Part shown: positions 1 through 64,000 of the stretch, piece after piece | Position numbering within the stretch: the first letter of the stretch is position 1 | How the letters are laid out: the number at the start of each line of letters is the position of its first letter | Made by a program: the position numbers and the translations under genes | Virus record (IMG/VR): IMGVR_UViG_3300032288_004702 | Span: 92,277-156,276 of that record | Source: a virus | Length of the DNA: 64,000 bases | Reading direction: 5' to 3' (one strand) | Notes under the pieces: generated by a model | The model's input: the letters and a program-made list of their open reading frames with translations, nothing else | Database searches by the model: none | What the model was told of the DNA's origin: nothing

Positions 1-195
1 CAATCTCCTTTTTTGCTTTCTTCACCCAAGACCTCCTTTGTTGGCTGGTTGCCTCAGATAGTGCCGGGAATTTCCTCTAGCGCATACTCCACCTACCACA
101 AAAGACACAAAAACTACTAGACACGCACGACACCACACTTATGGTGTAGAAATATAAAAGGAGAGAAAAAAGGGGAGATTTCTCAGGAGACTCAC

Positions 196-546
196 TTGTC
201 AGACGCCGGCAAAAAGCCCACACAAAAATCACCCAATAAAAATGGGCAACCAGATACAGGACTAGATATACCTCGTAAGTCTTGGTTTGACCTTGCTAGT
301 TGCAAAGGGAAAACCGAACTTATGTTTCCCAAACAACATAAGGACATTACATACATTGCGCAGGCGCGAGCCATCTGCAAATCATGCCCAGTGAAGAAGG
401 AGTGTTTGGAGTACGCCCTAGAGTTCCCACCGGCAGATATGCATGGGGTATGGGCTGGTTTGACTAGTAGGCAGCTGGCGGCCGAACAGCGAAGACGCAA
501 GATAAAGCCAACCCGACCAACCCTTGCACAGATGTGGGGGGACTAG
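196..546 (+). CDS. whiB: WhiB-family Fe-S transcriptional regulator
   Basis: Four conserved Cys (C..C-x2-C..C), HGVWAG turn (G[VI]WGG-like), basic C-terminus. Confidence 0.9.
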   Translation: MSDAGKKPTQKSPNKNGQPDTGLDIPRKSWFDLASCKGKTELMFPKQHKDITYIAQARAICKSCPVKKECLEYALEFPPADMHGVWAGLTSRQLAAEQRRRKIKPTRPTLAQMWGD

Positions 547-629
547 TGATTGGGACCCTGGTTACATTCGCAGTGGTAATCGCCGGCATTATCTATATGG
601 AGAGAGGGCTCTTCAAAGATAAAGACTAG

Positions 630-704
630 TGGAGCCCTCGGTCAGGATTGAACTGACGACCTACCGCTTACAAGGCGGTTGCTCTACCACTGAGCTACAA
701 GGGC
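630..704 (-). tRNA. tRNA-Thr(UGU)
   Basis: Cloverleaf GCCCTTG..CGAGGGCT-CCA, anticodon loop CTTGTAA, TTCAA T-loop. Confidence 0.95.
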
Positions 705-889
705 AAGTGTCAGGCAGAAGCCAAAGGTTCGAACAATGCACCCACCTGACAGGGGAATGGTAGCGCAGGAATAATCAAATCATCAACCGAATAAAGACGC
801 AAAAAGGGCTGGAAAGTTACCGCCCGCGTCGGATTTTCAAATTTTTTAAAATTTTGTAATTGCTAATTACCGATTGTCAAGAGTTGCGG

Positions 890-1234
890 CTACTGAATTC
901 TCAGATTGCAAGTCTCACAAAATTGCATGTCATTTAATTGGGTAATTTTTTTGTCGCACTCTTTTTTGCCGCACGGCTGCAGGATGTGCTCTCCCCGGAT
1001 GTAGGCCAGCACGGTCTCTTCTACTGTGGGGATAGAGAACTGTGCGGAGCCGGCGTTGGGTATCCCCTTGTCAGCCCGGATGAATTCCCAGACGGCGTAC
1101 AAGATGACGTCATTTACTGCTAAACCCTTTTTGCGGGCATAGTCGATTATCTCGTTTTTCTGTTTGCCCTTCATGCGGACATTCAAGACGACGTACTTAT
1201 CTACAAAGCGCGTCTTTTCTGCGCGCCGGCCCAT
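890..1234 (-). CDS. Hypothetical DNA-binding protein (ribbon-helix-helix-like N-terminus, C-terminal Cys cluster)
   Basis: VVLNVRM..KNEIIDYARKKG pattern; PCGKKEC..FCETC. Confidence 0.5.
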   Translation of the reverse strand: MGRRAEKTRFVDKYVVLNVRMKGKQKNEIIDYARKKGLAVNDVILYAVWEFIRADKGIPNAGSAQFSIPTVEETVLAYIRGEHILQPCGKKECDKKITQLNDMQFCETCNLRIQ

Positions 1235-1398
1235 CAGCTGTCGCGTTCGACTAGGGCTTTGATGTAGTCAGTGAGGGTGAGGTCTACTGCCTCCGCCTGG
1301 GCAATGAGTTTTTCTTTGAACTCTTTACTTACTCGGAGAGTGAGGGTGACTACCGGTTTTGTTGGTTGTGTAACAGGGCGGCCGGGATTGCGCTTCAT
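1234..1398 (-). CDS. Small ribbon-helix-helix (Arc/CopG-like) protein, 54 aa, not in the ORF track
   Basis: Translated by hand: MKRNPGRP..VVTLTLRVSKEFKEKLIAQAEAVDLTLTDYIKALVERDS; TGA overlaps the next ATG. Confidence 0.6.
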   Translation of the reverse strand: MKRNPGRPVTQPTKPVVTLTLRVSKEFKEKLIAQAEAVDLTLTDYIKALVERDS

Positions 1399-1570
1399 GC
1401 CCCGAATTTACTGCAATACGAATAGCCTCATTGCAACAACGATGCAAAACACGCATACTAGCCTAAAGAACAAATCAAAAGGGGAGTACATTATTTTCCA
1501 AATCAAAGTTGTGGAACAAATGAGAGCAAGTATTTTGAGAAACAACATTTGGGCAACTCCAATTGGGTAA

Positions 1571-2065
1571 TTATTTTTGGGCAATCTTTTTTGACGGGGG
1601 GTCTGGTACAGCGTACTTATCTCCCTCGAGCTGGGAGACAATCTTTTCGTACATCGAGCAGAATGCTGCCCTGTCTGCATTGGTGTGGAGGTTATAGGCA
1701 GACTGGCCCATTGCCTGAACGGTTTTAGAGAGTGCCTCTGATACCTCTATGGACGGAGGCATACCAGAGTTGACCTCCTGGGATAGGGTAATCCATTTAC
1801 CCCAAGCAATAAGGGGGTCATCGAATGGGGGTATTTTTGTGGTGTTATCAATTGTGGCTTTTCTGAGCTCACCTGGTCGGGGCATAAAGTCTCGAGTTAC
1901 TGCCATATTGCGGAAAGAGCGCTTGACATCTGCGAGCTCGAGGTCGTGCAGGAGCTCGTACCATGCATTGAGGAGAGCCTGAACCTCTTCGTCCTTTGTG
2001 GGCATCTCTAGGCGGTAGGTGGCATAGGCCTGGTCTACTAGCTCTACCAGCTCTGACTTGTTCAT
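1571..2065 (-). CDS. Replicative helicase loader/inhibitor-like protein (G39P-like N-terminus)
   Basis: AWYELLHDL..VKRSF....DFMPRPGELRK resembles the G39P-type motif. Confidence 0.5.
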   Translation of the reverse strand: MNKSELVELVDQAYATYRLEMPTKDEEVQALLNAWYELLHDLELADVKRSFRNMAVTRDFMPRPGELRKATIDNTTKIPPFDDPLIAWGKWITLSQEVNSGMPPSIEVSEALSKTVQAMGQSAYNLHTNADRAAFCSMYEKIVSQLEGDKYAVPDPPSKKIAQK

Positions 2066-2436
2066 TCGTTTGCCCAGTTAGATTTAGCTGATTTATTGCC
2101 GGCGTCGTACAGCTCCTGGAACTTCTCTACATGAGCTGCATCTCGGAATATGACGGATATGTCATTGTAGGCAGTCTTCTGTTTGTTCTTCCCCATATGG
2201 AAGTCTGACAGTGCACAGCCGGCGATGGCCTCTTTGCAGCCCTCGACGTTGTATACGGCGATTGCCCATCTGAGGTCTCTCTCGCGCTTGATGTCGAGCT
2301 GGGCGCGCTTCTTGCCCATTGTGTGCTTCCAGTATTCGAAGACTTCCAGCACCAGAGGGAAAGCTACTTTCTTTCCAATCTCTACTTTGTTCTTATTGTG
2401 GGCATTTGGCCCACGCCCCTTCTTTTCAGTACTCAT
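2062..2436 (-). CDS. Phage replication-initiator-like protein
   Basis: EVFEYWK..AIAGC..SDFHMG.N....YNDISVIFR; coupled to the helicase-loader-like gene; TTGACG-N18-TAGATT promoter upstream. Confidence 0.4.
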   Translation of the reverse strand: MSTEKKGRGPNAHNKNKVEIGKKVAFPLVLEVFEYWKHTMGKKRAQLDIKRERDLRWAIAVYNVEGCKEAIAGCALSDFHMGKNKQKTAYNDISVIFRDAAHVEKFQELYDAGNKSAKSNWANE

Positions 2437-2888
2437 CTTGTCCAATCTAGTTGAAGTCTTCCGCCACCGTCAAACAAATTCGGGAAAATCTGATTTTGGA
2501 CAGACTTCACCTTAAGTCCCTTTGTCACTTTGGTAGGAGATTTAACTCTCGTTATTTCCGTGAATGGAATCTATTGCCGCTTGGCCAGTAAAGATACTTT
2601 GGAGGGGGGTTCGGGGGGAACCTTTACAAATGTTTTGCAAAAGGGCAACCCGAAAAACACCTCCCCTCGAAGGTGTCGAAAAATTCTGTAGGCGTGACGC
2701 TGGCCGGCGTCTGGAAATTTCCAATTTCGCTCTATCGAGCTAGATGGTCGATGACGATAGCAGGCTCTTCCACCACCGTCAACCACTACCCGGGGATTTT
2801 TTATTTTTCTCCACGGCCGCCGGGCCGGCGCGGAAAAATCTGACAAAACTTGCAAGCACGACTAATTACATCGTGGTAAGTTAGCGGG

Positions 2889-2985
2889 GCTTCTTACGGG
2901 TTCCCCCTTTCGCCCGGAAAGAAGTAGCCCCCGGGTTGAGTTCGTTGATGGGTTGGTAGGTGGCCGTCTTCGACTCCCCGGGGGC
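2889..2985 (+). ncRNA. Candidate two-hairpin small RNA with loops antisense to array-gene leaders
   Basis: Extended -10 TGGTAAGTT at 2874-2882; two long stems whose G-U pairs only work on +; loops TTCCCCCTTTCG and GTTGGTAGGTGG. Confidence 0.6.
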
Positions 2986-2998
2986 ACCTTCGCTTTAT

Positions 2999-3415
2999 CT
3001 ACTCTCCACCCCAGTAGTCTTTGTTCTTTTTCTTGCTGCTGTGCCGCGGGAGGAATTTTGATGATGCTGCTTCCTGCTGCAGCTGCGCCTGCCGCTGAGC
3101 TGCACGTGGGTCTGAGAGTTTGGCAAGAATTTCCTTGGTCTCGCCATCGAGGCCGCCACCGACAGTCTTCGAGTAATTCGACGGGTGCTCCATCCGGTTG
3201 CGTGCTTTTTCTTTTATTTCCTCTTCGAGAAGAAATTGCTGCAGCTCTAGCTCGAGCAGGGTTTGTGCGTTTTTTTCGATATTCCGCGGATTCGTCAGTG
3301 TCCGGTATTTAAATCTATCCAGGTACCTGCCGGCGACGCCGGCCATGGCAGCAATAAAAACGATAATTGTTGCAACTGCTGCCGCGGTGAGAATCATTGA
3401 GATAAATGTGTTCAT
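2999..3415 (-). CDS. Hypothetical protein with N-terminal TM helix
   Basis: ORF with AAGGA RBS and hydrophobic N-terminus; stop lies in the GAGTAGATAA motif. Confidence 0.6.
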   Translation of the reverse strand: MNTFISMILTAAAVATIIVFIAAMAGVAGRYLDRFKYRTLTNPRNIEKNAQTLLELELQQFLLEEEIKEKARNRMEHPSNYSKTVGGGLDGETKEILAKLSDPRAAQRQAQLQQEAASSKFLPRHSSKKKNKDYWGGE

Positions 3416-3688
3416 GATTGTTTTTTCCTTTGTTCAAATTTATTGATTATTTCTTCCAGACGGCCGTCGTTTACTCGAGGGACCAGCCAGAAAAAGAACC
3501 AGAAGACCATGGCCATGTATGAGAAAAATGCAATTTTCATTCGCCGACCTCGTCGAGGTATGAGTCCCTAAGACCATCGCAATAATCCTGATATTGCGCT
3601 TTTATCTCGGCCTCACGTAGAAGATGGTCATCCCGACGGCTTTCCTCAAAAGCCAGGAATTCTGCATTGATGTTTTCAGGGCCCATGG

Positions 3689-3961
3689 TTACCTGCCGGC
3701 GGCCAGAAGTTCTTCGTGTTTTTCCACAGTTTCTAGATACGTGTCGACTACACGTATGAAAGTCGCAGAGAAAACCATCCGTGTAGCCATCGACATATCG
3801 TCGATTTTTTCGAATATTCCCCCCATGACAAGAAGCTTCTGTCTAACCGCATCCAGATTTTCTGCACGCTCTTCAGGAGCATAGGGATTACCAGTTATCT
3901 CGTCATAGAGAATTGCATCTTGCAACTTTTCGGCGAGGAGCTCTGAGTTAAAGTTTTCCAT
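3689..3961 (-). CDS. Hypothetical protein
   Basis: Tightly packed - strand ORF. Confidence 0.55.
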   Translation of the reverse strand: MENFNSELLAEKLQDAILYDEITGNPYAPEERAENLDAVRQKLLVMGGIFEKIDDMSMATRMVFSATFIRVVDTYLETVEKHEELLAAGR

Positions 3962-3989
3962 TTATCTAGTACCTGTCTTTTGAAGTTAT

Positions 3990-4253
3990 CTACTGGCCGC
4001 GCCGGCCGCGAAAACTTTTCCTTTTTTTGATTTTGTAGCCGGCGAGCTCGAGCTCTTCGATTACATGTGCTGGGATTCCCGCCCAAACGACGACACCTTT
4101 ATGTACCAGTGCACGTGCGATTGCTGCCTGCTTTCCTGGGAGTTCATCAATTCGTTGATGGAGCGCTGCCGGCGTGACGGGGTGTCTTGGAATCGGAGAG
4201 CTATTAAAAACTTCCCAGGGGTCAATGTCTTCGCGGTCTTCCACCACCGTCAA
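3990..4253 (-). CDS. Hypothetical protein
   Basis: Packed - strand ORF with RBS. Confidence 0.55.
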   Translation of the reverse strand: MTVVEDREDIDPWEVFNSSPIPRHPVTPAALHQRIDELPGKQAAIARALVHKGVVVWAGIPAHVIEELELAGYKIKKRKSFRGRRGQ

Positions 4254-4262
4254 TCCCTTTCC

Positions 4263-4952
4263 TTAGATGTCTTTGGTTAAATCTAACAGAAACCAGCCAC
4301 GTTCCCACATCATGCCGATAGCCGAGTATCCGATGATGTCGGTGTATGTATCTGTTAGAGATTCATTGGCCGCCTTGCCGCTGCGCGCCAGATGCAGATT
4401 CTTCAATCTTGCGATTTTGTCATGTGTCCGGACAACCAGGCCTCGACGTCCAAAACGTGCAATATTGTGATGTCCGTAATCTGACTGCTTTCGAATCAGG
4501 GTTTCTGTGATGTCTTCCCGAATCATCCAACTATCGAAGACGCCGGCTGCGGATGCTGAATTATTTGAAATTTCTGGATGGCCGCCAGGGCCGCGGGACG
4601 GAAATAAATTCCCGTTTTTCATCCCAACAGCTGCAGCTATAGAACCGAGAATTCTCCATTCTTCAACCCAGTACATCTCGTCCGCCTGAAACCAGTCCAT
4701 GGTCTGGACCATTCCCTCAAAATGGTTATCTACCATCGAGAGTCCCTCGAGTACAGAATTTAAAAAATCGTCGATTTCTGCCGCCGGGCCGCTCGAGCTG
4801 ATAATTCTCTTTTTTCCGTTTTCTTCAAAGTTCCGGAGGTGCACCAGGGGTGCATCCGCTCTATTGAAAATCTCAGAAACGCAGATTGCTGCAGCTTCTT
4901 GCCAGCTCCTTGGGTGCTCTGGTTCGAGCTCTTCCACCACCGTCAACATCAT
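4263..4952 (-). CDS. DUF1599 / nucleotide-modification-associated domain protein
   Basis: C-terminal RKQSDYG...VRTHDKIARLKNL...NESLTDTYTDIIGYS. Confidence 0.7.
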   Translation of the reverse strand: MMLTVVEELEPEHPRSWQEAAAICVSEIFNRADAPLVHLRNFEENGKKRIISSSGPAAEIDDFLNSVLEGLSMVDNHFEGMVQTMDWFQADEMYWVEEWRILGSIAAAVGMKNGNLFPSRGPGGHPEISNNSASAAGVFDSWMIREDITETLIRKQSDYGHHNIARFGRRGLVVRTHDKIARLKNLHLARSGKAANESLTDTYTDIIGYSAIGMMWERGWFLLDLTKDI

Positions 4953-4975
4953 TTATCTACCTTCGGACTTATCTA

Positions 4976-5437
4976 CTACTCCCCCGCCAGCAGGTCATCC
5001 CAGCTAGCAGGAGGGTTCGCCTTCATTTCCACTCTAACCATTTCGGCCAGCTCTTCCAACTGCCCAACCCAGAAAGCGTCGGAAACTCCAGGGAGCCCCG
5101 TCTTTTTTTCCATTGAATCGACGCTGTCGAGGCGCTCTGCAATGAAATCACGGGAAAAGGCAGCGATGATTGATTTGTCCCCAGCTCCACGCATGAGTAC
5201 TGGACCGCTTTGTCCATCCAAGGCCTCGGACGGAACATGTATCCCCGTCACAACATATTTGTTGTCATCTGTGAAAATGAAAATAATGTTGTTGTTCTCT
5301 TCGTCAACCAGGGAAAGCTGGCTAGCCACTTCGGCCGCCACGTCTTTCGAAATATCTGATTTTTCAAGCATCGCAATGAGCTCTTCTTTGTTGAATTTCT
5401 CTGAATTCCCCACTGGGTCCCAGTAGCTGTCTCTCAT
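4976..5437 (-). CDS. Hypothetical protein (start reassigned to ATG at 5437)
   Basis: AAAGGA RBS precedes MRDSYW. Confidence 0.6.
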   Translation of the reverse strand: MRDSYWDPVGNSEKFNKEELIAMLEKSDISKDVAAEVASQLSLVDEENNNIIFIFTDDNKYVVTGIHVPSEALDGQSGPVLMRGAGDKSIIAAFSRDFIAERLDSVDSMEKKTGLPGVSDAFWVGQLEELAEMVRVEMKANPPASWDDLLAGE

Positions 5438-5603
5438 ATTTTTTCCTTTTTTATTTCGTCGATGGCCGACGTCGTTTCGACGAAGCCAGGGATATGTGCT
5501 GGTAAACCACATAAATCGCAAATTGCGTTTGTCGAGCTCTGGGTTGAGTTTTTGATTTTCTCAAAAAGAACAGAGCCGCACTCGAGGCATTCGTGTGCTG
5601 GCA

Positions 5604-5837
5604 TCAGGCTGGAGTCGCCGATGTCTCGAAAACCATGTAACCCTCAATGGCTGTGTGTCCCCAGTCGAGTGGGTCGCACTGAACAATGCCAGTAACCCAC
5701 GCTCTTTTAGGCATGGGCGCTAGTGGGTCTTCGCCGATTTCTTTTCGGACTTTTTCTATTGCGTCACCAAGTGCACGCTGCGGTGATTCTGACTCAACAT
5801 CAACACCGACCATTACCTGAACTCTGTAAGTAGGCAT
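5604..5837 (-). CDS. Hypothetical protein
   Basis: GAGGAGG RBS precedes MPTYRV. Confidence 0.55.
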   Translation of the reverse strand: MPTYRVQVMVGVDVESESPQRALGDAIEKVRKEIGEDPLAPMPKRAWVTGIVQCDPLDWGHTAIEGYMVFETSATPA

Positions 5838-6015
5838 TACCCCTCCTCGTATTCGCATTTTTGACCATCGCAGCTGCCGTACTGTCTGCAAAAAACTGAA
5901 TAATTCAGGCAGTTCGGGTCACGTGAATCTTCCGCCTCAGGCTGGCTGCGCTCAGCTTTACGGCGTCCACGGGATTTACCTAGTTTGTAGACGACTAGGT
6001 GACTGACAAGTCCCA

Positions 6016-6240
6016 TTACTTATCTACTGCCTCTTCACTGACAGCCAGCGAGATGCTTTCCCACAGGTCGTTTTCGGGGTGTTCGTCAAACGCTTGACAA
6101 ATCTTCTCCCATGCTTCTTGGGTCAGTTCCACTTCGTCATCCGCTGAGTAGTCAAAGTCGCTCTTCGTGTAGACGACTGCGCAGATTTCCTCTGCGGGAT
6201 TCAGTTTCTGTAAAGCTTTGATGAGTGTTTGGACTTGCAT
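6016..6240 (-). CDS. Hypothetical protein, probably leaderless
   Basis: TTGACA-N17-TAGAGT immediately upstream of the ATG. Confidence 0.6.
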   Translation of the reverse strand: MQVQTLIKALQKLNPAEEICAVVYTKSDFDYSADDEVELTQEAWEKICQAFDEHPENDLWESISLAVSEEAVDK

Positions 6241-6325
6241 GACGACACTCTATCCACCACCGTCGGTTTTGTCAACCTCTTTTTAAATCTGTCCAGTAAA
6301 TAAAAAATGAGATTCTGCAAGCGGG

Positions 6326-6339
6326 CGAACATGTGTTCG
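6326..6339. promoter_or_regulatory. LexA (SOS) box, Gram-positive/actinobacterial type
   Basis: CGAAC-ATGT-GTTCG abutting the -10 (TAATGT) of the 6356 gene. Confidence 0.7.
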
Positions 6340-6355
6340 TACTAATGTCTCATTC

Positions 6356-6730
6356 ATGGACAACAGCACAAAATTCAATATGTATGTGGAAGCCCTCGAG
6401 CTGTACATTTCAAAAAATGGAAATTCTAAAATTCCAGCATCACATGTTGAAATCGTAAATGAAAAAACAATTTCTCTTGGCGCATGGGCCGGATACATCC
6501 GTCAGAGATTTCGCAAAAATCAACTTCCCGCAGCACGTGTAGCCAGACTTGAACAAATCAACGGCTGGCAGTGGGGGCCATTTCAGCCAGGGCCGGCGAC
6601 GGATTCTGCAAGAAATGAATCAATTCGCGAGCTTCGCATTCAGGGCAAGTCTCTTCGGGAAATCGCAGATGAGTTTGATTTGTCGCGGCAGCGCGTACAT
6701 CAAATCATCAAAAAGATGAAAATTTCGTAG
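6356..6730 (+). CDS. Helicase-associated (HA) domain fused to sigma70 region-4-like HTH
   Basis: YISKNGNSKIP..SLGAW...RQRFRKNQL...RLEQI..WQW (HA); KSLREIADEFDLSRQRVHQI (sigma r4). Confidence 0.75.
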   Translation: MDNSTKFNMYVEALELYISKNGNSKIPASHVEIVNEKTISLGAWAGYIRQRFRKNQLPAARVARLEQINGWQWGPFQPGPATDSARNESIRELRIQGKSLREIADEFDLSRQRVHQIIKKMKIS

Positions 6731-6780
6731 GGCCGTCCGGTCTTCCACCACCGTCATTAAGTTTCCGCGAGGGGGAAAAC

Positions 6781-7092
6781 ATGGTTTCTCAAAATTGGAA
6801 AAATACGAACAAAACTTCTGGGTCGTTTCCTCGGGCTTTCCGAGATTCGCCGATTTCGGGCGGGGCTCCCACCCCAAAGAAGGGTGGTCGTGACAGCCGG
6901 CGAGAGGGGAACGCATTTCTTGGATTTCTGTTGCTCGTCGGGATACACACCGTTCTGCTGTGGCTTGCCGTGCGTGTCGCAGAATCGGCAGGAATCGTGA
7001 CATGGAATGTCGGCTGGTGGGATTCACTGAAACTCGCCACGCTGTATGTCGTGTGGAAGGCTGTCGCTCTCATGGCTTGGAATCGCCACTGA
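6781..7092 (+). CDS. Hypothetical membrane protein
   Basis: RBS GAGGGGG; two hydrophobic segments. Confidence 0.5.
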   Translation: MVSQNWKNTNKTSGSFPRAFRDSPISGGAPTPKKGGRDSRREGNAFLGFLLLVGIHTVLLWLAVRVAESAGIVTWNVGWWDSLKLATLYVVWKAVALMAWNRH

Positions 7093-7356
7093 CGCACCGA
7101 GAGAGACTTATCTACTCCTAGTACCACTGGCGATACATGCATGCATGACGCATGCACCGAGCATGCCGTGAGCATGCCTGCCAGCACGAACAGGAGCAGA
7201 GTAGATAAGTGGGTCACGAGCGGTACTCTGCCCACGGGTCACGCCCTGCGCTCAACTCTGCCTGCTCCCATTCCAGCAACGCATACGCCCATGAATCGCA
7301 CTGTGCGCATGGACACTTGCTCTCATGTCCTTCGGGCTGTTCGGGTCGTGGTGTCC

Positions 7357-7596
7357 TCACGATTCGCTCACTTTCTGAAACATGTCTGCGAGAATCGGCA
7401 GAACGCTCATTCCTTCGTTGTATGTGAGGGCAGTCCAGTCACGCTCTGCTTGCTCTCTGCTGTATTCGCCTTTCGCCAACTCTCGCTTCATGCCTTCGTA
7501 GTAGTGGCAGAGATTCGTGAGAGCGTCGTACAACTCGTCCAGCAGTTCCTCTTCGTCCATTGTGTCGTCCCCATGCGTGTCTAGTAGTGATTCCAA
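7357..7596 (-). CDS. Hypothetical acidic protein
   Basis: ORF after GAAAGGGGG RBS; start uncertain. Confidence 0.45.
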   Translation of the reverse strand: MESLLDTHGDDTMDEEELLDELYDALTNLCHYYEGMKRELAKGEYSREQAERDWTALTYNEGMSVLPILADMFQKVSES

Positions 7597-7760
7597 GTTA
7601 TCTACTTCCCCCCTTTCCCACTACCCCTTGCGGAGAATCAAAGGAGCGTGACTCTCACGCTCGGGGCAGTGGTGGTACACAGAGTAGATAAGTCTCTGTG
7701 ACCATTCCCCTCGGGCGGTGGTGGGTGTCCAAGCCCACCACCACCCTCTCGGGAAGTTAT

Positions 7761-9329
7761 CTACTCCCTCTCGGGGAGCGGTGTCCCCATGTGCTGATAG
7801 TAGATGTTTCGGAACATGTACGGATACACGCTCTGTGCTTTGCCGTTCACTTTGAGGTTGCGCAACTGCTCAATGGCTTCCTCAATGTGGGGAACCACGA
7901 TGTAGCGGTGCTGTCGTGCGTAGGTAATGCACTGCATGGCAAGCAGGTCGGAGAATCCGTCATTTGCTCCACACACTCCACCGTCTGTGACCCACACAAG
8001 CGGAGTGTTCTTGTATTGACGATTCTGAACGCCCCACTCAATAGCGGGGAAGTCCACGCCGTTGCCGTGTCCGTAGTCAATGTATTCCACATTCTCCACC
8101 ATGCGTCCCTTGTCTGCAACGACCCATGCGTTCGCACGGTCGCCAGTACCACGACCACGGTCGGAGTAGATGAGGACAGTAGCCCCAGGAGCGTTCTCAA
8201 TGATTTCTGCGATTTGCTCCGTAGTGAACGACATGGAACCGCTTGCGTCAATGATGACCATGCCACCACTGCCACGCACCGTCTTGTCAAAGACACGCTT
8301 TGCAGGGTCGGTCATGTAGCGGTGCATGCGCCGTGGGCGAATACCGACATTCGTGGCGATTCGCTTCTTGCCCATTGAGCCGTAGTGGTAGCGAGGCAAC
8401 GGTTCACGACTGACGACAAGTTCTGCCCACCGTGTCGCTCCACCGTGTTCTGCTGGTGTCACCTTGCCGTGTGGGTTTCCGTCCCTGTCGCCGTCCTTGC
8501 TTTCGCCTTCCTCGTACTCGGCAGAGTGTTCCTCTTGCTCGTCACCCGATTCGGACTTATCTACTCCCTTTGCGCCAGCCTTGCCAGCCTTCCCCTTCTT
8601 GGGGTCGTTCTTGCGAGACTTCGGCGGTGGGAATGAGGCGAGCCTGTCCACCCACTCTGCCATGCGCTCGGTGTGAATGAATCCGTATGGAGCGACACCC
8701 TCGTAGGTGTCGGTGCTTGCGAGTGTGCGTGTCTGATGAGCCTTGCGCATTTCCTTCACTGCTCGCTTGCCAATGTCCACAAGTGCGTCACCCCATGCTC
8801 GGTTGTGCCTGCGGATTCCGTTGAGGAATGGCTTGTGTCCAGCCGTGTTCGCCGTGGCGATACACATGGCAACTGCGCCTGCCCAGTCTCCCGACTGTGC
8901 AAGTTTCTCGCCTGTGGCGAGTTCGCTTCCGTCAGAGAGGTGCGTCTTGACATCAAAGCCAGCCTGCTGACAGAGGTAGTTCACTCGCAGTTCCTCAACG
9001 ACTGTCATGGCAGTCTCGGACGCAACAGAGCGACCGACAAAGACTTCCATTTGTTCGGTGGTCGGAGACACCTTCGCATGCATCATTTCGTGCGCACGAA
9101 CGACACGCTCCATTTCACCGTCCACGGACGGAGCGAACATGACACGGTGAGTGACATCAGTGCGAGGCTCGCCACGCACTGCACGGCAGTCCTCAACAGT
9201 CCAACGCTCATGGGCGAGGTCTTTACGACCAAGCATGTTCGGTTCAGGGCGGTGCGCCCCCTTCTCAGACTTATCTACCTGAGAAGGGAACGCCTTGCCC
9301 CTGCTGTTCTGTGCAGGAGAGAACGACAT
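7761..9329 (-). CDS. vWA-domain protein with N-terminal HExxH metallopeptidase-like domain (DUF2201-like)
   Basis: RAHEMMH; MIDAS IIDASGSM; GNGVDF; VWVTDG; adjacent to MoxR ATPase. Confidence 0.8.
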   Translation of the reverse strand: MSFSPAQNSRGKAFPSQVDKSEKGAHRPEPNMLGRKDLAHERWTVEDCRAVRGEPRTDVTHRVMFAPSVDGEMERVVRAHEMMHAKVSPTTEQMEVFVGRSVASETAMTVVEELRVNYLCQQAGFDVKTHLSDGSELATGEKLAQSGDWAGAVAMCIATANTAGHKPFLNGIRRHNRAWGDALVDIGKRAVKEMRKAHQTRTLASTDTYEGVAPYGFIHTERMAEWVDRLASFPPPKSRKNDPKKGKAGKAGAKGVDKSESGDEQEEHSAEYEEGESKDGDRDGNPHGKVTPAEHGGATRWAELVVSREPLPRYHYGSMGKKRIATNVGIRPRRMHRYMTDPAKRVFDKTVRGSGGMVIIDASGSMSFTTEQIAEIIENAPGATVLIYSDRGRGTGDRANAWVVADKGRMVENVEYIDYGHGNGVDFPAIEWGVQNRQYKNTPLVWVTDGGVCGANDGFSDLLAMQCITYARQHRYIVVPHIEEAIEQLRNLKVNGKAQSVYPYMFRNIYYQHMGTPLPERE

Positions 9330-9331
9330 GA

Positions 9332-10057
9332 CTACTTCACTCCGTCCACTGCGAGAGCGTCAAGAATCTGCTTGGCACGGTTGCCGAATGTCAGTTGGCA
9401 GGCTCGCTCCATTCCGACCGACTTGCGCAACTTGTCCAGTGCCATGAAAGCACGGAGAGAGATACGAGCCTCGCCACCGTCAGCCATGCGAACGGCATAG
9501 CCACGCAGGTCGGGAGACAAGCGGAGAAGTGCGTTCGGGTGCGGTTCGTTGATTCGGATACGAATGGGGAAACGGTCTGCGAGAGCCGTGGGCAGTTCGC
9601 TCATGTTCTCAATGTTCGTGGTCATCACGGCAGAGAATCCGTCAAGAGGGCGAACAGTCTCGCCAGTCTCGGGGTGCTGGAAGGAAGCCGATTCGGGAGA
9701 ATCCAGCATGGCGAGGAGTGTTGCGAACACATCGCCACCTGCCTTATCTACTTCGTCCACGATGAGGCGACCGCCCTTCGTGCCGTTGCCCTTCCATGCT
9801 TTGAGAGCCGAGCCGTCAAGCCACTGGAAGCCACCGTTCGCTGACGGCATGAAACCGCCCGTGACATCCATGTTGGTCATGTCCTCTGTGCAGACGAGGC
9901 GGTATGCGCCAGCCTCGGTGTCTCCGAACGACAGACCTGCGTAGGTCTTGCCAGTTCCAGCAGGACCGAACAGAATGATTCGGTCAATGCCTGCGTCAAG
10001 TGCGTCCTTGACATCTTGCCAGCACTGCGGAAGTGCTGTCTCTTGGGTGGTGTCCAT
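9332..10057 (-). CDS. MoxR/CbbQ-type AAA+ ATPase
   Basis: Walker A GPAGTGKT, Walker B LIVDEVD, TTN sensor, ALADRF arginine finger. Confidence 0.85.
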   Translation of the reverse strand: MDTTQETALPQCWQDVKDALDAGIDRIILFGPAGTGKTYAGLSFGDTEAGAYRLVCTEDMTNMDVTGGFMPSANGGFQWLDGSALKAWKGNGTKGGRLIVDEVDKAGGDVFATLLAMLDSPESASFQHPETGETVRPLDGFSAVMTTNIENMSELPTALADRFPIRIRINEPHPNALLRLSPDLRGYAVRMADGGEARISLRAFMALDKLRKSVGMERACQLTFGNRAKQILDALAVDGVK

Positions 10058-10377
10058 GTTTGCTCCTTTGTAAGCGGTTGGTAGGGACACCCACACAATA
10101 CCACCTATGGGACAGACTTCCCAAATCGCTTGACACCTTGTGGGGCAAGGGTTTCCGACTTATCTACTCTGTCTGTCTGCCGTGGTGCGCCCGACTTATC
10201 TACTCCTGCTGTGGGGTGGTGCGGTGGGTCTGCGCCGTGCGCCCGACTTATCTACTATCCCCCCGTGCGCCCCTCGCCCACCTCGCCCTCGGGCGTGGAG
10301 CCCCGCTGTCTTTGGGGGTCTATTCGGGCCGGGGCTTCGAGCTACTTATCTACTCTGAAAGATGAAAGGAGACTTAT

Positions 10378-10866
10378 CTACTCTTCTTCGTCTTTGGGGT
10401 CTGAGATTCGCCACAGACCTTTCTTGACCTTGATGTAAAGCGGTGATTCGCTGATGTATTTCAGCGTTGTTTGGTATGAGAAACCAGAAACCTCAACAAG
10501 TTGTTCAGTGGTGTATTCCTCGCCCTTATGTTCGTCTGCCCATGAATCAAACTGGCCGTACTTGTCCTTGCGTCGTTCGGTCTTGATAACTCCAGTATTT
10601 ACTGCGTTCAGGTGCGAGAGGTATGACTTGATAAAGGTTGTTAGTACTTCTTCGCTAACGGAGTAGTAGCGGAGCATTGCTGTCGGGTTCCCATTACACC
10701 CTTCTCTTTGCCACTTCTCCATGACATACAGCGCACGGATAGTTTCCGCTATGCGCCATCTCTCTGCTTGGTTCGCATACCTGTCTTGTGGCTTCTTGTA
10801 CTTCTTGTCAAACTCTCCGTACAGCCGTGCGTTCTCTGCGTGTACGAACTCAATAGTAAAGTTCAT
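10378..10866 (-). CDS. Hypothetical protein, possible C-terminal winged HTH
   Basis: AGGAG RBS; YTTEQLVEVSGFSYQTTLKY..KVKKGLWRI. Confidence 0.6.
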   Translation of the reverse strand: MNFTIEFVHAENARLYGEFDKKYKKPQDRYANQAERWRIAETIRALYVMEKWQREGCNGNPTAMLRYYSVSEEVLTTFIKSYLSHLNAVNTGVIKTERRKDKYGQFDSWADEHKGEEYTTEQLVEVSGFSYQTTLKYISESPLYIKVKKGLWRISDPKDEEE

Positions 10867-11168
10867 AACATTTCTCCTATTCCGACTTATCTACTACTCC
10901 CCCGCGTGACACTATCACCACTCGGACAGGCTTCCCAAAGTTGCAAACAAAAACTGAGAATCTGCAAAAAAGAGAAAAATCCTGCTGCCAGTAAGCCCTA
11001 GGGCTTGCCTTCCGCCACCGTCATTCGGATTTATTTGATAAATCTCCGCCGCCAGCTCGAGCGTCCTTCTGCGAAAAAATCAAAAAATCGTCAGAGATTT
11101 AGACAACCAAGAAACCAATACCGCGTTTCAGCGGGGCTCCACCCCAGGGAAACGGACCGATGAAGAAA

Positions 11169-11206
11169 GGGGAGTGCTACCGCCCAACCGAACGGCAACA
11201 CTCCCC
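11169..11206 (-). terminator. Intrinsic terminator
   Basis: GGGGAGTGTTGCCG-loop-CGGTAGCACTCCCC followed by TTTCTT on - strand. Confidence 0.6.
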
Positions 11207-11234
11207 GAGTAGATAAGTGAAAGGGGGGACTTAT

Positions 11235-11444
11235 CTACTCTGACCCGATGACCTCAAAGCGGTCGCCCGCTTCCTCTACAAGCCCGAGCCCGCTTCCGCT
11301 ATCCCACTGGACGAACACTGTTCCCCAGTCGTCTACGAAATCCACGGTTCCTTCCTCTCCTGCTTTCAGGAGCGTGTAGGGGTCGGAGCAGTAAATGAGT
11401 CTGACTCTCTGCCCGACTAGGTGTTCGTTTCTTGCCCGTCTCAT
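11235..11444 (-). CDS. DUF4314-like protein
   Basis: GQRVRLI..SDPY..L..GEEGTV.FVDDWGT..V.WDSGSGLGL....DRF. Confidence 0.75.
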   Translation of the reverse strand: MRRARNEHLVGQRVRLIYCSDPYTLLKAGEEGTVDFVDDWGTVFVQWDSGSGLGLVEEAGDRFEVIGSE

Positions 11445-11597
11445 GCTGGAATCTCACTTTCTGTGTTGGTGGTGATGAGAAGTATGCGAATGTCCAAGAG
11501 CAGGTCAGTCATCTCTGCCGATGACACGATGTCCCTGCCCGAACAGTGGGCTATGGCTTTGTCCACTAAGGCGACCAGTTCCTCGTCCATGACTTAT

Positions 11598-12290
11598 CTA
11601 CTCCCCTTTCTTTCGCTTGGGAGCCTTGTCAAGCATTTCCTTGTAGGCAACCGTCTTGGTGGCGAGTTGCATGTAGCCGACCGTTGCCAGCAGTGCGTCA
11701 GGCAACTTTCCGTGCGATTCAGCCTCGGGGTTCACATTCCCGACTGAACACATCGGTTCTTCGTCAAATACGGGAAGTCCGTGGTCGTCATAGCGGTACA
11801 TGCTGGTGATAGACCAAACGCATGTTGCGTTCCAGTCCACGGCGGTCAAGATGATTCCTTCACGGACTGTTGAGAACGGATTCTCCTTGTAGTCCTTCTC
11901 AAAGTCACCCCTGTCGTGGTTCTGTGCTTCCTCGTCAGTCATGTCCTGCTTTGCGTAGCCCTCAACGAGAACCATGATGAAGTCAAACGGACGAATCGGG
12001 AGAGCCTTCACGACATCCTCAAATGCGTCATAGATGTCCTCTTTGTGAATGAGGGGAATCATGGCAAGGTGGTACGGCTTTGAGAGTGAGAACTCCTGCT
12101 GGTAGTCCAAGCATGCGTCATGGTCGGGATTCGTTTCGTTGCTCTCAACGGCAACGAGAAGCAGAGGGGGACTGTCCTGCATGGGCTCGTCCTTGCACAT
12201 TTCCGTCTTGGCAAAGACGGCTCGGTTGAGCAAATCTTCCATGATTTGCTTCATGTCGTGGTCTATGACCTCGTTATCTCGTGGTTTCAT
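11598..12290 (-). CDS. Hypothetical acidic protein
   Basis: Family promoter and GAAAGGGG RBS. Confidence 0.7.
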   Translation of the reverse strand: MKPRDNEVIDHDMKQIMEDLLNRAVFAKTEMCKDEPMQDSPPLLLVAVESNETNPDHDACLDYQQEFSLSKPYHLAMIPLIHKEDIYDAFEDVVKALPIRPFDFIMVLVEGYAKQDMTDEEAQNHDRGDFEKDYKENPFSTVREGIILTAVDWNATCVWSITSMYRYDDHGLPVFDEEPMCSVGNVNPEAESHGKLPDALLATVGYMQLATKTVAYKEMLDKAPKRKKGE

Positions 12291-12410
12291 TGGTTGCCCC
12301 TTTCAGGCGGTGTGGTTGGTACTGGAAGCATACCATGTCAGGTACAGACTTCCCAAAGTTATCTACTGACAGTAGGGGTCGGTACAAGCCCCTACACGCC
12401 AGCATGATTC

Positions 12411-12632
12411 CTACTTCTCTCCGAGCAGGTTGTTTACCGAAACTCCGAGAGCAGTGCTTACGGCGAGCAGTGTTGTCACGCTCGGTGCGAATCTTCCGTT
12501 CTCAATACGATTCACCGTCTTTCGGTCAAGCCCTGCACGGTTGGCAAGTTCCAACTGTGACCAGCCCTTCTCTGACCTGTGAACTCGTACTGATTCTGAG
12601 ATTTGCTCTGTTGATGTTGCTGATGTTCCCAT
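12411..12632 (-). CDS. XRE-family HTH regulator
   Basis: RSEKGWSQLELANRAGLDRKTVNRIENG..PSVTTL..VSTALGV. Confidence 0.9.
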   Translation of the reverse strand: MGTSATSTEQISESVRVHRSEKGWSQLELANRAGLDRKTVNRIENGRFAPSVTTLLAVSTALGVSVNNLLGEK

Positions 12633-12680
12633 TTGGGATTCCTTTCATTTGGGGGGTTTATGGAGTTATCTACTCCGTTT

Positions 12681-13421
12681 CTAGATGGACGAAATGAATG
12701 TGCGTGGCGTTCTCCCTTCTTTCTTGCAACGGCGAACATAGGCGAGGTGCTTCTTGTATTCCTTCATGCATGTCAGCATGTCGTCATCGCACTGCTCCAT
12801 GAGATAGTTATTCCACTCGGAATGGGCTTCCCACCAAGTCTCCAATGCGTCATCGTCTGCGTCCTCTGCTTCTGCCTTGTCAGACAGTTCTCGCAACTCG
12901 GGGGTGAGGAAGTTTGGGTCACGCTCACCAGCCTCAATGACAGTTCCGTTATGAAACACAGACCAGCAAATGAAGGCTCGGGATTCTTCATCCGAGGAAA
13001 CACCAAAGATGAGGTTCGGATAAATCGCAGAAATCTTCTGAATCAGTCCGTCGCAGGGTGACCATGCTGATTCGTACCGTATGGTAATCATGTTTCCAGC
13101 AGGTGTCGGGTCGTCTATTTCGGGTCGGCATGCTCCCCACTTGCTTCCCCAAGTTTCGCAAGCGTCAAGGTAGCCGTCAAAGCCGTCCTTCTCTTTCGTG
13201 GCAAACACGCCCATAGTGGTCGTGACTTCTTTGCCCTCTGCGTCCTTGTGAGTAGTGGTGATTTCCTTGTGACCCCTCGGGTCAAGTGGAACGAGTTGAT
13301 TCAGTTCGTACTCGGGGTAGGAGCGTTCGTTGCTTTCTGCAACCGTTATGTCCTTGACGAACTTGGCGATTTCTCGCTTTGTCCCCATGACTGTCATGTA
13401 GTTGTAGCACCAGTTCGGCAT
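12681..13421 (-). CDS. DUF1281/YubB ferredoxin-like family protein
   Basis: MPNWCYN.., WGSKWGAC, YESAWSP; RBS CGAAAGGG. Confidence 0.75.
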   Translation of the reverse strand: MPNWCYNYMTVMGTKREIAKFVKDITVAESNERSYPEYELNQLVPLDPRGHKEITTTHKDAEGKEVTTTMGVFATKEKDGFDGYLDACETWGSKWGACRPEIDDPTPAGNMITIRYESAWSPCDGLIQKISAIYPNLIFGVSSDEESRAFICWSVFHNGTVIEAGERDPNFLTPELRELSDKAEAEDADDDALETWWEAHSEWNNYLMEQCDDDMLTCMKEYKKHLAYVRRCKKEGRTPRTFISSI

Positions 13422-13693
13422 TTGTCTTTCCCTTTCGGCTTGGTGGCTATTCGTACTGTACCACCAGTCGGACAGACTTACATAACTTCGCTCTTCCACC
13501 ACCGTCATTGAGTTATCTACTCTCGTTCGGGTCTGCGGGATTTATCTACCAGCCCCCCGACCTGCGCCTTCCCCCCAACTTATCTACTACCCCCCCGCTC
13601 CGCGCCCCCACCGCCCCTCGGGACGGAGCCCCGGCTCGGTTGCGCAATGCGGGGCTCCAAGCTGGAACCCAACGAACGAGTGAAAGAAGTTAT

Positions 13694-13999
13694 CTACTCT
13701 GCGATGGATGCGTAGATAAGTGACACGCTGGCGAATGAATGTCCAGCACCACGGCCGTACTTGATGAATCGGAGAATCCCACGGATTCCATCGGGCAGGT
13801 GCGTGAAGGCTTCGTCCGACCAGCCGTAGTCATCAAATGGAGAGTTATCTACTGGTTCAGGGGCAAACGAAACGATACGAATCTGAGGCTCGTACTCCCA
13901 CGCCCAGCGAACATTGCACTCAGCACCGACCAGGAGAAGTTCTTTGTGGAAGAACCGATGACGGAAGTACGAGATGATGAGCGAAATGTAGAGAGCCAT
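13694..13999 (-). CDS. Hypothetical protein
   Basis: Packed operon member. Confidence 0.5.
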   Translation of the reverse strand: MALYISLIISYFRHRFFHKELLLVGAECNVRWAWEYEPQIRIVSFAPEPVDNSPFDDYGWSDEAFTHLPDGIRGILRFIKYGRGAGHSFASVSLIYASIAE

Positions 14000-14006
14000 G
14001 AGTTAT

Positions 14007-14279
14007 CTACTTCTCATTCCATTCGGCATAGACACGAATCGCCGACTTTCGCCTGTCATCGGCAGGCATGTTCTTCACGAACTGTGTAAGCGAGGAAAGA
14101 ATGTCCAGAATGTCGTCCTCTGTCATGTCGTGATTCTCCGACATGGATTCGGCAAGCGTCCCATTGGCGTATTCGTCCCAAATAATCGCCATTGCCTCTA
14201 CTGCGTTCGTGGACAGCGTGAAGTAGTTGTCCCACAGCATGTCCATTACTTCTATGCGGTCTTGTTCTGTAATCACCAC
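14007..14279 (-). CDS. Hypothetical protein
   Basis: Packed operon member; stop lies in the motif. Confidence 0.55.
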   Translation of the reverse strand: MVITEQDRIEVMDMLWDNYFTLSTNAVEAMAIIWDEYANGTLAESMSENHDMTEDDILDILSSLTQFVKNMPADDRRKSAIRVYAEWNEK

Positions 14280-14521
14280 AGAACCTCTTGGTGCTTCTCG
14301 GTCGTGACTTCCTGAATCTCGGATTCGTCAATGCCGTGCTTTATCGCAATGTGCGCTTCGCTCATGTCCTCGGCGTCCTGAATCTCATCGCCTTCTGCGT
14401 AGGCGTAGGCGGTGAATGTCTCCACCTTCTCGTTGCGCTTCACGATGACCGTTGTGCGGTACAGCACTGGGTCTTTCATGAATGACCGAACCCTGTCGTT
14501 GATGGCTTCCATTCTCACCAC
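14273..14521 (-). CDS. Hypothetical protein
   Basis: AAGGAG RBS; overlaps the next gene. Confidence 0.55.
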   Translation of the reverse strand: MVRMEAINDRVRSFMKDPVLYRTTVIVKRNEKVETFTAYAYAEGDEIQDAEDMSEAHIAIKHGIDESEIQEVTTEKHQEVLW

Positions 14522-14669
14522 TGCTCCTTCTTCCAGTTGCGCTTCTCCCGTGTACGGAGAATCCTATGCCACTTCTTGCAGGAATGCTTGCTTCCACGCC
14601 CTTTGACGAAATCGCCACAGCAACCCCACGGGCAGGACTTGGCGTTCCTCTGTGAGTACATCATGTTGC

Positions 14670-14858
14670 TCACTTATCTACTCCTTCGCACTGACAGAAA
14701 TCCGAAACATCGCACTGACACCAGTCAGCAGGCATTTCGCAATAGAAGCAATACTTCTCATTGTAGGCGTTCTTGTTTGCCGGAATCATGCCACAAGTAG
14801 GACACATGGGACGGAACATATCGTCCAGCATTTCGGAGATGCGCTTCATTTCACCCAT
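14670..14858 (-). CDS. Small Cys-rich (zinc-binding) protein
   Basis: CPTC, CFYC, CQC, CQC. Confidence 0.5.
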   Translation of the reverse strand: MGEMKRISEMLDDMFRPMCPTCGMIPANKNAYNEKYCFYCEMPADWCQCDVSDFCQCEGVDK

Positions 14859-15130
14859 CAGAAATCGTCGTCCTCTTCCTCGTCCTCGTCCCAGTCGTCC
14901 TCGTAGTCATCGTCCAACTGCTGGTCCACGGAGAACCAGCGCATGACCGTCAGCAGAAGGTTGTCGTAGTTGCCCGAGGTTGCTTCGGCGTGGAAGGCTT
15001 CCACTTCGTCACGCAGACCATTCTGCTTCATGATTCGCTGGACACGCCCGAGAATGGAGAAGGCGTTGCCGTCCTCTCCAACGAGGGGAATGTTGATGTG
15101 CGGATACTTGGGTGAGGTGATGTTGCTCAT
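14858..15130 (-). CDS. Conserved phage hypothetical protein, probably leaderless
   Basis: LVGEDGNAFSILGRV..EATSGNYDNLL motif; ATG lies just after the family -10. Confidence 0.65.
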   Translation of the reverse strand: MSNITSPKYPHINIPLVGEDGNAFSILGRVQRIMKQNGLRDEVEAFHAEATSGNYDNLLLTVMRWFSVDQQLDDDYEDDWDEDEEEDDDF

Positions 15131-15448
15131 GCCCTCATCATACCAGCCGTGGTACAGGCTTCCCAAATCAGCCCTTTCAACCACCGTCAATGTGTTGCGA
15201 GTTATCTACTACCCCCCCCAGCGCGTTCCGATTTCCAAAGATTTCCACAACTCGGATTTATCTACTACACCCCCGACTGCGCCTCGCCCCTGTCCGCAGG
15301 GAGCCCCGGCCGTTGCAGGGTCCAGAATCAGGCGGGGCTCCACCCCCAAACGCCCCCACCTGACTGCCTCGGGGTGGGGACTTATCTACTCTGCTAGTTC
15401 TCCCCCCTCGCCCAACCGAAGCGAGAGGAGAGAGACCTAGTAGATAAG

Positions 15449-15760
15449 TCAGAGCGAGTGCCGACCGCCTCGGGTCTCGTATCGGGAGACCGCCTCGGTG
15501 ATGTTCTCGCAGTAGTCGCCACTTCCGAACGACCAGCCATCGGGTCGGTCTATCGCCGTCCATACGGCGAACGGGTGACGGGGGTTGTGGGGCAGGTGGC
15601 ACAGCACAGTCCACATGGCGTATGCGTCCACATCGCTCGGGCGCAGAAGCCAGCAAGCGAGAACGGTCACGGCATTGTCCATGCTGGCAGGGGTGACTAC
15701 CTCTCCCACGCTCAGGGTGCGCATGGGATAGGTGTCGGTGGGGGACTTATCTACTCCCAT
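15449..15760 (-). CDS. Hypothetical protein
   Basis: Follows the DUF3846 gene. Confidence 0.5.
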   Translation of the reverse strand: MGVDKSPTDTYPMRTLSVGEVVTPASMDNAVTVLACWLLRPSDVDAYAMWTVLCHLPHNPRHPFAVWTAIDRPDGWSFGSGDYCENITEAVSRYETRGGRHSL

Positions 15761-15762
15761 GT

Positions 15763-16215
15763 TCACGCCCCCTCTCCGTTGAGCCATGCGTCAAACTCTT
15801 CATCGGTGAAAGCGGTGATGGTCGGCGGCGTGGAAAGGACTTCCTGAACAGCGAGAGCGAGAGCCTTCATCACATTCTCGTCAGCGAGCAGGGTCTTGGA
15901 GAGTGTCTCCAAGTAGGACGGGTCGTACTGCTCGGGAACATCGTGGTTCTCTCCGTCATAGTCACCTTCCTCGTTGAGTGCGCCAAGAACGACCACATCG
16001 CCCACGAGAGGGCGACCGAACATGAGGCTTGCGAGAGCGTTCGGTGCGAGTCCGATGAGGAGTCCTTCGTCATTCACATACGCAACAAGGTCATCAGTGC
16101 GAACGCAGTCAAGCCAGCCACCACAGAGTTCGTTCAGAACGAGGTGACCGCCTTCCTCGGGAACGGTGGTGACTTCCACCTCTCCCGTGGTCTTGATGAG
16201 TAGTGCTGTTGCCAT
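15763..16215 (-). CDS. DUF3846-like protein
   Basis: LNELCGGWLDCV..YVNDEGLLIGL.PN.LAS..LVGDVVVLG. Confidence 0.75.
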   Translation of the reverse strand: MATALLIKTTGEVEVTTVPEEGGHLVLNELCGGWLDCVRTDDLVAYVNDEGLLIGLAPNALASLMFGRPLVGDVVVLGALNEEGDYDGENHDVPEQYDPSYLETLSKTLLADENVMKALALAVQEVLSTPPTITAFTDEEFDAWLNGEGA

Positions 16216-16539
16216 TGCTAACCCCTTTCAGGTTGTGTGTATCGGTGGCGACCACAGAGTACCACCATTAGGACAGGCTTCCCAAACTTATCTACCACTC
16301 CCCCGCGTTGCCCTCGCCTTGCGTGTGGGGTGGAGCCCCGGGGTGGCTGGGCTTCGGGCGGGGCTCCTGCCCCAGCCCTTGCCCCTCGCTCGGACTTATC
16401 TACTCTCCCCGAACACGCCTGTTCCCCCGTGCGCCTTGCGGACACTCGGGGGACAGACGGAGTAGATAAGTGTTGGGGTGGGGGACTTATCTACTCCACT
16501 CGGCTCGGGGGCTTGCGCCCCCTTGCCTTGCGTGTGGGG

Positions 16540-16941
16540 TCAGACCGCCTCGGACTTGGCGGTGGGCTTGACTGCGCCCTTCGCTGGGCGAACCAGCACT
16601 CGGACTGACGAGGTGACGGACACGACTGCCTTCACGACCTTTGCGGACACCTTGCCTTCCTTCACAGCCCTATCCCATGCGGAAGTGTCCACGGTGGGCT
16701 TGGTGACGGTGCGGAACAGCGGTGCGCTGATGAGTCCACGCAACTTCTCGGTGTCAAACGAACGGCGGTCGCTCGGGCTGACCTTGATGTTGAGTTCGGC
16801 ATAGTCCAGCGTGTCCACGCCGTGCTTGGCGTACACAGCCAGCAAGAGTTCACGAGCCTCGTCGTGAGCCTGCTCTGCCTGCTCTCGGGCGGTGAGTGCG
16901 TTCAGGAACGCCTCTGTCGCTTCCAATACTTCCTTCTCCAT
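16540..16941 (-). CDS. Hypothetical phage protein
   Basis: Family promoter; leader CCACCAACC..CGAAAGGGG. Confidence 0.65.
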   Translation of the reverse strand: MEKEVLEATEAFLNALTAREQAEQAHDEARELLLAVYAKHGVDTLDYAELNIKVSPSDRRSFDTEKLRGLISAPLFRTVTKPTVDTSAWDRAVKEGKVSAKVVKAVVSVTSSVRVLVRPAKGAVKPTAKSEAV

Positions 16942-17096
16942 TTGGAACCCCTTTCGGTTTGGTTGGTGGAGAACCACACGCCGTGTTGCTTGTGGCTTGG
17001 CACAAGCATACACCCCCTCGGACAGACTTCCCAACTTCGCTTGACACTTATCTACTCCCCCTAGTTCCCCTGCCAGCCAGCCCCACAGGAGTACGG

Positions 17097-17224
17097 TTAT
17101 CTACTACGCCCCCGTGTTGCGCCCACAGCCCCCCTCGGGGGCGGAGCCCCGCTGGTTTGTCGGTCAAGGCCGGGGCTTCTGCCCAGAACTGCCGTCTAGC
17201 CCGAACGGGGGAGTATTAGATAAA
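17097..17224. repeat. Complete inverted-repeat element (TTATCTAC..CCCCCG..GGAGCCCCG..CGGGGCTT..CGGGGG..TAGATAA)
   Basis: Three nested pairs of inverted boxes. Confidence 0.8.
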
Positions 17225-17409
17225 TGGAGATTTATGTTTGGGATTACGAGGGTCGGCTGGCTCGGGTTCGGGAACTGACCTGCGAGGCGAACAGGCTGAC
17301 TGCCCTTGTGCGCCGTGCCAACGAGAACACCCGTGCGAGCCTCACTCGTGGCAGTTTCAGAGTTATCTACTCCGACAGTCCTGCCCTTCCCCCGATAGAG
17401 AGTAGATAA
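17224..17409 (+). CDS. Small hypothetical protein in inverted orientation
   Basis: ATG abuts the end of the inverted-repeat element. Confidence 0.3.
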   Translation: MEIYVWDYEGRLARVRELTCEANRLTALVRRANENTRASLTRGSFRVIYSDSPALPPIESR

Positions 17410-17499
17410 GTCGTGGAATGGGGAAAGGGGCTGGCTCACCTTCTTGGCAAGCCAGCCCCTCTCGGGTGAAGTCCTCGGGGGGGGGTGTGAGGAAAGGGG

Positions 17500-17946
17500 T
17501 TAGAGGTACTTCACCACGCTGTGGTAGGTGCTGGTGGACACCACTTCTTGGTCGGACATTTCCAGCACTCGGATAGCGTTCTCCAACGCTTCCTTGTCCT
17601 GACGGTACTCCCACTCCTTGTAGAGGTCAGGTCGCTGTGGCTCTGCCACGAGGATTGCCTTCGGAACTTCCAGCACGAGTTCCACATTGGTTGTCGTGTC
17701 GTTCCTGTCGGAATGGTGACGGTAGTAGTGGGTCTCGGTTGCCTTCTTGGGCTTCGCCTTGCCGTTCTTGACGAGGGCGACAACAGCCTTCGTGAAGTCG
17801 GCTTCCCACTTGGCGTGAGCCTTCTCAAAGTCGGCTTGCGACTTGTCGTTGGTGGCAAAGCGTTCCTCACGCTCTGCGAGTGCCTTACGCAAGGCAGAGA
17901 TGAGAACGCTCACCTTCACCTTGACGCTGATGTTCTTGTTGGACAT
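17500..17946 (-). CDS. Hypothetical protein
   Basis: Family promoter, AGGAG RBS. Confidence 0.7.
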   Translation of the reverse strand: MSNKNISVKVKVSVLISALRKALAEREERFATNDKSQADFEKAHAKWEADFTKAVVALVKNGKAKPKKATETHYYRHHSDRNDTTTNVELVLEVPKAILVAEPQRPDLYKEWEYRQDKEALENAIRVLEMSDQEVVSTSTYHSVVKYL

Positions 17947-18022
17947 TTGGTTTCTCTCCTACCGACAGGGTTGGTGATGTCGGCACACGCACAGTACCAC
18001 TCGTTGGACAGACTTCCCAAAG

Positions 18023-18146
18023 TTATCTACTACTCCCCCGCGTTCGGTTTGCCCGTGTTTGGAGTGGAGCCCCGGCTGTTCGCCGATAGTCGCGGGGCTT
18101 CTGCCCCAAAGTCGGGCTGGCGTGGCGTGGGGGGTTGGTAGATAAG
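18023..18146. repeat. Complete inverted-repeat element
   Basis: Same nested architecture, abutting the promoter at 17992-18019. Confidence 0.8.
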
Positions 18147-18154
18147 TCGGGCAG

Positions 18155-18186
18155 TTTCCCACTTTCCCACTTTCCCACTTTCCCAC
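18155..18186 (+). repeat. Tandem repeat (TTTCCCAC)x4
   Basis: Directly visible. Confidence 0.9.
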
Positions 18187-18301
18187 ATTTGGACTTATCT
18201 ACTCTCCCCTGCGCTCGCCTCAATGGAGTAGATAAGTAGATAAATGACGAAGCCCCCAACAGTCGGGGGGTGACTGTCGGGGGCTTGCGCCGTGCTGGGG
18301 G

Positions 18302-18769
18302 TCAGCGTTCGCTTGCGCCTTGTGAAACGAACTTCTTGATGGCGTCTGCGAGTGAGCCTGTGGCTTCGCCAGGGTCGGTGATAGGTTCGTTCGGCTCGTC
18401 TTGGAAACGGAGAACGCTCGCCACGCTCTGACGGTTCGCCACGACAGCGAGACGGACACGCCTACGGAGTGCGTGTTGCGAAGGTGCGCCTTCCACTTCG
18501 CCGTTGGCATTGAGTGGGGCAGCCCAACCTGTCGTCACGACAAGCGTGTAGGCGAAGCCCGAAGCCACGACTGCGTTCTTGGTGTCAGCCAGCAGGTCGT
18601 ACACATCGGCGTGTGAGGTGATGAAGTCAATGACGACTTCGCCCTTGTCACCGAAGTGAACGCCGTAGAGCCGTGCGCCTTCCAGCGAGTAAGGGTCGTA
18701 CTTGGGTGTCTCCCCAAGCAGGTCGTGGAGTTTGCTCTCCACCTGTTCGGCAATCTGAACCGTGTCCAT
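18302..18769 (-). CDS. Hypothetical protein
   Basis: Leader CCTACCAACC..CGAAAGGGGAA; downstream hairpin at 18248-18286. Confidence 0.7.
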   Translation of the reverse strand: MDTVQIAEQVESKLHDLLGETPKYDPYSLEGARLYGVHFGDKGEVVIDFITSHADVYDLLADTKNAVVASGFAYTLVVTTGWAAPLNANGEVEGAPSQHALRRRVRLAVVANRQSVASVLRFQDEPNEPITDPGEATGSLADAIKKFVSQGASER

Positions 18770-19116
18770 GTTGTTCCCCTTTCGGAATGGTTGGTAGGAC
18801 ACCGTCAGCGTACCACGCTGGGGACAGGCTTCCCAAACTTATCTACTCGGTTCTTCCACCACCGTCATTCATTTGAGAGAGTGGGCAGAGACAGCCCTTG
18901 GGAAATCCCGACTTATCTACCACGCCCCCGTGTGGTGGCTCGCCCCAGCCCCAGCCCCCGTTCGGGGTCGGAGCCCCGGCGTCTCCAAGCGAAGCGGGGC
19001 TCCTGCCCCAACTTTGGGTCAGACGAACAGGTGTTCGGTCTGTGGGGTCGGGGACTTATCTACTCCCCCAATGGAAAGGGGGGCAGGGGGAGTAGATAAG
19101 ACCCGAACGCCTAGCC

Positions 19117-19413
19117 CTACGGTGTGGTAGGGCGAGGCGAGGCTATGGGCAGGTGAATGGTCTGCCATGTGTCTATGTCCGTGCCGTACATGGCTACGAG
19201 TGTGTCAATGACGGCAGACACTTCGCCCGAACAATGGGCGTGGGCGATGTCGTAGATAGTGTCCCCACTCTCCACATTCACGGTAGGCGTATCGCACGAG
19301 TAGCGAGGTGGCTCGGTCACTTGACGGACAGACCACAAGGCGACCCACGCTAGGGCGATGATGAGAGGCGAGAACACCACGAAACGGCGCACGATGAACT
19401 TATCTACTCTCAT
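19117..19413 (-). CDS. Membrane-anchored LysM-domain protein
   Basis: N-terminal TM helix; VNVESGDTIYDIA..YGTDIDTWQTIHLP. Confidence 0.7.
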   Translation of the reverse strand: MRVDKFIVRRFVVFSPLIIALAWVALWSVRQVTEPPRYSCDTPTVNVESGDTIYDIAHAHCSGEVSAVIDTLVAMYGTDIDTWQTIHLPIASPRPTTP

Positions 19414-19859
19414 GCTTCCACCTCTTTGAGTGCGATGCTCTCCCACGGAAATGCGTTCTCGTACACCGTCACATCGTTGCCGTTCTCGTCTCGCTCAATG
19501 CGCCGAACTTCCAGAATGGTGTCGTGAATGATGTAGAGCCATTCAGCCCATGCGAGGTCTGTGTCGTTCTGTGTGAACGGCTCGGTGTCCTCTATGGTCA
19601 CATCGGTGTGGGCGTATCCGTAGCCCTCAACGAGTGCGTGTTGTTCGTAGAGGTTCGGCACTCCACTCTTTGCGAGTGGCTCTATTTGTGACCATGAAGG
19701 CGTGTCGGTGATGAGTGTCTGAATGACCTTATCTACTCCGTCTCGGGTAACTAGTTCGCCCAAGACATAGACCATGCGCTCGGGATAGTTGTCCCAATGG
19801 GTGTAGCGACCTTCCCACCCCTCGCTAGTTGCTCTCGCAACTATTCCTCGTGTTGCCAT
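19410..19859 (-). CDS. Conserved phage hypothetical protein (Y-x-HWD-x-YP motif)
   Basis: MATRGIV..GRYTHWDNYPE..AEWLYII. Confidence 0.65.
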   Translation of the reverse strand: MATRGIVARATSEGWEGRYTHWDNYPERMVYVLGELVTRDGVDKVIQTLITDTPSWSQIEPLAKSGVPNLYEQHALVEGYGYAHTDVTIEDTEPFTQNDTDLAWAEWLYIIHDTILEVRRIERDENGNDVTVYENAFPWESIALKEVEA

Positions 19860-19946
19860 TGTTGTCCCTTTCGTTTCGGTTGGTAGTGGACACCAGAACT
19901 GTACCACGCACGGCACAGGCTTCCCAACTTCGCAAGATGTGGAGAG

Positions 19947-20083
19947 TTATCTACTACCCCCCCGTGTTCTCGGCACAGCCAGCCAGCCCGAGTTGTGGCA
20001 AGAAGCCCCGCTTCGCTACCCGAACCGGCCGGGGCTCCTGCCCTAAACTGCCGTGGGCAGGTGAACGGGGGAGTCGTAGATAA
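19947..20083. repeat. Complete inverted-repeat element
   Basis: TTATCTACTACCCCCCGTG..GAAGCCCCG..CGGGGCTCC..ACGGGGGAGTCGTAGATAA. Confidence 0.8.
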
Positions 20084-20313
20084 GTTGGCAGTTCAGCCCG
20101 ATTCTCTTTGTCCCGATTCGGTGGCGGTTGGCGGTGGCGCACCACACAGCCACGCACACGCCCGACAAGCCTCTCGCATGAGACTCACGCAAGCGCACAC
20201 GCACCCCGACAGCCTCGCCATGAGAGTAGATAAGTGTCGGGGGCAGGCGCACGAACACGGACTCACCCACCCTGCCCGTGCGCTAGGCAGAGTAGATAAG
20301 TCCGTGTCTTGGG

Positions 20314-20583
20314 TCAGTCTTGGCAGGTACAGGCGGGGAACTCGGCGGTGATTCCGTTCAGGTACTTGACATGGGCAACGGCGCAAGCCTTGTCCTTTGC
20401 CAGCCACGGCGTGTAGGGGTCGTCCTCTTTCGTGAGAAACTCGCCGTCAGAGCCTTCCACGCCGATAGCCCACGCCGTACCAACGCCGTCAGGGGTAATG
20501 AGCGTTATCGGCTCAACGAAGTACCACGGAGACGGAACGCTCGGGGTCGGTGCGGAAATGGGATTCAGGGTACTGATGTTCAT
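20314..20583 (-). CDS. Hypothetical protein, probably leaderless
   Basis: ATG lies just after family -10 TACACT. Confidence 0.55.
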   Translation of the reverse strand: MNISTLNPISAPTPSVPSPWYFVEPITLITPDGVGTAWAIGVEGSDGEFLTKEDDPYTPWLAKDKACAVAHVKYLNGITAEFPACTCQD

Positions 20584-20649
20584 GCCATGAGTGTACCACT
20601 AGGGGTACAGACTTCCGAAAGTTATCTACTCCCCTAGCGGGGGACTTAT

Positions 20650-21048
20650 CTACTCGGATTCGTCTGCCACCAACGGGCGCACCACGCTTGCGCTACCCGT
20701 AGGTGCGTCATGGTGGGACAGCGAGAACTCAACTCGGTCAGCGAACACTTCGTAGCGGAGAATCCATTCGCTATTGACGGTGATTCCACGCACGAACTCG
20801 GCAACCGTGGTGGCACGGAAGATAGCGTCAAAGTCTCCGTTCCAGAGACGGACAGCCTCAACTCGGAACCATTCGGACTGTGCGAGGATTCCCTTCACGC
20901 ACTCGCCAAAGAACTCCAACTCGGAATCCCAACAGTCTCCGAAACAGTCGGAAGTCGGCAGGAACTCACCCGTCGTTTCGTCAAGTACGGAACAGGTACA
21001 GGTATTCGTCAGTTCGCCGTAGGCGATTCGTGTCTCGGTGGTGGTCAT
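20650..21048 (-). CDS. Hypothetical protein
   Basis: Family promoter and leader; SHHDAPTG motif. Confidence 0.65.
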   Translation of the reverse strand: MTTTETRIAYGELTNTCTCSVLDETTGEFLPTSDCFGDCWDSELEFFGECVKGILAQSEWFRVEAVRLWNGDFDAIFRATTVAEFVRGITVNSEWILRYEVFADRVEFSLSHHDAPTGSASVVRPLVADESE

Positions 21049-21122
21049 GTCCAAGCCTTTCGGTTGTGTTGGTGGGACAGCCACAGAGTACCACGCACGG
21101 GACAGACTTCCCATTCTCGGAC

Positions 21123-21244
21123 TTATCTACTATCCCCCCGTGTTGCGCCTGCCCCCACTTGGGGTGGGAGCCCCGGCCCTGCCGAGCGCAGCGGGGCTTC
21201 TCCCCCGAAGGCAACGCCTCGGCGCACGGGGGAATGGTAGATAA
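21123..21244. repeat. Complete inverted-repeat element
   Basis: TTATCTACTATCCCCCCGTG..GGAGCCCCG..CGGGGCTTC..CACGGGGGAATGGTAGATAA. Confidence 0.85.
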
Positions 21245-21271
21245 CTCCCATCAAAGTTTCTTTCTCGGCGT

Positions 21272-21508
21272 TTGACATTCGGACACGCAACGCACCTTCT
21301 ACTAAGTGTGAAACGCTACTACTTCCGACATTGTGGTTCTCTCCACCCCGTAGACCGTGACATGGTGTTCGGCAAAGACGGCAAGCCAAAGGACTACCAC
21401 CCACTCGTGGGTTGCCCTGTGTGCCGAAAGATTTGCTGGCTGTCCCATGTGACGGAGATAGGGGAAGACGACACGCCCGACACGGAGACAGACGGCGAGA
21501 CAGAGTAG
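21272..21508 (+). CDS. Small zinc-finger-like protein in inverted orientation (start uncertain)
   Basis: HCG..CPVC; stop lies in the motif. Confidence 0.4.
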   Translation: MTFGHATHLLLSVKRYYFRHCGSLHPVDRDMVFGKDGKPKDYHPLVGCPVCRKICWLSHVTEIGEDDTPDTETDGETE

Positions 21509-21576
21509 ATAACTTCGGGCGCAGACTTATCTACTCCCATTCACGCCACGAACGAGAGTAGATAAGTCGGGCGAGG

Positions 21577-21879
21577 CTATTCGCTCTCGCAACGCCCACA
21601 GAGGTAGTCAGCACCCCAAGCGTCACCAATGTAAGTGCCGTGCTTACAGTAGAGGCTCTTCTCGTACTCACGCTCACGCTCAATGAGAGCCTCGCAACGC
21701 TCGTAGTACGCCTCGTAGTGCTTCTCGCAACGGGGGAACACTACGAACGCACCGTTCCCACGCCAGCGCACGGGGTGGGTCAAGCGGTACTCCACCACGC
21801 CTTCGCACGGGCTGTCCTCGTGGTGGTGGTCAAGGCAGTCCTCGTGCGTGAGTTCGGGAGTCTCGTGGTCAATGCTCAT
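21577..21879 (-). CDS. Cys/His-rich hypothetical protein
   Basis: PRCEKH, CKHG, CGRCE. Confidence 0.55.
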   Translation of the reverse strand: MSIDHETPELTHEDCLDHHHEDSPCEGVVEYRLTHPVRWRGNGAFVVFPRCEKHYEAYYERCEALIEREREYEKSLYCKHGTYIGDAWGADYLCGRCESE

Positions 21880-22078
21880 GGTTATTCTTCCCCTTCTTCG
21901 GTGTCGTCTTCTTCGTACTCGTCTTCTTCGTAGAAGTCAGAGTCGTAGTCAGGCTCGTCTGCGTAGTAATCGGCGTAGCGGTCTTCGTGCGCCTTTATGT
22001 ACGGTGCTTCCTCGTTCCAATGCTCGTAATCAGACGGGCTGGAATGGCGTTCGTTCGGCATGACTTATCTACTCCCTT

Positions 22079-22567
22079 TCAGACTTTCTTCGCACACACT
22101 GGACCGATACCACGCTCAATGCTCGTGGGGTCGGTGAGTTCCGCACCGCACACGACACACACGCCGTGTTGTGCGCCCAACTCAACCGCTTCTGCGAGGG
22201 TAATGCGGTGTTCGGGCGTGAGGCTGTAAATAGCACCACGCTCGTAAGAGAAACGCTCGGACTTGCGCTCTGCGTCAGGCACGAAACGCTCGGCGTAGAA
22301 ACGACCTGCCTTGCTCTGCTTCACACGGAACACGCCCTCGTCATTGCGATAGATACCGCACTCGGTGACGGGGTTCGCTTCGCTCTTGACACGCTGTGCG
22401 TCACGCTCACGGTCACGCTCAATGCCACGCAGAACGGCGAGTATCTGCTTCTCGGACAGAACGCCCTTGCGCTCAAACTGCTGGAACAGGCTCGCATAGA
22501 ACTCGTTGCGAGTGTGGTTCGCTCGCAAGTAGTCATACGCCTTGTCAAAGTCGGCTGGTGTGGTCAT
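22079..22567 (-). CDS. DUF6011-domain protein
   Basis: C-terminal CVVCGAELTDPTSIERGIGPVCAKK. Confidence 0.75.
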   Translation of the reverse strand: MTTPADFDKAYDYLRANHTRNEFYASLFQQFERKGVLSEKQILAVLRGIERDRERDAQRVKSEANPVTECGIYRNDEGVFRVKQSKAGRFYAERFVPDAERKSERFSYERGAIYSLTPEHRITLAEAVELGAQHGVCVVCGAELTDPTSIERGIGPVCAKKV

Positions 22568-22745
22568 GGTGTCCCCTTTCGTTGGTACGCCCAAACTGTA
22601 CCACGCACGGGACAGGCTTCCGTGAGTTATCTACTCTGCTTGTGGGTCGTTCGGCGGTCGGAGTTATCTACTCCGTCAGGTGGGGGCTGGGGCTGTGTCA
22701 GGGCGTGGGGCTGTGCCGTAGGGCGGTCGCCGTCAGGCGCACGAC

Positions 22746-22876
22746 TTATCTACCACGCCCCCGTTCACCGCCACACCCCGTGTGGGGGTGTGGGGGCGGA
22801 GCCCCGCAGGGTACGGCGCAGCCGGGGCTCCCGCCCCGAACTCGGCGCACCGAGCACACGGGGGATTAGTAGATAA
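22746..22876. repeat. Complete inverted-repeat element
   Basis: Same nested architecture. Confidence 0.85.
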
Positions 22877-23015
22877 CTCTCATCAAACAGCCCTAGCCAA
22901 ACACGCCACAGACACACTCTGCCTAATCGGGAAATAAATGTCCCATTCCGACACTTAGAGCACCTTCTAGTAAATGAGACCTTGTATTAGGCGTGAGACA
23001 GAAAGAGAGAAATAA

Positions 23016-23252
23016 ATGATTCGTGACCGATACGACCAAGAGACCCATGTCGGAGAAGTCTTGTATGACGAGATTCGTGACGGGTTCATTTGCGCCTACT
23101 GCCTAGACGACTTCACCCATTCGCAACTACACGCAACCTACGGTGGCAACATCCTGCCGATTACCGTGCGTCTATCACGCAAGTTTCTCAAAGCATTACG
23201 CAACGAGCCGTGCCTAATCTGCGACCTGCCGTGTTCACGATTCGTGGACTAA
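23016..23252 (+). CDS. Small zinc-finger-like protein in inverted orientation
   Basis: CAYC..CLIC. Confidence 0.5.
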   Translation: MIRDRYDQETHVGEVLYDEIRDGFICAYCLDDFTHSQLHATYGGNILPITVRLSRKFLKALRNEPCLICDLPCSRFVD

Positions 23253-23315
23253 CGCCGAGACTTATCTACCCCCAATGGAACGCACCCAAAGAGAGTAGAT
23301 AAGTCTGCGAGAGCG

Positions 23316-23840
23316 TCAGCAGATAGAGAAACCGCCTGATTCTGCGAGGAAGTCTGCGAACTCACGGACATTCTCTTCGGAGAAGGGGTAGGACATCCCG
23401 AACGACTCCCGTGTGCCAATGCCGTTACAGCCATTACACCAGCCGTGTGTGCGACCCGTGAGAATCTGAATCTCCGTCGGGAGTTCTTTCGTGGGTTGCC
23501 CCATGTCCTCGCCAATAGCGTCGGTGCGGATTCCCGTTGCGCCACAGAGGTCACAGTCCTCACGAGGAAGGCTCGCAAGGTACTCACGGTGCTTCTGTTC
23601 GTATTGAGTGGTGCGACCAGACGAGAGTTCCTCACGGAGAATCTCTGCGAGAGCGAGAGCCATGACTCCGTCAAGACCTGCGCCGTCGTTGTAGTGACCA
23701 CTCTCTGCGAGCGATTCGCCAATGACTTCTTCTGCCACTCCACAGCAGTAGTCCCACAGGGGTCGCCACCACCACACATTGTTGCGGAAGTACTCGCCCC
23801 TCTTGCTGGTCGGGTTCTTCCCGTACACATCCATTCCCAT
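23316..23840 (-). CDS. Hypothetical protein with DnaJ-type CxxCxGxG zinc motifs
   Basis: MGMDVY..YFRNNVWWWRPLW; CDLCGATG; CNGCNGIG. Confidence 0.7.
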   Translation of the reverse strand: MGMDVYGKNPTSKRGEYFRNNVWWWRPLWDYCCGVAEEVIGESLAESGHYNDGAGLDGVMALALAEILREELSSGRTTQYEQKHREYLASLPREDCDLCGATGIRTDAIGEDMGQPTKELPTEIQILTGRTHGWCNGCNGIGTRESFGMSYPFSEENVREFADFLAESGGFSIC

Positions 23841-24030
23841 TGTCTTGCCCCTTTCGGCTTGTTGGACACACAGAGAGTACCACCAACGGGTCAGGCTTCC
23901 GAAAGTTATCTACCACTCCCCCGACACACAGCATGCTGTTGTTTGGGGCAGGAGCCCCGCTGGGGCAAGGCATTGTGCCGGGGCTCCTCAGTTCGGCTCG
24001 CCTCCTCGCGCGCGATGCCGTGAGACTTAT

Positions 24031-24264
24031 CTACTCTCGGTCATCGCACCCGTGGGGGCAGGCTCCCGAAATGGGAACCTCTCCGCACTCCCAGCATTGG
24101 ACACGGTTCGCCCAGTCCCTCTCACGAGCCTGCTCTGCGAGGTCGGCAGCGATGACCTGCTGACAGGGCTGGCAACGAATCGCCTGCCCATCGCACGAGC
24201 AGTCATCGGGAATCGGGAACTCTCCCGAATCATCGGGAATCGGGGTGTTGTGAATCGCTCGCAT
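24031..24264 (-). CDS. Small Cys-rich protein
   Basis: Coupled to the upstream gene; stop lies in the motif. Confidence 0.5.
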   Translation of the reverse strand: MRAIHNTPIPDDSGEFPIPDDCSCDGQAIRCQPCQQVIAADLAEQARERDWANRVQCWECGEVPISGACPHGCDDRE

Positions 24265-24743
24265 TAGAACGCTCCTTCTTTGTCTGCGAGGAACTCCTCG
24301 TAGCGTTCCTCATCTGTCTTGTGCTCCTCGGACACCCACTCGTGACCGTTGGAGCAACGCCAACCGACATCAACGCCGTCACGAACAATGGGCTCAACTT
24401 CGCCGTGGCATGGAACGATGTTCCACAGGTCTGACGGCTGGTCAGGCTCGGGATTACCCGAAGGGACTTCCACCTGCCAGTCGCAGAGAGGAGTCCAACC
24501 GATAGAGGCACAACGGAACGCTTGTCCATCTACTTCCACGACATCTCCGACAGAGAGTGCTGTGTGTGTGCGGTCTTCCCACAGCAGGGGCTCAATGATG
24601 TCCCACAGCGAACCCTGGTAGCGGTTGGTGTCCGCAAACACTCGGTCGCAAATAGCGAGTGCTGAGTCATGCGTGTCAAGTACGAACTCAACGAATGAGT
24701 CGCCTCCGAATGCGCTCCATGTGACTTTGATGTTCTTCTTCAT
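24264..24743 (-). CDS. Hypothetical protein (YodL-like ALSVGDVV motif)
   Basis: HTALSVGDVVEVDGQAFRCASIGW. Confidence 0.6.
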   Translation of the reverse strand: MKKNIKVTWSAFGGDSFVEFVLDTHDSALAICDRVFADTNRYQGSLWDIIEPLLWEDRTHTALSVGDVVEVDGQAFRCASIGWTPLCDWQVEVPSGNPEPDQPSDLWNIVPCHGEVEPIVRDGVDVGWRCSNGHEWVSEEHKTDEERYEEFLADKEGAF

Positions 24744-24816
24744 TGGTGTTTCCCCTTTCGGGCAGGTGGCTCCTGCCCACCAGAAATGTACCACTAAGAG
24801 GACAGGCTTCCGAAAG

Positions 24817-24944
24817 TTATCTACTACATCCCCGTGTGGTGTGCTGTCGCGCGGGAGAAAGCCCCGCGTTGCTCGGCGAGATAGCCGGGGCTTCCGCCCA
24901 GAACTGGCGCACGGCCGTGCTGTGAACGGGGGAGTCGTAGATAA
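24817..24944. repeat. Complete inverted-repeat element flanked by two divergent family promoters
   Basis: Promoters at 24785-24814 (-) and 24954-24983 (+). Confidence 0.85.
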
Positions 24945-25025
24945 GTCGCACACTTGGGAAGGCTGTACCTATTGAGGTATGCTTCGGGTGGCCATTCGGC
25001 CGTATCCAACGAAAGGGGATAGCAA

Positions 25026-25628
25026 ATGAAGGTATTGGAAGTCAGCGCACGAAAGGGTGGCGTCGGCACAACGACTGTGGCCTGCGCTCTCGCACTCAAA
25101 CTCGCAGAGCACAACCGAGACAAGGTTCTGCTCATTGACACTTCGGAGAACACCGAAGCGTTCTCTGTTCTTGGCGTCGCAAACCCCATTGGGCGAAACT
25201 CCATCTCGTTCGGTGAGCACAACCTGACAGTCGTGAACATTCCACTCGCAGAAGTGAACAACGGCCTGTCTGTCTCGCAATACGAGTTCGTCGTCATTGA
25301 CGCTGGCAAGAGTGAAGTAGATAAGTCATACTTCGGCCTGACTCCGTTCCGTGTGGCCGTCGTGCGTAACTCGTACCTCTCACTTCGGGCCGAGTCCATA
25401 ACACGAGCGAGCAAAGACGCAGTCGTCTCCATTCACGACGACAAGAATGTCCTGACTGTCGGTGACACCGAGAATGTGCTTCGTGGGTCAGCCGTTACCG
25501 TTCTCCCTCTTGACGAGGCCATCTCTCGTGCCATTGACGCAGGCCTGTTCTCGTCTCGTGCGAACCTGTGGAGCAAGACGGCAGACGAGTTCGTTCGTCG
25601 TCACGAACTCTCCACGGCCTCGGTCTAG
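25026..25628 (+). CDS. ParA/MinD/CpaE-like P-loop ATPase
   Basis: Deviant Walker A KGGVGTTT, VLLID, VVIDAG. Confidence 0.75.
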   Translation: MKVLEVSARKGGVGTTTVACALALKLAEHNRDKVLLIDTSENTEAFSVLGVANPIGRNSISFGEHNLTVVNIPLAEVNNGLSVSQYEFVVIDAGKSEVDKSYFGLTPFRVAVVRNSYLSLRAESITRASKDAVVSIHDDKNVLTVGDTENVLRGSAVTVLPLDEAISRAIDAGLFSSRANLWSKTADEFVRRHELSTASV

Positions 25629-25851
25629 TCCGAAGGCCCACCTACTCAGAGTAGATAACTCTCGGTGGGTGGGCCGAAGGGCAGAGAAAGCCCCGCTACG
25701 CTCCCCCGAAGCTGCCGGGGCTCCTGCCCGAAAGTCGGGGGCGACATCCAGCGCACGGGGGAGTGGTAGATAAGTTCGGGATTTGGGAAGGCTGTCCGTG
25801 CTGTGGTACATTCGTGTCGCCAGCAACCACCAACCGAAAGGCAGGCACACA

Positions 25852-26280
25852 ATGTCCGAAGTCACCCCACTCCACCCGCTGACCACATCGGTCGAGCGCA
25901 ACTACCCGACCGTCAAGCCCGAAACGCTCTTGGAGCGTGGCGAGTTCCTGTCTGCCATTCTCGGTTCGGCATGGGAGTCATGGGACTGGTGGAAGGCTGT
26001 GGACTACACCGCACCGTTTGACTGGGACAACCACCCCAAGACGAACGACCGCCCATTCCTGACCATCTTGGCAGACGACCCCGATGGTGACGAGGGCGAG
26101 ACCGTGAAGGTCTCTCTCACCGTGGCAGACCTCTACGAGGCATACATCTCGGTCTGCTCTGCCAACAGCGAGGACTTGGGCTACTACGAGAACTACGGAA
26201 TCCACGACCTTGACTTGGACGCCATTGAGGGCGACCACATCATTCAGTTCGCCGTGTTCGGAACGCTCATCTACGGCTGA
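25852..26280 (+). CDS. Hypothetical phage protein
   Basis: C-terminal LDAIEGDHIIQFAVFGTLIYG; family promoter. Confidence 0.7.
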   Translation: MSEVTPLHPLTTSVERNYPTVKPETLLERGEFLSAILGSAWESWDWWKAVDYTAPFDWDNHPKTNDRPFLTILADDPDGDEGETVKVSLTVADLYEAYISVCSANSEDLGYYENYGIHDLDLDAIEGDHIIQFAVFGTLIYG

Positions 26281-26386
26281 CCGTAGGGGAGTAGATAAGT
26301 CCCCTATCGGAGTAGATAAGTTTCGGAAGTCTGTCCTACCCGTGGTACATTATGGGTAGCCACCAACCAACCGAAAGGAACGGCAC

Positions 26387-26650
26387 ATGAAACAGCGCAA
26401 AGTGTTCACACACGAGGAAGTCATCGCACTTCTCTGCTCGCCTAGCCCGAAGGCAGAGGCAGTCCTGCTCTATCTGACGACAGTCAAGCAGGCAACGACA
26501 GGCGAGATAGCGAAGGCTCTCTGCTGGGACAAGAGCAACACGGGTCGCAGGCTGGAAGCACTTGCCGAGGACGGATTCGTAGAGTGCGTAGACGACAGCC
26601 ACCACGAGGGCAACAGGGGTCGCCCTGCCCGACTGTGGAGAGTCCTCTAA
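26387..26650 (+). CDS. Winged-helix DNA-binding protein
   Basis: ATTGEIAKAL..DKSNTGRRLEALAEDGFV..GRPARLW. Confidence 0.8.
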   Translation: MKQRKVFTHEEVIALLCSPSPKAEAVLLYLTTVKQATTGEIAKALCWDKSNTGRRLEALAEDGFVECVDDSHHEGNRGRPARLWRVL

Positions 26651-26869
26651 CGAGACCCCCGACTTATCTACTCCCCATGCGCCGACCGTGGTGGAGTAGA
26701 TAAGTCACCCACGGGGCGAGTTCGGGGCGGGAGCCCCGGCTGGACAGCCGAGCGCAGCGGGGCTTCTTCCCGGAACTCGGCCAGAGCACACGGGGGGGTC
26801 GTAGATAAGTTGGGAAGTCTGTCCCGACCGTGGTACACTTCATGCAAGCCAACTGAAAGGGGCAACGAC

Positions 26870-27211
26870 ATGAGCAAGACGCTCGCCGATTACTGGGACG
26901 ATGTGGAGGACGCGGTGCAGGACGCACACCTCATCGCGTGGGACACCTGCCACAAGATTTACCTCGCGATGGACGAGGCCGAGGCCAACTGGTTCCGCGA
27001 GAACTACGCGCCCGATGTGGTGACGGGAACGCCCGAGGAACTGCTCGCCACTCTCCGCGAGTGGTACGAGAACTCCTGTGGTCTCCGCTTCATTCAGGCC
27101 GTGACGCGTGACGAGGAAGACCCGAACAGGGGATTCACCAACCTGATTCCCCAGGGAGCCGACTGGGAGGACGAGGAAGACGAAGACGACTACGAGGACG
27201 AGGAGGAGTAG
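26870..27211 (+). CDS. Hypothetical acidic protein
   Basis: AWDTCHKIYL..WYENSCGLRFI; family promoter. Confidence 0.7.
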   Translation: MSKTLADYWDDVEDAVQDAHLIAWDTCHKIYLAMDEAEANWFRENYAPDVVTGTPEELLATLREWYENSCGLRFIQAVTRDEEDPNRGFTNLIPQGADWEDEEDEDDYEDEEE

Positions 27212-27218
27212 ATAACTC

Positions 27219-27557
27219 ATGGCGACCGAAACAACACCCGATGAGTTCGCCCTCATGGACTCACGCAACGCGTTCGCGTGGAACCTGCTAACCGAACTGC
27301 GCGAGCGTTCCACGAAGCCCGAGGTCGTAGAGGCCTCTGAGATTCTGCTCGCGAACATCGCCGACCCGACCGATTACGCGGTCATCGTGTGGCCGAACGA
27401 GGACGACCTCCGTTCGTTTGACGAGACCGAATGGGGGACGGACGAGAACGGTTATTGGAGCGACTGCTACGAGACCCCTCTCGTGTGGTGCGACCGACAG
27501 GACGAGCACTCGCTCATCGTCTGGTACTCAGCGAAGTACGGCCAGACAGGGGAGTAG
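27219..27557 (+). CDS. Hypothetical acidic protein
   Basis: Operon member; stop lies in the motif. Confidence 0.6.
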   Translation: MATETTPDEFALMDSRNAFAWNLLTELRERSTKPEVVEASEILLANIADPTDYAVIVWPNEDDLRSFDETEWGTDENGYWSDCYETPLVWCDRQDEHSLIVWYSAKYGQTGE

Positions 27558-27759
27558 ATAAGCACCCCCCGCTTATCTACTCCCCTTTGGTATACCCCGA
27601 ACCAGAGTAGATAAGTGGCAAGAAGCCCCGCCTCTTTACGGGCAATGGAGCGAAGCGGGGCTTACCCCCGTGTAGGTCATTGCACGACGGGGGAGTAGTA
27701 GATAAGATTTCGCAATCGGCACAAGCCGAGCTGCCACACAGACTCAAGGAGAGAAGAAC

Positions 27760-28122
27760 ATGGCAACACAAAAGAAGAAGCCCGCGACCAAGAAGGTCGT
27801 AGCAAAGAAGAAGCCAGCAGCCAAGAAGCCGGCGAAGAAAGCACCGGCAAAGAAGGCCGCCGCCAAGAAGGCCGCCGCCAAGAAGGCTGTCACGAAGAAG
27901 GCTCCCGCCAAGAAGACGCCGGCCAAGAAGGCTGTCGCGAAGAAAGCCACCGCCAAGAAGGCGGCTATCCCCAGCAGAAAGGCAAAGACCATCTCAAGCT
28001 CTGCCACCGCAACTTCCACGTCATCCAGCGCTACACGTGTGAAGATTTCCCCAATCACGAAGACCAGCACCACGTCGTCCGTCCCTGGCGCGAAGGTCAC
28101 TTACAAAGTCATCAAAAAGTGA
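27760..28122 (+). CDS. Histone H1/Hc2-like basic protein
   Basis: Repeated (P/A)AKK units; AAGGAG RBS. Confidence 0.8.
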   Translation: MATQKKKPATKKVVAKKKPAAKKPAKKAPAKKAAAKKAAAKKAVTKKAPAKKTPAKKAVAKKATAKKAAIPSRKAKTISSSATATSTSSSATRVKISPITKTSTTSSVPGAKVTYKVIKK

Positions 28123-28373
28123 GCGAGCCCGAGACTGTCAAGGGTCCTTCATTCGAGGAATGGATGGCCTACGGAATCGGACAAGGGTGGTGCGGACCTC
28201 CCGTGTGCTACGTGCACGACGGGTTACCGACCGCCCCCGAAGAGGACGATGAATTTGATGAGGGCGGAGACCCGTGTATTCATGTCATTCGCATGTATGA
28301 AAGCGATGAGCAGAAGAAGTCAATCGAGGATGCCCACTCGCCATCACAGTGGCGAAATCATTACACCAAGTAG
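28119..28373 (+). CDS. Hypothetical protein
   Basis: WCGPPVC..HDG..DPCIHVIR. Confidence 0.65.
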   Translation: MSEPETVKGPSFEEWMAYGIGQGWCGPPVCYVHDGLPTAPEEDDEFDEGGDPCIHVIRMYESDEQKKSIEDAHSPSQWRNHYTK

Positions 28374-28568
28374 ATAACTAGGGGCAGCAAGACCGTCGTG
28401 GACCGCGGCGGAGTCTTCGCGAACTAGGAGCTTCGGAAACAGGGATGGCCCGGGTTTTAGGTTGCCCGGGTTGTCTCTGTTCATCCGGCTGCTTTTTCTT
28501 TCTTCCCATATCGCTATTTTCTCATATTTCCGAGAGCGCTATGGGTACGTAGTAGATAAGTCGAGTCG

Positions 28569-28769
28569 CTAAAAAAGTGGGATATCCGTGCTGACCGGCT
28601 TGTCGTTACAGAACTCGTGCTTGTATTCGTGGAGTTCCTCGACGATGCGGTTGACGGTTTTCCCGTTCGCTTTCAGCCAAACGACCGTCTTTCGCTCGAC
28701 GGTATTGTCTCCGGGGCGGAGCGACAGCCCACACACGGTACACGTGAAGAGTGGCGGCAGGGAGCTCAT
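28569..28769 (-). CDS. Small Cys/His protein
   Basis: CTVC..HEFC; GAGG RBS. Confidence 0.5.
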   Translation of the reverse strand: MSSLPPLFTCTVCGLSLRPGDNTVERKTVVWLKANGKTVNRIVEELHEYKHEFCNDKPVSTDIPLF

Positions 28770-28846
28770 TTAATCCTCAAATCTCTTTGACTGCTTGATG
28801 AGTAGATAAAACAACGATAGGGCCACAACGCCAAGTACGGTGCCGC

Positions 28847-29023
28847 TCATTTGCGCCAGTCCGTTACGAACCCGTCCATGTAGTCCTCCATCGCTTCGTC
28901 GGTTCCACAAGAGGAGCAGATTTCTGTCTTGTTATCCAGCCGCGACAGGGCCCCAATGTAGGCCCCAGGGGTGTCGTTATTGGGAATAAATCCCCCACAT
29001 CGGGGGCATACCGGCTTGCTCAT
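28847..29023 (-). CDS. Small zinc-finger protein
   Basis: CPRCG..GALSRLDNKTEICSSCGTDEA. Confidence 0.6.
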   Translation of the reverse strand: MSKPVCPRCGGFIPNNDTPGAYIGALSRLDNKTEICSSCGTDEAMEDYMDGFVTDWRK

Positions 29024-29213
29024 TTTCTCTCCAAAATGTCTAGTAGTTGGTACTCCCGACACGATAGCCCATGACGGGGAAATTTGCAACAGTTTGTTTT
29101 GCCGGCCCTATGTGTGGTTAGTATGTGCCTAGGACCGGTGGGGCTCGCGCAACCTCTCTCCTTTCGGTACATCCCCAGTGCGAGCCTCGCCGGTTTCTAC
29201 TATTCTGTAGACG

Positions 29214-31130
29214 ATGAGGTTGTACCTAGACAAGAACGAGATAGTGCTGGACTTCCCGTATGACCAGCAACAAGTTGCCGAACTCAAACAAATAAGGGGC
29301 GCACGATGGGACAAGAGCTCAAAGCTATGGCGTGTACCAGTAACGTCCCTCGCCGAGGCGCGAGAGTTCGCCATCAAGCATGACTTCGACGTGACAATAG
29401 ACGTGCTGACGTTCAGTGCGCCTCGCCCTCGAACCGGAACAGCAAGCGTATCCCTAGACGATGGGATGATTGCCATCCGTGTCCCGTACGAAAGAGTAAT
29501 CGTCAAAGCGGTGAAGCAGATACCGGCCGTATCGTGGAACGCGAAGAAGCACTACTGGCAAGCGCCAACATCTTCCGTACTAAATGCAATCGAGTGGGCA
29601 GAGAAGTTCGACGTCCCCGTGGAGCCCGATGTGGCGGCTTTATCCGACGAAGTGACCACGCGAATGAACGAGTTCATCGAGGCGTCTCGCTCGGTAGACG
29701 CAGAAGTAGACATCCCTACATTGCAGGGAGAGTTGCTTCCATACCAGCGCGCAGGGGTTATCTACGCATCAAACGCTCGCAGGACATTCATCGCGGATGA
29801 CATGGGTCTAGGAAAGACGCTCCAATCTATCGCAACGCTCGAGTACGTTATGGATTCGTATCCGGCGGTAGTTGTATGTCCGCCAAGCCTTGTTCTCAAC
29901 TGGGTGTCTGAATGGAACCGGTGGCTACCGAACCGACGCGTCGTCCCCGTTACGAATAGAAAAGACTTTCCGGAGCGCGGTTCTTACGATGTTGTCGTCG
30001 TTGGATACAGCAACATTTCGCATTGGGAAAAGCGCCTCGCCGGCCATCGCGCATACGTGTTCGACGAGAGCCACTACGCAAAGACTCCAACGGCGCAGCG
30101 CACAAAGGCGGCTGTGAAGATGGCAAAGTCGGCGCACAAAGACGGACTAGTACTGTGTCTCACTGGGACACCAGTTACAAACCGCCCGAACGAGTACGCG
30201 TCTCAATTGGAGATTCTCGGTCGCCTGAAAGACTTTGGCGGGCTGTGGGGTTTCTACCGGCGCTACTGTGCTGCCTATCAAGACAACTTCGGGCAGTGGA
30301 ACATCAGCGGCCACTCGCACCTAGACGAACTCAATGAGCGTTTACGTGGAACGTGCTACATCAGACGCACCAAAGACCAAGTTCTCTCTGAACTGCCACC
30401 AGTGATTCACAGCAAGCTTCTTGTCGAGGGTGCATCGTCAGTGATGAAAGAATACGCAAAGGCGGAAAAGGACATCTTGTTGTACATTGCCGAGCGTGCG
30501 CGGCAGTTGGCGCTCGAGCAGGGTAAGCCATCGTATGGTGCAGCCATCGCCGCGATGATTAGGGCAGAGGCTAACGAACACCTTGTTCGCTTGTCCGTAC
30601 TCAGGAAGATTGCCGCCAAAGCAAAGATGGACGTAGCAGAGGAGTGGATAAATGCTCGAATCGAGAACGGCAAGAAAGTTGTTGTCGCTGCTCACCATCG
30701 TGACATCGTTGATGAACTCGCTCGCAAATACGGCAATCTTCGCATTCAGGGTGGGATGGCGGTCGAGGAAGTGGAGGAGAACAAGCGCCTCTTCCAAACT
30801 AAGAGCGTTGAGGATGCGCCTGTTATGGTGCTCTCAATACAGGCGGCGAAGACGGGACACACTCTGACTGCATCAGAGGAATGTCTTTTCCTAGAACTCC
30901 CGTGGACACCCGCCGACGTAGACCAAACATACAGTCGGCTTCATAGGCTTGGACAAAAGGGAAGCGTGACGGCGACATACATGCTTACATCGGGGACGAT
31001 AGACGAAGAAATCTATGACATCATCGAGAAGAAGCGTTCGGTTGTCGGTGCGGCAGTCGATGGAGGGGAAGTAGATAACTCCGACCTATCTACGCAGATG
31101 ATTCTGAGCCTGCTCGACAAACTCAGTTAG
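29214..31130 (+). CDS. SNF2-family (HARP/SMARCAL1-like) helicase
   Basis: ADDMGLGKT, DESH, LTGTP, SRLHRLGQ; two N-terminal HARP-like repeats. Confidence 0.9.
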   Translation: MRLYLDKNEIVLDFPYDQQQVAELKQIRGARWDKSSKLWRVPVTSLAEAREFAIKHDFDVTIDVLTFSAPRPRTGTASVSLDDGMIAIRVPYERVIVKAVKQIPAVSWNAKKHYWQAPTSSVLNAIEWAEKFDVPVEPDVAALSDEVTTRMNEFIEASRSVDAEVDIPTLQGELLPYQRAGVIYASNARRTFIADDMGLGKTLQSIATLEYVMDSYPAVVVCPPSLVLNWVSEWNRWLPNRRVVPVTNRKDFPERGSYDVVVVGYSNISHWEKRLAGHRAYVFDESHYAKTPTAQRTKAAVKMAKSAHKDGLVLCLTGTPVTNRPNEYASQLEILGRLKDFGGLWGFYRRYCAAYQDNFGQWNISGHSHLDELNERLRGTCYIRRTKDQVLSELPPVIHSKLLVEGASSVMKEYAKAEKDILLYIAERARQLALEQGKPSYGAAIAAMIRAEANEHLVRLSVLRKIAAKAKMDVAEEWINARIENGKKVVVAAHHRDIVDELARKYGNLRIQGGMAVEEVEENKRLFQTKSVEDAPVMVLSIQAAKTGHTLTASEECLFLELPWTPADVDQTYSRLHRLGQKGSVTATYMLTSGTIDEEIYDIIEKKRSVVGAAVDGGEVDNSDLSTQMILSLLDKLS

Positions 31131-31579
31131 TCGCTCTTTGCTTCTTCGCCTTCGGTGTCGATGCCGGAAATAATTTCCTGAGCAATCAACTTTGCATACT
31201 TGCGACGAAGTCTCCAAATCTTTCGATTCATCTCTACAAGCTCTTTGCTCATTCGCGCTTTGATAATCGCGTCGTCATCGAACACGCCATGAATGTTAAA
31301 CAATGCGTCGTGTAGTTCAGTGTCCTCTATGAGAATGTCAGAAATCCAGCCAGCACGGTTGTCGATGGCCATCATCAACTCGCACATTCCCTCCACACCG
31401 AATTCGTCATAGAGACGGTTTACAACAATGGTGCAAAAGTGTGACCGGTACAAGCGCTTAGCCTTCTGTGATTGCGACATGAACTCAGAGAGCCACACCG
31501 CGAGTTCGCCACTAGAAAAGTCACTAACATCATCTGAGGCGGAGTCAATAAAGTCGTCATCATCGCCGTCTTCTCTCAT
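31127..31579 (-). CDS. Hypothetical protein
   Basis: GGAGG RBS. Confidence 0.6.
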   Translation of the reverse strand: MREDGDDDDFIDSASDDVSDFSSGELAVWLSEFMSQSQKAKRLYRSHFCTIVVNRLYDEFGVEGMCELMMAIDNRAGWISDILIEDTELHDALFNIHGVFDDDAIIKARMSKELVEMNRKIWRLRRKYAKLIAQEIISGIDTEGEEAKSD

Positions 31580-31629
31580 GACGCCTCCCCGTAACTAGAA
31601 CTGTACACAAATGATAACAGCGTCAATCG

Positions 31630-32655
31630 TTACACCGCTGACAAGAGATAATCCTGGGCTTTCATTTTCGCCCGAGTCACCCATGAGTTTGCACTCATTG
31701 ACGCCAGTGCTCGCTCTGTCTGCGTTGCATCACGATAATGGTCGAGGTATTCACCCACAGCGTTTACGAGTGACCAAGCGTTGTAGCCATAGTTCTTTGC
31801 GTTGTTGTCATTTACGTAAATCGCACGAACTAAGCCCATGACATCATCTCGGTTTTTTTTCTGTCTCTCCGTTGCATCTTTCGATGTTGGGAACACAGCG
31901 TCAAGTGTCTTGTCGAGAATCTGCGATGATGCTGGAACGTTTATTGACAGCAATCGCTCTGCCGTTGCTGAGAACTCTCTCGCCCACTCTGTCGAGATGT
32001 TGAGTACTTGATTCGCTTGCTCGATTGCTCTGTCGGCATTTCGGGTGTGTCGTGCAGTGAATACTCGCTTCGCTGATGAAACGCCAGCAATCACTGTGTT
32101 TTTGCACACCGCACGAATGCTGGTATTCGCAAATGTAATCGCCGTCTTCCCGTCATGTCCGTTATGCACGAGTAGATAACGCTCGATGGAGTCATTCACT
32201 CCGTTCGGGTCGATGATGAGTGCGCCCATGTCAATAGACGCAAAGAACTCACGCCCACCGTGCAGAACTCCACAAGTATCCACGACTGCGTCTCCGCCGG
32301 AAGCTCCAACAATGTCGAGTGCGTAGTCAAGACATTCACGATTTTGTTGCACCACGTAGCGCGTGCCGACAGTGGCGAGACCATCGAATGAACCATCTGC
32401 GTTCACCCGTACTGTCGCCCGTGAGTCGGGGACAAGAATCGGAGTTCCATCAGGCTGTCGTATCGGCTCGCCGTTATCGTCACATACCGCAACACGCGTT
32501 GTCACCACGTCGAAATCAGCCTGCGCCGCTTGGAGCATTGCCTCCGCCGTTTGTAGCCCTTTCATTGGTTTTCCGAGTCTGTGCCACGGAATCTCTCGGT
32601 CTGCGTACGCCATGCGCACTGTGCCGTCGTCGTTGATTTCTAGTTGATGAGCCAT
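31630..32655 (-). CDS. DUF932-family protein
   Basis: PWHRLG, YVVQQN, YLLVHNGHDG, IRAVCKNT, RHT, NAVGEYLDH. Confidence 0.85.
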   Translation of the reverse strand: MAHQLEINDDGTVRMAYADREIPWHRLGKPMKGLQTAEAMLQAAQADFDVVTTRVAVCDDNGEPIRQPDGTPILVPDSRATVRVNADGSFDGLATVGTRYVVQQNRECLDYALDIVGASGGDAVVDTCGVLHGGREFFASIDMGALIIDPNGVNDSIERYLLVHNGHDGKTAITFANTSIRAVCKNTVIAGVSSAKRVFTARHTRNADRAIEQANQVLNISTEWAREFSATAERLLSINVPASSQILDKTLDAVFPTSKDATERQKKNRDDVMGLVRAIYVNDNNAKNYGYNAWSLVNAVGEYLDHYRDATQTERALASMSANSWVTRAKMKAQDYLLSAV

Positions 32656-32867
32656 GATGTCTCCGTCTCTCTATCGTGTAGATAAATCTATCTGAAAGGT
32701 GCGCCTCGTAGGGGAAGGGAAATAATGCGGGGCTCCCGCAGGGAGGGGACACCCCCACCCCACGCAACGGGGATGTAGTAGATAAGTCTCATCTTTCGGA
32801 AGCCTGACCCACCCGTGGTACGCTGGCGGTGTCGGGGGGGACGGTCTCCCCCGACGAAAGGGGAGCC

Positions 32868-33425
32868 ATGCTCAGGATTGAGACGGAGTGCGAGTTGAGG
32901 GACGGGCGCGTCCTGTACGAGGGCGAGGTCGTCCTCACGGTGGACAGCGTGGACGGCGACTCCGTCACGGGCTGGTTCCGCCCCGACTGGTGGGACCGCA
33001 ACACCGCCCGTGCGCTGGTGCTGGACACCCCGTGCAAGTACGAGGGCAAGCCCGTGCCGTGCGACGAGAACGGCGAGTGGACGAACACGCTCGCCTGCGA
33101 GTGCGCCACCTGCCTCGTGGACGAGTTCCCGTACGACGACTGGGGCTGGCACGGTGCTGGCGCAGAGGTCACCCTGACCCTCCCCAAGACGGAGGCGAAG
33201 AAGGGCGACCGCATCGTCGTCGGAGTCCTGCTCACCCGAGAGAGGCTCACGGGTGGGTACGACCGCCACGGCATCACCAGCGGACTCTCGTCCACGACCT
33301 ACTGCGGAAGCGTCTCGTGGGACGAGTGGCAGGCGTTGGAGGCGTGCGAGACGACCCGAGGCTGGCTGGCGTACGACGCACAGATTCGGGAGGACGAGAA
33401 CCCGACCGAACACAGGGACTGGTGA
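32868..33425 (+). CDS. Hypothetical protein
   Basis: Family promoter and CGAAAGGGG RBS. Confidence 0.6.
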   Translation: MLRIETECELRDGRVLYEGEVVLTVDSVDGDSVTGWFRPDWWDRNTARALVLDTPCKYEGKPVPCDENGEWTNTLACECATCLVDEFPYDDWGWHGAGAEVTLTLPKTEAKKGDRIVVGVLLTRERLTGGYDRHGITSGLSSTTYCGSVSWDEWQALEACETTRGWLAYDAQIREDENPTEHRDW

Positions 33426-33713
33426 CGGGGAGAGTAGATAACCCCGAACGGAGGGACCGCACACCCACCCCACAGGCGCACACCCACACCCACGCCACAC
33501 GCCCGAACACCCACGGCAACCCACGCCACACAGGCAGAGGGCAAACCGTGCGAAGCACGGTGCGCCAGCCCAACGAGCGAAGCGAGGCGGGAGAAAGCGA
33601 GGAAACGAGCGGGGCTCCACCGGAGCAAGGGCGCACTGGCGCATGGCACACGGGGTGGTAGTAGATAAGTCGGCAGGTTGGGAAGGCTGTCCCCACGGTG
33701 GTACAGTTCAGGC

Positions 33714-34919
33714 ATGAACGAAATCTCGTCCGCCTCACTTGCCTTTGACCTCCACACACAGTTGGTGGAGTACCGCGCCAGTCACCCGACGGCCGACCGA
33801 CTCCTACACCACGGCTACTACCGCGCCTTTGTCGGCGGAGAAACCACCGACACCGTGTCACGCGCAACGCTGGAAGTGGCGATGAAGGAAAGCCACACTT
33901 ACCACGAGGTCGCGCGAACGCTTGACGACGCGATTCTCACCCGTGCTGACACCGTGTTCCTCACCGACGACCTGCGCGAGTTGGTCAAGACGGCAGAGGC
34001 CACAATGCCCGACGAGGTTCTGTTTGACACGGACATTTACACCCCGTGCGGATTCATCGTGATGGAAACGCCACTGCGATACGATGTTCTGTCGCGCACG
34101 AAGGCAAGCGAGTTTGAGAGCCTGCTCGCTCTCGTTCACAAGCACGGCGGAACCGTGACAGGGACGCGCACACATGAAACGCCCGACCAGTTCGGTGATT
34201 ACATCGGCGCGGAACACTGGGAGGTTCGCGCGTTCGCTTGGGCTGATGTAGATAAGGTCAAGCCCGAAGCACTGGCCGACATTGAGAAGCGATTCGGCAC
34301 GAAGTCTCCCGAGTACGCGTTCGCACGGAGCGTGATGCTCGCCCCCAACGGGGACAAGGGACTGTATGTCCGCGTGTTCGGCTCCATGACGGCCACAAGT
34401 GTGGACGGAGTGACCATTGAGGTTCCTGCCATCTCGCGCGAGTTGCGACTGATGGACATCTACGCATTCTTCTACGGGGAGGACGGACTGCGCGAGGAGA
34501 CGGCACTGTACGAGCCGACAGGACGCGTGACGGACGAGATGCTCAAAGCGTCGTGGGAACGCTCACGCTCCATTCGTCGTTTCCTCGTCGCTCTGTTCCG
34601 CTTGATGGAGGAGTATGTGGAAGTAGATAAGTCTCCTCTCCATCGCGCACACGGCCGTCGTGCCTCCCGTGTTGGTCGCGGTGGCGACTTGCGGAATGTC
34701 ACGATTCTCTCACTGCGTCGCGCGCTTGGCGATGACGAAGATGGAGGCGGTGTCGGCCACAAGGTCACGCTCGCCCATCTCGTCCGTGGCCACTGGCGCA
34801 ACCAGTGGTATCCATCGCAAAGGCAACACCGCGCGAAGTGGATACGCGCACACCGTCGCGGTGGGAACGCTGGCGATGTGGTGACCGCCCGTCCGCGAAT
34901 CATCAAGGTAGACCGATAG
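33714..34919 (+). CDS. Hypothetical phage protein, probably leaderless
   Basis: C-terminal HLVRGHWRNQW..WIRAHRRG motif; ATG 7 nt after TACAGT. Confidence 0.75.
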   Translation: MNEISSASLAFDLHTQLVEYRASHPTADRLLHHGYYRAFVGGETTDTVSRATLEVAMKESHTYHEVARTLDDAILTRADTVFLTDDLRELVKTAEATMPDEVLFDTDIYTPCGFIVMETPLRYDVLSRTKASEFESLLALVHKHGGTVTGTRTHETPDQFGDYIGAEHWEVRAFAWADVDKVKPEALADIEKRFGTKSPEYAFARSVMLAPNGDKGLYVRVFGSMTATSVDGVTIEVPAISRELRLMDIYAFFYGEDGLREETALYEPTGRVTDEMLKASWERSRSIRRFLVALFRLMEEYVEVDKSPLHRAHGRRASRVGRGGDLRNVTILSLRRALGDDEDGGGVGHKVTLAHLVRGHWRNQWYPSQRQHRAKWIRAHRRGGNAGDVVTARPRIIKVDR

Positions 34920-34987
34920 AGCACGCGACACCTTATCTACTCTCACCCGTGGCCAGTGAGTGAGAGTAGATAAGTGTCAGAGCGTCG

Positions 34988-35179
34988 CTAGGCGCGCTTG
35001 GCGACGATGGAGTATTCCACCGTGTCCTCTCCGATGTTCGGAGCAGGGAAGTAGAGCGCGAGGCCGAGGTACTTCTCTGCGTCGCGCTTGGTAGCGAACA
35101 CCTCGTTGAGAACGGTTCGGCTGATACGGCCGTCCGTGAGACGCGCGGTGCGCTTGATGATGAATGTTTGTGATGCCAC
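34988..35179 (-). CDS. Small hypothetical protein
   Basis: Family promoter, CGAAAGGGG RBS, GTG start. Confidence 0.55.
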   Translation of the reverse strand: MASQTFIIKRTARLTDGRISRTVLNEVFATKRDAEKYLGLALYFPAPNIGEDTVEYSIVAKRA

Positions 35180-35418
35180 TGTGAACCCCTTTCGTTCGGC
35201 AACACCAAGACAGTACCACACATCGGACAGACTTCCCAAAGTGGTGGTGCGCTCCGGTGGGAGCCCCGCCCCTGACGCCCTCACTTCGTTCGGTTGTCCT
35301 CGCGCTGAACGAGGAGAGTCGCGCGCAACAGTGAGAGTAGATAACGGCAGAGACACCGTGCCGACACTTATCTACTCTCATAGACGGTGCCGACACGGTG
35401 CGTGCGCCGTGTACCGAA

Positions 35419-36126
35419 TCAGTACGCGTGCGGTGCGTCCACTGTCATCGGAGCGCGACACGCACGGCAGACGGGAGAGTCTGAATCGCTCTCACCGTAA
35501 AGCGGTGTTTCATCGTCTGCGAGTGAGTACCCGTGAACGAGTGACAGTGCCTCGCCGTAGACAACTTCTACCGAGTGTTCTTCATCGTTCGGACAGTGAA
35601 CCGAATAGTTCGCGTTGTCGTACGGGAACGACTCTGCCATGTCCACCGTGATACGGAACGCGCGCGGTGCCGTGTATCCACCGCGAACATCGCAACCCCC
35701 GTGAATCTGTAAGAGTGTGAACACTTCTCCGTCATGCGAGAATGTCACGCCTTGTAGCGTCTGCGCGAGCGAGTCCTCACCGTTGTAGGTGTTCCATGTG
35801 TGCGCGCTGTCGTCCTTCTCGAACGCGAACGACTCCGCGAGAGAGAGCCAGCCGTCATCGGGATTCTCCGAGCAGAACGCGCGGAACTCTGCGTCAAGCG
35901 TTGGCGCGTACTCCAAGCGTTCCGCGAGATAGTGATAGACCGAGAGCGTCACGCCCCAGCGGTCTGCCCATGCGCGCGGTTGCGCGTCCCACTCTGTGAG
36001 CGTGCGTCCAGCGTTGCGTTCCCAGTGTCGCCCATAGGCACCGCCACTGTCCAAGATGTGCCGTCCCGTAGGCTCCGTGAGTAGTTCCGCGAGAACCTCG
36101 CGCGTGCGTGTGGTGAGTGCGTCCAT
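35419..36126 (-). CDS. Conserved phage hypothetical protein
   Basis: HILDSGGAYGRHWERN; NTYNGE; LQIHGGCDVRGGYT. Confidence 0.75.
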   Translation of the reverse strand: MDALTTRTREVLAELLTEPTGRHILDSGGAYGRHWERNAGRTLTEWDAQPRAWADRWGVTLSVYHYLAERLEYAPTLDAEFRAFCSENPDDGWLSLAESFAFEKDDSAHTWNTYNGEDSLAQTLQGVTFSHDGEVFTLLQIHGGCDVRGGYTAPRAFRITVDMAESFPYDNANYSVHCPNDEEHSVEVVYGEALSLVHGYSLADDETPLYGESDSDSPVCRACRAPMTVDAPHAY

Positions 36127-36133
36127 GACTTAT

Positions 36134-36442
36134 CTACTTCCGCTTGTAGGGGTAGGAGGGGTGCTCGCGTCGCCCCTTGTCACGGAGCGACGCTATTTCG
36201 TTGCGCGCCCACAGTGTGGCGAGCGTTCCGCCGATGGCAGAGCCGACCGTCAGCGCGATTCCGAAGAACAGGTCAAACGCGTTGCGCGTGATGTACGCCT
36301 TAGCGATGGCGAACACACCCGTGAGCAGTGCGAATGTGAACATGCCGACGACGAATCGGTAGATGAAGGTCGGATACTTGTCGTCCAACCAGTTGGTGAC
36401 CCGTGCGTCTGCGCGGTCAAGAGTGTTGATGATGCTTGCCAT
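36134..36442 (-). CDS. Membrane protein (2 TM)
   Basis: Family promoter; hydrophobic segments. Confidence 0.65.
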   Translation of the reverse strand: MASIINTLDRADARVTNWLDDKYPTFIYRFVVGMFTFALLTGVFAIAKAYITRNAFDLFFGIALTVGSAIGGTLATLWARNEIASLRDKGRREHPSYPYKRK

Positions 36443-36625
36443 TGGATTCCCTTTCCGTTTGAGGTGGCACCATGAGCGTACCACGAAGGGGACAGACTTC
36501 CGAACTTATCTACCACTCCCCCGACACAGGGAGCACCCCCCCTGCCCTCCCTGCGGGAGCCCCGCTTTGAGTTGAGTGACGACAGTCGAAATAGCGTGTT
36601 TCTGAGCGAGGGGGGGACTTATCTA

Positions 36626-36880
36626 CTACTCGGTGTCACCGCGTAGGTAGTTCGCGCGCATGACCTCAACCGTGGCTTCGCCGGTCTGCTCGAATGTCGT
36701 GATGTCGTAGATAGCACCACAGCGGTAGCAGAGATACGAACGGCCGTCCCACGCACCCGTAAGGCTTGGCTCGACCATCTCTCCTGACGACAGACAGGTG
36801 TAGAAACCGTCAATGTCGGGCTCGTTGCCACACTCGCATACCATCCAGTCTGCGACAGTGCGTTCGATGTTTAGTGTCAT
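36626..36880 (-). CDS. Small zinc-finger protein
   Basis: CECGN..CYRCG. Confidence 0.6.
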   Translation of the reverse strand: MTLNIERTVADWMVCECGNEPDIDGFYTCLSSGEMVEPSLTGAWDGRSYLCYRCGAIYDITTFEQTGEATVEVMRANYLRGDTE

Positions 36881-37344
36881 TGCGTCTCCTTCGATAGTTC
36901 GTCACGAGCATAGGGGTTGTGTGGCTCGTCGTCATGCCACTGTGCGTCAGGCCATGCGGTACGCGTGTGTACCCCGTAGACGTTCTTGCCAAAGATGGCA
37001 GTTCCCTGCCAAGCGTGGCGACAGCACGGCAGTGCGTCGTCTCGTCCTGCTGGGTGGCAGTTCTGACCAATGTCTTGGGCGAGGAGGGGGAAGACATCGA
37101 GGAACTTCACTACACAGTCGTGACACAGAATCCACTCACGGCTGCGCTGGCTTCCTGTCAGGACACCAACGTTGTCATCGAATCCACCGTAGTAGCCGAA
37201 CGTGTCAAAGGGGAGCACCCAACCATGGTCGGGGTAGTGGGTCTGCTGGGTACACAGGAGACTGCTACGACAGGCTGAGCATGTCGCTGTGTTGTACTGC
37301 CTGATGAGTGGCGTGAACTCGGGTTGCTGTTGTGCTTCGCTCAT
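36877..37344 (-). CDS. Cys-rich hypothetical protein, probably leaderless
   Basis: CSAC, GYYGGFDD, LCHDC. Confidence 0.65.
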   Translation of the reverse strand: MSEAQQQPEFTPLIRQYNTATCSACRSSLLCTQQTHYPDHGWVLPFDTFGYYGGFDDNVGVLTGSQRSREWILCHDCVVKFLDVFPLLAQDIGQNCHPAGRDDALPCCRHAWQGTAIFGKNVYGVHTRTAWPDAQWHDDEPHNPYARDELSKETQ

Positions 37345-37457
37345 GACGATGACTGTACCACGAGATGTACAGGCTTCCACGTTCGCGCACTTATCTACTA
37401 CTCACCCGTAGAGCACCCGTGGCACTTGCGTCGTCCCTGCGTGGTGGCGAACGGAGA

Positions 37458-37832
37458 CTAGGAGACGATTCGTCCTGAGGTCATGCGGAGGAGAACGGCA
37501 TAGCAATACCTCCGGCGTCGCGTCGTCTCCAACTCAACCTCGTACCGTCGCCAACCGCTGAGCAGGTCGAGGTCGGCGGGGGAACGGTAGATGCCGAGCT
37601 CCATCTCCGTCTCTATCATGAGGGAGGGGAGGTTCACCTCAACACCCGTGGCACTTCGCGGTGTCACACCTGCGTCACGGCAGGCCTGAAACACTTTGGT
37701 CATGAACAGAGAGACGGCGAGCATCTGCTCCAACTCGTCCTCGTCTGTCATGTGGGTATTCGTCAGGCGTGCTACGCGGATGCTCTGATACACCTTGCGA
37801 TGAGGTATGTAGATGCCTGACACGAATGACAC
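37458..37832 (-). CDS. Hypothetical protein (start uncertain)
   Basis: ORF only. Confidence 0.4.
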   Translation of the reverse strand: MSFVSGIYIPHRKVYQSIRVARLTNTHMTDEDELEQMLAVSLFMTKVFQACRDAGVTPRSATGVEVNLPSLMIETEMELGIYRSPADLDLLSGWRRYEVELETTRRRRYCYAVLLRMTSGRIVS

Positions 37833-39301
37833 AGTACACGCTATGTGCGTGTGTGTCCCTCTATCCCCACTTCACTTCCTTCGTCTGCTTGTCGTTCGGC
37901 TCGACAGCAAGCACTTCGAGCATGCTTCCCTGCGTGAGTAGCGAGCGCACCATTGACAGTGCTTCGTCGATGTTGGCTGGGGCGTCGAGGTCATTGCGCT
38001 TGCGCACTGCCACGGTGATTCGGTATGTCTCCATGCTCAGTACCATACAGCCTTCCACAGGCGTGCGACACTCTGTGCCTGCTGAGGGGTCTGACATGGG
38101 ATGCGTCTGATGACGTGTCGTGTCCCCTCTGAGGTGGGCACGGACAGCCACACTTCCACGTCATCGCCAATGGCATTGACATGGGTGACTGTCCCTTCTG
38201 ATGAGAGGTCGTTGATGGATGAGGTCAGTAGGTCTGATGCGTTCATGGGTATGACACTACACGAGGGGTGGTACATGTCAAGGGGTGTCATGATGATGAG
38301 TGATGTCAAGGGGGTAGGGTTACCCGTATGACACCCGTGGCACCTCGCAAACCTTCACGCTCTACCTCTCCCCTCATGCGCCTATGGGTGGGGTGGGCTA
38401 GGTGGTGCGATGCTCAGTGGGTGAGGTGGGTGCGCTGGGTCGATGGCATCGGGCTCGAACCTGTTGCGCTGACCATTGCCATTGTGTGCCTCGTCATGGG
38501 GGTAATGGTGTTGCTCTCTATCGGGCGTGTGTAGAACTACCCGTGGCACCTGCGCTCATCGCAAGGCTTGACACACTGCGCCTCGCATGGCGCAACGATG
38601 GGGGTGGGTTATCTACTCGGGTCGGTGCGTGATGCGTGCGTGCCGGCGTGCGTGCGTGTCACTCGCTCGTGCCTGCGTGCCATCGCCATGCGCGACACTC
38701 TCGCTTGCTCTGCGCCTTGCGTGCGTCGGGGATAGTGCTTGCCTTCATGCGCACACCATCGGCAAACGAACGACGTTCGTCTGCTGACCACTTCGGTTGT
38801 GCGATGTGCTTGCGCTTACTCATGCGTCAAGTGTACCTGTGATGTCCCTGCGTTCGTGCGTGCTTGCGTGTGCGTCGCACTGCGTGTGCTGACGTGTTGC
38901 GTTCGACTGCGTTGCTCTTGCGTGATGCGTTCGCATGTCGCACTGCGTTGCCTGCTTGCTGTGGGCGTGTCGCATCGCGTTGCCTTCGCACACGCCTGCG
39001 CTCACCCAAGCCCGAGCCCGAGGTGTACGCACCTGCTCTCGCCTTGCGTGATGCCGACTTATCTACTACTGCCCCACTCGCTCGCGTCGCCTGCTGAGGC
39101 GTGCGCTCACCACTGCGTTGCGCGCTCGGATGAGGGTGCGCATGACGTCGCTGAGAGGGGGTGGTCAGGAGCCCCGCGCGCCTTGACCGCGTGTCCCCAC
39201 AGCAGGGGGGAGCCAAATTTGAAATTTTTGAGTTCAACTTTTTTTATATAAATTTATCCAGCCCCCTTGTGTTTGCCCCCTGTGGGGTGTAGTCTGCCGT
39301 C

Positions 39302-39553
39302 ATGAGTACTATTTACACCTACGACAATTTCCTCATCTTTGTCAGCGAAGAGCTCGAACGGCTCAAGGCCGGCGACGCCACAATTCGTTATGGGCAGGTC
39401 TATTTCAACTGCCTGTACGAATTCCGCCCCAGCATCGCCAACGCCATCCGGGCTACCAAGTTTGACCCTTTCCACCGAGAAGAGGTCCATCCTGAGATTC
39501 ACGTCCACGTACAGGATTTGTGGGATGAGATGAATCGACAGGTTCTGTCTTAA
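39302..39553 (+). CDS. Hypothetical protein, probably leaderless
   Basis: RYGQVYFNCL..RP.IA..IR.T..DPF; TAGTCT just upstream. Confidence 0.65.
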   Translation: MSTIYTYDNFLIFVSEELERLKAGDATIRYGQVYFNCLYEFRPSIANAIRATKFDPFHREEVHPEIHVHVQDLWDEMNRQVLS

Positions 39554-39581
39554 TAGGCTGTCAGAGAGCTCAGGAGGGCGT

Positions 39582-39797
39582 ATGGATGTATTTATTCTTC
39601 TTTTGTCTTGTGTGGGGGGAGTCTGGGGTCTTTTGACCCTTCTGGGGTTCTGGTTCACTGATAAGAAGTGTGTAGAGTGCAAGTACTATGGTCCGTCTGA
39701 GTACATGCTGCAAGATGTAAAGGGCGGTTATTGGCATATGGGGTGCTATGCGGAGAAGCACGATACTAAGTACGGTTATACAGAACCTATTGAGTAA
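39582..39797 (+). CDS. Small membrane protein with Cys motif
   Basis: AGGAGG RBS; TM helix; CVEC..HMGC. Confidence 0.5.
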   Translation: MDVFILLLSCVGGVWGLLTLLGFWFTDKKCVECKYYGPSEYMLQDVKGGYWHMGCYAEKHDTKYGYTEPIE

Positions 39798-40114
39798 TTC
39801 GTCAATATTGCTGTTTTTGCCATCTCCGTGGAGGAAAAACAGCGGCCCCTAATATTTTTTCTAGCCCAAATATGGGGTACCCCCACAAATTTTGAGCTCT
39901 CAGCCGCCACTGGGATAAATTTATCCAAAAGAGGGGCCTCAAAAAAAAATCGCGTTGGGCTGTCGCTTTTCTGTTTATTGGAGTCCCCGGTGGTGGGGGT
40001 TGCGGGGGGCGCATTTGGAGACTAGGATGTGTAAATGGTAGAATTAATCGCTACCAAATATGAGCCTATTACTAACAGGGCTGTCCGTATCCGCCGAGTA
40101 CAGGAGCACACATA

Positions 40115-41329
40115 GTGAAACCTAACCGACTGATTGCTACTGCATTGTCCATCTTGGTTTTAGGGTCTGTTAACCAGGCCCAAGCCGCCCCAGTTGGGGG
40201 GACAGTAAAGGAGGTGGTCAGTCGGTCAGCGCTTACAGCACAAGCTTCGTTTACACCAGCTTCGCATGCAGTTTTTGACCTTCGACAATCGTCCACACCG
40301 CGCGCTCACGCCTATGCGACAGATTCTTTCTGGGATGAACTAGCCCAATGCGAGACTGCCCAGGACTGGCAGAACGGTGGCCGCTATGCCGGCGGTCTCG
40401 GGATTATGAACAGCAGTTCTTTTCCGAAGTCGTCGATGGGGACGTGGGAGAGGTTCGGCGGGGAGGAGTTTGCTCCGTCCCCTGACAAAGCGACAAGAGA
40501 CGAGCAAATTCTTGTAGCCAACAGAATCTCTGTAGGCGGGTATCAAAAATGGGTTGACCGAGACCCCGACTGGGCTCGCCGCCAGGGGGTTCCAGCAAGA
40601 TACCTGTGGGACCAAAAGCCGGTTGGGTTCACTGGCTGGGGTTGCTACAAGTCGAAATCCACGGGTAAGTACAGAATGGATAAGCCCAAGATGTACTACT
40701 ACGAAAATTACAAGGATGTAGTTTTGTTCTCGTTTAAATTTAACGAAAAGAGCAAGGCTGTCCATGACCTGCAAATGTTCCTCGGCGTGAAGGTCGATAG
40801 CCATTATGGGGCAAAGACCAAAAAAGCACATATCTCGTACTTGAAGAAAAAGAAATTGCCTCTCTCTGGAGTGCCTGGCATGGCTGAAAAGGTCGACATG
40901 TCTCGCGTTAGGGCAATGAGCCTTAGTTCGTCGCCATCAGCCGTCGAAGTAAAACGCTGCCCATCATGGGAAAAGCTGCTTAAAAAATACAAGCTCCCAG
41001 TTAAGGAATTTTCTTACATCATGTGGCGTGAGAGTAGATGCAAGTCCAAAGTGATTGGCTGGAACTACAGGTCTGGGACGAGCCATAGAGATTGCAAACT
41101 CGCTCCGGCTTCTATTTACAGGAAGTGCCCTGCTGTAAGGTCTTACGATAGTGGGTTGCTTCAGATAAATAGCTCGTGGGTAACTGTTACGTCACAGGTA
41201 TGCAGAAGCAAATGGGGCGACATGTCTGTTCTTCTGAAGCCAGAGTGCAACATAGCCGTAGCGCGCTATTTGTACGACAATGGCGGAATGCACCACTGGA
41301 AAGCAACCTCTGGAAGATATTCAGGCTAA
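40115..41329 (+). CDS. Secreted muralytic protein: Rpf-like transglycosylase + PG-binding + SLT/lysozyme-like domain
   Basis: Signal peptide; WDELAQCET..GGL..TW..FGG..ATRDEQILVA; VHDLQMFLGVKVDSHYGAKT; MWRESRC..DSGLLQIN. Confidence 0.8.
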   Translation: MKPNRLIATALSILVLGSVNQAQAAPVGGTVKEVVSRSALTAQASFTPASHAVFDLRQSSTPRAHAYATDSFWDELAQCETAQDWQNGGRYAGGLGIMNSSSFPKSSMGTWERFGGEEFAPSPDKATRDEQILVANRISVGGYQKWVDRDPDWARRQGVPARYLWDQKPVGFTGWGCYKSKSTGKYRMDKPKMYYYENYKDVVLFSFKFNEKSKAVHDLQMFLGVKVDSHYGAKTKKAHISYLKKKKLPLSGVPGMAEKVDMSRVRAMSLSSSPSAVEVKRCPSWEKLLKKYKLPVKEFSYIMWRESRCKSKVIGWNYRSGTSHRDCKLAPASIYRKCPAVRSYDSGLLQINSSWVTVTSQVCRSKWGDMSVLLKPECNIAVARYLYDNGGMHHWKATSGRYSG

Positions 41330-42166
41330 AAGCTGCCTGACAAGTCTCTCCATAGGGACAAGATAATGGTCAAGAAGTTCTATCCCCTCATCTTCCATTC
41401 TCTTGTTTCTCAAAATTGAGTTCATTGGGCGCAGCGCCGGTCTCTGGTTTCGTATTGTCACAGATTTAATGGGTTTTATTGGTACGTCGATGCCGGCGAA
41501 ATCTATAACATTCTTGGCGAAGTCGTACCATGATGTTGAACCCTGATTTGTTACATGCCAAATTCCGGATGCGTTCATTGTCGCTAGCTCAAGTATCCGC
41601 GCAGATGCATCATCGGCAAATGTCGGACTGCTGTGCTGGTCATCGACAAAAGAAAGTTCCGACGATTCCCGAGCAATTCTCAAAATTGTCTTGAGAATGT
41701 TTTTCCCGGTTTTGCCACATACGGAGGAGACGCGTATTACTGCATCTGTTGGACGCATACATGTCTCGCCTTGTAGCTTTGTTAGTCCATATGCGGATAG
41801 CGGCGACGGGGAATCGTGCTCTTCGTATGGCCCTTCCTTTTTCCCATTAAATACATAGTCAGTAGATATGTACGTCACGTGTGCTCCAACATCTGCAGCT
41901 GCGCGGACCACATATCTTGAGCCGTCTGCGTTTATCTTTTCTGCCTTAATTTGGTTGCGCTCGCAACCGTCTACGTCTGTCCAGGCAGCGCAGTGAATAA
42001 TGTGTGTTGGCTCGTATAGATGTATCGCCTCGGTGACGGCTGATTCGTTTGATATATCGAGGAGGTCATGGGTTAATGCAACAACGTCATAGCCGTGTTC
42101 ATCAGCTCTCTCTACGATTTCTGAACCTAATTGGCCGCTCGCCCCCGTAATAAGAAATTTAGGCAT
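41321..42166 (-). CDS. rmlD: dTDP-4-dehydrorhamnose reductase
   Basis: GASGQLG, HCAAWTDVD, STDYVF, YGLTK. Confidence 0.92.
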   Translation of the reverse strand: MPKFLITGASGQLGSEIVERADEHGYDVVALTHDLLDISNESAVTEAIHLYEPTHIIHCAAWTDVDGCERNQIKAEKINADGSRYVVRAAADVGAHVTYISTDYVFNGKKEGPYEEHDSPSPLSAYGLTKLQGETCMRPTDAVIRVSSVCGKTGKNILKTILRIARESSELSFVDDQHSSPTFADDASARILELATMNASGIWHVTNQGSTSWYDFAKNVIDFAGIDVPIKPIKSVTIRNQRPALRPMNSILRNKRMEDEGIELLDHYLVPMERLVRQLLA

Positions 42167-43124
42167 TTTTCAATGGCTCCCACCACCAACGATTAGCACG
42201 GTACCAAGCAATTACGTACCATAGGTCGTCTACGATGTTATGCCGTTTTCGCCAACCAAGATTAGTCATCTTGTCGATATTCACTGAATATCTCCTATCG
42301 TGACCTTTTCTGTCTGGAACATACTCAATCCATTCTTCGTGTTCCAGCTCCATGTGCTCCAGAATCATGTGGACGAGTTCGATGTTTGGCGTTTCGTTTC
42401 CAGCGCCGATGTTATAAATTTCCCCAGCAGTCCCATCCGTCAGAACCTTGTACACGCCAGAGCAGTGGTCCTCAACGTGAATCCAATCTCGCTCGTTCAT
42501 TCCATCTCCGTACAGCGGAATCTTTTTCCCTTGGAACACGTTGGTAATGAATAGCGGTATTGCTTTTTCTGGAAATTGGAAAGGTCCGAAGTTGTTCGTG
42601 CAGCGGGTAACAAGCACTGGAAGACCGTGTGTAGTAAAGTGTGCAAGCGCCAGTAGGTCAGAGCCCGCCTTCGACGCAGAGTATGGCGAGCGTGGTTCTA
42701 GTGGGTCTGTTTCTAGCGACGAGCCAACCTCTACAGAACCGTATACCTCGTCAGTACCTATGTGGACAACTCGCTCTACATCTACATGCCGGGCTACATC
42801 CATTACTGCGTCTGTTCCCAGGCAGTTCGTCCTAACAAAAGTGTCAGATAGCGCTATAGAGCGGTCAACGTGGCTTTCTGCGGCAAAGTGAACAACGTAG
42901 TTGGAACCTTTCATTGATTCGACCAGCTTGTCTTTATCGCAAACGTCGCCTTTTATGAATTTAACCCGCTGTGAGTCAATAAAATCCTGCATTGTCTGCA
43001 TGCGGCCGGCGTATGTAAGCGAGTCATAGATAATTACATTGTCTTCAGTATTTTGGAGCACATACCGTACATAATTAGAGCCTATAAAGCCTGCGCCACC
43101 AGTTATGAATTGCGTTTTGCTCAT
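42159..43124 (-). CDS. rmlB: dTDP-glucose 4,6-dehydratase
   Basis: TGGAGFIG, HFAAESHVDRS, TDEVYG, PYSASK. Confidence 0.95.
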   Translation of the reverse strand: MSKTQFITGGAGFIGSNYVRYVLQNTEDNVIIYDSLTYAGRMQTMQDFIDSQRVKFIKGDVCDKDKLVESMKGSNYVVHFAAESHVDRSIALSDTFVRTNCLGTDAVMDVARHVDVERVVHIGTDEVYGSVEVGSSLETDPLEPRSPYSASKAGSDLLALAHFTTHGLPVLVTRCTNNFGPFQFPEKAIPLFITNVFQGKKIPLYGDGMNERDWIHVEDHCSGVYKVLTDGTAGEIYNIGAGNETPNIELVHMILEHMELEHEEWIEYVPDRKGHDRRYSVNIDKMTNLGWRKRHNIVDDLWYVIAWYRANRWWWEPLKNA

Positions 43125-43687
43125 GTTCTTAGCCCATATCGTGGTCTTACTGATTCTGGAATGTCAGAGATGAGGGGGTTTAGTTGGTCTCGTTTTGAGA
43201 CTATTTTTTCGCCGTCGCCCCAGTCTGCTTTTATTGCCGGGTCTGACCATAAAACACCCAGCTCGTCGTTTTGGTTGTAATAGCCGTCCACCATGTAGGT
43301 AATCGTCATGTTTGTTATCGCCAAGAATCCGTGCGCCACGCCGGGCGGGATGAATATCCCTCGATGGTCAAAATCGTAGTAACTGGTATCCCCAACATCG
43401 GTCGTATACGTGTTCCCATATGTTGGTGAGCCAACACGAAGGTCGTGAAGAACAATTCTGCATATACCAAATGGCACATACCAGTAGTCGGCTTGATGCA
43501 GGTGGTAGTGGAGTCCAACAAGAGAACCAGCGGCCCTGTCGCCCCTATTCCCCTGTATCATTTCGCGTCCAAGTGGAAGCCATGAGCGACGATAGGTCTC
43601 TATGAAGTTCCCTCTTTCGTCTGCGTGGACGTCTGGATGAATTATCAATACGTCTGTTATTTCATTACATGCTTCAATGCGTGGCAC
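43121..43687 (-). CDS. rmlC: dTDP-4-dehydrorhamnose 3,5-epimerase
   Basis: DERGNFIE, GLHYH, DLRVGSPT, IPPGVAHGF. Confidence 0.9.
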   Translation of the reverse strand: MPRIEACNEITDVLIIHPDVHADERGNFIETYRRSWLPLGREMIQGNRGDRAAGSLVGLHYHLHQADYWYVPFGICRIVLHDLRVGSPTYGNTYTTDVGDTSYYDFDHRGIFIPPGVAHGFLAITNMTITYMVDGYYNQNDELGVLWSDPAIKADWGDGEKIVSKRDQLNPLISDIPESVRPRYGLRT

Positions 43688-44757
43688 TACTCAACCTCCA
43701 CTACGCTTTGGTCACTGACCATTAATTTCAATGCTGCTGGTTTTTCCGAAGACCGAACAACTCTTGCGCCACGCCCGACGAGCGACTCGCTCATGCGTGG
43801 TATATCTCTAACGATATTATTTCCGAGTAGAACCGAGTTTTGTATTTCGGTATTTTCAACAACGCAGCTGTTCCCTATTGATGTGTATGGTCCAATGAAA
43901 GCGTTACGTATCAAGCAGTTATCGCCAATAACAACAGGGCCAATAATTCGAGAATCATAAATCATCGAATTTCCAATCTGAACTCGCCCATCGGCGGTAA
44001 AAGAGTTGAGTGGTTTTTCGTAAATTTGACGCTCTATCTTGTCAAGGACTAGACGGTTGCATTCCAGTAGCGGGTCTTTTTTCCCAGTATCAATCCACCA
44101 TCCCTCGAGGGTATGGCATGTAACTTCTTTTCCTGAATCAATCAGCCACTGTATTGCGTCGGTTATTTCAAGTTCGCCGCGCTTTGATGCTTTTATGTTT
44201 GAAACAGCCTCGTGAATGTCTTTCGTAAAGTAGTAGACACCGACCATGGCCATGTTTGACTTTGGGTCTGACGGTTTTTCTACGAGACGAACTGGCTTGC
44301 CATTCTCCAGTTCAACTACTCCAAAATTCTCTGGGTTATCAACTTGTTTTACAAGTATTGAAGCAGACGGCTTGTCGCCCAAATAGCCGAACATTTCGTG
44401 AAACTCATGAATGCTTTGCTGGAGCATGTTGTCGCCTAGATACATGACAAAATCATCGTCGGCAAGAAAACTGCGCGAAATTGAGACACAGTGGGCTAAC
44501 CCGAGCGGGTCTGTCTGTTCTATGTACGTTATGCGTGCGCCAAATTTCGAACCGTCACCAACGGCTTTTCGCACCTCATGCCCAGTTGAGCCAATAACGA
44601 TGCCTATATCTGTTATGCCGGCGTCGACCATCGACTCTATGCCGTAGAAAAGAATTGGCTTATTGGCAATTGGGACTAGCTGCTTAGCTCCCGTATATGT
44701 AATTGGGCGAAGTCTTGTCCCGGAGCCACCAGAAAGAATAAGCCCCTTGAGCGTCAT
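43687..44757 (-). CDS. rmlA: Glucose-1-phosphate thymidylyltransferase (long form)
   Basis: LSGGSGTRLRPIT..KQLVPIANKP, YLGDN, RGELEITD, WIDTG. Confidence 0.93.
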   Translation of the reverse strand: MTLKGLILSGGSGTRLRPITYTGAKQLVPIANKPILFYGIESMVDAGITDIGIVIGSTGHEVRKAVGDGSKFGARITYIEQTDPLGLAHCVSISRSFLADDDFVMYLGDNMLQQSIHEFHEMFGYLGDKPSASILVKQVDNPENFGVVELENGKPVRLVEKPSDPKSNMAMVGVYYFTKDIHEAVSNIKASKRGELEITDAIQWLIDSGKEVTCHTLEGWWIDTGKKDPLLECNRLVLDKIERQIYEKPLNSFTADGRVQIGNSMIYDSRIIGPVVIGDNCLIRNAFIGPYTSIGNSCVVENTEIQNSVLLGNNIVRDIPRMSESLVGRGARVVRSSEKPAALKLMVSDQSVVEVE

Positions 44758-45476
44758 GGCGCCTTCATTCCATTTTCAATCCATGCAGAATATGTCACCG
44801 GCATTGCCCCTTTGAATATCTCGGCAACTGCATTCGCGTACTCGCGTATTTCGAGCTGAGCGTTAATGTCCATGCGTAAAGAGAGAAAATTCATGAGAGA
44901 ACGAGCATTCACCGTCCAGTAAAACTGTGTAAACATGGATACAGGGAGAACCATTCTTGCAACTTCTTTTGCTATGCCGGACTCAATCATGTCGCGATAT
45001 AGGCGGTACGAAGCTTCGTTGTTCGAGCTAATAGCAGTTATAGCAAGCTGAACACGGGGGTCCCCGTCTTTCAGCGTTTCAAATGAATATGCTCCCGGTT
45101 TTCCAACCTGAGTGCGGATATCTTCAGCCCGTGGTACATGAAACTCGTCAGGAACTTCTGAGTATCTTGCTGAAAATTCATTAAATGAGCCAATTCTGTG
45201 GCGGAACCATTCGCGTGCAACGAATAGTGGACACTTGACATGAAAGCGCATCGCGTTGTGTTCGAACGGCGTCCCATGCCTCTCTCGCATGAGAAAGTTT
45301 ATGAGGCCCTTGTCTTTCCCAGAAAGTTCATCATGCAGGTCAGACGACTGTTGTGCAAATGAAACTCTTGCGGCGTTGACTACAGACATATCGTCAGCCA
45401 TACAGCCGTCAAGCCTGACAAAACCGCCCACGCCAGGCATTACTTCGATGAGACGAGATGACACTCGTGCCTCCAT
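44754..45476 (-). CDS. thyX: Flavin-dependent thymidylate synthase
   Basis: AARVS, HGTPFEH, REWFRHRIGSFNEFSARY, AQLEIR. Confidence 0.95.
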   Translation of the reverse strand: MEARVSSRLIEVMPGVGGFVRLDGCMADDMSVVNAARVSFAQQSSDLHDELSGKDKGLINFLMRERHGTPFEHNAMRFHVKCPLFVAREWFRHRIGSFNEFSARYSEVPDEFHVPRAEDIRTQVGKPGAYSFETLKDGDPRVQLAITAISSNNEASYRLYRDMIESGIAKEVARMVLPVSMFTQFYWTVNARSLMNFLSLRMDINAQLEIREYANAVAEIFKGAMPVTYSAWIENGMKAP

Positions 45477-45508
45477 TTATTTTTGTTTGCATTCTTACGC
45501 TAGCACGA

Positions 45509-45584
45509 TGGTGCGCCCTCTGGGGCTCGAACCCAGGACCCACGGATTAAAAGTCCGCTGCTCTACCAACTGAGCTAAAGGCGC
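45509..45584 (-). tRNA. tRNA-Lys(UUU)
   Basis: Cloverleaf, loop CTTTTAA, CCA end. Confidence 0.95.
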
Positions 45585-45592
45585 GGGGATGT

Positions 45593-45901
45593 TTAAATAA
45601 AATGTTTTATTATTGCAGCAGAAGCAAGAATCACCCACAGAACATTAAAGATGATAATTGTTGGGAGTGTCTTGATTGTTGATGACCAGATGAGAGCAAC
45701 GCTGGAAGCTATTGCAAAAATATAGAGCCACCAGAACTGCTTGCCGAAAAGCAGTCCTGGAAAAATAATTGCAATCTTTGTTGCGAATCCCCACGCCTCG
45801 ACAGAGTTGGCGCGATTCCAGTAGGAGCGCCGAGACATGCTTTTAACAGCATTGACTATCTTGGAACAAAATGTTCTTAATGTGAACAGCATCCGTCGCA
45901 T
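45593..45901 (-). CDS. Small membrane protein (start uncertain)
   Basis: Three hydrophobic segments. Confidence 0.55.
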   Translation of the reverse strand: MRRMLFTLRTFCSKIVNAVKSMSRRSYWNRANSVEAWGFATKIAIIFPGLLFGKQFWWLYIFAIASSVALIWSSTIKTLPTIIIFNVLWVILASAAIIKHFI

Positions 45902-46125
45902 CCATGCACTCTATCATTCGATATCTCGTCTGGGTCTGGGTGGCCGACTCCATGTGGGCAAATTCGCTCCACCATCTGTCTATCGGGACGCCAGTTTTGT
46001 GGCCACTCTTTCATGTGGTGGTTACTTGGGTTGTGTATAACACAGTGCTCTCCGGCACACTTTGACTCGCCATGCACGCCTATGAGTATCTGTCCACCAA
46101 CAAGAGTGTGCGTAATGCTCTCCAT
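45877..46125 (-). CDS. Cys/His-rich phage protein
   Basis: CVIHNPSNHHM..ERICPHGVGHPDPD..HGCDGCC. Confidence 0.65.
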   Translation of the reverse strand: MESITHTLVGGQILIGVHGESKCAGEHCVIHNPSNHHMKEWPQNWRPDRQMVERICPHGVGHPDPDEISNDRVHGCDGCCSH

Positions 46126-46231
46126 TTATCTCCCTTGAAATGCTGGCAGTGCGGCCCGCCTCTTAGCCTTCCCCGCGATGGGTCGTCACCCTGAGGACTT
46201 TTTCACCTCTCGTGGATGGGTACCAGCTTTG

Positions 46232-46305
<74 letters not shown>

Positions 46306-46468
46306 CTATTCAATAGATGAATAGTTTAGCGCGGTAACAATTAGTTGGGCAAAACGCCTATCCACGTTACCGATGCACTCCCAGCCATCTACTTCATTTG
46401 TTGACCTGAGAAGTATGCATTGCGACAAGTCCTCTGCCATTACGGCATAGGCATACTGTGGTTTGTCA

Positions 46469-46696
46469 TTACTCAACGTCTTCCCCAAAGGATGTTTCTA
46501 TTAGGGCAATTCTTTCCTCATCTGTCATGTTGAGGGATTTTTGCGTTACTCCCCACAGCCATTCCCCATCTTCACGAACACCTATTACCTCTATTAAGCC
46601 CAACCTACGCAGTGCTTCCATATCGTTGAGCAGGTCATCTTTTGTGTATTCGTCAGCCACTTGCGTCCCCCGTGTTGTTTGCGTTGGTTGGGTCAT
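46469..46696 (-). CDS. Hypothetical protein
   Basis: ORF from MTQPTQ. Confidence 0.45.
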   Translation of the reverse strand: MTQPTQTTRGTQVADEYTKDDLLNDMEALRRLGLIEVIGVREDGEWLWGVTQKSLNMTDEERIALIETSFGEDVE

Positions 46697-47009
46697 TGTA
46701 TTCGCTTTTCGTGATGTAGTCAAATTCCCCGGAATCAATCCTGGCTTTATTTTTGACCGATTCCTCAAACCATACGCAGTCTTCGCAGCCATCTGCAGGG
46801 TGGTCTTCTGGCGGCAGACCAAGTCTTACCCCATCAAGAACCCAGCTCTCGAAGTATGGATAGATTTCCGTTAGGTGGGCAAGTGATGCTTTGTTCTCTT
46901 GTCGCAGGATTGTTATCTCCTCCGCTGCGTCCAGCATTAGCCGCGCAAAGTCAGCGTCTTTTAAGGGAGCGAAATCAAGTAGTCTCATCACGATGTCATT
47001 GTTGTTCAT
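46653..47009 (-). CDS. Hypothetical protein
   Basis: DIVMRL..DAAEEI..LR phage motif. Confidence 0.55.
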   Translation of the reverse strand: MNNNDIVMRLLDFAPLKDADFARLMLDAAEEITILRQENKASLAHLTEIYPYFESWVLDGVRLGLPPEDHPADGCEDCVWFEESVKNKARIDSGEFDYITKSEYNDPTNANNTGDASG

Positions 47010-47011
47010 AG

Positions 47012-47091
47012 TGGGCCCGGAGGGACTCGAACCCTCACTCCGTGGAACCAGGACCTAAACCTGGCGCGTCTGCCAATTCCGCCACGAGCCC
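47012..47091 (-). tRNA. tRNA-Leu(UAG)
   Basis: Cloverleaf with variable arm, loop TTTAGGT. Confidence 0.93.
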
Positions 47092-47115
47092 GCTGTGATA
47101 TTAGGGGTTATTTCG

Positions 47116-47187
47116 CTGGGGAGCAAGGACTCGAACCCTGAACTACAGGACCAAAACCTGTCGTGTTGCCAATTACACCATTCCCCA
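47116..47187 (-). tRNA. tRNA-Gln(UUG)
   Basis: Cloverleaf, loop TTTTGGT. Confidence 0.93.
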
Positions 47188-47188
47188 A

Positions 47189-47264
47189 TGGCTGGCGAGG
47201 CAGGGCTCGAACCTGCGACCCAGGGATTAACAGTCCCTTGCTCTGCCAACTGAGCTACTCGCCA
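47189..47264 (-). tRNA. tRNA-Asn(GUU)
   Basis: Cloverleaf, loop CTGTTAA, CCA end. Confidence 0.95.
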
Positions 47265-47280
47265 TTGAGATTAAATTTAT

Positions 47281-47365
47281 TGGTAGGGATAGTGGGACTT
47301 GAACCCACAAGTCTTGCGACCAGGGATTTTAAGTCCCCTGCGTATGCCTATTCCGCCATATCCCC
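47281..47365 (-). tRNA. tRNA-Leu(UAA)
   Basis: Cloverleaf with variable arm, loop CTTAAAA, CCA end. Confidence 0.93.
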
Positions 47366-47586
47366 TTGATTGGGCGTTTTGGTGTTGTTTTATTTCTTTG
47401 TCGCTTTTTTCATGGCATCACAATAAGAACATGGTGCTGCAAACTCGCAGTTTGCGTCGTGGTATTGATTTGCTAGTCGTTGAGCAATGGTAATCCATTC
47501 GTTACGCTCTTTTTCAAGTTGACCGACGCGCTCAATCCACCATCCGTATGTTGGCATGTCCATTCTTTGGATAATACACCATTTAG

Positions 47587-47673
47587 CGGAAGAGGAGGGA
47601 TTTGAACCCCCGGTGGGCGCAAACCCACTCCTGTTTTCAAGACAGGTGCATTCGGCCGCTCTGCCACTCTTCC
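47587..47673 (-). tRNA. tRNA-Ser(UGA)
   Basis: Long variable arm, loop CTTGAAA. Confidence 0.93.
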
Positions 47674-47679
47674 TTTTAT

Positions 47680-48084
47680 TTATGCTCCGCCAGAGTTGAG
47701 GGCGGAGTCGATAAACCATTGATTCTCTGGGCAGAAATTGGCAACAGCTTCTCGAATTAGTGAACCGATAAAGCCTGCGTTTACACCACTAGATTGGGCC
47801 ATATCTACAAAGTCAGCAAGAGTTGAACCCTCGTCAATCGCATCACATGTAAGACGCCCCATTTTGAGTACTCCAACTTTGCCAAGGCGAGTTACTTCTG
47901 CTGGATAATCAGCAGCAATGTTGTTGAGAAACTGCTCTTCTCTATCAATTGCCTTTGGTGCTGCTGTCTGTGGGGTGGCGGCAATGGTGTCCGGCACGGT
48001 TCTCTCCACGACGACGGTGCGCGTTCCGCATGCTGACAGGGATACTGCCGTTAGGACAATTGCGGTGGTCGCTAATTTCTTCAT
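47680..48084 (-). CDS. Lipoprotein, DUF732-like
   Basis: Lipobox LSAC; GRLTCDAIDEG..AVANFCPE. Confidence 0.7.
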   Translation of the reverse strand: MKKLATTAIVLTAVSLSACGTRTVVVERTVPDTIAATPQTAAPKAIDREEQFLNNIAADYPAEVTRLGKVGVLKMGRLTCDAIDEGSTLADFVDMAQSSGVNAGFIGSLIREAVANFCPENQWFIDSALNSGGA

Positions 48085-48124
48085 TTACTTTGCTTTCTTT
48101 TAAGAGTTGCTTTCGCAACTATAG

Positions 48125-48197
<73 letters not shown>

Positions 48198-48442
48198 CAG
48201 ATTTATTGTGTCAAATATTACCGCGATTATCCACAATGTGAAATTAAATTCTCATTTTGCGAGAACTTAGGCATTGAGGTATTTCCCCTTTTCGCATTCA
48301 TGTTCCAACTCGCAGTAACAGTCATAGTAGGGGAACTTCAGACCGCATTCATCGCATATGGTTACGTTCATGTGGTAGGTGAATCCAGCAGGTCTCGGTG
48401 TATCGCATGACCATTCTTCTTCCATTTGTTTTCCCTCACTTG

Positions 48443-48514
48443 TGGGCGCTGAGGGTCTCGAACCCCCGACCTACTCGGTGTAAACGAGTTGCTCTACCAC
48501 TGAGCTAAGCGCCC
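48443..48514 (-). tRNA. tRNA-Val(UAC)
   Basis: Cloverleaf, loop TTTACAC. Confidence 0.93.
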
Positions 48515-48801
48515 TGGTTTGAATAGACTGTTTTGGGGGGAATTGGAAGTCCTCCGGCGTTCATCCTAAGCCATGTCTTTTCGTCGACTATTTCATACGT
48601 CCATGCGTCCTGGGTGAAACCCAGGTTTGCTGGATGCGGCCTTCTATCTACAAGGCTTTTCAGGATTGCCCGCTCCCTTGTCTCCTCAATTGTCACAAAC
48701 CATCTATTTACTGGGTCTGCCGTATGCCAAATTACATAAACAACGTCATGTTCTTCCCCAGCTTGCGCCAGCTTACCGAGAGTGCCCCTATTGTTTGGCA
48801 T
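48505..48801 (-). CDS. Hypothetical protein
   Basis: GAAAGGA RBS. Confidence 0.5.
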   Translation of the reverse strand: MPNNRGTLGKLAQAGEEHDVVYVIWHTADPVNRWFVTIEETRERAILKSLVDRRPHPANLGFTQDAWTYEIVDEKTWLRMNAGGLPIPPKTVYSNQGA

Positions 48802-48979
48802 CTGCGTATTCCTTTCTATTTAGATTTTTTCTCAACGCCTTTTTTCTCCAGATACTCATCTAGCGCTTGCCTGATGATTGAACCCCGAGATAGCTTCAAC
48901 TTTTCTGATGCGTTATTTAGTCGCTCAGCCATTTCAGCGGATAGGTGTATTACGAGTTTTTCAAATTCTTTGTTCATTG

Positions 48980-49055
48980 TGCTGGAGGCGGGATTTGAAC
49001 CCGCGTGTCACCGCTACGGTTTCTACACTTTATAAGAGTGGGCCGATACTCCAGC
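48980..49055 (-). ncRNA. Atypical tRNA-like RNA lacking a D-arm (UAU anticodon)
   Basis: GCTGGAG/CTCCAGC-A acceptor; GCGGG-TTCAAAT-CCCGC T-arm; CACT-CTTATAA-AGTG; extra ACCG-TAG-CGGT arm. Confidence 0.6.
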
Positions 49056-49065
49056 CATCGCTGCA

Positions 49066-49404
49066 TTAGTTGCTGTCACCAGCGATGGCTATTCGTACGT
49101 TCTCAACTAGTCGCGACTTGCTGAAACCGCCAGATGCAGTAACTCTACCTACATACTCCCCGTCGCGTAAAACTATTAATGCCGGGATTGTGAGGATGTC
49201 GTAGCGTCTTGCAAATTCAGGGAACTCCTCGATGTTCAGTTTTGCGAAAGAAACCTCATCGGACATTTCTGACGCCAACTCATCGATGATTGGGGCTATC
49301 TGTTTGCACGGGCCACACCATGGTGCCCAAAAGTCAACTATTACTGGCGTCGCCGAGCTCTTTACGAATTCATCGTATGTGTCTGCGTTCAGTTCTGTTG
49401 TCAT
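49066..49404 (-). CDS. trxA: Thioredoxin
   Basis: VDFWAPWCGPCK. Confidence 0.93.
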   Translation of the reverse strand: MTTELNADTYDEFVKSSATPVIVDFWAPWCGPCKQIAPIIDELASEMSDEVSFAKLNIEEFPEFARRYDILTIPALIVLRDGEYVGRVTASGGFSKSRLVENVRIAIAGDSN

Positions 49405-49408
49405 GACC

Positions 49409-49831
49409 TCATCCTACCTTTTCTACTGGCCAAATATACGGCATATCGGGGTCTTCTGTCCAGCCAAACTGCGAATAATGTGCAAAGTCTTTGCGTAGGA
49501 GGTTTGCACGATGGGATGAGTGAACGCTCTCTTCCCCCCACCAAAATGGCATGTCGTCAAAGTCGGCTTCTCCGTATGAAAGCATCTTTTCCCTGCAGCT
49601 GTCCCTATATCCACGGGCTATCCACACGTCGCAGATAGTCACCCCATAGGCAATTAGGCCGCCAATGTTGTCTGCCCACATTTTTGCAGCCGGATGATTT
49701 TTCCACCCAAGAGAAACATCGAGATTGCACCTAATTAGCTGAAGCGTCTCGACGCGCTGTTTCCCAAGTCTTGCCCTATCAAGAACCTGTCCGCATTCAA
49801 GAATGTTCGTTGATGGAACGAATGTTTGCAT
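49409..49831 (-). CDS. MSMEG_6728-like / pyrimidine-dimer glycosylase-like protein
   Basis: MQTFVP..LDRARLGKQRVETLQL..HPAAKMW..HSSHRANLLRKD..YIWP. Confidence 0.75.
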   Translation of the reverse strand: MQTFVPSTNILECGQVLDRARLGKQRVETLQLIRCNLDVSLGWKNHPAAKMWADNIGGLIAYGVTICDVWIARGYRDSCREKMLSYGEADFDDMPFWWGEESVHSSHRANLLRKDFAHYSQFGWTEDPDMPYIWPVEKVG

Positions 49832-49873
49832 TTCCCCTCCTAGTAATAATAAGTAGTGACTAGAACTTTCATT

Positions 49874-50323
49874 CTAGTCATAGTTTGGATTAATTAGCAA
49901 ATCCTTTACATCATCAGCCATGAGCAGGAATCCGCGAGCTGGATTGTCCGCACCGCCGAGCGATATTTTTGAGACCTCATTAAATTTGTCTCTGTTTAAA
50001 CGAAGGTAACGCTTAAGTCTGGCGACTTCGATGACAACAAAGGCGCTTCCGGTCGAGAATACATAGACCCACCATTTCGCCGTTGTTACGTTTATTCCAC
50101 TAGGGACCCAGATGCGATTCCCGTCTGAATCGGTACTTCCACGGGGATTCTGGTTCGTTTCAACAACCATTCTCCCGTTTCGATACCTATCTGTTTTTAC
50201 TTCAAATGCCCCGTCAGACAAGTCGTCAAGAAACATTTCTATATCTTTTTCGCTTTTCTGACCGAAGGCTAAATCGGCCTTAAAATCAAAAGAGCGACTT
50301 GGGATATCAAATGCCGAAGTCAT
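49874..50323 (-). CDS. PD-(D/E)xK-like nuclease-fold phage protein
   Basis: DFKADLAFG, FEVKTD, SGINVTTAKWW. Confidence 0.55.
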   Translation of the reverse strand: MTSAFDIPSRSFDFKADLAFGQKSEKDIEMFLDDLSDGAFEVKTDRYRNGRMVVETNQNPRGSTDSDGNRIWVPSGINVTTAKWWVYVFSTGSAFVVIEVARLKRYLRLNRDKFNEVSKISLGGADNPARGFLLMADDVKDLLINPNYD

Positions 50324-50552
50324 CTGGAATGTCTCTAGAAATGAGCGCCTCAATCCCGGACTGCACATCCTGGTTTTCTTTTATGACAAGACCTAGAACA
50401 TTGAGGATATCGTCAGCAGTATCTTGGGTTGCCAGGCGGCGCTCGCGCTCTTCCTCTGGGGAATTATCAGAATTATCTAAAAATGAATAAATTGTGTTAG
50501 CAATTAAATCACTAAGTGTTAGGCGTATTTCGGCACTGCTCTGTGTAGACAT
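50307..50552 (-). CDS. Hypothetical acidic protein, probably leaderless
   Basis: TGGTACTGT extended -10 just upstream of MSTQSS. Confidence 0.5.
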   Translation of the reverse strand: MSTQSSAEIRLTLSDLIANTIYSFLDNSDNSPEEERERRLATQDTADDILNVLGLVIKENQDVQSGIEALISRDIPDDFGI

Positions 50553-50625
50553 GCTTGACACAGTACCACCCTGGGTGTAGGGTGTAAATGCCCTAGGGCA
50601 TCGATTAGAGAAAAGAGATAAACCA

Positions 50626-51111
50626 GTGAATTTGTCACCAGTAACGATTATCGGGAATCTGACAGCAGACCCGGAACTCACCTTCACCACCTCGGGACAG
50701 GCGAAGCTCAGCTTCTCCGTCGCGAATACCCACGTCTGGTATGACGCCTCGAATGAGAAGCAGGAAAAGACCAGCTACTTCAATGTCACGGCATGGCGTT
50801 ACCTCGCAGAGAACTCGGCTCGCACCCTCGAAAAGGGAATCGGAGTCGTCGTTTATGGGCGGCTCGAGCAGCGCAGCTACGAGGACAAGGAAGGCAACAA
50901 GCGTTCAATCGTGGAAGTCGTTGCGGAAGAGATTGCCATTTCCACCAAGTCGCTAGAGACCATTGAGCGTCGCCAGCGCAGCGAAAATCAGGATTCGTCC
51001 GGACAGCGTTCTGGCGCCTCTTCGCAGGCTCGCCGTAGCCGCCCCAGCACTGCCAAGGTCCCAGCAGGGGCAGGGCTGATGGACGACGTCGAGGCAGACG
51101 AGCCTTTCTGA
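50626..51111 (+). CDS. ssb: Single-stranded DNA-binding protein
   Basis: TIIGNLTADPEL, GRLEQRSYE, acidic DEPF tail. Confidence 0.93.
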   Translation: MNLSPVTIIGNLTADPELTFTTSGQAKLSFSVANTHVWYDASNEKQEKTSYFNVTAWRYLAENSARTLEKGIGVVVYGRLEQRSYEDKEGNKRSIVEVVAEEIAISTKSLETIERRQRSENQDSSGQRSGASSQARRSRPSTAKVPAGAGLMDDVEADEPF

Positions 51112-51332
51112 AATATTCGGATTAAGTCGTTAAATAGGCCCAGAGAGGCCTAAACGACAGCATTTTGGGGCCCGGTCATGGCGGAAAAACCGTCAGGCCG
51201 GGCCTTTTGCTTGCCAAAATGTTTCCAATAAATTGCTCCAAAAAAATCCCGAGAAAGTGTTGTCAAACTTAAAACAGTTGCTTATGATGTGCTCATCCCA
51301 ATACACCTACTTAGACACAGGGAGATACAGCA

Positions 51333-51581
51333 ATGTCGGAATACAGCAAGCTCAAGGAAAAGGGAATTAACCGCGGCAGACCGCGCCACAGCCCTGAACA
51401 AAAAGCTGCATCACAGTTGCGCAACTCGTTGCGCCAGGAGGCGCGCCGTCGTGCTCACCTCGTCCTCAAGGCGCGCCATGCAGACGAGTTCAATGAAATC
51501 TACGAAAACGAGATGAATGACCTCATCAAGGATGCAACATCATCGGAAAAGGCTAAGCCGAAGAGGACTCGCAAGTCCTAG
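51333..51581 (+). CDS. Small basic protein with an RGRPR (AT-hook-like) motif
   Basis: NRGRPRH; GGGAG RBS. Confidence 0.55.
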   Translation: MSEYSKLKEKGINRGRPRHSPEQKAASQLRNSLRQEARRRAHLVLKARHADEFNEIYENEMNDLIKDATSSEKAKPKRTRKS

Positions 51582-51719
51582 TCGTCATCTTCGTTGTCAG
51601 CCTGGGGTGATTCCCCTGGGCGCACGAAATCCTTTAAGAACTTCTTGGCCCATTCCCGGCGCTCTTCTTCTTTCATGTTGAAGAAGTCGTCGGGGATGGG
51701 TCTTACTCGCGGGAGTCGA

Positions 51720-51911
51720 CTATTCATCATTCTCTGCTTCCGAATCGTCAAAAACCTTTTCGCCAGTTTTGAACTTCATGTTTCTGCGCATGTGCTCAAA
51801 GGTGGCAATTAGGTCCATCGCCCTATCTTCACCGCGCGTATTCCGCTTTGCATCAATTGCAGCGATGTCGGCGAGTAGCTTTATGTCTCCATCAAATCCT
51901 GGAAATGTCAT
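51720..51911 (-). CDS. Hypothetical protein
   Basis: AAGGA RBS, packed. Confidence 0.5.
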   Translation of the reverse strand: MTFPGFDGDIKLLADIAAIDAKRNTRGEDRAMDLIATFEHMRRNMKFKTGEKVFDDSEAENDE

Positions 51912-51913
51912 TT

Positions 51914-52099
51914 TTAAAAATCCTTATCTTTATGACGCCTGACATTTCTTTTCAGAGCCTTGCGTCTTGAGTTTCCGTACTCTACCTCGAGCCAGTCGTC
52001 AAAGTCTTCATACGCTCCTGGACTTTTCTGAATATATCTTTCGTACTCTGCCAGTAGCTCAAGGTACTCATCGTCATCTTCGTCAAACCGTGATGGCAT
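51914..52099 (-). CDS. Hypothetical protein
   Basis: Packed ORF. Confidence 0.5.
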   Translation of the reverse strand: MPSRFDEDDDEYLELLAEYERYIQKSPGAYEDFDDWLEVEYGNSRRKALKRNVRRHKDKDF

Positions 52100-52114
52100 A
52101 ACACTAACGTCTTT

Positions 52115-52612
52115 CTATCCTTTTCTGACCTGTCTGCCGGCAGACTCAGCAGCCTCCGTGTTGGAGACAAACTGTCTACCCTTCCTGCTGCCCAGTATTT
52201 TTTTCCTGTTAGTTGCAGCCCTTTGGGCCGGCGTAAGCTTTGTCCACGCTTTTGCTGGCAGATACCGCCGTGTTCCGCCCTTGCGGATTGCTGGTTTGCC
52301 ATCGGAAGTCGTCCACTTCTCGCGAGTCCACTTCTTTAGCGAACGTTGTGACGCCTTTGGCTTCCCCCTGTAGCCGCCACCAGCCTTGCGGTATTCAAGG
52401 GCTAATAGTTGAGCTTTTCTTGCACTCCATTGGCCAGGTTTACCGCCGCGCGAACCCGCCATGATGCGATTTTTAATTCTCTCGCGCAGCTCTGGCTTCG
52501 TATAAGACATTTTTGCTGTCTTCTCAAGCGTTCCTGGGGCGCCTTCGACAAACTTAATGATTGAATCTTCCACCCATGCCGGGGGCTCTGTGGAGTTTTT
52601 GTGTTCTCTCAT
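52115..52612 (-). CDS. Basic protein, DUF5872-like
   Basis: GQWSARKAQL..YRKAGGGY..SLKKWTREKW..RYLPAKAW. Confidence 0.7.
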   Translation of the reverse strand: MREHKNSTEPPAWVEDSIIKFVEGAPGTLEKTAKMSYTKPELRERIKNRIMAGSRGGKPGQWSARKAQLLALEYRKAGGGYRGKPKASQRSLKKWTREKWTTSDGKPAIRKGGTRRYLPAKAWTKLTPAQRAATNRKKILGSRKGRQFVSNTEAAESAGRQVRKG

Positions 52613-52863
52613 GGCTTATTTTTCTTTTTGACTCTTTCGCGAGCTCTATTAATTATCCATGCTGCCTCAAGCCCCATGCCGTCAACCCATGGATGAGATT
52701 CAGCAAAACGCACTATCTGCTCGTCTCCGTCACTCGCCTGGTGCTCTACGCCAGCACGTTCCATAAGCTGATAAATATCCTGAACCCCTGGTATATCCAA
52801 TTGTCTAAATTTTGTAAAATCACAGTTTTCCTGCGAATTGTCAACAATTATTGGCTCATTCAT
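52609..52863 (-). CDS. Hypothetical protein
   Basis: Directly downstream of the giant ORF. Confidence 0.55.
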   Translation of the reverse strand: MNEPIIVDNSQENCDFTKFRQLDIPGVQDIYQLMERAGVEHQASDGDEQIVRFAESHPWVDGMGLEAAWIINRARERVKKKNKP

Positions 52864-52872
52864 TTTTGCACC

Positions 52873-55800
52873 TTACGCCATCGCGGCGACAACTTTGTCG
52901 CCCATTTGTACTCCAACATTGTTTAAGTCATTCGCAAATCCGTACAGATTTGCCATTGCTGCCGCCAAGCCACGACCTTTATGGTCTTTGGATATTTTTG
53001 GCCTGCCAACATTGCGTCCACCGCTAAACGACATCGTGGCAGATGGCTTAAGATTCTTTGACTCAAACATGCTTTTTAGAACATCTGATGGGCTTGACAT
53101 TTTGTCAAAAAGACCCTGTATTTTCCTGTCCCTAACCTTTATGTATTGGTCATGCGTAAAAACTTTTACTAAACCATTAGCGCCCGAAATTACCCAGTAA
53201 TCGCGGCTTTCGCCGGTTGCAAAATCTGTGTTTCTTACTCTGCGAGCTGCAGTTATGGGCCCGTTGGTAAATTTTCTAGTATTACCAATTCGTTTTAGAT
53301 GTGATGAGCCTGTATTGAACTTATTAGACTTAAGTTCGCTAATTGCAGCACTAACTTTTCTTACAGATTCATCATCGAGCGTAAATCCTCCGGTTCCTCC
53401 AGAGTCAATAAATGCAGGGCTTGGGTCTTCGCCACGTCCTAGTAAATCCCATAGCCTATTTAGGTCTGTTACGGCTATCTGGTCTTCCTTGAGACCCATG
53501 TCTGCAGCCCTTGAAAGGTTGTCTTCATTGTTAGGATAAACATCGACAACATCTAGGTAAACAGTTCCATCCGAAACCCATCCGCCTATTGTTGTTTTGT
53601 CAGCTCCAGGTTGTGGATTTGCAAAAGTTTTTGGTCCGTGGAAATCCATCCATGCCAAGAATGTCTCTACTAGTTCATCAGACGGATTTCCTTCAGCGTC
53701 AAAATCCGCTACGGCATCGACTTTCATGCCATGCCTATTTCTTGCAATGGCGATTCCTTCTTTTACGTCATCCATCTTGTCGACCTCGACGGTAAAGCCA
53801 CCCATAAACCCCTTGGTTAGCGTGGCTTTTACTGCGGCAACTCTTTCCGGGTCGCGATTGAAGGTGACCCTCATGTCGCTGGCTTTCATGCGTGCTTCAA
53901 TAAGATTGTATTTAATTACCTTTCCAGAAGAAAGACGATTTGATTTACTCGACTTGAATCGTCTGGCTCGCGATTTACTACGGCCAATAATGTCTTGGGC
54001 TAGAGCCAGCTCGATATCTTCTTTTGGCGCATCTTGAATTTTCTTTCTGCCAGATGACAGCTTGTTATTGATGGAGATTTTCTCCATCTCGTCAACCGCC
54101 TCCCGGAAGTTTCCTGCATAAACTAGCGAAACTCGTCTACCCTTGAGTTCACCCTCTCTAATGCCGAACAGCTCGGCCGGCGCATTTACGAAGCCGGGGT
54201 CGCCGGAATCATCTCGTCTGGAGTGCCCAAGCCTTCTCGCTGCGTATATCTGGAAATGCAAATGCCTTACAGCAAGCTTTTCCAGGTCTGATAGCGGAGA
54301 GTCTGGATGGTCGGCCATTGACATCATCGCAATGTCATTTGCCCATTCTCCATGCCTATCAAATGCACGGCCTGTACCAAGGTGGCCGAACAGGTCGTGG
54401 AGGGCCTGAAGAGCCTTGCCGGATAGTCCCATATTAAAGTAGAGAGGGTTCTCTATTCCACCAATATAAGACTCAAGGAAAGAACCTAAATCTTGACCCT
54501 TTGTTCCCATAAATAGGGAATCGTCTCCCAGTGCTGCGCCGGCCTTCGCTGCTAACCCCATCATAAATTCACTGTGTTTACGCCACGCTTCGCCATATAT
54601 GCCGGGCAGCGCATCGCGCGATAGGGCGCCATTCCCTATTGCGTCTGAGGGCAATACGTAACCCTTTGGCGCTATCGCTTCTAGGAGTGGGAATTTAGCT
54701 TTTGCTGCGTCGTCAGTATATTTTAGAACTGATTCACCATTGACTGAAACCTGTTTTGCAACCACGTTGCCAAGAACGTCTACCCATTCCTTATTTTCGT
54801 CGTCAAAACGTAATGAATTAGCCACTGCCTTATCTAGAACTGGGAGCAGCGAACCGCGTGATGGAAGTTCTATTTTTCTCCAGTCAATCCTCTTTGGCAT
54901 TTGTTCTGCTATTTGTGGGATTGGGTCAGCTGATACGAACGGTATCCCGTCTGTGGCAATGCTTATGGATATTGAGTCTAACAATTTTCGCCCTGTATCA
55001 CTGAACACGCTGTGTGGCGTCACTTCTTGGAGCCGTTTTTTATTCAAAACCCTAAGAAGGTTTGGCAGTACAGATTCAATAGTTGACCGCTGATAGTCAT
55101 CGATTGTTATTCCAAGCTTATTTTCTAGTATTGCGGCAATTCTTTTTCCGAATGCAATCTTTGGTATGTTTCCTTCTGATACTCCGGTCGTTTCAGCTAC
55201 GCTGAGCTCGCCTTCCAGCGGTAGGTCTTCTGTGACCGGGTATAGTCTGGCACCAGACGAAAGTCGTGATGAAGAATTCTGCGTATCGGCACTATTGAAA
55301 TCGTCAAATCCAAGATTACGTAATTTTCTATATGCAACATTTGTAACCTTGTCCCTGCCTGTAGCCATATCAAGCGTTTGTTGCACTATTTGACGAGCTT
55401 CTTCCGTCGCCTCGCCGTCTGATGGCATTTCTAAGAGCAAATTGGCCGGAGGAGTAATCATCCTCGTGTCTGTTAGACGACCGAGTAGAACAACCTCATC
55501 CTCTCCTAGACATCCAAAACCGGTTAATGGGTTTGAAAATATTTGCTCCACGGGGACATATGCCTTCATGAGGATATTTGCGTCAAATACTGCCTGAGCT
55601 TCCTCTAGCGCGTCTATGCCGGGTTTTTTTGAAGCGGCAAGCGACGTTGAAAAAGCTTGAGCCATGGTGCTGCTCGTTGTCCATGATGAAAGCGGGCGCA
55701 TGGCTACCTGTCTTTCAGCAATTTCACCCCTTTCGACTGCCATTTTTGGCGTGGCCTTCATGCCTCTCCATACGCCGATATGTGTAATTCCTTTTGACTT

Positions 55801-58800
55801 GTAGTAATGCTGCGTTGCGTCGTATATTGCCTTTACTACAGAACGAATTATTTCTGACTGTTTTTCACTAAGTTCTGGCGCATCGTCAAAAGCAAGGTCT
55901 CCAAGTTCTGAGCGCAGTTCAACCGGAACGGCAGAATCATAGAGAATATCGTCGCGCTTTCCGCGCACTCCTCCGTACCATCCGACGGCGTCATCTAGCC
56001 CAAACATTTTTCGCGCCTCGTGCTGTATCGCCAGGGCTACTGGGTTTGAGTTGTTGGAAGAAATAGCCCATGTATGGATGATGTCGGAAACTATTGCCAA
56101 TCGCGCTTCTCTAATCCCATCAGGTGTGTTTATATCGAAAAATGAAACACCACTCTTCTGTTCGTAACGAGCTTTGTAATCTTCAGCATTCCCGGATATG
56201 AAGCGCAACCTATTTATCAAGAAGTTTTTGAGTAAGTCTTTGGTTTCAGGTGAATCGACATTTGTTTCGTTTATGTCTACTATTCCTGCAGCGGCTATTT
56301 TGTTTAAAAAGTCATCTTTTGCACCAAATGTTACGTAGAGGCGGTCATAGGCTCTATGTTGTTCGTCTGTACGCTCTAGCTCTGGAACAATTTTCCCGTC
56401 CCTAATCAAAAGTTTAAAATCTTTTGCGAATTGGTCGCTTATAGAGCCAGTTGTAGAAATTAAAGCCATGCCGGGCTTTCCGGTGCGCGGGTCAATTTCG
56501 CCAACGGGGGAGAAAATTATGGCTAAACCCTCTCCATCTTTCAACGGTCGACCCGTCATTGGGTTTGTTCTGGTCTTGCCATTTGTGCCGCGTATTTCAG
56601 AAAGTAGGTCGCCAAACATTGTCCTAAGCTGGATACCGAAACTGACTAGTTCTCTCTTAATTTCGTCTCCCCCAAGACGGGAACCCAGGTATGGGGTAAG
56701 TACAGACTTCTCGTCTCCGAATGCAACTTTTGTTAATTCATCCCACTTGTCGCCAAACAAGTCATCGTATGAGTATTTTTCCAGCTCGTCTATTATTTCA
56801 TCGAACCAGAATCTCTTTTGGATTAGTTTGTCGTGCTTCTCCACGGACACCAATGAGCCTGTTGACCTATCGATGGCAAATCTTCCAGCGGCACTCTTTT
56901 CTTCTTCCGTTGCGTTTTCCGGCAGATTATCAATGGCGTCAAACAGAGCTTTCAGTGCTTTGAAATTCGGAGCTGAACGGAAAAATCTGCTTTGAGCCAA
57001 TGAATCCATTCCGCTTGCTGCCACTGACTCCTGAGAGAACGATTCAATAAATTCACGCGGGTCAATCTGGGTAGTTTCTGCGATGTTTGACGCAATCATT
57101 CGTTTCGCCGAGGAGCTAGCTTTTCTGTCCTCCTCTGATGAAAACATACTCACGCCAAATCCAGTTACGTCAAGCGGAGATAGGCCCCCGATTACTGGGT
57201 CAAGAACCATTGCCCTCACGTCATGTTCTAGTTCCGCAGTCAAATCGTCTTCGGAGGGGATAGGGAGAGCGGCGCGCAGACGCTCAGATGGCTCTACGGA
57301 AAAGGAGACTAGTCCCTCTGGTCTTTTAGGTGCTTCAAATGTGTATGGTTCCGGAGTTTGTTCAGGCTGTTCGGCGGCCTGGTCTGCCCCTATGAGCTGC
57401 CTTAGTGCCCTGGCCATGCGCCCCCTGCGCTTTTCCCTCTCTGGCCTTTGCTTCGCGCCAGAGGAAAGCCTTATTATCGGTCTTCCGTCAGCAGTTTTCT
57501 CCCACGGCAAGTCATCTGGGTCTACTCCGGCAAGTGTATATATGTCTTCGCGCAGCTTTTTGCTTAATGCAATTTTGGGCATGTCTTTATTCGGGTGCAT
57601 TATCGCAACAAAGGCTTCTGCTATGGCTTCTCTTTTGTTTACATTGCCATATGACGTTGCAGTCAAAGCCTTGTCGGGGTGAGCTGAAAACATCTCAGTG
57701 GCATCGCGGCCGGTGAGGTCTACAAATTCTGTATAAATACCTATCGCTTCTTCATCTGTTTCCGGGTTCGCGTACTCTTCTGCGACATCTAATGCAGCAA
57801 GGTATCTCGGGTCATCCATCTTCCCGCTTCCGTAATAGGAGCGAGCCTTGCCGTTTTTCCCATTTGTCTCTGTGTCCCATATTGCCCTGTAATGGAGCCA
57901 GTGACCATATTCATGTATGACAGTGCCATATAGTGACCTGTCGATATGCGCATCGCGCGGTTCTGGAACTCTGTTTGGAGTTAGCTCTAGTGGATAAACA
58001 CCCTTTTCATCGCTTGTTAGCGACTCCCTGTCAATAAGGGCGCGCGGGGTAAGACCAACGAGCCCAAATTCCCTGGATGCTAGTCCGCTGACAAAGGGAG
58101 TTTTGTCAACGCCCCGTTGCTTCCGAAGAAGCTCCATTCTCTCTTTGACGTCAGGGCTATTTTCATACCCATCTATTGCTTCACGCGTGAATGCAACAAT
58201 CATCGGAGAGCCGAAATTTTGGAACATCCATAGCATTTGCGGTGATGATTCGAGCATCCCACGAACAAGGTCCTGAGTTGCCTTTACCGCTTCCGGAGAG
58301 TAATCGGGAGCGAGATTATTCTTATCCTTACTTAACTCGTCATAATATTTTTTTAAGAACTTTCGCCATTTCCTATTTGTGCGCCAGTTATCTCCGGCTA
58401 TGTCGTCTGCCCACATTTCAAAGTGTTGTTCTGGCGTAGTTGGTACAACAACACGCGATATTTCGTCTGGGGTCATTCCAGACAGCCATGTTGAAGAATT
58501 TTTGCGCACTTCTTTTCCAGAAGCGTCCGGCTGACCGTAGCCCTTGACATTGCGTCTACCGGGCTGAACTGGCTCCCGCCCTTGTGTTGGCTTCATGGCG
58601 ATAGTCGGCCTCTCCCCACCAGAGGCAAGCCTGTCATAAACACGAACTTCGTAGCCGTTTCGCTTTTCCTTCACCCAATCATTAAACCCTGACTGGCTCA
58701 TATCGTTCGTGTCAGAAAAATCTGTGTCCTCTGGAAAGCTGTTTAGTACTTCAACCTCTAGCTGCCTAGATTCAGCCCACGACTCCAGCTTTCTTAAGAA

Positions 58801-61800
58801 ATTGTCTATCGCGTCGATACTTTCGTTTTTTTCAAATTCTAAGTTGAAACTAACCTGACCATCATTGTCCTGGTTTACGTTCGACGCTTTGATTTTTTCC
58901 TGGTTTAGTAAGGTATTTATTTTTCTTACGGTTGGCGGGCCCGACCATTTGCCGGAAGAAAGCTTGTCTATGTACTCTTTCTTAAGGGCCCTGAACTCTT
59001 CAACTTCAGCATCGAACTGGTCAAGCTTTTCTTTCCATATTGCGTCACGCTTTTCTTTGCTTAGAACGTCTTTTGACCAATCGTTTTTTATTGCCCCGTC
59101 AATTGTCTTTAAAAGGACCTCATTGAGGACTTCTGCGTCCGCGTCTGCGTTATGGTGCTTATCTCCGAGGTCAACATCCAGGTATTCCGTGATTGCCTTA
59201 AGGCTGCTGGACGGAACGTTTTGGTTCTTGCGCTTGTCGAATATGTGCGGTCCATCTGGGGAATCTTCTGACCATTTTGGAAGAGCAAGAGATGCAATCG
59301 CCCTAGTATCCACCCACCCAGACGGTCTCCAGTCGGTTCCCATTGATTCAAGTGCGGTATCCAGAACCTGCTTGTCGAATACGGCATTTTGGGCCCCAAA
59401 CAAAGCATCTGGGCCAGCAAAGTCCATCAACATTTGATGTGCCTGCTCTATAGATGGCTTGTCGTTAAAAAACTCATCAGTGAGAAGTTCGCCGTTTGGT
59501 CCCTTGAGGTTATCCCTAGACCAACCCTCCCATTCGTCCTTCTTCATCCCTGGGTCTACGTAAACATTAAAACGGTCTACTATTTCTCCGTTTTTTACCT
59601 TTACTGCACCGATTTGTACTGGAGCGCCATTACCGGACGGCTCATTGAAGTCGTCAAAAACAAGCCCTGTTGTTTCATAATCAAGAAATACAAGTTCCGC
59701 GTCATAGTATTTCTCTTTGAACTCTTCCCACGAGTCAGCCTGAAACAACTCGTCTGCCTTGCCGAGAAATGGCCCATAGGTAGGTTGACGTGGATACTGC
59801 GGTGGTTTTCCGCTGCTCAGCGTAGTATCGGAATCAATATTGTCTAGCGCTACTTCTTTCGCCCCAGAACTGAGTTTGCCCTGACCGGAAAGTTTGACGT
59901 CCCAGATTTCACGTCCATCATCCGTCTGCGTCTTCTTAACCAGCTTGTATGTTGCACCAGCGGGCAGTAATACTTCGTGTTCATTTATTCCGAAATATCT
60001 TTCGTCGAGAGGCTTCCGGGTATCAAAGTTTTCCAGGTTATAGTCATTTGGGCGTTTAGATATGTATCTGCCACGTGTGTTCTTTGTTGTCAATAAGCGA
60101 AGAACTATTGGCCTTTTGTCTCCCATTCCAGAGTATTGGCCTGGGGCCATAACTGTAAAGCTCTGGAAGCCCCTATCGCCAAATGTATCACCCTCTTTAA
60201 GTGATGCAATTTCTGGCGTATTCCCGATTGACCTATACAACGTTATGCCGGCGGTTATTCTGTTGTCCATTAGGAGCCGCTGCGTAGACGCATATTCGTC
60301 CAGGTTGGGGGACCGCGGGTCATCAAATGTGTAACCCAGCCTTAGTGAGTCATTAATTACTGACCCAAAATCTTTATACTCAGTTATTTTTTCAAGAGCT
60401 CCATCGTATTTAGGCAAAGACGCATCTATATCGTTTTTTTCAAACACTCTAGATATGAGTCTGTATAGTGATTCTGGAGTGAGCAATGCTCCCTCTTCCC
60501 ACGTGTCATAGTCGCCGTCGTACAGCTCGGATACGTGGACTCCACGAGAGCTACGCTTAGTTGAGCCGGACGATAGGCGTCCAGTGGATGCCCCAACAAG
60601 CTGTTTTAGGGGTCGTGTATAGAAAAATTGGGACTTGGCGTTAGAGAACACCTTATATGCGCCGGGGAAATCAACTAGCTCTTCCGCCGTTGCTTCGGTC
60701 TCAAAAAGTCCGGTGCCTTCATTTTTTACATACAGAGAAGATATTCTCTTTCTGTCTTCATCCGAAAAAAGTTCTGGACTGGATTTAATTGCTTCGTCGA
60801 TTATTCCTATGAACTTTTGTTTATCAGTTTCTCCGCCCCATGAGAATCCGTTTTTGGGCCAATGAACTGCCCCAATCGAAGAGACATCAGAAGAGCCATA
60901 TGTAATAATTGAACTTACGCCAAGTTCGTTATATATTTGCTCATTTCTCGCATTAAAAGCAGAACCCAACCCCTGCCCCTGTGCATTTTTGTTTATATAG
61001 AACGAATCGTGAGACATTACTTTGATGTCTTTGTCATCGTTGGTTATATGAAGAAGCCCCCTATATGCGGTTGCAAGGGCTGGCATATCGTATTCACTGG
61101 ACGCAAATCGCTGCTTATCGCTATCATCAAGCGCGCTGAGCACATCGTCTTTGTATTGAGGCAGCGGTGTAATTCTTAATTGAAGCGATACTTCTGCAAG
61201 CAAATCCCCTTCGTCCAGGAGTTTGTCAAACACCTGCATCTCATCCTGCTCGGCAACGTCCTTATCCGTGATTTTGTCTATTTTAAAAACTGGGCTATAT
61301 TTGGATGGGGTACGACCCGGGTGTACTTCTATCAATACCCTATTGCCGATGTTGAGCTTCTTCCCGTCCGCTGTTGTAAGAATGATGTCTCTGTCTAGCT
61401 CCATTTCACCGCGGAAGGCATCGGCCAAAAGATTAAGTAGCTTTTGTTTTTTCGAGGACCTGTCATCGTCTTCTTGTAGAAGCTTTAAGGGAAGTGGTTC
61501 CGGCATCCCCGGCGGACGTGGCGGACGCGGTGCATTGCCATCAATTATGTAAGTGTCTTCTGTTTTAAACTCATCTGAATCTAAATCATCCAAAAATTTA
61601 GATATTATTTCTTTGATTTTCTCATCAACTGGCGGCTGTGAGTCGACTATCTCCTGATACTTTTTTCCGGAAGATAGCCTGTTGCCCGTGTCGGGATACT
61701 CCGTTCCCCTGTTTGAGTAAATCTTATTACCGCTTGATTTTGGCTTATCGTTATCGCCACCGATTCCGACCCAGACCGGTTTAGTCGTACCCTCGTCAGC

Positions 61801-62058
61801 CCAGCCATCGCCATCGATGTCTCTTCTAGACCCGGTCGGGGTGCGCGTTCCCGGCTTTCCGCCTGTTGGCAGGTCAAATCCGCCACGCCCCCGTCTGTCT
61901 CTGTTTCTGCGTCCATCGCCTATCGTGGGCCTATCTATAGCCCTAGAGCCCAAATAGCGCCCCAGTCTTCCTAGGGTCGATTTTTCCTCTTGTTCGGCAC
62001 GGGCGGCACGGCGCGACTCATCGAAGGGAATAGGGAACTCTTTGTTATCTGCAGACAT
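52873..62058 (-). CDS. 3061-aa polyvalent multi-effector protein (GNAT, ART, DEDDh exonuclease, zincin, second ART, HDxxGH domain) with ten [R/K]LSSG linkers
   Basis: AQGQGLG; LYRS..FQSFT..EHEVLLP; LDYETTG..NAVFD..HNADAD; HEYGH..EAIAE; VWRG..LSSWT..EDEVV; HDLFGH. Confidence 0.85.
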   Translation of the reverse strand: MSADNKEFPIPFDESRRAARAEQEEKSTLGRLGRYLGSRAIDRPTIGDGRRNRDRRGRGGFDLPTGGKPGTRTPTGSRRDIDGDGWADEGTTKPVWVGIGGDNDKPKSSGNKIYSNRGTEYPDTGNRLSSGKKYQEIVDSQPPVDEKIKEIISKFLDDLDSDEFKTEDTYIIDGNAPRPPRPPGMPEPLPLKLLQEDDDRSSKKQKLLNLLADAFRGEMELDRDIILTTADGKKLNIGNRVLIEVHPGRTPSKYSPVFKIDKITDKDVAEQDEMQVFDKLLDEGDLLAEVSLQLRITPLPQYKDDVLSALDDSDKQRFASSEYDMPALATAYRGLLHITNDDKDIKVMSHDSFYINKNAQGQGLGSAFNARNEQIYNELGVSSIITYGSSDVSSIGAVHWPKNGFSWGGETDKQKFIGIIDEAIKSSPELFSDEDRKRISSLYVKNEGTGLFETEATAEELVDFPGAYKVFSNAKSQFFYTRPLKQLVGASTGRLSSGSTKRSSRGVHVSELYDGDYDTWEEGALLTPESLYRLISRVFEKNDIDASLPKYDGALEKITEYKDFGSVINDSLRLGYTFDDPRSPNLDEYASTQRLLMDNRITAGITLYRSIGNTPEIASLKEGDTFGDRGFQSFTVMAPGQYSGMGDKRPIVLRLLTTKNTRGRYISKRPNDYNLENFDTRKPLDERYFGINEHEVLLPAGATYKLVKKTQTDDGREIWDVKLSGQGKLSSGAKEVALDNIDSDTTLSSGKPPQYPRQPTYGPFLGKADELFQADSWEEFKEKYYDAELVFLDYETTGLVFDDFNEPSGNGAPVQIGAVKVKNGEIVDRFNVYVDPGMKKDEWEGWSRDNLKGPNGELLTDEFFNDKPSIEQAHQMLMDFAGPDALFGAQNAVFDKQVLDTALESMGTDWRPSGWVDTRAIASLALPKWSEDSPDGPHIFDKRKNQNVPSSSLKAITEYLDVDLGDKHHNADADAEVLNEVLLKTIDGAIKNDWSKDVLSKEKRDAIWKEKLDQFDAEVEEFRALKKEYIDKLSSGKWSGPPTVRKINTLLNQEKIKASNVNQDNDGQVSFNLEFEKNESIDAIDNFLRKLESWAESRQLEVEVLNSFPEDTDFSDTNDMSQSGFNDWVKEKRNGYEVRVYDRLASGGERPTIAMKPTQGREPVQPGRRNVKGYGQPDASGKEVRKNSSTWLSGMTPDEISRVVVPTTPEQHFEMWADDIAGDNWRTNRKWRKFLKKYYDELSKDKNNLAPDYSPEAVKATQDLVRGMLESSPQMLWMFQNFGSPMIVAFTREAIDGYENSPDVKERMELLRKQRGVDKTPFVSGLASREFGLVGLTPRALIDRESLTSDEKGVYPLELTPNRVPEPRDAHIDRSLYGTVIHEYGHWLHYRAIWDTETNGKNGKARSYYGSGKMDDPRYLAALDVAEEYANPETDEEAIGIYTEFVDLTGRDATEMFSAHPDKALTATSYGNVNKREAIAEAFVAIMHPNKDMPKIALSKKLREDIYTLAGVDPDDLPWEKTADGRPIIRLSSGAKQRPEREKRRGRMARALRQLIGADQAAEQPEQTPEPYTFEAPKRPEGLVSFSVEPSERLRAALPIPSEDDLTAELEHDVRAMVLDPVIGGLSPLDVTGFGVSMFSSEEDRKASSSAKRMIASNIAETTQIDPREFIESFSQESVAASGMDSLAQSRFFRSAPNFKALKALFDAIDNLPENATEEEKSAAGRFAIDRSTGSLVSVEKHDKLIQKRFWFDEIIDELEKYSYDDLFGDKWDELTKVAFGDEKSVLTPYLGSRLGGDEIKRELVSFGIQLRTMFGDLLSEIRGTNGKTRTNPMTGRPLKDGEGLAIIFSPVGEIDPRTGKPGMALISTTGSISDQFAKDFKLLIRDGKIVPELERTDEQHRAYDRLYVTFGAKDDFLNKIAAAGIVDINETNVDSPETKDLLKNFLINRLRFISGNAEDYKARYEQKSGVSFFDINTPDGIREARLAIVSDIIHTWAISSNNSNPVALAIQHEARKMFGLDDAVGWYGGVRGKRDDILYDSAVPVELRSELGDLAFDDAPELSEKQSEIIRSVVKAIYDATQHYYKSKGITHIGVWRGMKATPKMAVERGEIAERQVAMRPLSSWTTSSTMAQAFSTSLAASKKPGIDALEEAQAVFDANILMKAYVPVEQIFSNPLTGFGCLGEDEVVLLGRLTDTRMITPPANLLLEMPSDGEATEEARQIVQQTLDMATGRDKVTNVAYRKLRNLGFDDFNSADTQNSSSRLSSGARLYPVTEDLPLEGELSVAETTGVSEGNIPKIAFGKRIAAILENKLGITIDDYQRSTIESVLPNLLRVLNKKRLQEVTPHSVFSDTGRKLLDSISISIATDGIPFVSADPIPQIAEQMPKRIDWRKIELPSRGSLLPVLDKAVANSLRFDDENKEWVDVLGNVVAKQVSVNGESVLKYTDDAAKAKFPLLEAIAPKGYVLPSDAIGNGALSRDALPGIYGEAWRKHSEFMMGLAAKAGAALGDDSLFMGTKGQDLGSFLESYIGGIENPLYFNMGLSGKALQALHDLFGHLGTGRAFDRHGEWANDIAMMSMADHPDSPLSDLEKLAVRHLHFQIYAARRLGHSRRDDSGDPGFVNAPAELFGIREGELKGRRVSLVYAGNFREAVDEMEKISINNKLSSGRKKIQDAPKEDIELALAQDIIGRSKSRARRFKSSKSNRLSSGKVIKYNLIEARMKASDMRVTFNRDPERVAAVKATLTKGFMGGFTVEVDKMDDVKEGIAIARNRHGMKVDAVADFDAEGNPSDELVETFLAWMDFHGPKTFANPQPGADKTTIGGWVSDGTVYLDVVDVYPNNEDNLSRAADMGLKEDQIAVTDLNRLWDLLGRGEDPSPAFIDSGGTGGFTLDDESVRKVSAAISELKSNKFNTGSSHLKRIGNTRKFTNGPITAARRVRNTDFATGESRDYWVISGANGLVKVFTHDQYIKVRDRKIQGLFDKMSSPSDVLKSMFESKNLKPSATMSFSGGRNVGRPKISKDHKGRGLAAAMANLYGFANDLNNVGVQMGDKVVAAMA

Positions 62059-62096
62059 TTAAATAAATAATACCATTGAGCCAATACTGGCTTGGA

Positions 62097-62429
62097 TTAC
62101 AAACGATTTCCGCATTTGGTACATATTTTCGCCCACGGGTAGAACCGCATCATGTTCATTGGATGGTCGCACTCCAGGAGGCGCTTGGCCTCGGCATTTA
62201 ATATGTTTCGAATCCACGCAGAGAGCGTTACATGCTCGAGGGACGCGGCTTCTTTCCATCTGTTTCGTTCATAGTCGTTTGTCCTGATTAGGACTTGCTT
62301 GTCAGCAGGGCCGTCCTCAGCGCTAATTAGCGGGGAAACGGTTGGCGTAATACTCTCCGCCACCCTGTCCATAGCTGAACGAATATTGTCTTGCTCGTCA
62401 GTGCCGTTATTCTGTGTCATCGTTGCCAA
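62097..62429 (-). CDS. RHH-like protein with C-terminal zinc ribbon
   Basis: VLIRTNDYERNRWKEAA..LSAWIRNIL; CDHP..CTKCG. Confidence 0.6.
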   Translation of the reverse strand: MATMTQNNGTDEQDNIRSAMDRVAESITPTVSPLISAEDGPADKQVLIRTNDYERNRWKEAASLEHVTLSAWIRNILNAEAKRLLECDHPMNMMRFYPWAKICTKCGNRL

Positions 62430-63072
62430 ATGTCCTGTATTCAGATACTTCCTCTGAATCAGATACTACTTCAGCATCGATAATCTCATTGTCAGATTCT
62501 TGCTGTCGCGCAAGAATTGTTGAAACAGTTTCTTCTGGCAAAACACCGGATATGGCCATTAATTCAAGAAGCTTCCTAGCCTCTGATTCTGCGTCAAATC
62601 CAGATGCTGGCATTGTTACGCCGGGCTGACCAGCAATGGTGGCTCTTATTGCCCCGTTGATATTTGCGTCAACATTTACATTAACGTTTGTCTGCTCCAT
62701 GCCGAGCAATTTCGTTCTTCTGTCCATTATTGACAGAACCTGCTGAATTGCTTTTAGGTCTGGCTCTACCTGCATTTCCGTTCCATCGTCCATGACGACC
62801 CTTCTGTGCTGGGTCATTGGCCAAATGGCCTGCTGGAGGTTGTCTAGGCGCTCAAGCTCCATTCTGAGCACTTCTGGGTAAGCGAGAATCGCCTCTTTGT
62901 TCATCTTTTCTAGCTGCCTCTGGATAGACCGCGAGACAGATGACGTGGATATGCCAAAACGACGGGCTATTTCATTGACCGACGTTCCGGCCTGGCGCAT
63001 CTTGAAAATGCGCATATCTCTTTCGTTTAGAAATTCTTTAGTTGTAATTGGTTTTGATTTTTCATCACTCAT
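62407..63072 (-). CDS. HTH protein, terminase-small-subunit-like
   Basis: RQAGTSVNEIARRFGIS; LERLDNL..W..DLKAI..VLSIMDRRTKLLG. Confidence 0.6.
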   Translation of the reverse strand: MSDEKSKPITTKEFLNERDMRIFKMRQAGTSVNEIARRFGISTSSVSRSIQRQLEKMNKEAILAYPEVLRMELERLDNLQQAIWPMTQHRRVVMDDGTEMQVEPDLKAIQQVLSIMDRRTKLLGMEQTNVNVNVDANINGAIRATIAGQPGVTMPASGFDAESEARKLLELMAISGVLPEETVSTILARQQESDNEIIDAEVVSDSEEVSEYRTFGNDDTE

Positions 63073-64000
63073 TTGACAGCCTTAGACCACTCGATGACCT
63101 CAAATGGGAATCTGACGCCTCTCTTCATTTTAGTCGGCCATTGGCGCTCGTCACGGGCACCACGGAAATGGCGTACATCGTAGACGTAGGCCCCAAGTGC
63201 AGTTGGGTCAGGCTGAAGCGAAATGCCAAATTCTGGCCACCTAGACCAAACAGCAGAGCCAAATGGACGAAGGTCTCTGCTGGTCATGCTTGTCCCAAGA
63301 GGTGCATGATGCTCAATCCATAGAGCACACTTATAAATGGTCCTGATTGTGTCAAGATATTTTGCAACCTCGAGGGCAATGGATTCAGAAGTTCGTCCGC
63401 CTGGGTCGAGGAATGCTTTATAGAGCGGACCAATGACCAACAGTTCTGGCTTTACCCTGTCTAACGTGTCTTCAAGGATTGCCCTATCCGATGCTTTCAG
63501 TAGGTCCATGCCTGATGGTCGCGTAAGAAGCTCTGCATTTAAGCGTGAAACTCGCGCGTGGGACATTGCCTGCATCGCTATTGAGCGTCCAGTTCGGCGG
63601 ATAATTCTGTCTGGATTTTCTAGGTCAACAGTAAGTGTTTTAATTGGTGCCATTGGCTGGAATGAGAATGGGTGTACCCCAGCTGCTGAAAGCAATGCAA
63701 CCTGACGCGCAAGCATTGTCTTGCCGACACCCTCTGCTGCGACGACAATGACCCTCTCTCCTCTTTCAATCAAGCCAGGGATTGCCCATTCATAAGAGTC
63801 TCCATCTGTTTCCTTGAGGAAATCATTCCAATGGACAAGCCTGCCAGTGTCAAGCGTAAAAGATACGGTTGCTGTCGAAAGTATTAGATTGCTTTTTGCA
63901 ATCTTCTGCTTGGTATTTAGGTCGTCCCTATCGAGAAGCTCTTTCAGTTTGAGGAGAGCAAGCCCCTCTGGAGAAGCTTCTTCGTCTATCTGGTGTTGCT
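63069..64000 (-). CDS. RepA/AAA_25-type helicase domain (5'-truncated by the window edge)
   Basis: AAEGVGKT, VDLEN, IEHH, PFGSAVW; frame stays open to the window end. Confidence 0.8.
   Translation of the reverse strand, partial: QHQIDEEASPEGLALLKLKELLDRDDLNTKQKIAKSNLILSTATVSFTLDTGRLVHWNDFLKETDGDSYEWAIPGLIERGERVIVVAAEGVGKTMLARQVALLSAAGVHPFSFQPMAPIKTLTVDLENPDRIIRRTGRSIAMQAMSHARVSRLNAELLTRPSGMDLLKASDRAILEDTLDRVKPELLVIGPLYKAFLDPGGRTSESIALEVAKYLDTIRTIYKCALWIEHHAPLGTSMTSRDLRPFGSAVWSRWPEFGISLQPDPTALGAYVYDVRHFRGARDERQWPTKMKRGVRFPFEVIEWSKAVK

Follow-up and report, generated by a model that had tools for sequence, protein, structure and literature searches.

The window, by which we mean the whole stretch of DNA analysed (64,000 nucleotides, positions 92,277 to 156,276 of the IMG/VR virus record IMGVR_UViG_3300032288_004702), contains a long block of small genes in which one 8-mer, GTAGATAA, is repeated with great regularity. 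The source genome is that of a complete 156-kb actinobacterial phage. Genes were called by a crude procedure of our own; genes and promoters are sequence predictions, and the direction of transcription was taken from open reading frames alone. The main features of the block are the following.

1197..39066, no strand: motif-saturated zone with 115 exact copies of GTAGATAA, GC content of about 0.52–0.61 vs about 0.47, and many small genes with promoters of their own
24817..24944, no strand: divergence point with back-to-back promoter cassettes, each having an outward-pointing copy; the orientations of motif and genes flip together
18228..18243, plus strand: abutting direct pair of GTAGATAA (GTAGATAAGTAGATAA)

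Motif counts, the zone and the site

The 115 exact copies, counted on both strands of the window, compare with 0.88 expected (100 dinucleotide shuffles, maximum 4), an excess stronger than the approximately 110 copies against one by chance claimed in an earlier, sequence-only reading of this DNA. The first copy is at 1197 and the last at 39059–39066, with none further right, in agreement with the claim that the motif disappears after 39.1 kb. The whole 156,276-bp genome contains 119 copies. Two additional ones are located directly left of the window (window positions −595 and −157), and in genome coordinates the zone starts approximately 600 nt before the window; two distant copies (genome positions 33704 and 34365) correspond to the chance level. 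With 115 of the 119 copies in one block, the motif is not equally frequent genome-wide. The zone covers about a quarter of the 156-kb genome and has a density of 3.0 copies per kb.

The consensus of the site, RGA-GTAGATAA-STC, lacks symmetry, spans about 13 bp and hardly varies between copies; its informative length is about 11–14 bp. One-mismatch variants of GTAGATAA are not enriched in the zone, their density (16 in 38 kb) being the same as outside. About 34 copies form part of a second element, GGGGGAGTR-GTAGATAA. In relatives this second element (GGGGGAGTR-) occurs without the lineage motif, and therefore the 115 copies need not all serve one role.

Position of the motif relative to genes and promoters

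Relative to the nearest called gene, 85 copies are sense and 30 are antisense, and for 18 of the latter an inverted partner is found within 70 nt. The copy at 24817 is on the minus strand and that at 24937 on the plus strand, so the earlier statement that the strand follows transcription and flips near 24.9 kb holds; after approximately 35.3 kb the strand returns to minus, and small reversed genes carry copies that are reversed locally with them. Antisense copies inside genes are rare, though the antisense strand of the motif is stop-free in all frames. Called coding regions contain 24 of the 115 copies, though they make up 78% of the block, and the non-coding 22% holds 79% of the copies. Positions within 6 nt of a gene boundary account for 20% of copies vs 5% of random positions, a four-fold enrichment. 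The TAG of GTAGATAA serves as the stop codon of 15 called genes, and at 8 genes the motif lies 0–3 nt ahead of the ATG. Fourteen of the 15 stop codons listed in the sequence-only reading are indeed provided by the motif; at 36626 the stop is a TAG directly before it, and a case absent from that list was found at 13694. Copies also occur between translationally coupled genes. Typical junction copies and inverted pairs are given below.

11594..11601, minus strand: junction copy whose TAG ends gene 11598–12290; the next ATG is 3 nt past the motif
14003, 22065 (without stop overlap), 27208 and 36130: junction copies with the same layout as at 11594
16462..16494, no strand: inverted pair directly past a stop codon, forming a 14-bp hairpin (−19.5 kcal/mol, z −7.4)
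19056/19092, 23262/23295, 26664/26696, 27554/27573 and 34933/34966: similar inverted pairs

The stems of these hairpins reach beyond the motif, sometimes with G.U pairs, and such stems take up about a quarter of the copies. Among 38 inverted pairs from six genomes, the hairpin folds better on the transcribed strand for 26 pairs vs 12 (p = 0.008).

Selection on GTAGATAA is purifying and acts at the nucleotide level. Sense copies inside genes can be read only in frame 0, as both other frames would introduce a TAG or TAA. Of the 18 Val-Asp-Lys/Asn tripeptides encoded within the zone, 17 use GTAGATAA (0.58 expected from codon usage), compared to none of 14 outside the zone, a decisive result for the codon bias suspected from the sequence. 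All VDK/VDN sites noticed earlier (9744, 8557, 9271, 19729, 25317, 31071, 34248, 34623) were confirmed. One of them is the following.

9744..9751, minus strand: in-frame copy encoding V-D-K after the Walker B DE of an AAA_5 ATPase

Some relatives keep the DNA motif at this site, while others encode VDK by different codons. Overall, of 96 orthologous positions compared, 66 retain the 8-mer, vs 15% for background 8-mers.

Approximately 24 near-identical predicted promoters share the pattern GGAAGYCTGTCC-N8-TGGTAYnnT. In about 17 of these 24 the motif ends 4–5 or 11–12 nt upstream of GGAAG, the conserved promoter element, and the promoter-adjacent copy sits downstream of the hairpins trailing the previous gene. 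Examples are as follows.

16245..16300, minus strand: stereotyped promoter with the motif, GGGGGAGTG-GTAGATAA-GTTTG-GGAAGCCTGTCC-N8-TGGTACTCT
12359..12366, minus strand: promoter-adjacent copy; the orthologous sites in the relative G006 read GTAGGTAA
18023, 18839, 20622, 22627, 23906, 24817, 26312, 26801 and 36506: further promoter-adjacent copies

The distance between the motif and the extended −10 element is fixed within a lineage while the motif changes: it equals 23 nt in G000, G003, G006 and G009, 26–28 nt in G007 and G008, and 22 nt in G010. The promoter leaders carry their own conserved Shine-Dalgarno region, which is motif-free.

This geometry could be that of an activator, or promoter-specificity, element. 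A phage activator at about −42 would recruit RNA polymerase to early promoters with a poor −35 box, other copies being secondary (terminator stems, decoys). Class II activators bind near −42, and the motif core is at about −46 to −39 from the inferred start, judged from the extended −10 position; the −35 hexamers of the approximately 24 promoters are non-canonical with a conserved spacer element, and WhiB-like and sigma region 4-like proteins are conserved in the family. However, only about 17–21 of the 115 copies are found in the 45 nt preceding a predicted promoter, the conserved junction, in-frame coding and stop-codon copies are left unexplained, and the spacing varies by 4 nt among lineages and falls into the above two classes here. 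Hence we consider activation quite unlikely.

Lineage-specific variants and candidate readers

Uncultured IMG/VR relatives demonstrate the same block-restricted saturation with private variants of the motif (GTAGGTAA, ATAGATAA). Each of four complete genomes has a single GC-raised zone, roughly 40–50 kb in size, with 79–119 copies of the variant peculiar to that genome. At 47 orthologous sites, GAGTAGATAAGT of this phage is replaced by GGTGTAGGTAAGT in G006, whose median protein identity to this phage is about 80%. The 3’ half, TAA[GC]T, is invariant across lineages and the 5’ half is lineage-variable; the junction, in-frame coding and stop-codon copies are kept at orthologous positions. Such homogeneity within genomes combined with switching between genomes argues for a trans-acting reader that would co-evolve with the motif.

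The reader might be a host protein, the sites being DnaA-box-like or Chi-like. The E. coli DnaA box is an asymmetric 9-mer bound by a monomer, and DnaA-box-dependent transcription termination depends on orientation. The reverse complement of the motif, TTATCTAC, is one base from the DnaA box TTATCCAC, and in the distant relative G011, 13 of 16 copies of GTGGATAA, the eight-base core of the complement of the DnaA box, are found in a 5-kb cluster. Nevertheless, close relatives of the phage use different variants, which is at odds with a reader conserved in the host; true DnaA boxes show no excess in the window (12 vs 10.5 expected), and a gene for DnaA domain IV is absent from the phage. Unlike Chi-type polarity, the orientation follows individual reversed genes and reverts at 35 kb. 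A host reader thus seems barely credible.

Among phage proteins, the following candidates were considered.

12411..12632, minus strand: XRE-type HTH protein of 73 aa; all 7 motif-bearing full-length relatives have it, as does 1 of 15 motif-less ones
11598..12290, minus strand: 230-aa protein whose gene follows the XRE gene downstream, same strand; found in all 7 motif-bearing relatives and in none of the 15 motif-less ones
6356..7092, plus strand: oppositely oriented gene pair encoding a protein with an HA domain and sigma-70 region 4 (124 aa), then a 103-aa protein
196–546, plus strand: WhiB-like protein at the left edge, highly conserved
890–1234, minus strand: Arc-like RHH protein at the left edge, highly conserved

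The 230-aa protein has a confident structure model with no informative fold match, and the 103-aa protein is fast-evolving and confined to motif-bearing lineages. The reader was not found among the recognisable DNA-binding proteins checked. The recognition helices of the XRE and HA-sigma4 proteins are identical across motif variants, and the WhiB and Arc-like RHH alignments have no columns separating the variants; none of these four family-wide proteins has a residue pattern splitting GTAGATAA from GTAGGTAA genomes. For the wHTH protein at 26387, a search of three complete relatives, one of them sharing the motif, gave no orthologue. None of the binders proposed in the sequence-only reading (XRE, wHTH, HA-sigma4, RHH, WhiB) co-varies with the motif.

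L5 gp71, searched against all six frames of the complete genome, gave no matches at E ≤ 10; this was a sequence search only, which a relative at the level of the fold could escape. No tyrosine integrase (PF00589, matched in all control genomes) or serine recombinase was found in the complete genome. The counterparts of the single ParA-like gene are 37–49% identical, and none was found in G008. Given the absence of an integrase and a serine recombinase, a role in lysogenic immunity is improbable. The lack of a gp71 homologue, an integrase and a conserved partition system suggests that the phage is probably lytic.

The failure to find a DNA-binding protein that co-varies with the motif would suit a signal residing in RNA: GUAGAUAAGU in early transcripts would be the target of a phage RNA-binding protein or endoribonuclease, leading to shut-off or processing of early mRNA. 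Comparable in principle, T4 RegB cuts early Shine-Dalgarno regions, and T4 RegA binds translation-initiation regions. The sense bias (85 vs 30) exists even though sense copies in genes bear the cost of two stop codons, copies precede the ATG at 8 genes and overlap 15 stop codons, and the strong hairpins of inverted pairs fold better on the transcribed strand; recognition of RNA would account for the bias, the copies before ATG codons and the hairpins no less well than binding to DNA. On the other hand, the best-conserved placement is at a fixed distance upstream of the −35 box of the next promoter, past the hairpins of the previous gene, and this register is kept in all lineages while the motif changes, for which an RNA signal provides no reason. 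Moreover, the quarter of copies in hairpin stems and the motif-free Shine-Dalgarno region of the promoter leaders do not fit. We regard the RNA signal as a serious rival, if a fairly unlikely one.

Known systems and the proposed mechanism

By analogy, the sites appear most like the silencing sites of mycobacteriophages among known systems. Cluster A mycobacteriophages have operator/stoperator sites bound by L5 gp71 and its relatives (PMC9283540, PMC6550527, PMC5559632), in which one half is invariant and the other varies by lineage and is linked to specificity (PMC5559632; PMC6550527). In our control count, L5 has 18 perfect 13-mers, 7 with one and 5 with two differences, and the strand switches between the genome arms. 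In both systems an asymmetric site of approximately 13 bp recurs many times in near-perfect form and points one way with respect to transcription. Its copies occupy short gaps between genes, overlap start and stop codons and occur at an early promoter, and each lineage has its variant, the invariant half here being the 3’ and the variable one the 5’. The stoperator analogy drawn in the sequence-only reading thus stands for every sequence-level property that could be tested (asymmetry, exactness, orientation, junctions, lineage variants), but not for the L5 repressor, which has no homologue here. Further differences are a density five times higher (3.0 vs 0.6 per kb), confinement to about a quarter of the genome instead of genome-wide spread, about 24 separate predicted promoters instead of one early promoter, and the lack of an integrase and a conserved partition system. 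In a second actinophage lineage, the repressor of R4/phiJoe-type Streptomyces phages was reported to act at a promoter and at multiple intergenic sites; for the temperate phiScoe phages, which differ from the present one in carrying serine integrases, eight or more intergenic sites are reported (PMC10276819).

A strand-specific DNA enzyme, such as a nicking endonuclease or a modification enzyme, would explain the all-or-none exactness of the motif and its strand asymmetry, the orientation arising if the lesion must avoid the template strand. T5- and phiKMV-like phages have nicked genomes, and genes for an HNH endonuclease and for nucleotide modification are present in this one. However, the L5 stoperators are equally exact, while restriction to the block, the promoter register and the enrichment at gene boundaries would remain unexplained, making an enzyme target very unlikely.

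PeSLs of T4-type phages combine a promoter and a terminator in one unit, for which a part in shuffling has been proposed (PMC2839356, PMC4122927). They resemble the block in that small early genes form arrays, each with a stereotyped early promoter and a stem-loop, and composite units exist here as well. The 8-mer could then be a crossover core or a part of a mobile promoter-terminator module that shuffles cassettes, similar to PeSLs or integron attC sites: self-contained cassettes follow one another in the block, their promoter, leader and hairpin elements being stereotyped, many cassette genes occur in only some relatives, and an exact asymmetric 8-bp core resembles a crossover region. In contrast to PeSLs, the motif also stands alone, inside conserved genes and at coupled junctions, and changes concertedly between lineages; positional orthology with sequence switching is unlike fresh insertion of modules. 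In contrast to attC, the cognate tyrosine recombinase (PF00589) is missing from the complete genome, as is a serine recombinase. Recombination is therefore a decidedly unlikely function.

The explanation that we prefer, giving it about an even chance, is a stoperator-like system in which a phage-encoded DNA-binding regulator uses operators at promoters and polar roadblocks at gene junctions. GTAGATAA would form the invariant core of a cis-regulatory DNA site that is asymmetric and extends over about 13 bp (RGA-GTAGATAA-STC), and about 100 such sites would mark the early-gene block in a family of roughly 150-kb actinobacterial phages. We infer that a protein acts as the reader, with DNA and not RNA as its target and repression, not activation, as its effect, and that the block is early. 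This lineage-specific factor would recognize double-stranded GAGTAGATAAGTC. Bound directly upstream of the −35 region at many host-type promoters, it would control initiation, whereas at co-oriented sites in junctions, stop codons, pre-start positions and frame 0 it would form polar roadblocks to elongating RNA polymerase. Together, these two modes would silence the self-contained cassettes of the entire block or insulate them, following the logic of the cluster A operator/stoperator system. The sequence-only reading also suggested a coat that might organise, translocate or protect the region; the way in which copies track local gene direction at a fine scale and keep a fixed distance to promoters speaks for control of transcription more than for translocation or protection.

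A more speculative version, which we hold to be rather doubtful, is that the sites constitute an “address code” for a genome compartment whose reader is of a type new to phages, e.g. a new DNA-binding fold or a nucleic-acid-guided factor; the latter was considered because no recognisable DNA-binding protein co-varies with the motif. Many family-private proteins are encoded in the block, and a reader with a new fold could sit among them. If true, a large lytic phage could thereby silence or insulate about 30 independent early cassettes at once, and the reader would re-tune its specificity over all sites within a short evolutionary distance.

Occurrence and anatomy of the motif

The motif GTAGATAA was counted on both strands. 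The window contains 115 copies, with 0.88 expected (100 shuffles, maximum 4), and all of them fall in the interval 1197–39066; the sequence-only reading, which had tallied about 110 copies in one 38-kb zone against about one expected by chance, is thereby confirmed. This presumed early-gene region is further referred to as the block. The window forms the final 64 kb of one virus record. The whole genome (156,276 bp) contains 119 copies: two of the additional ones precede the window by a short distance and are part of the block, and only two are distant from it, the number predicted by chance. The record carries direct terminal repeats according to its IMG/VR class and is complete according to CheckV; an exact terminal repeat of 123 bp was found in it. 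The GC content of the block is about 0.52–0.61 vs about 0.47 in the rest of the genome. The motif-bearing block is GC-richer than the remaining genome in all four complete genomes (this phage and its IMG/VR relatives G006, G007 and G008); in this phage (window 1–39300) the values are about 0.53–0.58 vs 0.45–0.50, and the gap is smaller in the relatives.

Two WhiB-family genes in the genome point to an actinobacterial host. The best cultured matches of the capsid protein are from Brevibacterium and Gordonia phages (about 47–48.5% identity), Brevibacterium phage Cantare being the nearest (48.5%). A DNA search of the phage collection yielded no near-identical cultured relatives, proteins of the zone are only about 31–34% identical to actinophage proteins, and the vWA protein of the block had no match in the search of cultured relatives. 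The commonest 8-mers in the 50-kb non-structural part of Cantare are GAAGA/GACGA-type words, with no single dominant motif comparable to GTAGATAA. The literature search for the motif string returned primer matches only.

When the copies are aligned, the consensus is RGA-GTAGATAA-STC, which is asymmetric and informative over about 11–14 bp (the flanked site is GAGTAGATAAGTC in this phage and GGTGTAGGTAAGTC in G006). The core of eight bases is either present in full or missing: one-mismatch variants, of which 24 are possible, total just 16 occurrences in the block, at a density equal to that outside, and none of the 16 has the consensus flanks. To see if a protein site could be this exact, we scored the stoperator consensus of mycobacteriophage L5 on the L5 genome and found 18 perfect 13-mers, seven with one mismatch and five with two, whose strand changes from one genome arm to the other. 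Since this control is similarly exact, exactness is normal for stoperators, the repressor-bound sites of cluster A mycobacteriophages. About 34 copies in this phage have T at position −2 and the form GGGGGAGTR-GTAGATAA. In the relatives another element takes their place: it is GCAGGTAA-like in G006 and of the GAGAGATAAC type in the G003 group. The number of primary sites here is thus nearer 80, like in the relatives.

Genes were called by our own crude caller. Relative to the nearest called gene, 85 copies are in sense and 30 in antisense orientation, and 18 of the latter have an inverted partner at most 70 nt away. Just 24 of the 115 copies are inside called CDSs, while coding sequence makes up 78% of the block; a gene boundary is located within 6 nt of 20% of the copies vs 5% of random positions. 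Fifteen called genes end on the TAG of the motif, consistent with the earlier claim of at least 15, and eight copies end 0–3 nt upstream of a start codon. Sense copies within genes are always in frame 0; this is obligatory, since a TAG or TAA occurs in each of the remaining frames. Antisense copies could be read through in all frames without meeting a stop codon; nonetheless, they are rare inside genes, and hence the orientation itself is selected. The test of Val-Asp-Lys/Asn codons is decisive for selection on the motif at the nucleotide level: 17 of the 18 VD[KN] tripeptides in the block are encoded by GTAGATAA (0.58 expected), compared to none of the 14 outside.

The orientation also bears on the possibility that the copies are host DnaA- or Chi-like sites. 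Chi- or KOPS-like polarity was rejected, because the orientation tracks single reversed genes and flips twice. DnaA boxes are not enriched in the window, no protein with DnaA domain IV was found in the genome, and the cluster of GTGGATAA in the distant relative G011 spans 5 kb, being local rather than zone-wide; such host sites are hardly credible. As a separate observation, G011 (contig of locus L300, 149.9–155.0 kb) and another distant relative, G012, have local GTGGATAA clusters, often as close inverted pairs, and in the L300 locus GTGGATAA is part of a longer word, CCTGTGGATAAGT, in which the complement of the DnaA box TTATCCACA is included. These clusters may represent an origin or a DnaA-regulated region.

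Promoter units and hairpins

The block contains about 24 near-identical predicted promoters (10121–38056) of the form GGAAGYCTGTCC-N8-TGGTAYnnT, where TGGTAYnnT is an extended −10 element. Most units continue with a conserved leader (CCAACCGAAAGGGG) followed by the start codon.

Example promoters with the conserved spacer element GGAAGYCTGTCC (window coordinates)
16245–16282
18017
24957
26325

The motif ends 4–5 nt upstream of GGAAG in 11 units and 11–12 nt upstream in six; in four more it is found 16–41 nt upstream, and three of the about 24 units have no copy. Promoter-adjacent copies occupy about −46 to −39 with the extended −10 as reference. The distance between the motif and the extended −10 is constant within a lineage while the motif differs (23 nt, 26–28 nt or 22 nt), and the spacer element varies by lineage as well (GTAAGTCTGAACC in G007, GTAGKTCYGTACC in G008). 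The motif was rejected as a −10 or −35 element itself: by our reading, no internal hexamer fits TAnnnT or TTGACA, and its distance to an upstream TTGACG element is variable. An activator site would fit the position −42, but not the other 80% of the copies, and we regard this role as quite improbable. A further repeat, TTGACGGTGGTGGAAG, is located 10–30 nt upstream of some promoter-adjacent copies (18860–18880, 15185–15200 and many G003 sites); as the 8-mer CCACCGTC it is the commonest one in many motif-less relatives.

The typical cassette has the following order: stop codon, inverted motif pair, GC-rich hairpin (AGCCCCG...CGGGGCT), G-run with the motif, promoter, leader, ATG. The inverted pairs are strong predicted hairpins, with z-scores down to −9. 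In 38 inverted pairs from six genomes the transcribed strand is the more stable one in 26 cases vs 12 (p = 0.008), and thus the pairs probably also act as RNA hairpins at gene ends. These strand-biased hairpins, along with the sense-strand bias and the copies adjoining start codons, support recognition of the motif at the RNA level. It leaves the promoter register unexplained, however, and we consider it rather unlikely; the fixed register relative to the promoter, downstream of the hairpins of the preceding gene, favors recognition on DNA.

The GC-rich hairpin, with a loop of 17–22 nt, recurs between cassettes, sometimes between inverted units of the G-run and motif, forming a palindrome of about 110–140 bp.

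Inter-cassette GC-rich hairpins (window coordinates)
16300–16380
17130–17200
18050–18110
18930–18990
20000–20070
21150–21220
22770–22850

The Rfam scan identified tRNAs only. An array of ten tRNA genes is located on the minus strand at 45512–49055, and one more tRNA at 633–704. A single ORF at 52873–62058 encodes a 3061-aa protein, for which the phage collection offers hardly any match.

Motif variants in related phages

IMG/VR was scanned with two 14-mers containing the motif. Several of the retrieved contigs are motif-dense themselves and collinear with the block at 66–86% DNA identity; in one 92-kb contig all 47 copies are within the first 20 kb. Where orthologous positions could be aligned, 66 of 96 comparisons retain the 8-mer, vs 15% for background 8-mers. 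With the block's vWA protein as query, the search produced 80 loci with 31–87% protein identity, in which the dominant 8-mer depends on the lineage; loci below about 55% identity lacked one dominant motif comparable to these.

Dominant 8-mer by group of relatives
Closest group: GTAGGTAA
Two further groups: GTAGATAA
Two more groups: ATAGATAA

Three other complete genomes (151–159 kb) contain 79–100 copies each of their own variant, concentrated in one GC-raised zone of roughly 40–50 kb with the same strand switching. The motif pattern is confirmed in this phage and extended to a whole phage family.

The median protein identity to this phage is 80–82% for the GTAGGTAA genomes, 73% for one GTAGATAA group, and 63% for another GTAGATAA genome and an ATAGATAA genome. 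As GTAGATAA is also present in relatives more distant than the GTAGGTAA genomes, it is probably ancestral, one lineage having switched. At 47 orthologous positions GAGTAGATAAGT of this phage corresponds to GGTGTAGGTAAGT in G006, whose own motif is GTAGGTAA. The 3' half, TAA[GC]T, does not change; the 5' half and core position 5 do. The whole genome of G006 has 15 copies of GTAGATAA alongside 80 of GTAGGTAA; six of the former are orthologous to copies of this phage, several lacking the consensus flank or residing in coding sequence. One copy (1197–1204) covers codons 11–13 of the Arc-like repressor gene (890–1234), at the start of the predicted RHH region; G006 has GTAGATAA there despite its different motif, and so this copy is probably maintained by the protein sequence.

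The homogeneity within a genome (about 80–120 sites), the positional orthology and the concerted two-base change together argue for a trans-acting factor with changed specificity, further called the reader. Other causes of the concerted change were rejected. Fresh repeat insertion is incompatible with homogeneity, orthology and a switch between close relatives; pairwise hairpin compensation is incompatible with homogeneity, orthology and the concerted change; gene conversion between 13-bp repeats is mechanistically implausible. As a function of the motif, recombination sites failed specific tests, and neither a tyrosine integrase nor a serine recombinase was found in the genome, which makes them very improbable. 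The target of a strand-specific DNA enzyme, which failed specific tests too, is more doubtful still.

Candidate readers and the proposed stoperator-like regulation

The recognizable DNA-binding proteins of the block were considered as candidates.

Recognizable DNA-binding proteins of the block (window coordinates)
196–546, WhiB protein
890–1234, Arc-like protein
6356–6730, HA and sigma region 4 protein
12411–12632, XRE HTH protein
25026–25628, ParA-like ATPase
26387–26650, wHTH protein
27760–28122, histone H1-like low-complexity protein

The recognition helices of the XRE and HA-sigma4 proteins are identical across all motif types, no alignment column of the WhiB and Arc-like proteins separates GTAGATAA from GTAGGTAA genomes, and a search of the three complete relatives gave no orthologue of the wHTH protein. 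The ParA-like ATPase, an orphan, lies immediately right of the point where gene orientation diverges; counterparts in the relatives are just 37–49% identical, none was found in G008, and ParB was not recognized. At the left end of the block, a replication-initiation O-like protein (2062–2436) is adjoined by a 164-aa protein (1571–2065) with just a sub-threshold G39P helicase-loader-like Pfam match.

We then compared GTAGATAA- and GTAGGTAA-type genomes by presence/absence and identity outliers, scanned all proteins for partitioning columns, and scanned G006-specific ORFs. The only proteins whose presence or divergence tracks the motif switch are small Cys-rich ones, which are not universal: the top outliers (23016–23252 and 20650–21048) were rejected, being missing from other motif-bearing genomes. 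A DUF6321 outlier, which adjoins the capsid gene, was rejected too. Two small Cys-rich (zinc-ribbon-like) genes on the plus strand, 21237–21508 and 22869–23252, run against the direction of the surrounding array and are preceded by promoter-like sequence unlike the array promoters (TTGACA box upstream of 21308). The 78-aa Cys-rich protein shows unusual divergence in the GTAGGTAA lineage and is absent from other motif-bearing genomes.

A phylogenetic profile compared all seven motif-bearing loci with 15 motif-less loci, the latter also being more distant, so that its results are associations only. The XRE protein occurs in 7/7 motif-bearing and 1/15 motif-less loci, and three proteins in 7/7 and 0/15.

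Proteins restricted to motif-bearing loci
230-aa protein (11598–12290), immediately downstream from the XRE gene
103-aa protein (6781–7092), fast-evolving, adjoining the HA-sigma4 gene
79-aa protein, left of the window

No Pfam domain was assigned to the 230-aa protein, which was seen in this phage family only; the PDB profile search was empty. Its structure model is confident (pLDDT 88), with no significant Foldseek match; a wide aligner gave just middling pilin-like matches (Z up to 7.8), which are uninformative. Neither a homologue of the L5 repressor gp71 nor a sigma-70 region 2 protein was found in the genome.

Cluster A stoperators are asymmetric 13-mers oriented with transcription and inactive when inverted; their sequence differs from one immunity group to another, some positions being invariant and others linked to specificity (PMC9283540, PMC6550527, PMC5559632). 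Here, a promoter-adjacent site and co-oriented junction sites follow the same operator/stoperator logic, whereas the site density is five times higher than in L5 (3.0 vs 0.6 per kb). By this analogy the best explanation is a stoperator-like, block-wide system of shut-off or insulation, on which our confidence is evenly balanced: a reader whose specificity changed between lineages would recognize the motif on DNA, and its binding at promoter-adjacent and co-oriented junction sites would shut off or insulate the block. The stoperator comparison of the sequence-only reading therefore holds for the appearance and probable working of the sites; membership of the cluster A system is not supported, as neither the defining repressor nor a temperate lifestyle was found.

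In practice, the motif can mark the presumed early compartment of phage genomes from metagenomes and act as a defined bait for the reader; the near-identical promoters and their adjacent switch site are potential parts for gene control in actinobacteria. Two bases changed in concert at dozens of orthologous sites, between phages with about 80% protein identity, make an unusually clean case of co-evolution of a regulator and its set of sites. If the proposed explanation is true, stoperator-type regulation would not be limited to small temperate actinophages, and would operate compartment-wide and five-fold denser in a family of large, apparently lytic uncultured phages without the known repressor.

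Follow-up and report, generated by a model that had tools for sequence, protein, structure and literature searches.

A predicted two-hairpin RNA family beside the replication initiator of large phages, with loops complementary to cassette-gene leaders

The locus and the predicted RNA

The window analyzed here is a stretch of 64,000 nucleotides (positions 92,277 to 156,276 of IMG/VR record IMGVR_UViG_3300032288_004702) that forms the final 64 kb of a 156,276-bp virus record carrying direct terminal repeats. Near its beginning, two minus-strand genes are separated by a 553-bp gap (2446-2998) within which the element described in this report is located. The gene on one side encodes a replication initiator and is followed by a helicase-loader-like gene; the gene on the other side (2999..3415) gave no family match, and it is not conserved as a neighbor in distant members of the RNA family defined below. 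The gap is free of open reading frames, and the proposal that it represents a lost N-terminal domain of the initiator was rejected on account of stop codons in all three minus-strand frames. In three related large phages, the gap is conserved over its whole length to a degree above that of the neighboring gene, the protein product of which shows 57-62% identity. The gap holds further hairpins in addition to the RNA element but no iterons, a repeat search yielding only four two-copy repeats, and the initiator gene has its own predicted promoters, which lie downstream of the element. Only distant proteobacterial phages were matched when the initiator was used as a tblastn query. An actinobacterial host is suggested by three traits of the phage: some of its genes are leaderless, it uses extended -10 promoters, and its proteins have weak links to those of an Actinomycetia phage and of Microbacterium phages.

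The features of the locus, in window coordinates, are as follows.

2062..2445, minus strand: replication-initiator gene with an O-like C-terminal domain (phrog_16167, E 7e-15), divergent from the RNA gene and probably leaderless
2874..2882, plus strand: extended -10 promoter element TGGTAAGTT, read from the sequence, its pattern conserved in relatives
2889..2925, plus strand: hairpin 1, from folding, with outer stem CTTCTT/AAGAAG and inner stem CGGG/CCCG
2901..2912, plus strand: loop 1, TTCCCCCTTTCG, C-rich and resembling the 16S anti-Shine-Dalgarno sequence, the complement of CGAAAGGGGGAA; core CCCnTTnC in 15 of 15 homologues
2927..2985, plus strand: hairpin 2, from folding, a probable terminator hairpin
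2952..2963, plus strand: loop 2, GTTGGTAGGTGG, G-rich, the complement of CCACCTACCAAC; core G.AGGTG in 15 of 15 homologues
2986..2998, plus strand: 3' tail with the weak U-tract CGCTTTAT, abutting the stop codon of the convergent gene; predicted 3' end
2999..3415, minus strand: convergent gene of unknown function, with its stop codon at 2999-3001, ending 1 nt past the RNA tail

A sequence-only reading of this DNA had described an extended -10 element followed by two hairpins, and all of these features are present in the sequence; folding of the plus strand gives exactly the two hairpins described (-53.1 kcal/mol, z -2.5), and the minus strand folds less well (-43.3 kcal/mol, z -1.3). The spacing of the -10 element places the predicted transcript start near 2889, and transcription from this element would end at or shortly past hairpin 2, yielding a stand-alone RNA gene of approximately 2889-2998 on the plus strand and roughly 100-110 nt in length. 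Loop 1 has 9 nt of perfect complementarity to eight ribosome-binding sites in the window. In hairpin 2, two family-invariant segments, CCGGGTTGAG (2931-2940) and CTCCCC (2974-2979), pair as a helix with a conserved UU bulge. In the window phage, CGCTTTAT lies 6 nt past the stem of hairpin 2 and does not constitute a canonical terminator. An acceptor-like pairing of GGGGCU with AGCUCC, of the kind found in a tmRNA or an alanine tRNA, was considered and rejected: the local hairpin 2 is the pairing that covariation supports, and in groups E and F of the family the CGGGGCT motif shifts its position with respect to the RNA.

Conservation across phages and linkage to the replication initiator

Homologues of the element were collected in three ways: protein-anchored searches led to three related large phages; DNA-pattern scans added L009 and the more divergent L015/L021 lineage; and a search of IMG/VR with conserved stem-base strings, the loops being left free, contributed ten more distinct sequences (L089, L112, L103, L075, L106, L128, L136, L173, L180/L182 and L178). 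The resulting set comprises 15 distinct homologues on at least 25 IMG/VR contigs. All 15 share the two-hairpin architecture, with conserved motifs located in the loops. Both loops are invariant in the three close relatives, where hairpin 2 carries a compensatory G-C to A-T change, and in the L015/L021 lineage the stems of both hairpins have been mostly replaced around identical loops. MAFFT misaligns the variable stems, and per-pair tables were built in loop register on single-sequence folds; counted outward from the loop, most helix positions have three to five standard pair types among the 15 homologues, and three to five different types occur at each position of the helix that closes the loop of hairpin 1. 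The invariant columns of the 15-member alignment are CCCnTTnC in loop 1, CCGGGTTGAG, G.AGGTG in loop 2 and CTCCCC. The predicted secondary structure is backed by these compensatory changes, and the covariation that had been named as a check on the sequence-only reading was found, with stems that covary and loops that remain constant across the 15 homologues.

Strand asymmetry is evident at every level of relatedness. For the close relatives, RNAalifold gave a plus-strand consensus of -39.0 with 34 pairs, of which 12 show double changes, and a minus-strand consensus of -29.7 with 28 pairs, and in five close sequences the plus strand folds 9-14 kcal/mol better and with a stronger z-score. Over the whole family, the minimum free energy is lower for the plus strand in 13 of 15 members, and G-U pairs number 62 against 24, with C-A mismatches on the minus strand; the earlier assertion that G-U pairs favor the plus strand is thereby upheld. 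The -10 element is conserved in the same orientation. Among the close relatives, TGnTAnnnT stands at a constant distance from hairpin 1, and TGGTAnnTT is invariant apart from two weakly specified middle positions; more distant members carry TGnTAAnTT or TTGCAC-17/18-TAATGT/TAAGGT, the latter forming textbook promoters in L173 and L180, and the -10 keeps a fixed spacing, 11 of the 15 having a TGn. Judged by this conserved pattern, the predicted promoter appears to be the RNA's own. U-rich tails follow directly 3' of hairpin 2 on the plus strand in L075, L103, L106, L136 and L178, and clear U-tracts are present in L075, L103, L106 and L178.

The family can be defined as a hairpin with a CCCnTTnC loop, followed by CCGGGTTGAG, a G.AGGTG loop and CTCCCC, in approximately 100 nt and in one copy per genome. 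A covariance model built from the family alignment (R1) recovered 19 of 19 family copies at 49-100 bits, one in each genome, with the next best match at 20 bits, and scored the window at 100 bits (E 2e-23); it gave no hit when applied to Actinomycetia phage DSL-LC01 and Microbacterium phage Zooman. Searches with Rfam 15 returned tRNAs only for the whole window at gathering thresholds, chance matches of 9-17 bits for the region 2800-3060 at E values up to 10 and a single tRNA for six homologous loci at E values up to 1. A blastn comparison of the gap with cultured phages gave no match; a metagenome pattern scan gave two copies of the L015 sequence, one chance match (L026) and no new variant, and the matches listed from a scan of bacterial genomes were chance matches only, with no prophage or host among them. 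On the strength of these sequence comparisons, the structured RNA family is well supported, and it is new to Rfam. Shared folds, covarying stems with constant loops, the fixed -10 element, several U-tract terminators and the plus-strand folding bias lead us to infer that the element is a real noncoding RNA gene and that a plus-strand RNA is very probably made; in the conserved -10, covarying stems, invariant loops and relatives' terminator U-tracts, the locus behaves as the plus-strand small RNA gene that had been proposed.

The genomic address of the family is also conserved. On its promoter side, the RNA gene adjoins a divergent phrog_16167 initiator gene, both in the window and in each of six distant members tested, and in all 13 loci inspected, the flanking genes lie on the strand opposite to that of the RNA gene, although the 3'-side neighbor varies among loci. 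The predicted 3' end of the RNA falls 0-44 nt short of the upstream gene's stop codon, with no coding overlap (the distance is approximately 15-44 nt in L081, L103, L128 and L178). Strict linkage to a replication gene suggests that another role is possible, but the relatives share a general gene order, and linkage alone is therefore no proof of a role in replication.

One such role would be that of an oop-like cis element of the replication module, in which the short transcript and its promoter fire against the upstream minus-strand operon, and polymerase collision or antisense pairing limits how much read-through transcription reaches the replication genes or origin, a mode of action that has been proposed for lambda pO/oop. 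The arrangement beside the initiator in the window and the six distant members, the constant opposite orientation of the flanking genes and the conservation of the 553-bp gap above that of the neighboring genes would all accord with this mechanism, and there is a precedent in the lambda pO/oop system, where promoter activity rather than the RNA modulates replication (PMC3985674). The predicted transcript resembles lambda OOP in position only, as a short RNA opposing an early operon directly upstream of an O-type initiator: OOP extends over the 3' coding end of cII, to which it is perfectly antisense in cis, whereas the window RNA stops before the stop codon of its neighbor, has loops conserved across distant phages and shows no sequence or model similarity to OOP. 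A pure cis mechanism needs no loops that are invariant across distant phages, the initiator's own promoters are situated downstream of the element, and the synteny may simply be inherited, given that the relatives share many genes in order; we consider this explanation unlikely. We regard as quite improbable a second possibility, namely, that the element is an RNA primer, an origin-activating transcript, or a hairpin or cruciform formed by the DNA of an origin that would be situated in the gap before the initiator gene. Linkage to initiator and helicase-loader genes and the presence of further hairpins in a highly conserved, ORF-free gap are compatible with it, but the G-U pattern and the restriction of terminators to the plus strand favor an RNA over DNA hairpins, no iterons were seen in the gap, and conserved loops resembling an anti-Shine-Dalgarno sequence are unexpected in a primer.

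Cassette leaders and their complementarity to the loops

Between 10 and 37 kb, the window contains an array of 20-21 cassettes, each a short gene or gene group, of which sixteen have minus-strand and five plus-strand orientation. They encode a diverse range of accessory proteins, among them AAA_5, DUF3846, DUF6011 and DUF1281_C proteins. The cassette promoters belong to one class, GGAAGyCTGTCC-N6-TGGTACnnT, usually with a GTAGATAA box before it and a short leader after it, and some cassettes are leaderless. The leader boxes and ribosome-binding motif quoted in the sequence-only reading are found as described: CGAAAGGGG occurs in 10 copies in the window against 0.65 expected, with eight of the nine other copies at ribosome-binding positions and those in leaders 4-8 nt before the ATG, and exact CYACCAACC occurs in eight copies. 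In three complete genomes, GAAAGG-type ribosome-binding sites are present in 15 of 21, 17 of 23 and 12 of 18 cassette leaders, against 7 of 212, 4 of 204 and 6 of 199 other genes, which mostly carry AGGAG or GGAGG instead. The reservation that GAAAGG is an ordinary ribosome-binding site is largely answered by the first of these comparisons (15/21 versus 7/212), which marks the motif as nearly cassette specific in this phage. The leaders often add a preceding C and a following AAC, which are unpaired with 16S rRNA but paired with the flanks of loop 1.

The proposed antisense relationship of the two loops to these leaders is real, but it also follows automatically from cassette strand: since the majority of cassette genes have minus-strand orientation, a leader-like sequence is what the element shows on that strand, and the plus-strand loops are antisense to it. 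This resemblance raises the question of whether the minus strand is the functional one, as a leader look-alike acting as a decoy for a leader-binding factor or for the 30S subunit, as a decayed cassette copy or as the 3' untranslated region terminator of gene 2999..3415. The minus strand does read box and then ribosome-binding motif, in leader order and with no start codon after them, it has weak collinear similarity to the cassette at 18789-18848 (blastn E 0.49), and transcription probably runs through it from the upstream gene. It nevertheless folds worse in 13 of 15 homologues, with C-A mismatches opposite the plus-strand G-U pairs, it has no cassette promoter, and the conserved -10 element and U-tracts belong to the plus strand. 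The GTAGATAA box at 3002 is not diagnostic, being one of 115 copies (44 + 71) in the window, and a relic would not give covarying stems across 15 lineages; the idea of a decayed cassette copy, which had rested on this box and on the blastn match, was dropped in favor of a conserved, covarying RNA. A function for the minus strand, including the decoy role offered earlier as an alternative, is in our judgment very improbable.

Contiguous Watson-Crick complementarity was compared between 21 cassette leaders and 212 other gene upstream regions in the window's genome. Matches of at least 8 nt to the loop 1 region were present in 11 of 21 leaders and 8 of 212 controls, matches of at least 7 nt to the loop 2 region were present in 10 of 21 and 4 of 212, matches of at least 8 nt to loop 2 were present in 5 of 21 and 0 of 212, and both sites in the right order were present in 5 of 21 and 1 of 212, these counts not being independent since the leaders resemble one another, probably through shared ancestry. 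The loop 2 matches are 7-10 nt long and lie at the 5' end of the leader. Duplex energies also part the cassette leaders from other genes (p ~6e-5 per loop). When the loops were permuted, the real loop 1 outperformed 100% and the real loop 2 outperformed 98% of permutations in the window's genome (G0), with a range of 96-100% across tests in that genome, but reversed loop 2 is enriched too, so that part of the signal is a composition effect of G-rich against CA-rich sequence. RNA.cofold of the RNA with the leaders gave no signal (p 0.16), a result that we disregard because the method forbids loop-to-strand contacts of the pseudoknot type. The best candidate target leaders are listed here.

18770..18806, minus strand: best candidate target leader, with 10 nt to loop 2 at the 5' end and 9 nt to loop 1 at the ribosome-binding site
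19860..19897, minus strand: candidate target leader, with 9 nt to loop 2 and 8 nt to loop 1
12291..12326, minus strand: candidate target leader, with 8 nt to loop 2 and 8 nt to loop 1
24744..24784, minus strand: candidate target leader, with 7 nt to loop 2 and 9 nt to loop 1; first by duplex energy
22568..22594, minus strand: candidate target leader, with 7 nt to loop 2 and 9 nt to loop 1

The original picture of a two-loop clamp on about 19 array genes was overstated, since both sites are strong in five leaders only. Array leaders had been expected to rank top; within the phage genome, the best predicted sites are overwhelmingly cassette leaders, and in a cross-genome ranking of 35 orthologue groups, cassette-region genes make up seven of the best eight; the loop 2 box is not strictly kept in orthologous leaders. 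In a further permutation test, in which leaders were defined solely by their ribosome-binding site, the real loop 2 performed better than its permutations in G0 (0.04), G1 (0.013) and G8 (0.000) but not in G2 (0.25), G6 (0.31) or G7 (0.21). Leaders of group E have a somewhat different box, CCTACTAC, that fits only a 6-8-nt core of their own loop 2; an CCACCTAC-type box stands upstream of GAAAGGGG in this group, and one leader has a perfect CCACCTAC. The cassette leaders of G9 (group F) carry an unrelated motif, GCAAATCC...GACAGxRG, and mostly canonical ribosome-binding sites, and this genome retains the RNA with nearly the same loops. Covariation of the loop 2 variant with the leader box across lineages is suggestive in group E and absent in G2, G6, G7 and G9. 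The regulon is sustained in part, insofar as leaders are enriched over other genes and over permuted loops, but not as regards loop 2 in G2, G6 and G7 or the unrelated leaders of group F. From the G2, G6 and G7 permutations, the group E box and the G9 leaders, pairing of loop 1 with G-rich ribosome-binding sites emerges as a possibility that is robust and family-wide, whereas the contact of loop 2 with the upstream box looks lineage specific and limited to a minority of leaders.

The invariance of the loop cores and of the bulged helix in lineages with differing cassette leaders, together with the weak specificity of loop 2 for leaders in several genomes, would also be expected of a plus-strand RNA with other partners, either host mRNAs whose ribosome-binding sites are G-rich or a protein, toward which the RNA would act as scaffold or sponge. 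Such a protein could bind at the conserved UU-bulged GGG-UU-GAG/CUC-CCC helix, and the 6C RNA provides a precedent for C-rich loops (PMC6486639). The genomic context, however, indicates no protein partner, and the predominance of cassette leaders among the best predicted sites in the window's genome argues against targets elsewhere; we think it unlikely that such partners are the principal ones.

Mechanism, precedents and significance

We suggest that the RNA exposes two single-stranded loops, the first of which would mimic the anti-Shine-Dalgarno sequence of 16S rRNA and would be a better partner than 16S for the cassette site (C)GAAAGGGG(AAC), with duplexes of 9-12 nt at cassette ribosome-binding sites. 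The principal contact would be that of loop 1, in about 8-11 leaders, and loop 2 would form a second contact of added affinity in about 5-10 of these, its partner being a CA-rich, CTACCAACC-type box at the extreme 5' end of a subset of the mRNAs. Base-pairing in trans would then block binding of the 30S subunit to cassette-gene mRNAs. The promoter of the RNA appears to be without the cassette-type upstream element, and the RNA is therefore probably controlled differently from the cassettes. Regulation of cassette leaders by pairing is, in our opinion, the best overall explanation of the sequence data, with a likelihood that falls a little short of even; pairing in vivo is a prediction, as are the direction and timing of any regulation. 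A global shutoff of early genes, as first envisaged, would be pure inference. A more ambitious proposal holds that the RNA, as a product of the replication module, reads a "start-associated" leader code in trans, clamping the 5' end and ribosome-binding site of approximately 10-15 separately promoted cassette mRNAs, and that it couples a phage-wide translational switch of accessory or early genes to the onset of replication; this we put forward as speculative and rather doubtful.

The two-site arrangement has a parallel in the C4 RNA of phages P1 and P7 (RF01695), in which, as Citron and Schuster reportedly established in 1990, translation is blocked when two short segments bind neighboring sites on the mRNA in the vicinity of a ribosome-binding site. 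The window RNA is likewise phage encoded, belongs to the class of approximately 80-100 nt and presents two exposed segments to a ribosome-binding region, and at the sequence level, two segments complementary to sites flanking the ribosome-binding site are found for five leaders. Unlike C4, it has no match to RF01695, even at E values up to 10. C4, which has a role in control of ant (PMC8201110), is processed from a regulated transcript and has one target operon, whereas the window RNA has its own predicted promoter, lies beside a replication gene and has many dispersed candidate targets. The C-rich loop recalls 6C/B11 (RF01066) of Actinobacteria, as well as RsaE/RoxS; 6C is a small RNA that acts without a chaperone, pairing through a C-rich hairpin loop with several mRNAs at their G-rich ribosome-binding regions (PMC6486639). 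It is, however, chromosomal and has two hairpins with loops of at least six C residues, whereas the window RNA is phage borne, has one C-rich and one G-rich loop and, unlike 6C, has no Rfam match. The closest mechanistic precedents are therefore the two-site C4 RNA and small RNAs with C-rich loops such as 6C, and the element belongs to neither family.

For the targets, the nearest analogue is the start-associated sequence (SAS) of mycobacteriophages, to which the likeness is one of layout only and for which we know of no reported cognate RNA. SAS and ESAS of cluster K mycobacteriophages are repeated, oriented motifs at the ribosome-binding position of nonstructural genes that follow long intergenic gaps; SAS is conserved beyond the extent of 16S pairing, the question of an RNA or protein binder was left open, and there is a single orphan copy that is not at a gene start (PMC3203893). 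The function of SAS was still open in 2025 (PMC12699233). The SAS motif is a 13-bp sequence, GGGATAGGAGCCC, located 3-7 bp before the start codon, whereas the cassette leaders have CGAAAGGGG and a CA-rich box and are not SAS by that definition. Also unlike SAS, each motif in the cassette leaders is accompanied by its own promoter.

Few phage-encoded regulatory RNAs are known, and to our knowledge none has been described in large phages with apparently actinobacterial-type features such as leaderless genes and extended -10 promoters. Should the pairing prove real, it would account for the unusual ribosome-binding sequence common to a set of independently promoted genes, a sequence that fits 16S rRNA less well than it fits the RNA, and it would serve as a model for mycobacteriophage start-associated sequences, which lack an explanation; if the reading of a leader code were also true, this would be the first cognate RNA for the SAS-like motifs of actinobacteriophage-type genomes. 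Even with other targets, the family merits a curated RNA model, and its linkage to the initiator needs explaining. In either case, the analysis provides a well-delimited RNA family with a clear predicted structure, conserved loops, a fixed genomic address and a testable target set in the same genome.

Elements flanking and sharing the gap of the RNA gene

The open reading frame-free gap that holds the RNA gene, together with the sequence on either side of it, carries several further elements:

2444-2473, minus strand: promoter of the replication-initiator gene, TTGACG-18-TAGATT, with the ATG 7 nt downstream of the -10
2603-2622, minus strand: C6-GAA-C6 tract, GGTTCCCCCCGAACCCCCC
2646-2782, minus strand: second small-RNA candidate
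2782..2754, minus strand: promoter of this candidate, TTGACG-17-TATCGT
2676-2650, minus strand: its canonical terminator, CACCTTCGAGGGGAGGTG + TTTTT, closing about 100 nt downstream of the promoter
3578-3598 and 3789-3805, plus strand: two terminator-like hairpins with T-tracts, downstream of the RNA gene

The second candidate folds at -32.7 kcal/mol (z -2.1) and is kept in close relatives, and the C-rich tract and the flank of loop 1 of the RNA have the 9-mer GGTTCCCCC in common. The initiator gene appears to be leaderless; the -35 lies within the motif TGACGGTGGYGGAAGA, which is found again at 2766-2785 and also precedes several cassettes, the short promoter-driven genes and gene groups of the window. 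The two plus-strand hairpins sit inside a block of minus-strand genes, where they could halt antisense read-through coming from the RNA promoter. In group F, as seen on the minus strand of the L180 locus at about 9290-9335, CGGGGCT and a second CCCCTTTCTCTCC motif come after the homologous RNA; this motif may represent a partial copy in tandem or a further C-rich element.

Cassette promoters across lineages

The class of promoter that drives the cassettes (window 10000-37400) differs between lineages. In the window it reads GTAGATAA ... GGAAGyCTGTCC-N6-TGGTACnnT; at the loci of related phages, G001 has the variant box GGTGTAGGTAA in place of GTAGATAA, the box of G002 is fused (GGTAGATAAGTCTGAACC-N6-TGGTACnnT), and G009 cassettes instead have GCAAATCCTTAC-N10-GACAGxRG ahead of the ATG. 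All 115 copies of GTAGATAA in the window (44 plus, 71 minus) fall within 1-39100, with none past 39.1 kb, and G002 holds approximately 100 copies, compared with only 15 in G001. The cassette region is also a GC-rich island, at 56-61% over about 14-38 kb versus 47-50% elsewhere (2-kb windows).

Anti-Shine-Dalgarno-like hairpins among the cassettes

Inverted GTAGATAA boxes form the arms of hairpins at two sites:

11164-11252, minus strand
about 19050-19110, minus strand

Their loops are CCCCCCTTTC and, like loop 1 of the RNA, are anti-Shine-Dalgarno-like. After the hairpin at 11164-11252 come a perfect 17-bp hairpin and TTTCTT (fold -61.5, z -6.1), and the covariance model of the RNA family matches the 11164-11252 element weakly (20 bits, E 0.011). 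Both hairpins could provide additional anti-ribosome-binding-site loops within cassette 3' untranslated regions.

Follow-up and report, generated by a model that had tools for sequence, protein, structure and literature searches.

A directional promoter-proximal repeat module in the small-gene array of an uncultured phage, with possible roles in early-gene expression and cassette exchange

The repeat-bearing gene array

The window analysed here is a 64,000-nt stretch (positions 92,277 to 156,276 of IMG/VR record IMGVR_UViG_3300032288_004702) of an uncultured phage genome of 156,276 bp, which is rated 100 per cent complete and has terminal repeats; all other coordinates are those of the window. 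Its box-bearing region is a GC-rich 38-kb array of small genes, which holds almost all repeat matches and for whose cassette proteins Pfam and PHROGs supplied almost no names. The 8-mer GTAGATAA/TTATCTAC, which extends to a 13-nt box (GGAGTAGATAAGTC), is found 115 times in the window, where shuffling predicts 0.87 matches. The whole genome holds 119 copies, only four of them outside window positions 1-40000, and two of these four lie no more than 600 bp ahead of the window start. About 90 of the 115 boxes share the direction of local transcription, and the box strand changes by block ('-' below ~24950, '+' from 24950 to 34930, and '-' from 34930 to 39100). Besides its place in the elements described below, the 13-nt box holds gene stops, precedes some gene starts, and forms inverted pairs (Table 1).

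Anatomy of the module

Almost every early-gene cassette is preceded by a one-directional module of ~90 bases. In this half-element, a C-box (CGGGGCT) is followed after ~29 nt by G5, N4, an AGATAA-type box and, ~5 nt further on, a sigma-A-type promoter, behind whose extended -10 lie a conserved leader and then the gene. The C-box mostly has an inverted copy (AGCCCCG) 16-25 nt upstream. The promoter core is read as a -35 (TTGGGA), an 18-nt spacer, and an extended -10 (TGGTACNNT), and the module adjoins the -35 of ~20 such near-identical promoters. Spacing is not random, as the preliminary description of this DNA had proposed: 26-31 nt separate CGGGGCT from the G-run in most copies, and the distance from the box to GGAAG is mostly 4-6 nt in three lineages.

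The nested inverted repeats reported in that description are genuine, and its six complete elements (beginning at 17097, 18023, 19947, 21123, 22746, and 24817) were all found in place. The palindrome AGCCCCG-N14-27-CGGGGCT occurs 15 times against 0.01 expected (with observed spacers of 16-25 nt), and the ordered half-element CGGGGCT-N20-45-GGGG-N1-9-AGATAA has 25 matches against 0.00 expected, or 24 if the spurious match at 27573 is set aside. The list of one-armed versions held in part. True arm boxes lie at 10248, 13580, 15258, 16288, 18913, 23906, 36506, and 39059, but at 25651, 26696, 27607, and 32677 there is either an upstream box or an unrelated copy, and the arms of those elements lie at 25766, 26801, 27698, and 32778; the entries at 33609 and 35259 are C-boxes, and the element at 35259 lacks the 8-mer. 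Nor is conservation limited to three box pairs, since a directional loop motif, a YCYGCCCC flank, the abutting promoter, and the leader are conserved too.

The functional unit is the directional half-element, and the "nested inverted repeats" are half-element pairs set back to back, a pairing that yields the 110-140-bp nested repeat with terminal inverted repeats of ~17 nt in the six complete elements. Divergent gene pairs flank at least three, and probably four, of these six; left arms face the opposite-strand genes at 17224 and 23016, both conserved in relatives, and the ParA-like gene at 25026. Of the 24 half-elements, 18 lie outside any two-armed element or have arms without cognate pairing, and in the modules at 32728, 33610, and 36506 CGGGGCT stands alone, without its inverted partner.

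Table 1. Repeat modules, boxes, and promoter cores in the array (window coordinates).
Feature	Position	Strand	Remarks
8-mer GTAGATAA field (13-nt box GGAGTAGATAAGTC)	1197-39066	both	115 copies
Complete element	17097-17224		two divergent half-elements with common palindrome 17145-17177; outer box variant TTAGATAA; left arm (TTAGATAA variant) adjoins conserved '+' ORF 17224-17409; right arm faces '-' promoter near 17030
Complete element	18023-18145		palindrome 18068-18099; arm 18023 adjoins promoter 17994-18017 (-)
Complete element	19947-20083		palindrome 20004-20036
Complete element	21123-21244		palindrome 21169-21198; arm 21123 ahead of promoter 21088-21111 (-)
Complete element	22746-22876		palindrome 22800-22829; left arm faces conserved '+' ORF 23016-23252
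Complete element	24817-24944		at transcription divergence point; promoter 24788-24811 (-) on one side, '+' promoter and ParA-like gene 25026-25628 on the other
One-armed half-element	10248-10336	-	full palindrome 10299-10336
One-armed half-element	13580-13656	-	palindrome 13627-13656
One-armed half-element	15258-15339	-	palindrome 15302-15339
One-armed half-element	16288-16365	-	palindrome 16334-16365; adjoins promoter 16259-16282; alignable orthologue in S lineage
One-armed half-element	18913-19001	-	palindrome 18972-19001
One-armed half-element	23906-23985	-	palindrome 23953-23985; adjoins promoter 23877-23900
One-armed half-element	25689-25773	+	palindrome 25689-25722; ahead of promoter 25786-25809
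One-armed half-element	26732-26808	+	palindrome 26732-26764; adjoins promoter 26813-26836
One-armed half-element	27624-27705	+	palindrome 27624-27662; gene 27760-28122 next, without conserved promoter
Lone-C-box half-element	32728-32785	+	before promoter 32798-32821; C-box conserved at S orthologous site
Lone-C-box half-element	33610-33668	+	before promoter 33681-33704; C-box conserved in S and R2
Lone-C-box half-element	36506-36564	-	before promoter 36478-36501; C-box conserved in S and R2
Degenerate module	35213-35268	-	lone C-box directly before promoter 35213-35236; no 8-mer
Degenerate module	39059-39176	-	arm box 39059; C-box ~100 nt upstream
Promoter core GGAAGYCTGTMC-N6-TGGTAY	10098-10121	-	example
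Promoter core, further copies	12330-12353, 15140-15163, 16259-16282, 17994-18017, 18810-18833, 19901-19924, 20593-20616, 21088-21111, 22598-22621, 23877-23900, 24788-24811, 35213-35236, 36478-36501, 37355-37378	-	
Promoter core	25786-25809, 26325-26348, 26813-26836, 32798-32821, 33681-33704	+	
Inverted pair of 13-nt box	27548-27586	+	perfect 16-bp stem, 7 nt between arms; first copy contains TAG stop of gene 27219-27557
Similar inverted box pairs	11209-11238, 13690-13719, 16462-16494, 17363-17409, 19044-19111, 21524-21568, 23258-23306, 26661-26706, 34932-34974, 35337-35375		
Junction box	11594-11601	-	internal TAG ends gene 11598-12290; GGAG just before box a possible ribosome-binding site; next ATG 3 nt after box
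Junction boxes, same layout	14003, 22065, 27208, 36130		

Folded strand or duplex DNA

The palindromes and inverted box pairs might be RNA signals, that is, hairpins in read-through transcripts (terminators, insulators, processing sites, or stabilizers), with the 13-nt box as a translation-junction signal for a phage RNA-binding protein or small RNA. A reader of either kind has been proposed for the start-associated sequences of Cluster K phages (PMC3203893). Because the inverted box pairs form strong stems right after genes, a role at the RNA level is possible. At least 14 genes end at a TAG inside the box, and at least six boxes are followed after 3 nt by the next ATG, GGAG serving as ribosome-binding site. 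Box direction strictly follows transcription, and almost every reverse copy can pair with a forward one. Folding of the complete elements gives z-scores of -2 to -4.6. The palindrome of the R lineage, which is lower in GC, is bordered by A-rich and T-rich runs, like a bidirectional terminator, and encloses a fixed loop of 17 nt that bears a directional motif; this fixed loop, together with the retention of the palindrome in most one-armed elements, could reflect a real hairpin of RNA or single-stranded DNA.

As an explanation of the array, however, RNA signals appear unlikely. Whatever the lineage, only ~10 per cent of the boxes have an ATG no more than 8 nt away; ~20 boxes are placed ahead of the -35, outside that promoter's transcript, and lone C-boxes are conserved without a pairing partner. 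Folding energies of the sense and antisense strands are alike (-7.6 versus -7.95), the Q-lineage palindromes, with loops of 16-25 nt and no U-tract, would make poor intrinsic terminators, and a search of Rfam returned no family match to the elements. Stem flanks and arms also lack covariation: flank pairing covaries at one position only, which tracks lineage, and complementarity is no greater between cognate spacers than between non-cognate ones (-17.2 versus -18.4 kcal/mol; permutation P-value = 0.74).

Cassette rearrangement among relatives

Relatives are not collinear: Q and S share the cassette order A B C D E, whereas R1/R2 have D A B E C. Two cassettes, the ParA-like one and that at 25766-26348, are both relocated and inverted, and the arm box at 25766 is the start of the homology block of the cassette that is inverted in the S lineage. 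Between R1 and R2, the junction of a 438-bp indel lies inside a promoter-and-box module, and that of a 1.57-kb indel inside a palindrome. Homology-block ends fall within 12 nt of a box in 16 of 43 cases, against 5.6 expected, an excess that may in part mark a shift in selective constraint rather than crossover. Cassette shuffling, the weaker of the two claims made earlier about recombination, thus survives the test of collinearity, and the position of junctions in modules fits exchange through repeated homology.

The stronger claim, that these are integron-like (or REP/RAYT-like) sites at which the nested repeat folds as single-stranded DNA and a dedicated enzyme cuts and rejoins it to move cassettes, fares poorly, and we consider it very unlikely. 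Like integron attC sites, which are about as long, the elements lie between cassettes as nested, imperfect inverted repeats whose short conserved boxes are separated by free sequence; REP sequences start with GTAG, as does the box; and the reordered and inverted cassettes with block ends at boxes would be expected. Yet neither a tyrosine recombinase (IntI included) nor a serine recombinase nor a Y1 HUH transposase was found in the complete genome. Every cassette has its own promoter, most elements are one-armed, and arms are not cognately paired. The preliminary description reported that the attC core motifs (R/L, GTTRRRY) are absent. Junctions also fall inside promoters and the palindrome rather than at one fixed point, and orthologous loops retain their orientation between lineages.

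Also highly improbable is an origin from MITE- or REPIN-like miniature mobile elements, which would first have multiplied across the early region and then have been co-opted. The terminal inverted repeats and many intergenic copies would suit such an origin, but orthologous copies can be aligned at the same sites between lineages, so the elements are old and stable; the sequences between the boxes are unrelated from copy to copy, as noted previously, which excludes recent copying; element orientation is tied to the promoter; and no transposase was found in the genome. Whole-element presence or absence with target-site duplications was not seen in the R1/R2 or Q/S comparisons. A Chi-like, host-specific hotspot, in which the oriented 8-mer modulates a host end-processing nuclease and promotes exchange at cassette borders, with host differences producing lineage differences, would agree with an asymmetric, oriented, and strongly over-represented octamer, lineage-specific variants, and block ends near boxes, but it has scarcely any probability given an 8-mer limited to the array rather than genome-wide, an orientation that changes with the direction of transcription over three blocks, a constant distance from the -35 and G5, and positions at stop/start junctions.

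Lineage-specific boxes and their candidate readers

Where Q has AGATAA, the orthologous sites of S have AGGTAA, and a genome of the S lineage (G006) carries 80 copies of GTAGGTAA (control, 5/1). Among 80 related loci, there are at least nine distinct lineage-specific boxes, each present on one strand in 25-45 copies per 20 kb, with a strand bias of 4-5:1, and CGGGGCT and TGACGGTGGTGGAA are common to these loci despite the variation in the box. The outer box shifts in concert between phage lineages, and distant relatives show the same module grammar. Since the box differs by lineage and the C-box is constant, the sequences imply a putative lineage-specific trans-acting reader.

The phage encodes a WhiB protein and a protein with HA and sigma70 region 4 (6326-6730), the only clear helix-turn-helix candidate near the array. 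The recognition helix of the latter is invariant in every lineage, and it therefore cannot account for the variable box. Sigma region 2 was not found in the phage; a search for a T7-like RNA polymerase gave zero matches, but as its control search gave none either, this result carries no information. The RNA polymerase used is that of the host, probably an actinobacterium.

A model of the module

Spaced protein-binding sites or promoter platforms, also suggested in the preliminary description, fit the fixed order and spacing, the lone C-boxes, the non-complementary spacers, and the concerted change of boxes. We propose that the elements, rather than hairpins standing by themselves, form the upstream portion of a stereotyped module for early-gene expression, a module that has predicted docking boxes and doubles as a set of homology crossover points; we consider this the most probable reading, and about as likely as not. 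In double-stranded DNA, the boxes would serve as docking sites for trans-acting factors by which the whole array of ~20-25 cassettes is turned on or off as one: a conserved factor would bind the constant C-box, and a phage-lineage-specific one the variable 11-15-nt box, which is also found at gene ends and junctions along transcription, like the stoperators of Cluster A phages. With 20-100 copies present, the modules would double as crossover points, at which homology-driven exchange could add, remove, relocate, or invert cassettes without a dedicated integrase.

Comparison with known systems

The closest analogues are the PeSLs (promoter-early stem-loops) of T4-type phages, which are composite terminator/promoter motifs, and two repeats of mycobacteriophages, the Cluster A stoperators and the Cluster K SAS/ESAS (start-associated sequences and extended SAS). 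As in our phage, the stem-loop of a PeSL stands immediately ahead of an early promoter of sigma-70-like type, with a Shine-Dalgarno sequence and a start beyond it; copies recur among the small ORFs of a plastic, non-structural region, and junctions of insertion, deletion, replacement, and ORF displacement lie in the motif, an exchange ascribed to recombination between repeats (PMC2839356; PMC4122927). Homology-driven cassette exchange through our modules would resemble that at PeSLs. The module is much longer, however, reaching ~130 nt upstream of the -35 with at least four ordered boxes; its C-box is kept even where the stem partner is missing; it has an additional 13-nt box in 115 copies whose sequence switches between lineages; there is no sequence relation; and the host here is probably actinobacterial.

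Cluster A stoperators number a few dozen copies spread genome-wide, whereas all 115 copies here lie in one 38-kb array. Bound by an L5 gp71-type repressor, they share with our box an asymmetric site of ~13 bp in many copies, mostly in one orientation relative to transcription and in short intergenic spaces, with one class at an early promoter and a motif variant for each genome (PMC9283540; PMC6550527). Our phage lacks a repressor, an integrase, and any sign of lysogeny except for an orphan ParA-like gene, and its boxes also form inverted pairs and serve as platform arms.

Cluster K SAS are likewise asymmetric 13-nt repeats with a ribosome-binding core, inside which the upstream stop can fall, and they lie in one orientation in the non-structural half only; the companion ESAS is an imperfect inverted repeat with a variable spacer and a consensus that differs by subcluster, and its authors favour DNA-binding sites for the inverted repeat (PMC3203893). 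In our phage, by contrast, only about one-tenth of the boxes directly precede a start codon, the box and the inverted repeat upstream of it are not adjacent but ~45 nt apart, and the copy number is 6-10 times higher. The 17-bp palindromic repeat of Cluster O mycobacteriophages has a spacer of 3 bp, in contrast to 16-25 nt here, and no ordered box set or abutting promoter, but it too combines an invariant 7-bp inverted repeat with more than 30 copies, mostly between genes or at gene starts in the non-structural arm, and a direct repeat of this palindrome borders a single-gene indel (PMC4351075).

Anatomy of the elements and of the promoter module

The inverted-repeat elements that separate the cassettes are real repeats, as the preliminary description held: the box TTATCTAC/GTAGATAA, with the extended consensus (G)GA-GTAGATAA-GTC, occurs 115 times in the window (0.87 expected), the inner palindrome AGCCCCG-N16-25-CGGGGCT 15 times (0.01 expected), and the ordered pattern CGGGGCT, 20–45 nt, GGGG, 1–9 nt, AGATAA 25 times, one of them spurious (0.00 expected). 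The other 92 kb of the genome hold just four more copies of the box, two of them immediately before the window start. The six complete elements lie where they were first placed; some of the positions reported as one-armed elements stand, and others are upstream boxes instead of arms. CGGGGCT and the G-run are 26–31 nt apart in most copies, so the spacing is non-random, and only the boxes align, the sequence between them being unrelated among copies; both points had been made from the sequence alone. CGGGGCT occurs alone in three to five elements past 32 kb.

The promoter core GGAAGYCTGTMC-N6-TGGTAY recurs across the array in 20 nearly identical copies, all on the strand of the genes, and we take it, from what is generally known of sigma-A promoters, to consist of a putative −35 TTGGGA and an extended −10 TGGTACNNT separated by 18 nt. 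The leader that ends in CCGAAAGG ahead of the ATG is also conserved. Along the direction of transcription, the order between cassettes is the gene stop, one box or an inverted box pair, the palindrome, about 29 nt, CACGGGGG, four nucleotides, GTAGATAA, about 5 nt and the promoter. The element is therefore the distal upstream portion (approximately −40 to −135) of an expression module with a stereotyped layout. About 17 box copies abut the promoter core, mostly at a distance of 4–6 nt, and the same spacing is found in two other lineages. Some modules have a second oriented motif, TGACGGTGGTGGAAGA, between the promoter and the arm box, the copy at the end of the half-element; the motif, whose first bases form a −35-like TTGACG, is also among the commonest 8-mers of distant relatives that do not have the promoter core of the window's own lineage (Q).

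In every complete element, both halves carry the same order of boxes, each on its own strand, and in three or more of the six the second arm faces a gene on the opposite strand. This makes the nested repeat a pair of back-to-back directional half-elements and not a single structure. Half of the half-elements (12 of 24) have no opposing arm. Leftward and rightward cassettes diverge at the element at 24817–24944. Two small Cys-rich open reading frames run counter to the array and are read from the second arms of complete elements.

Coordinates of genes and sequence motifs in the window
Feature	Position	Strand	Remarks
WhiB-family transcription factor	196–546	+	conserved in all lineages
HA domain and sigma-70 region-4-like HTH protein, 134 aa	6326–6730	+	array edge, opposite strand
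Gene at second arm, opposite strand	17224–17409		conserved in three lineages
Short Cys-rich ORF (CxxC pairs) faced by fourth arm (21237)	21362–21508	+	relatives without counterpart
Cys-rich ORF (CxxC pairs) at second arm, opposite strand	23016–23252	+	counterpart in the S lineage 67% identical
Orphan ParA/MinD-like ATPase cassette, at second arm	25026–25628	+	adjoins divergence-point element
Intragenic 8-mer copies, co-oriented with gene	8557, 9271, 9744, 19729, 25317, 31071, 34248, 34623
Motif TGACGGTGGTGGAAGA	4976–4992, 13490–13506, 15170–15190, 18850–18870		between arm box and promoter

Contexts of the box

Approximately 90 of the 115 box copies are co-oriented with transcription, and the 25 reverse copies, with few exceptions, either supply a complete element with its second arm or have a forward copy no more than 60 nt away. 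Such reverse/forward pairs form stems of 13–16 bp directly 3′ of genes. At least 14 genes have the TAG within the box as their stop codon; at no fewer than six operon junctions, the ATG of the following gene begins 3 nt past the box and GGAG serves as the ribosome-binding site. Boxes directly ahead of a start with a ribosome-binding site are a minority context (about 10–14 of 115 in Q and 2–4 of 30–44 in relatives). The box does not act as a −10 element for leaderless mRNAs, as the ribosome-binding site lies inside it and the box-to-ATG spacing is too short; nor does it behave as a primase site or another replication-oriented signal, since its orientation switches three times, with transcription.

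About 10 copies are intragenic, mostly in the sole open frame, where they encode Val-Asp-Lys; those at 29758 and 32172 are not co-oriented with their gene. Intragenic 8-mer copies are far more frequent than expected by chance and are conserved in relatives in a 522-aa gene. Cistron fusion may have left them behind as scars, or they may be functional internal sites.

Box variants among related phages

Searching IMG/VR with sequence patterns and with a protein anchor recovered a large family of at least 80 related loci (122 matched in all). Lineages R1 and R2, together called R (67–79 per cent nucleotide identity to the window), carry 47–70 copies of GTAGATAA, yet have GAGAGATAA as their arm box. 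Lineage S (approximately 78 per cent identity; its genome, of 158 kb, is complete) carries GTAGGTAA in 80 copies, almost no GTAGATAA, and the arm box GGCAGGTAA. In alignments of orthologous intergenic regions, the same sites are altered in concert between lineages. The 80 loci that were recovered through the AAA_5 protein (71–98 per cent amino-acid identity) show at least nine lineage-specific boxes, such as AATAGATAAGT, ACTAGATAAGT, CTAATAGATAACT and AAGGATAATGTAA, each strongly over-represented and with a strand bias of 4–5:1. CGGGGCT/AGCCCCG and a second motif, TGACGGTGGTGGAA, are common to far relatives, and two distant loci that were read directly have the same grammar.

Copying between sites is hard to invoke for the concerted change, because it affects 40–115 short sites whose flanks are unrelated. 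The pattern instead points to a putative sequence-specific reader that differs by lineage and to a second, conserved reader of the constant boxes.

Cassette order and recombination

Collinear gene order, which the preliminary description had named as grounds to refute recombination, is not seen among the relatives, and junctions fall in the modules. Five cassettes run A B C D E in both the window and S; R1 and R2 have them as D A B E C. The ParA-like cassette is inverted in the R lineage, lying on the other strand and at a different position in the array, and the cassette at 25766–26348 is inverted and relocated in S, with homology extending from its upstream box to within the next promoter. 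R1 and R2, at 86 per cent identity, differ by a 438-bp cassette indel with a junction in the directly repeated promoter and box module, and by a 1.57-kb indel with a junction within the palindrome. Sixteen of 43 ends of homology blocks lie within 12 nt of a box (5.6 expected, P < 0.0005), an excess that persists when the control is limited to box neighbourhoods (8.0 expected, P = 0.0035).

A dedicated recombinase or HUH enzyme, the genome-wide search for which had been proposed as a check, did not turn up: the complete 156-kb genome has no match to PF00589 (tyrosine recombinases including IntI; the control search matched 14 of 14 reference genomes), to PF00239 (serine recombinases) or to PF01797 (Y1 HUH transposases, RAYT). 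RecT, ERF and RecA gave no match in the genome either, so no recombination enzyme can be named. The junctions do not share one place in the module but are scattered across it, and no flipping of orthologous loops is seen. The simplest reading is that exchange would proceed through the repeated modules themselves, as proposed for the PeSLs of T4-like phages. The palindromic C-box pair, which provides homology in both orientations, may explain the inversions.

Does the element need to fold?

Four results argue against a need of the element to fold. First, the half-elements at 32728, 33610 and 36506 keep CGGGGCT without an inverted partner, and the lone CGGGGCT is conserved at orthologous positions in two other lineages with diverged flanks. 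Second, in 11 complete elements of three genomes, cognate spacers show no more complementarity than non-cognate pairs do (mean duplex energy −17.2 versus −18.4 kcal/mol; permutation P = 0.74): pairing between arms is restricted to the conserved boxes, and the four bases between G5 and the box, read by eye, are non-complementary. Third, covariation of the flanks beyond the invariant 7-bp stem is limited to a single position, which tracks lineage. Fourth, the strand asymmetry of folding that would indicate RNA structure is not seen, the sense strand equalling the antisense strand. Single strands of the complete elements are able to fold (z-scores between −2.1 and −4.6), a consequence of the box pairs alone. 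Most one-armed copies retain the palindrome, and its loop, fixed at 17 nt in the R lineage, has a directional motif; both features may point to a structural role.

In the 15 palindromes (10299–27662), the base beside each stem arm is identical rather than complementary (AGCCCCG-C...C-CGGGGCT or -G...G-), and the loop is therefore a directional unit. It occurs in both orientations in Q and almost always in one in the R lineage.

The palindromes do not resemble intrinsic terminators, which combine a GC-rich stem, a short loop and a U-tract: their loops are 16–25 nt long and are followed by CCTGCCCC in Q. A scan with the terminator consensus found no excess (19 versus 16.0 expected), and partial T-runs are confined to the R lineage.

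Comparison with known systems

The functionally closest known system is the PeSL of T4-like phages, for which exchange via the repeats has been proposed (PMC2839356, PMC4122927). Like PeSLs, which are stem-loops just upstream of sigma-70-like early promoters between small ORFs of a plastic region, the 15 palindromes precede the promoter core in an array of small genes that spans 38 kb; the occurrence of indel junctions in the motif is likewise matched by the R1/R2 indels, the relocation of cassettes among Q, S and R, and the enrichment of block ends at boxes. The box also resembles the stoperators of Cluster A phages (PMC9283540, PMC6550527) in being an asymmetric, multi-copy site of about 13 bp that is oriented with transcription and found at intergenic junctions and the early promoter. 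The genome-specific variant of stoperators tracks the cognate repressor; here, lineage-specific variants are seen, but a cognate protein was not found. The box is similar to the start-associated sequences (SAS) of Cluster K, with an inverted repeat in place of the extended SAS (ESAS), the function of both of which is still unknown (PMC3203893). SAS/ESAS repeats lie 3–8 nt before starts and contain the ribosome-binding site, a context that a minority of our boxes share. Cluster O phages have an invariant 7-bp inverted repeat that likewise flanks a gene indel (PMC4351075). None of the known systems that we compared sets a constant and a variable box at fixed distances ahead of each promoter, with more than 100 copies and many natural variants.

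The integron or single-stranded hairpin mechanism suggested in the preliminary description is attractive by analogy and is unsupported: there is no IntI or other tyrosine or serine recombinase, cognate spacers do not pair preferentially, many half-elements have no opposing arm, and about 20 cassettes each have their own promoter core and leader rather than a common Pc. REP/REPIN elements with RAYT are dismissed by the lack of PF01797 in the genome, and MITEs by the alignment of copies in boxes only and the stability of orthologous copies between lineages.

A proposed docking platform and crossover point

The alternative reading of the elements as promoter-proximal nucleoprotein platforms is supported, as is their link to cassette shuffling, the binding itself being putative. 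We hold with middling confidence that, as the best explanation of these sequence patterns, half-elements would be docking platforms upstream of promoters that also act as crossover points for cassette exchange. A more ambitious version, which we regard as rather improbable, is an integrase-free cassette system, in which a fast-evolving, phage-encoded reader of more than 100 co-oriented boxes controls the array, box switching sets exchange groups and C-box pairs are the crossover points. If so, boxes would mark both ends of every cassette, and one factor would control the whole early array, probably of anti-defence and takeover genes; switching of box specificity would create "regulatory compatibility groups" that decide which lineages usefully exchange cassettes, and palindromic C-box pairs would be orientation-neutral crossover points.

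Early regions of phages show the fastest turnover of anti-defence and host-takeover genes. To our knowledge, co-regulation and exchange of early genes are known mainly from T4-like phages (PeSLs) and in part from mycobacteriophages (stoperators, SAS/ESAS). The grammar of the present family is unusually clear, with a constant and a variable box, fixed spacing before the promoter, more than 100 oriented copies per genome and at least nine natural specificity variants. It makes testable both what reads such repeats and whether repeated regulatory modules drive cassette exchange.

Candidate readers

The approximately 40 array proteins, compared to Pfam and PHROGs, matched only AAA_5, ParA-like, DUF3846, DUF6011, DUF932, DUF1281 C-domain and SNF2 families, with no further DNA-binding protein among them. 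The HA-sigma-70 region-4 protein, the only clear HTH protein bordering the array, has a recognition helix, LSRQRVHQI, that does not differ among 20 lineages with different box variants, and is therefore not the reader of the variable box; it is a reasonable candidate for the reader of an invariant motif (TTGACGGTGGTGGAAGA or CGGGGCT). The WhiB-family protein is rejected as variable-box reader on the same grounds, its DNA-facing parts being constant across the 20 lineages. No cognate protein that tracks the box variant was found. A phage sigma factor as reader of the box is disfavoured by the lack of a match to PF04542; PF00940, the signature of a single-subunit RNA polymerase, also had no match, but its control search was uninformative.

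Genome setting

The window is the final 64 kb of a 156,276-bp contig with a terminal overlap, which is rated a complete virus with direct terminal repeats. The encoded WhiB-family factor points to an actinobacterial host and also supports use of the host sigma-A polymerase. A megablast of the array against INPHARED phages gave no match, and a permissive Rfam search of positions 1–41000 found nothing except a tRNA.

The run of small genes at 8000–39500 has a GC content of 0.571, compared to 0.477 in the rest of the genome. The cassette array exceeds the backbone in every lineage (S, 0.531 versus 0.458; R1, 0.493 versus 0.445; genomes compared were Q, G006 of lineage S, G001 and G005), which could reflect GC-biased repair from frequent recombination or a foreign origin of the cassettes. 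Ten tRNA genes (45509–48514 and 630–704) are present, nine of them clustered just outside the array, and four tandem copies of TTTCCCAC (18146–18190) separate a complete element from the box pair that follows it.
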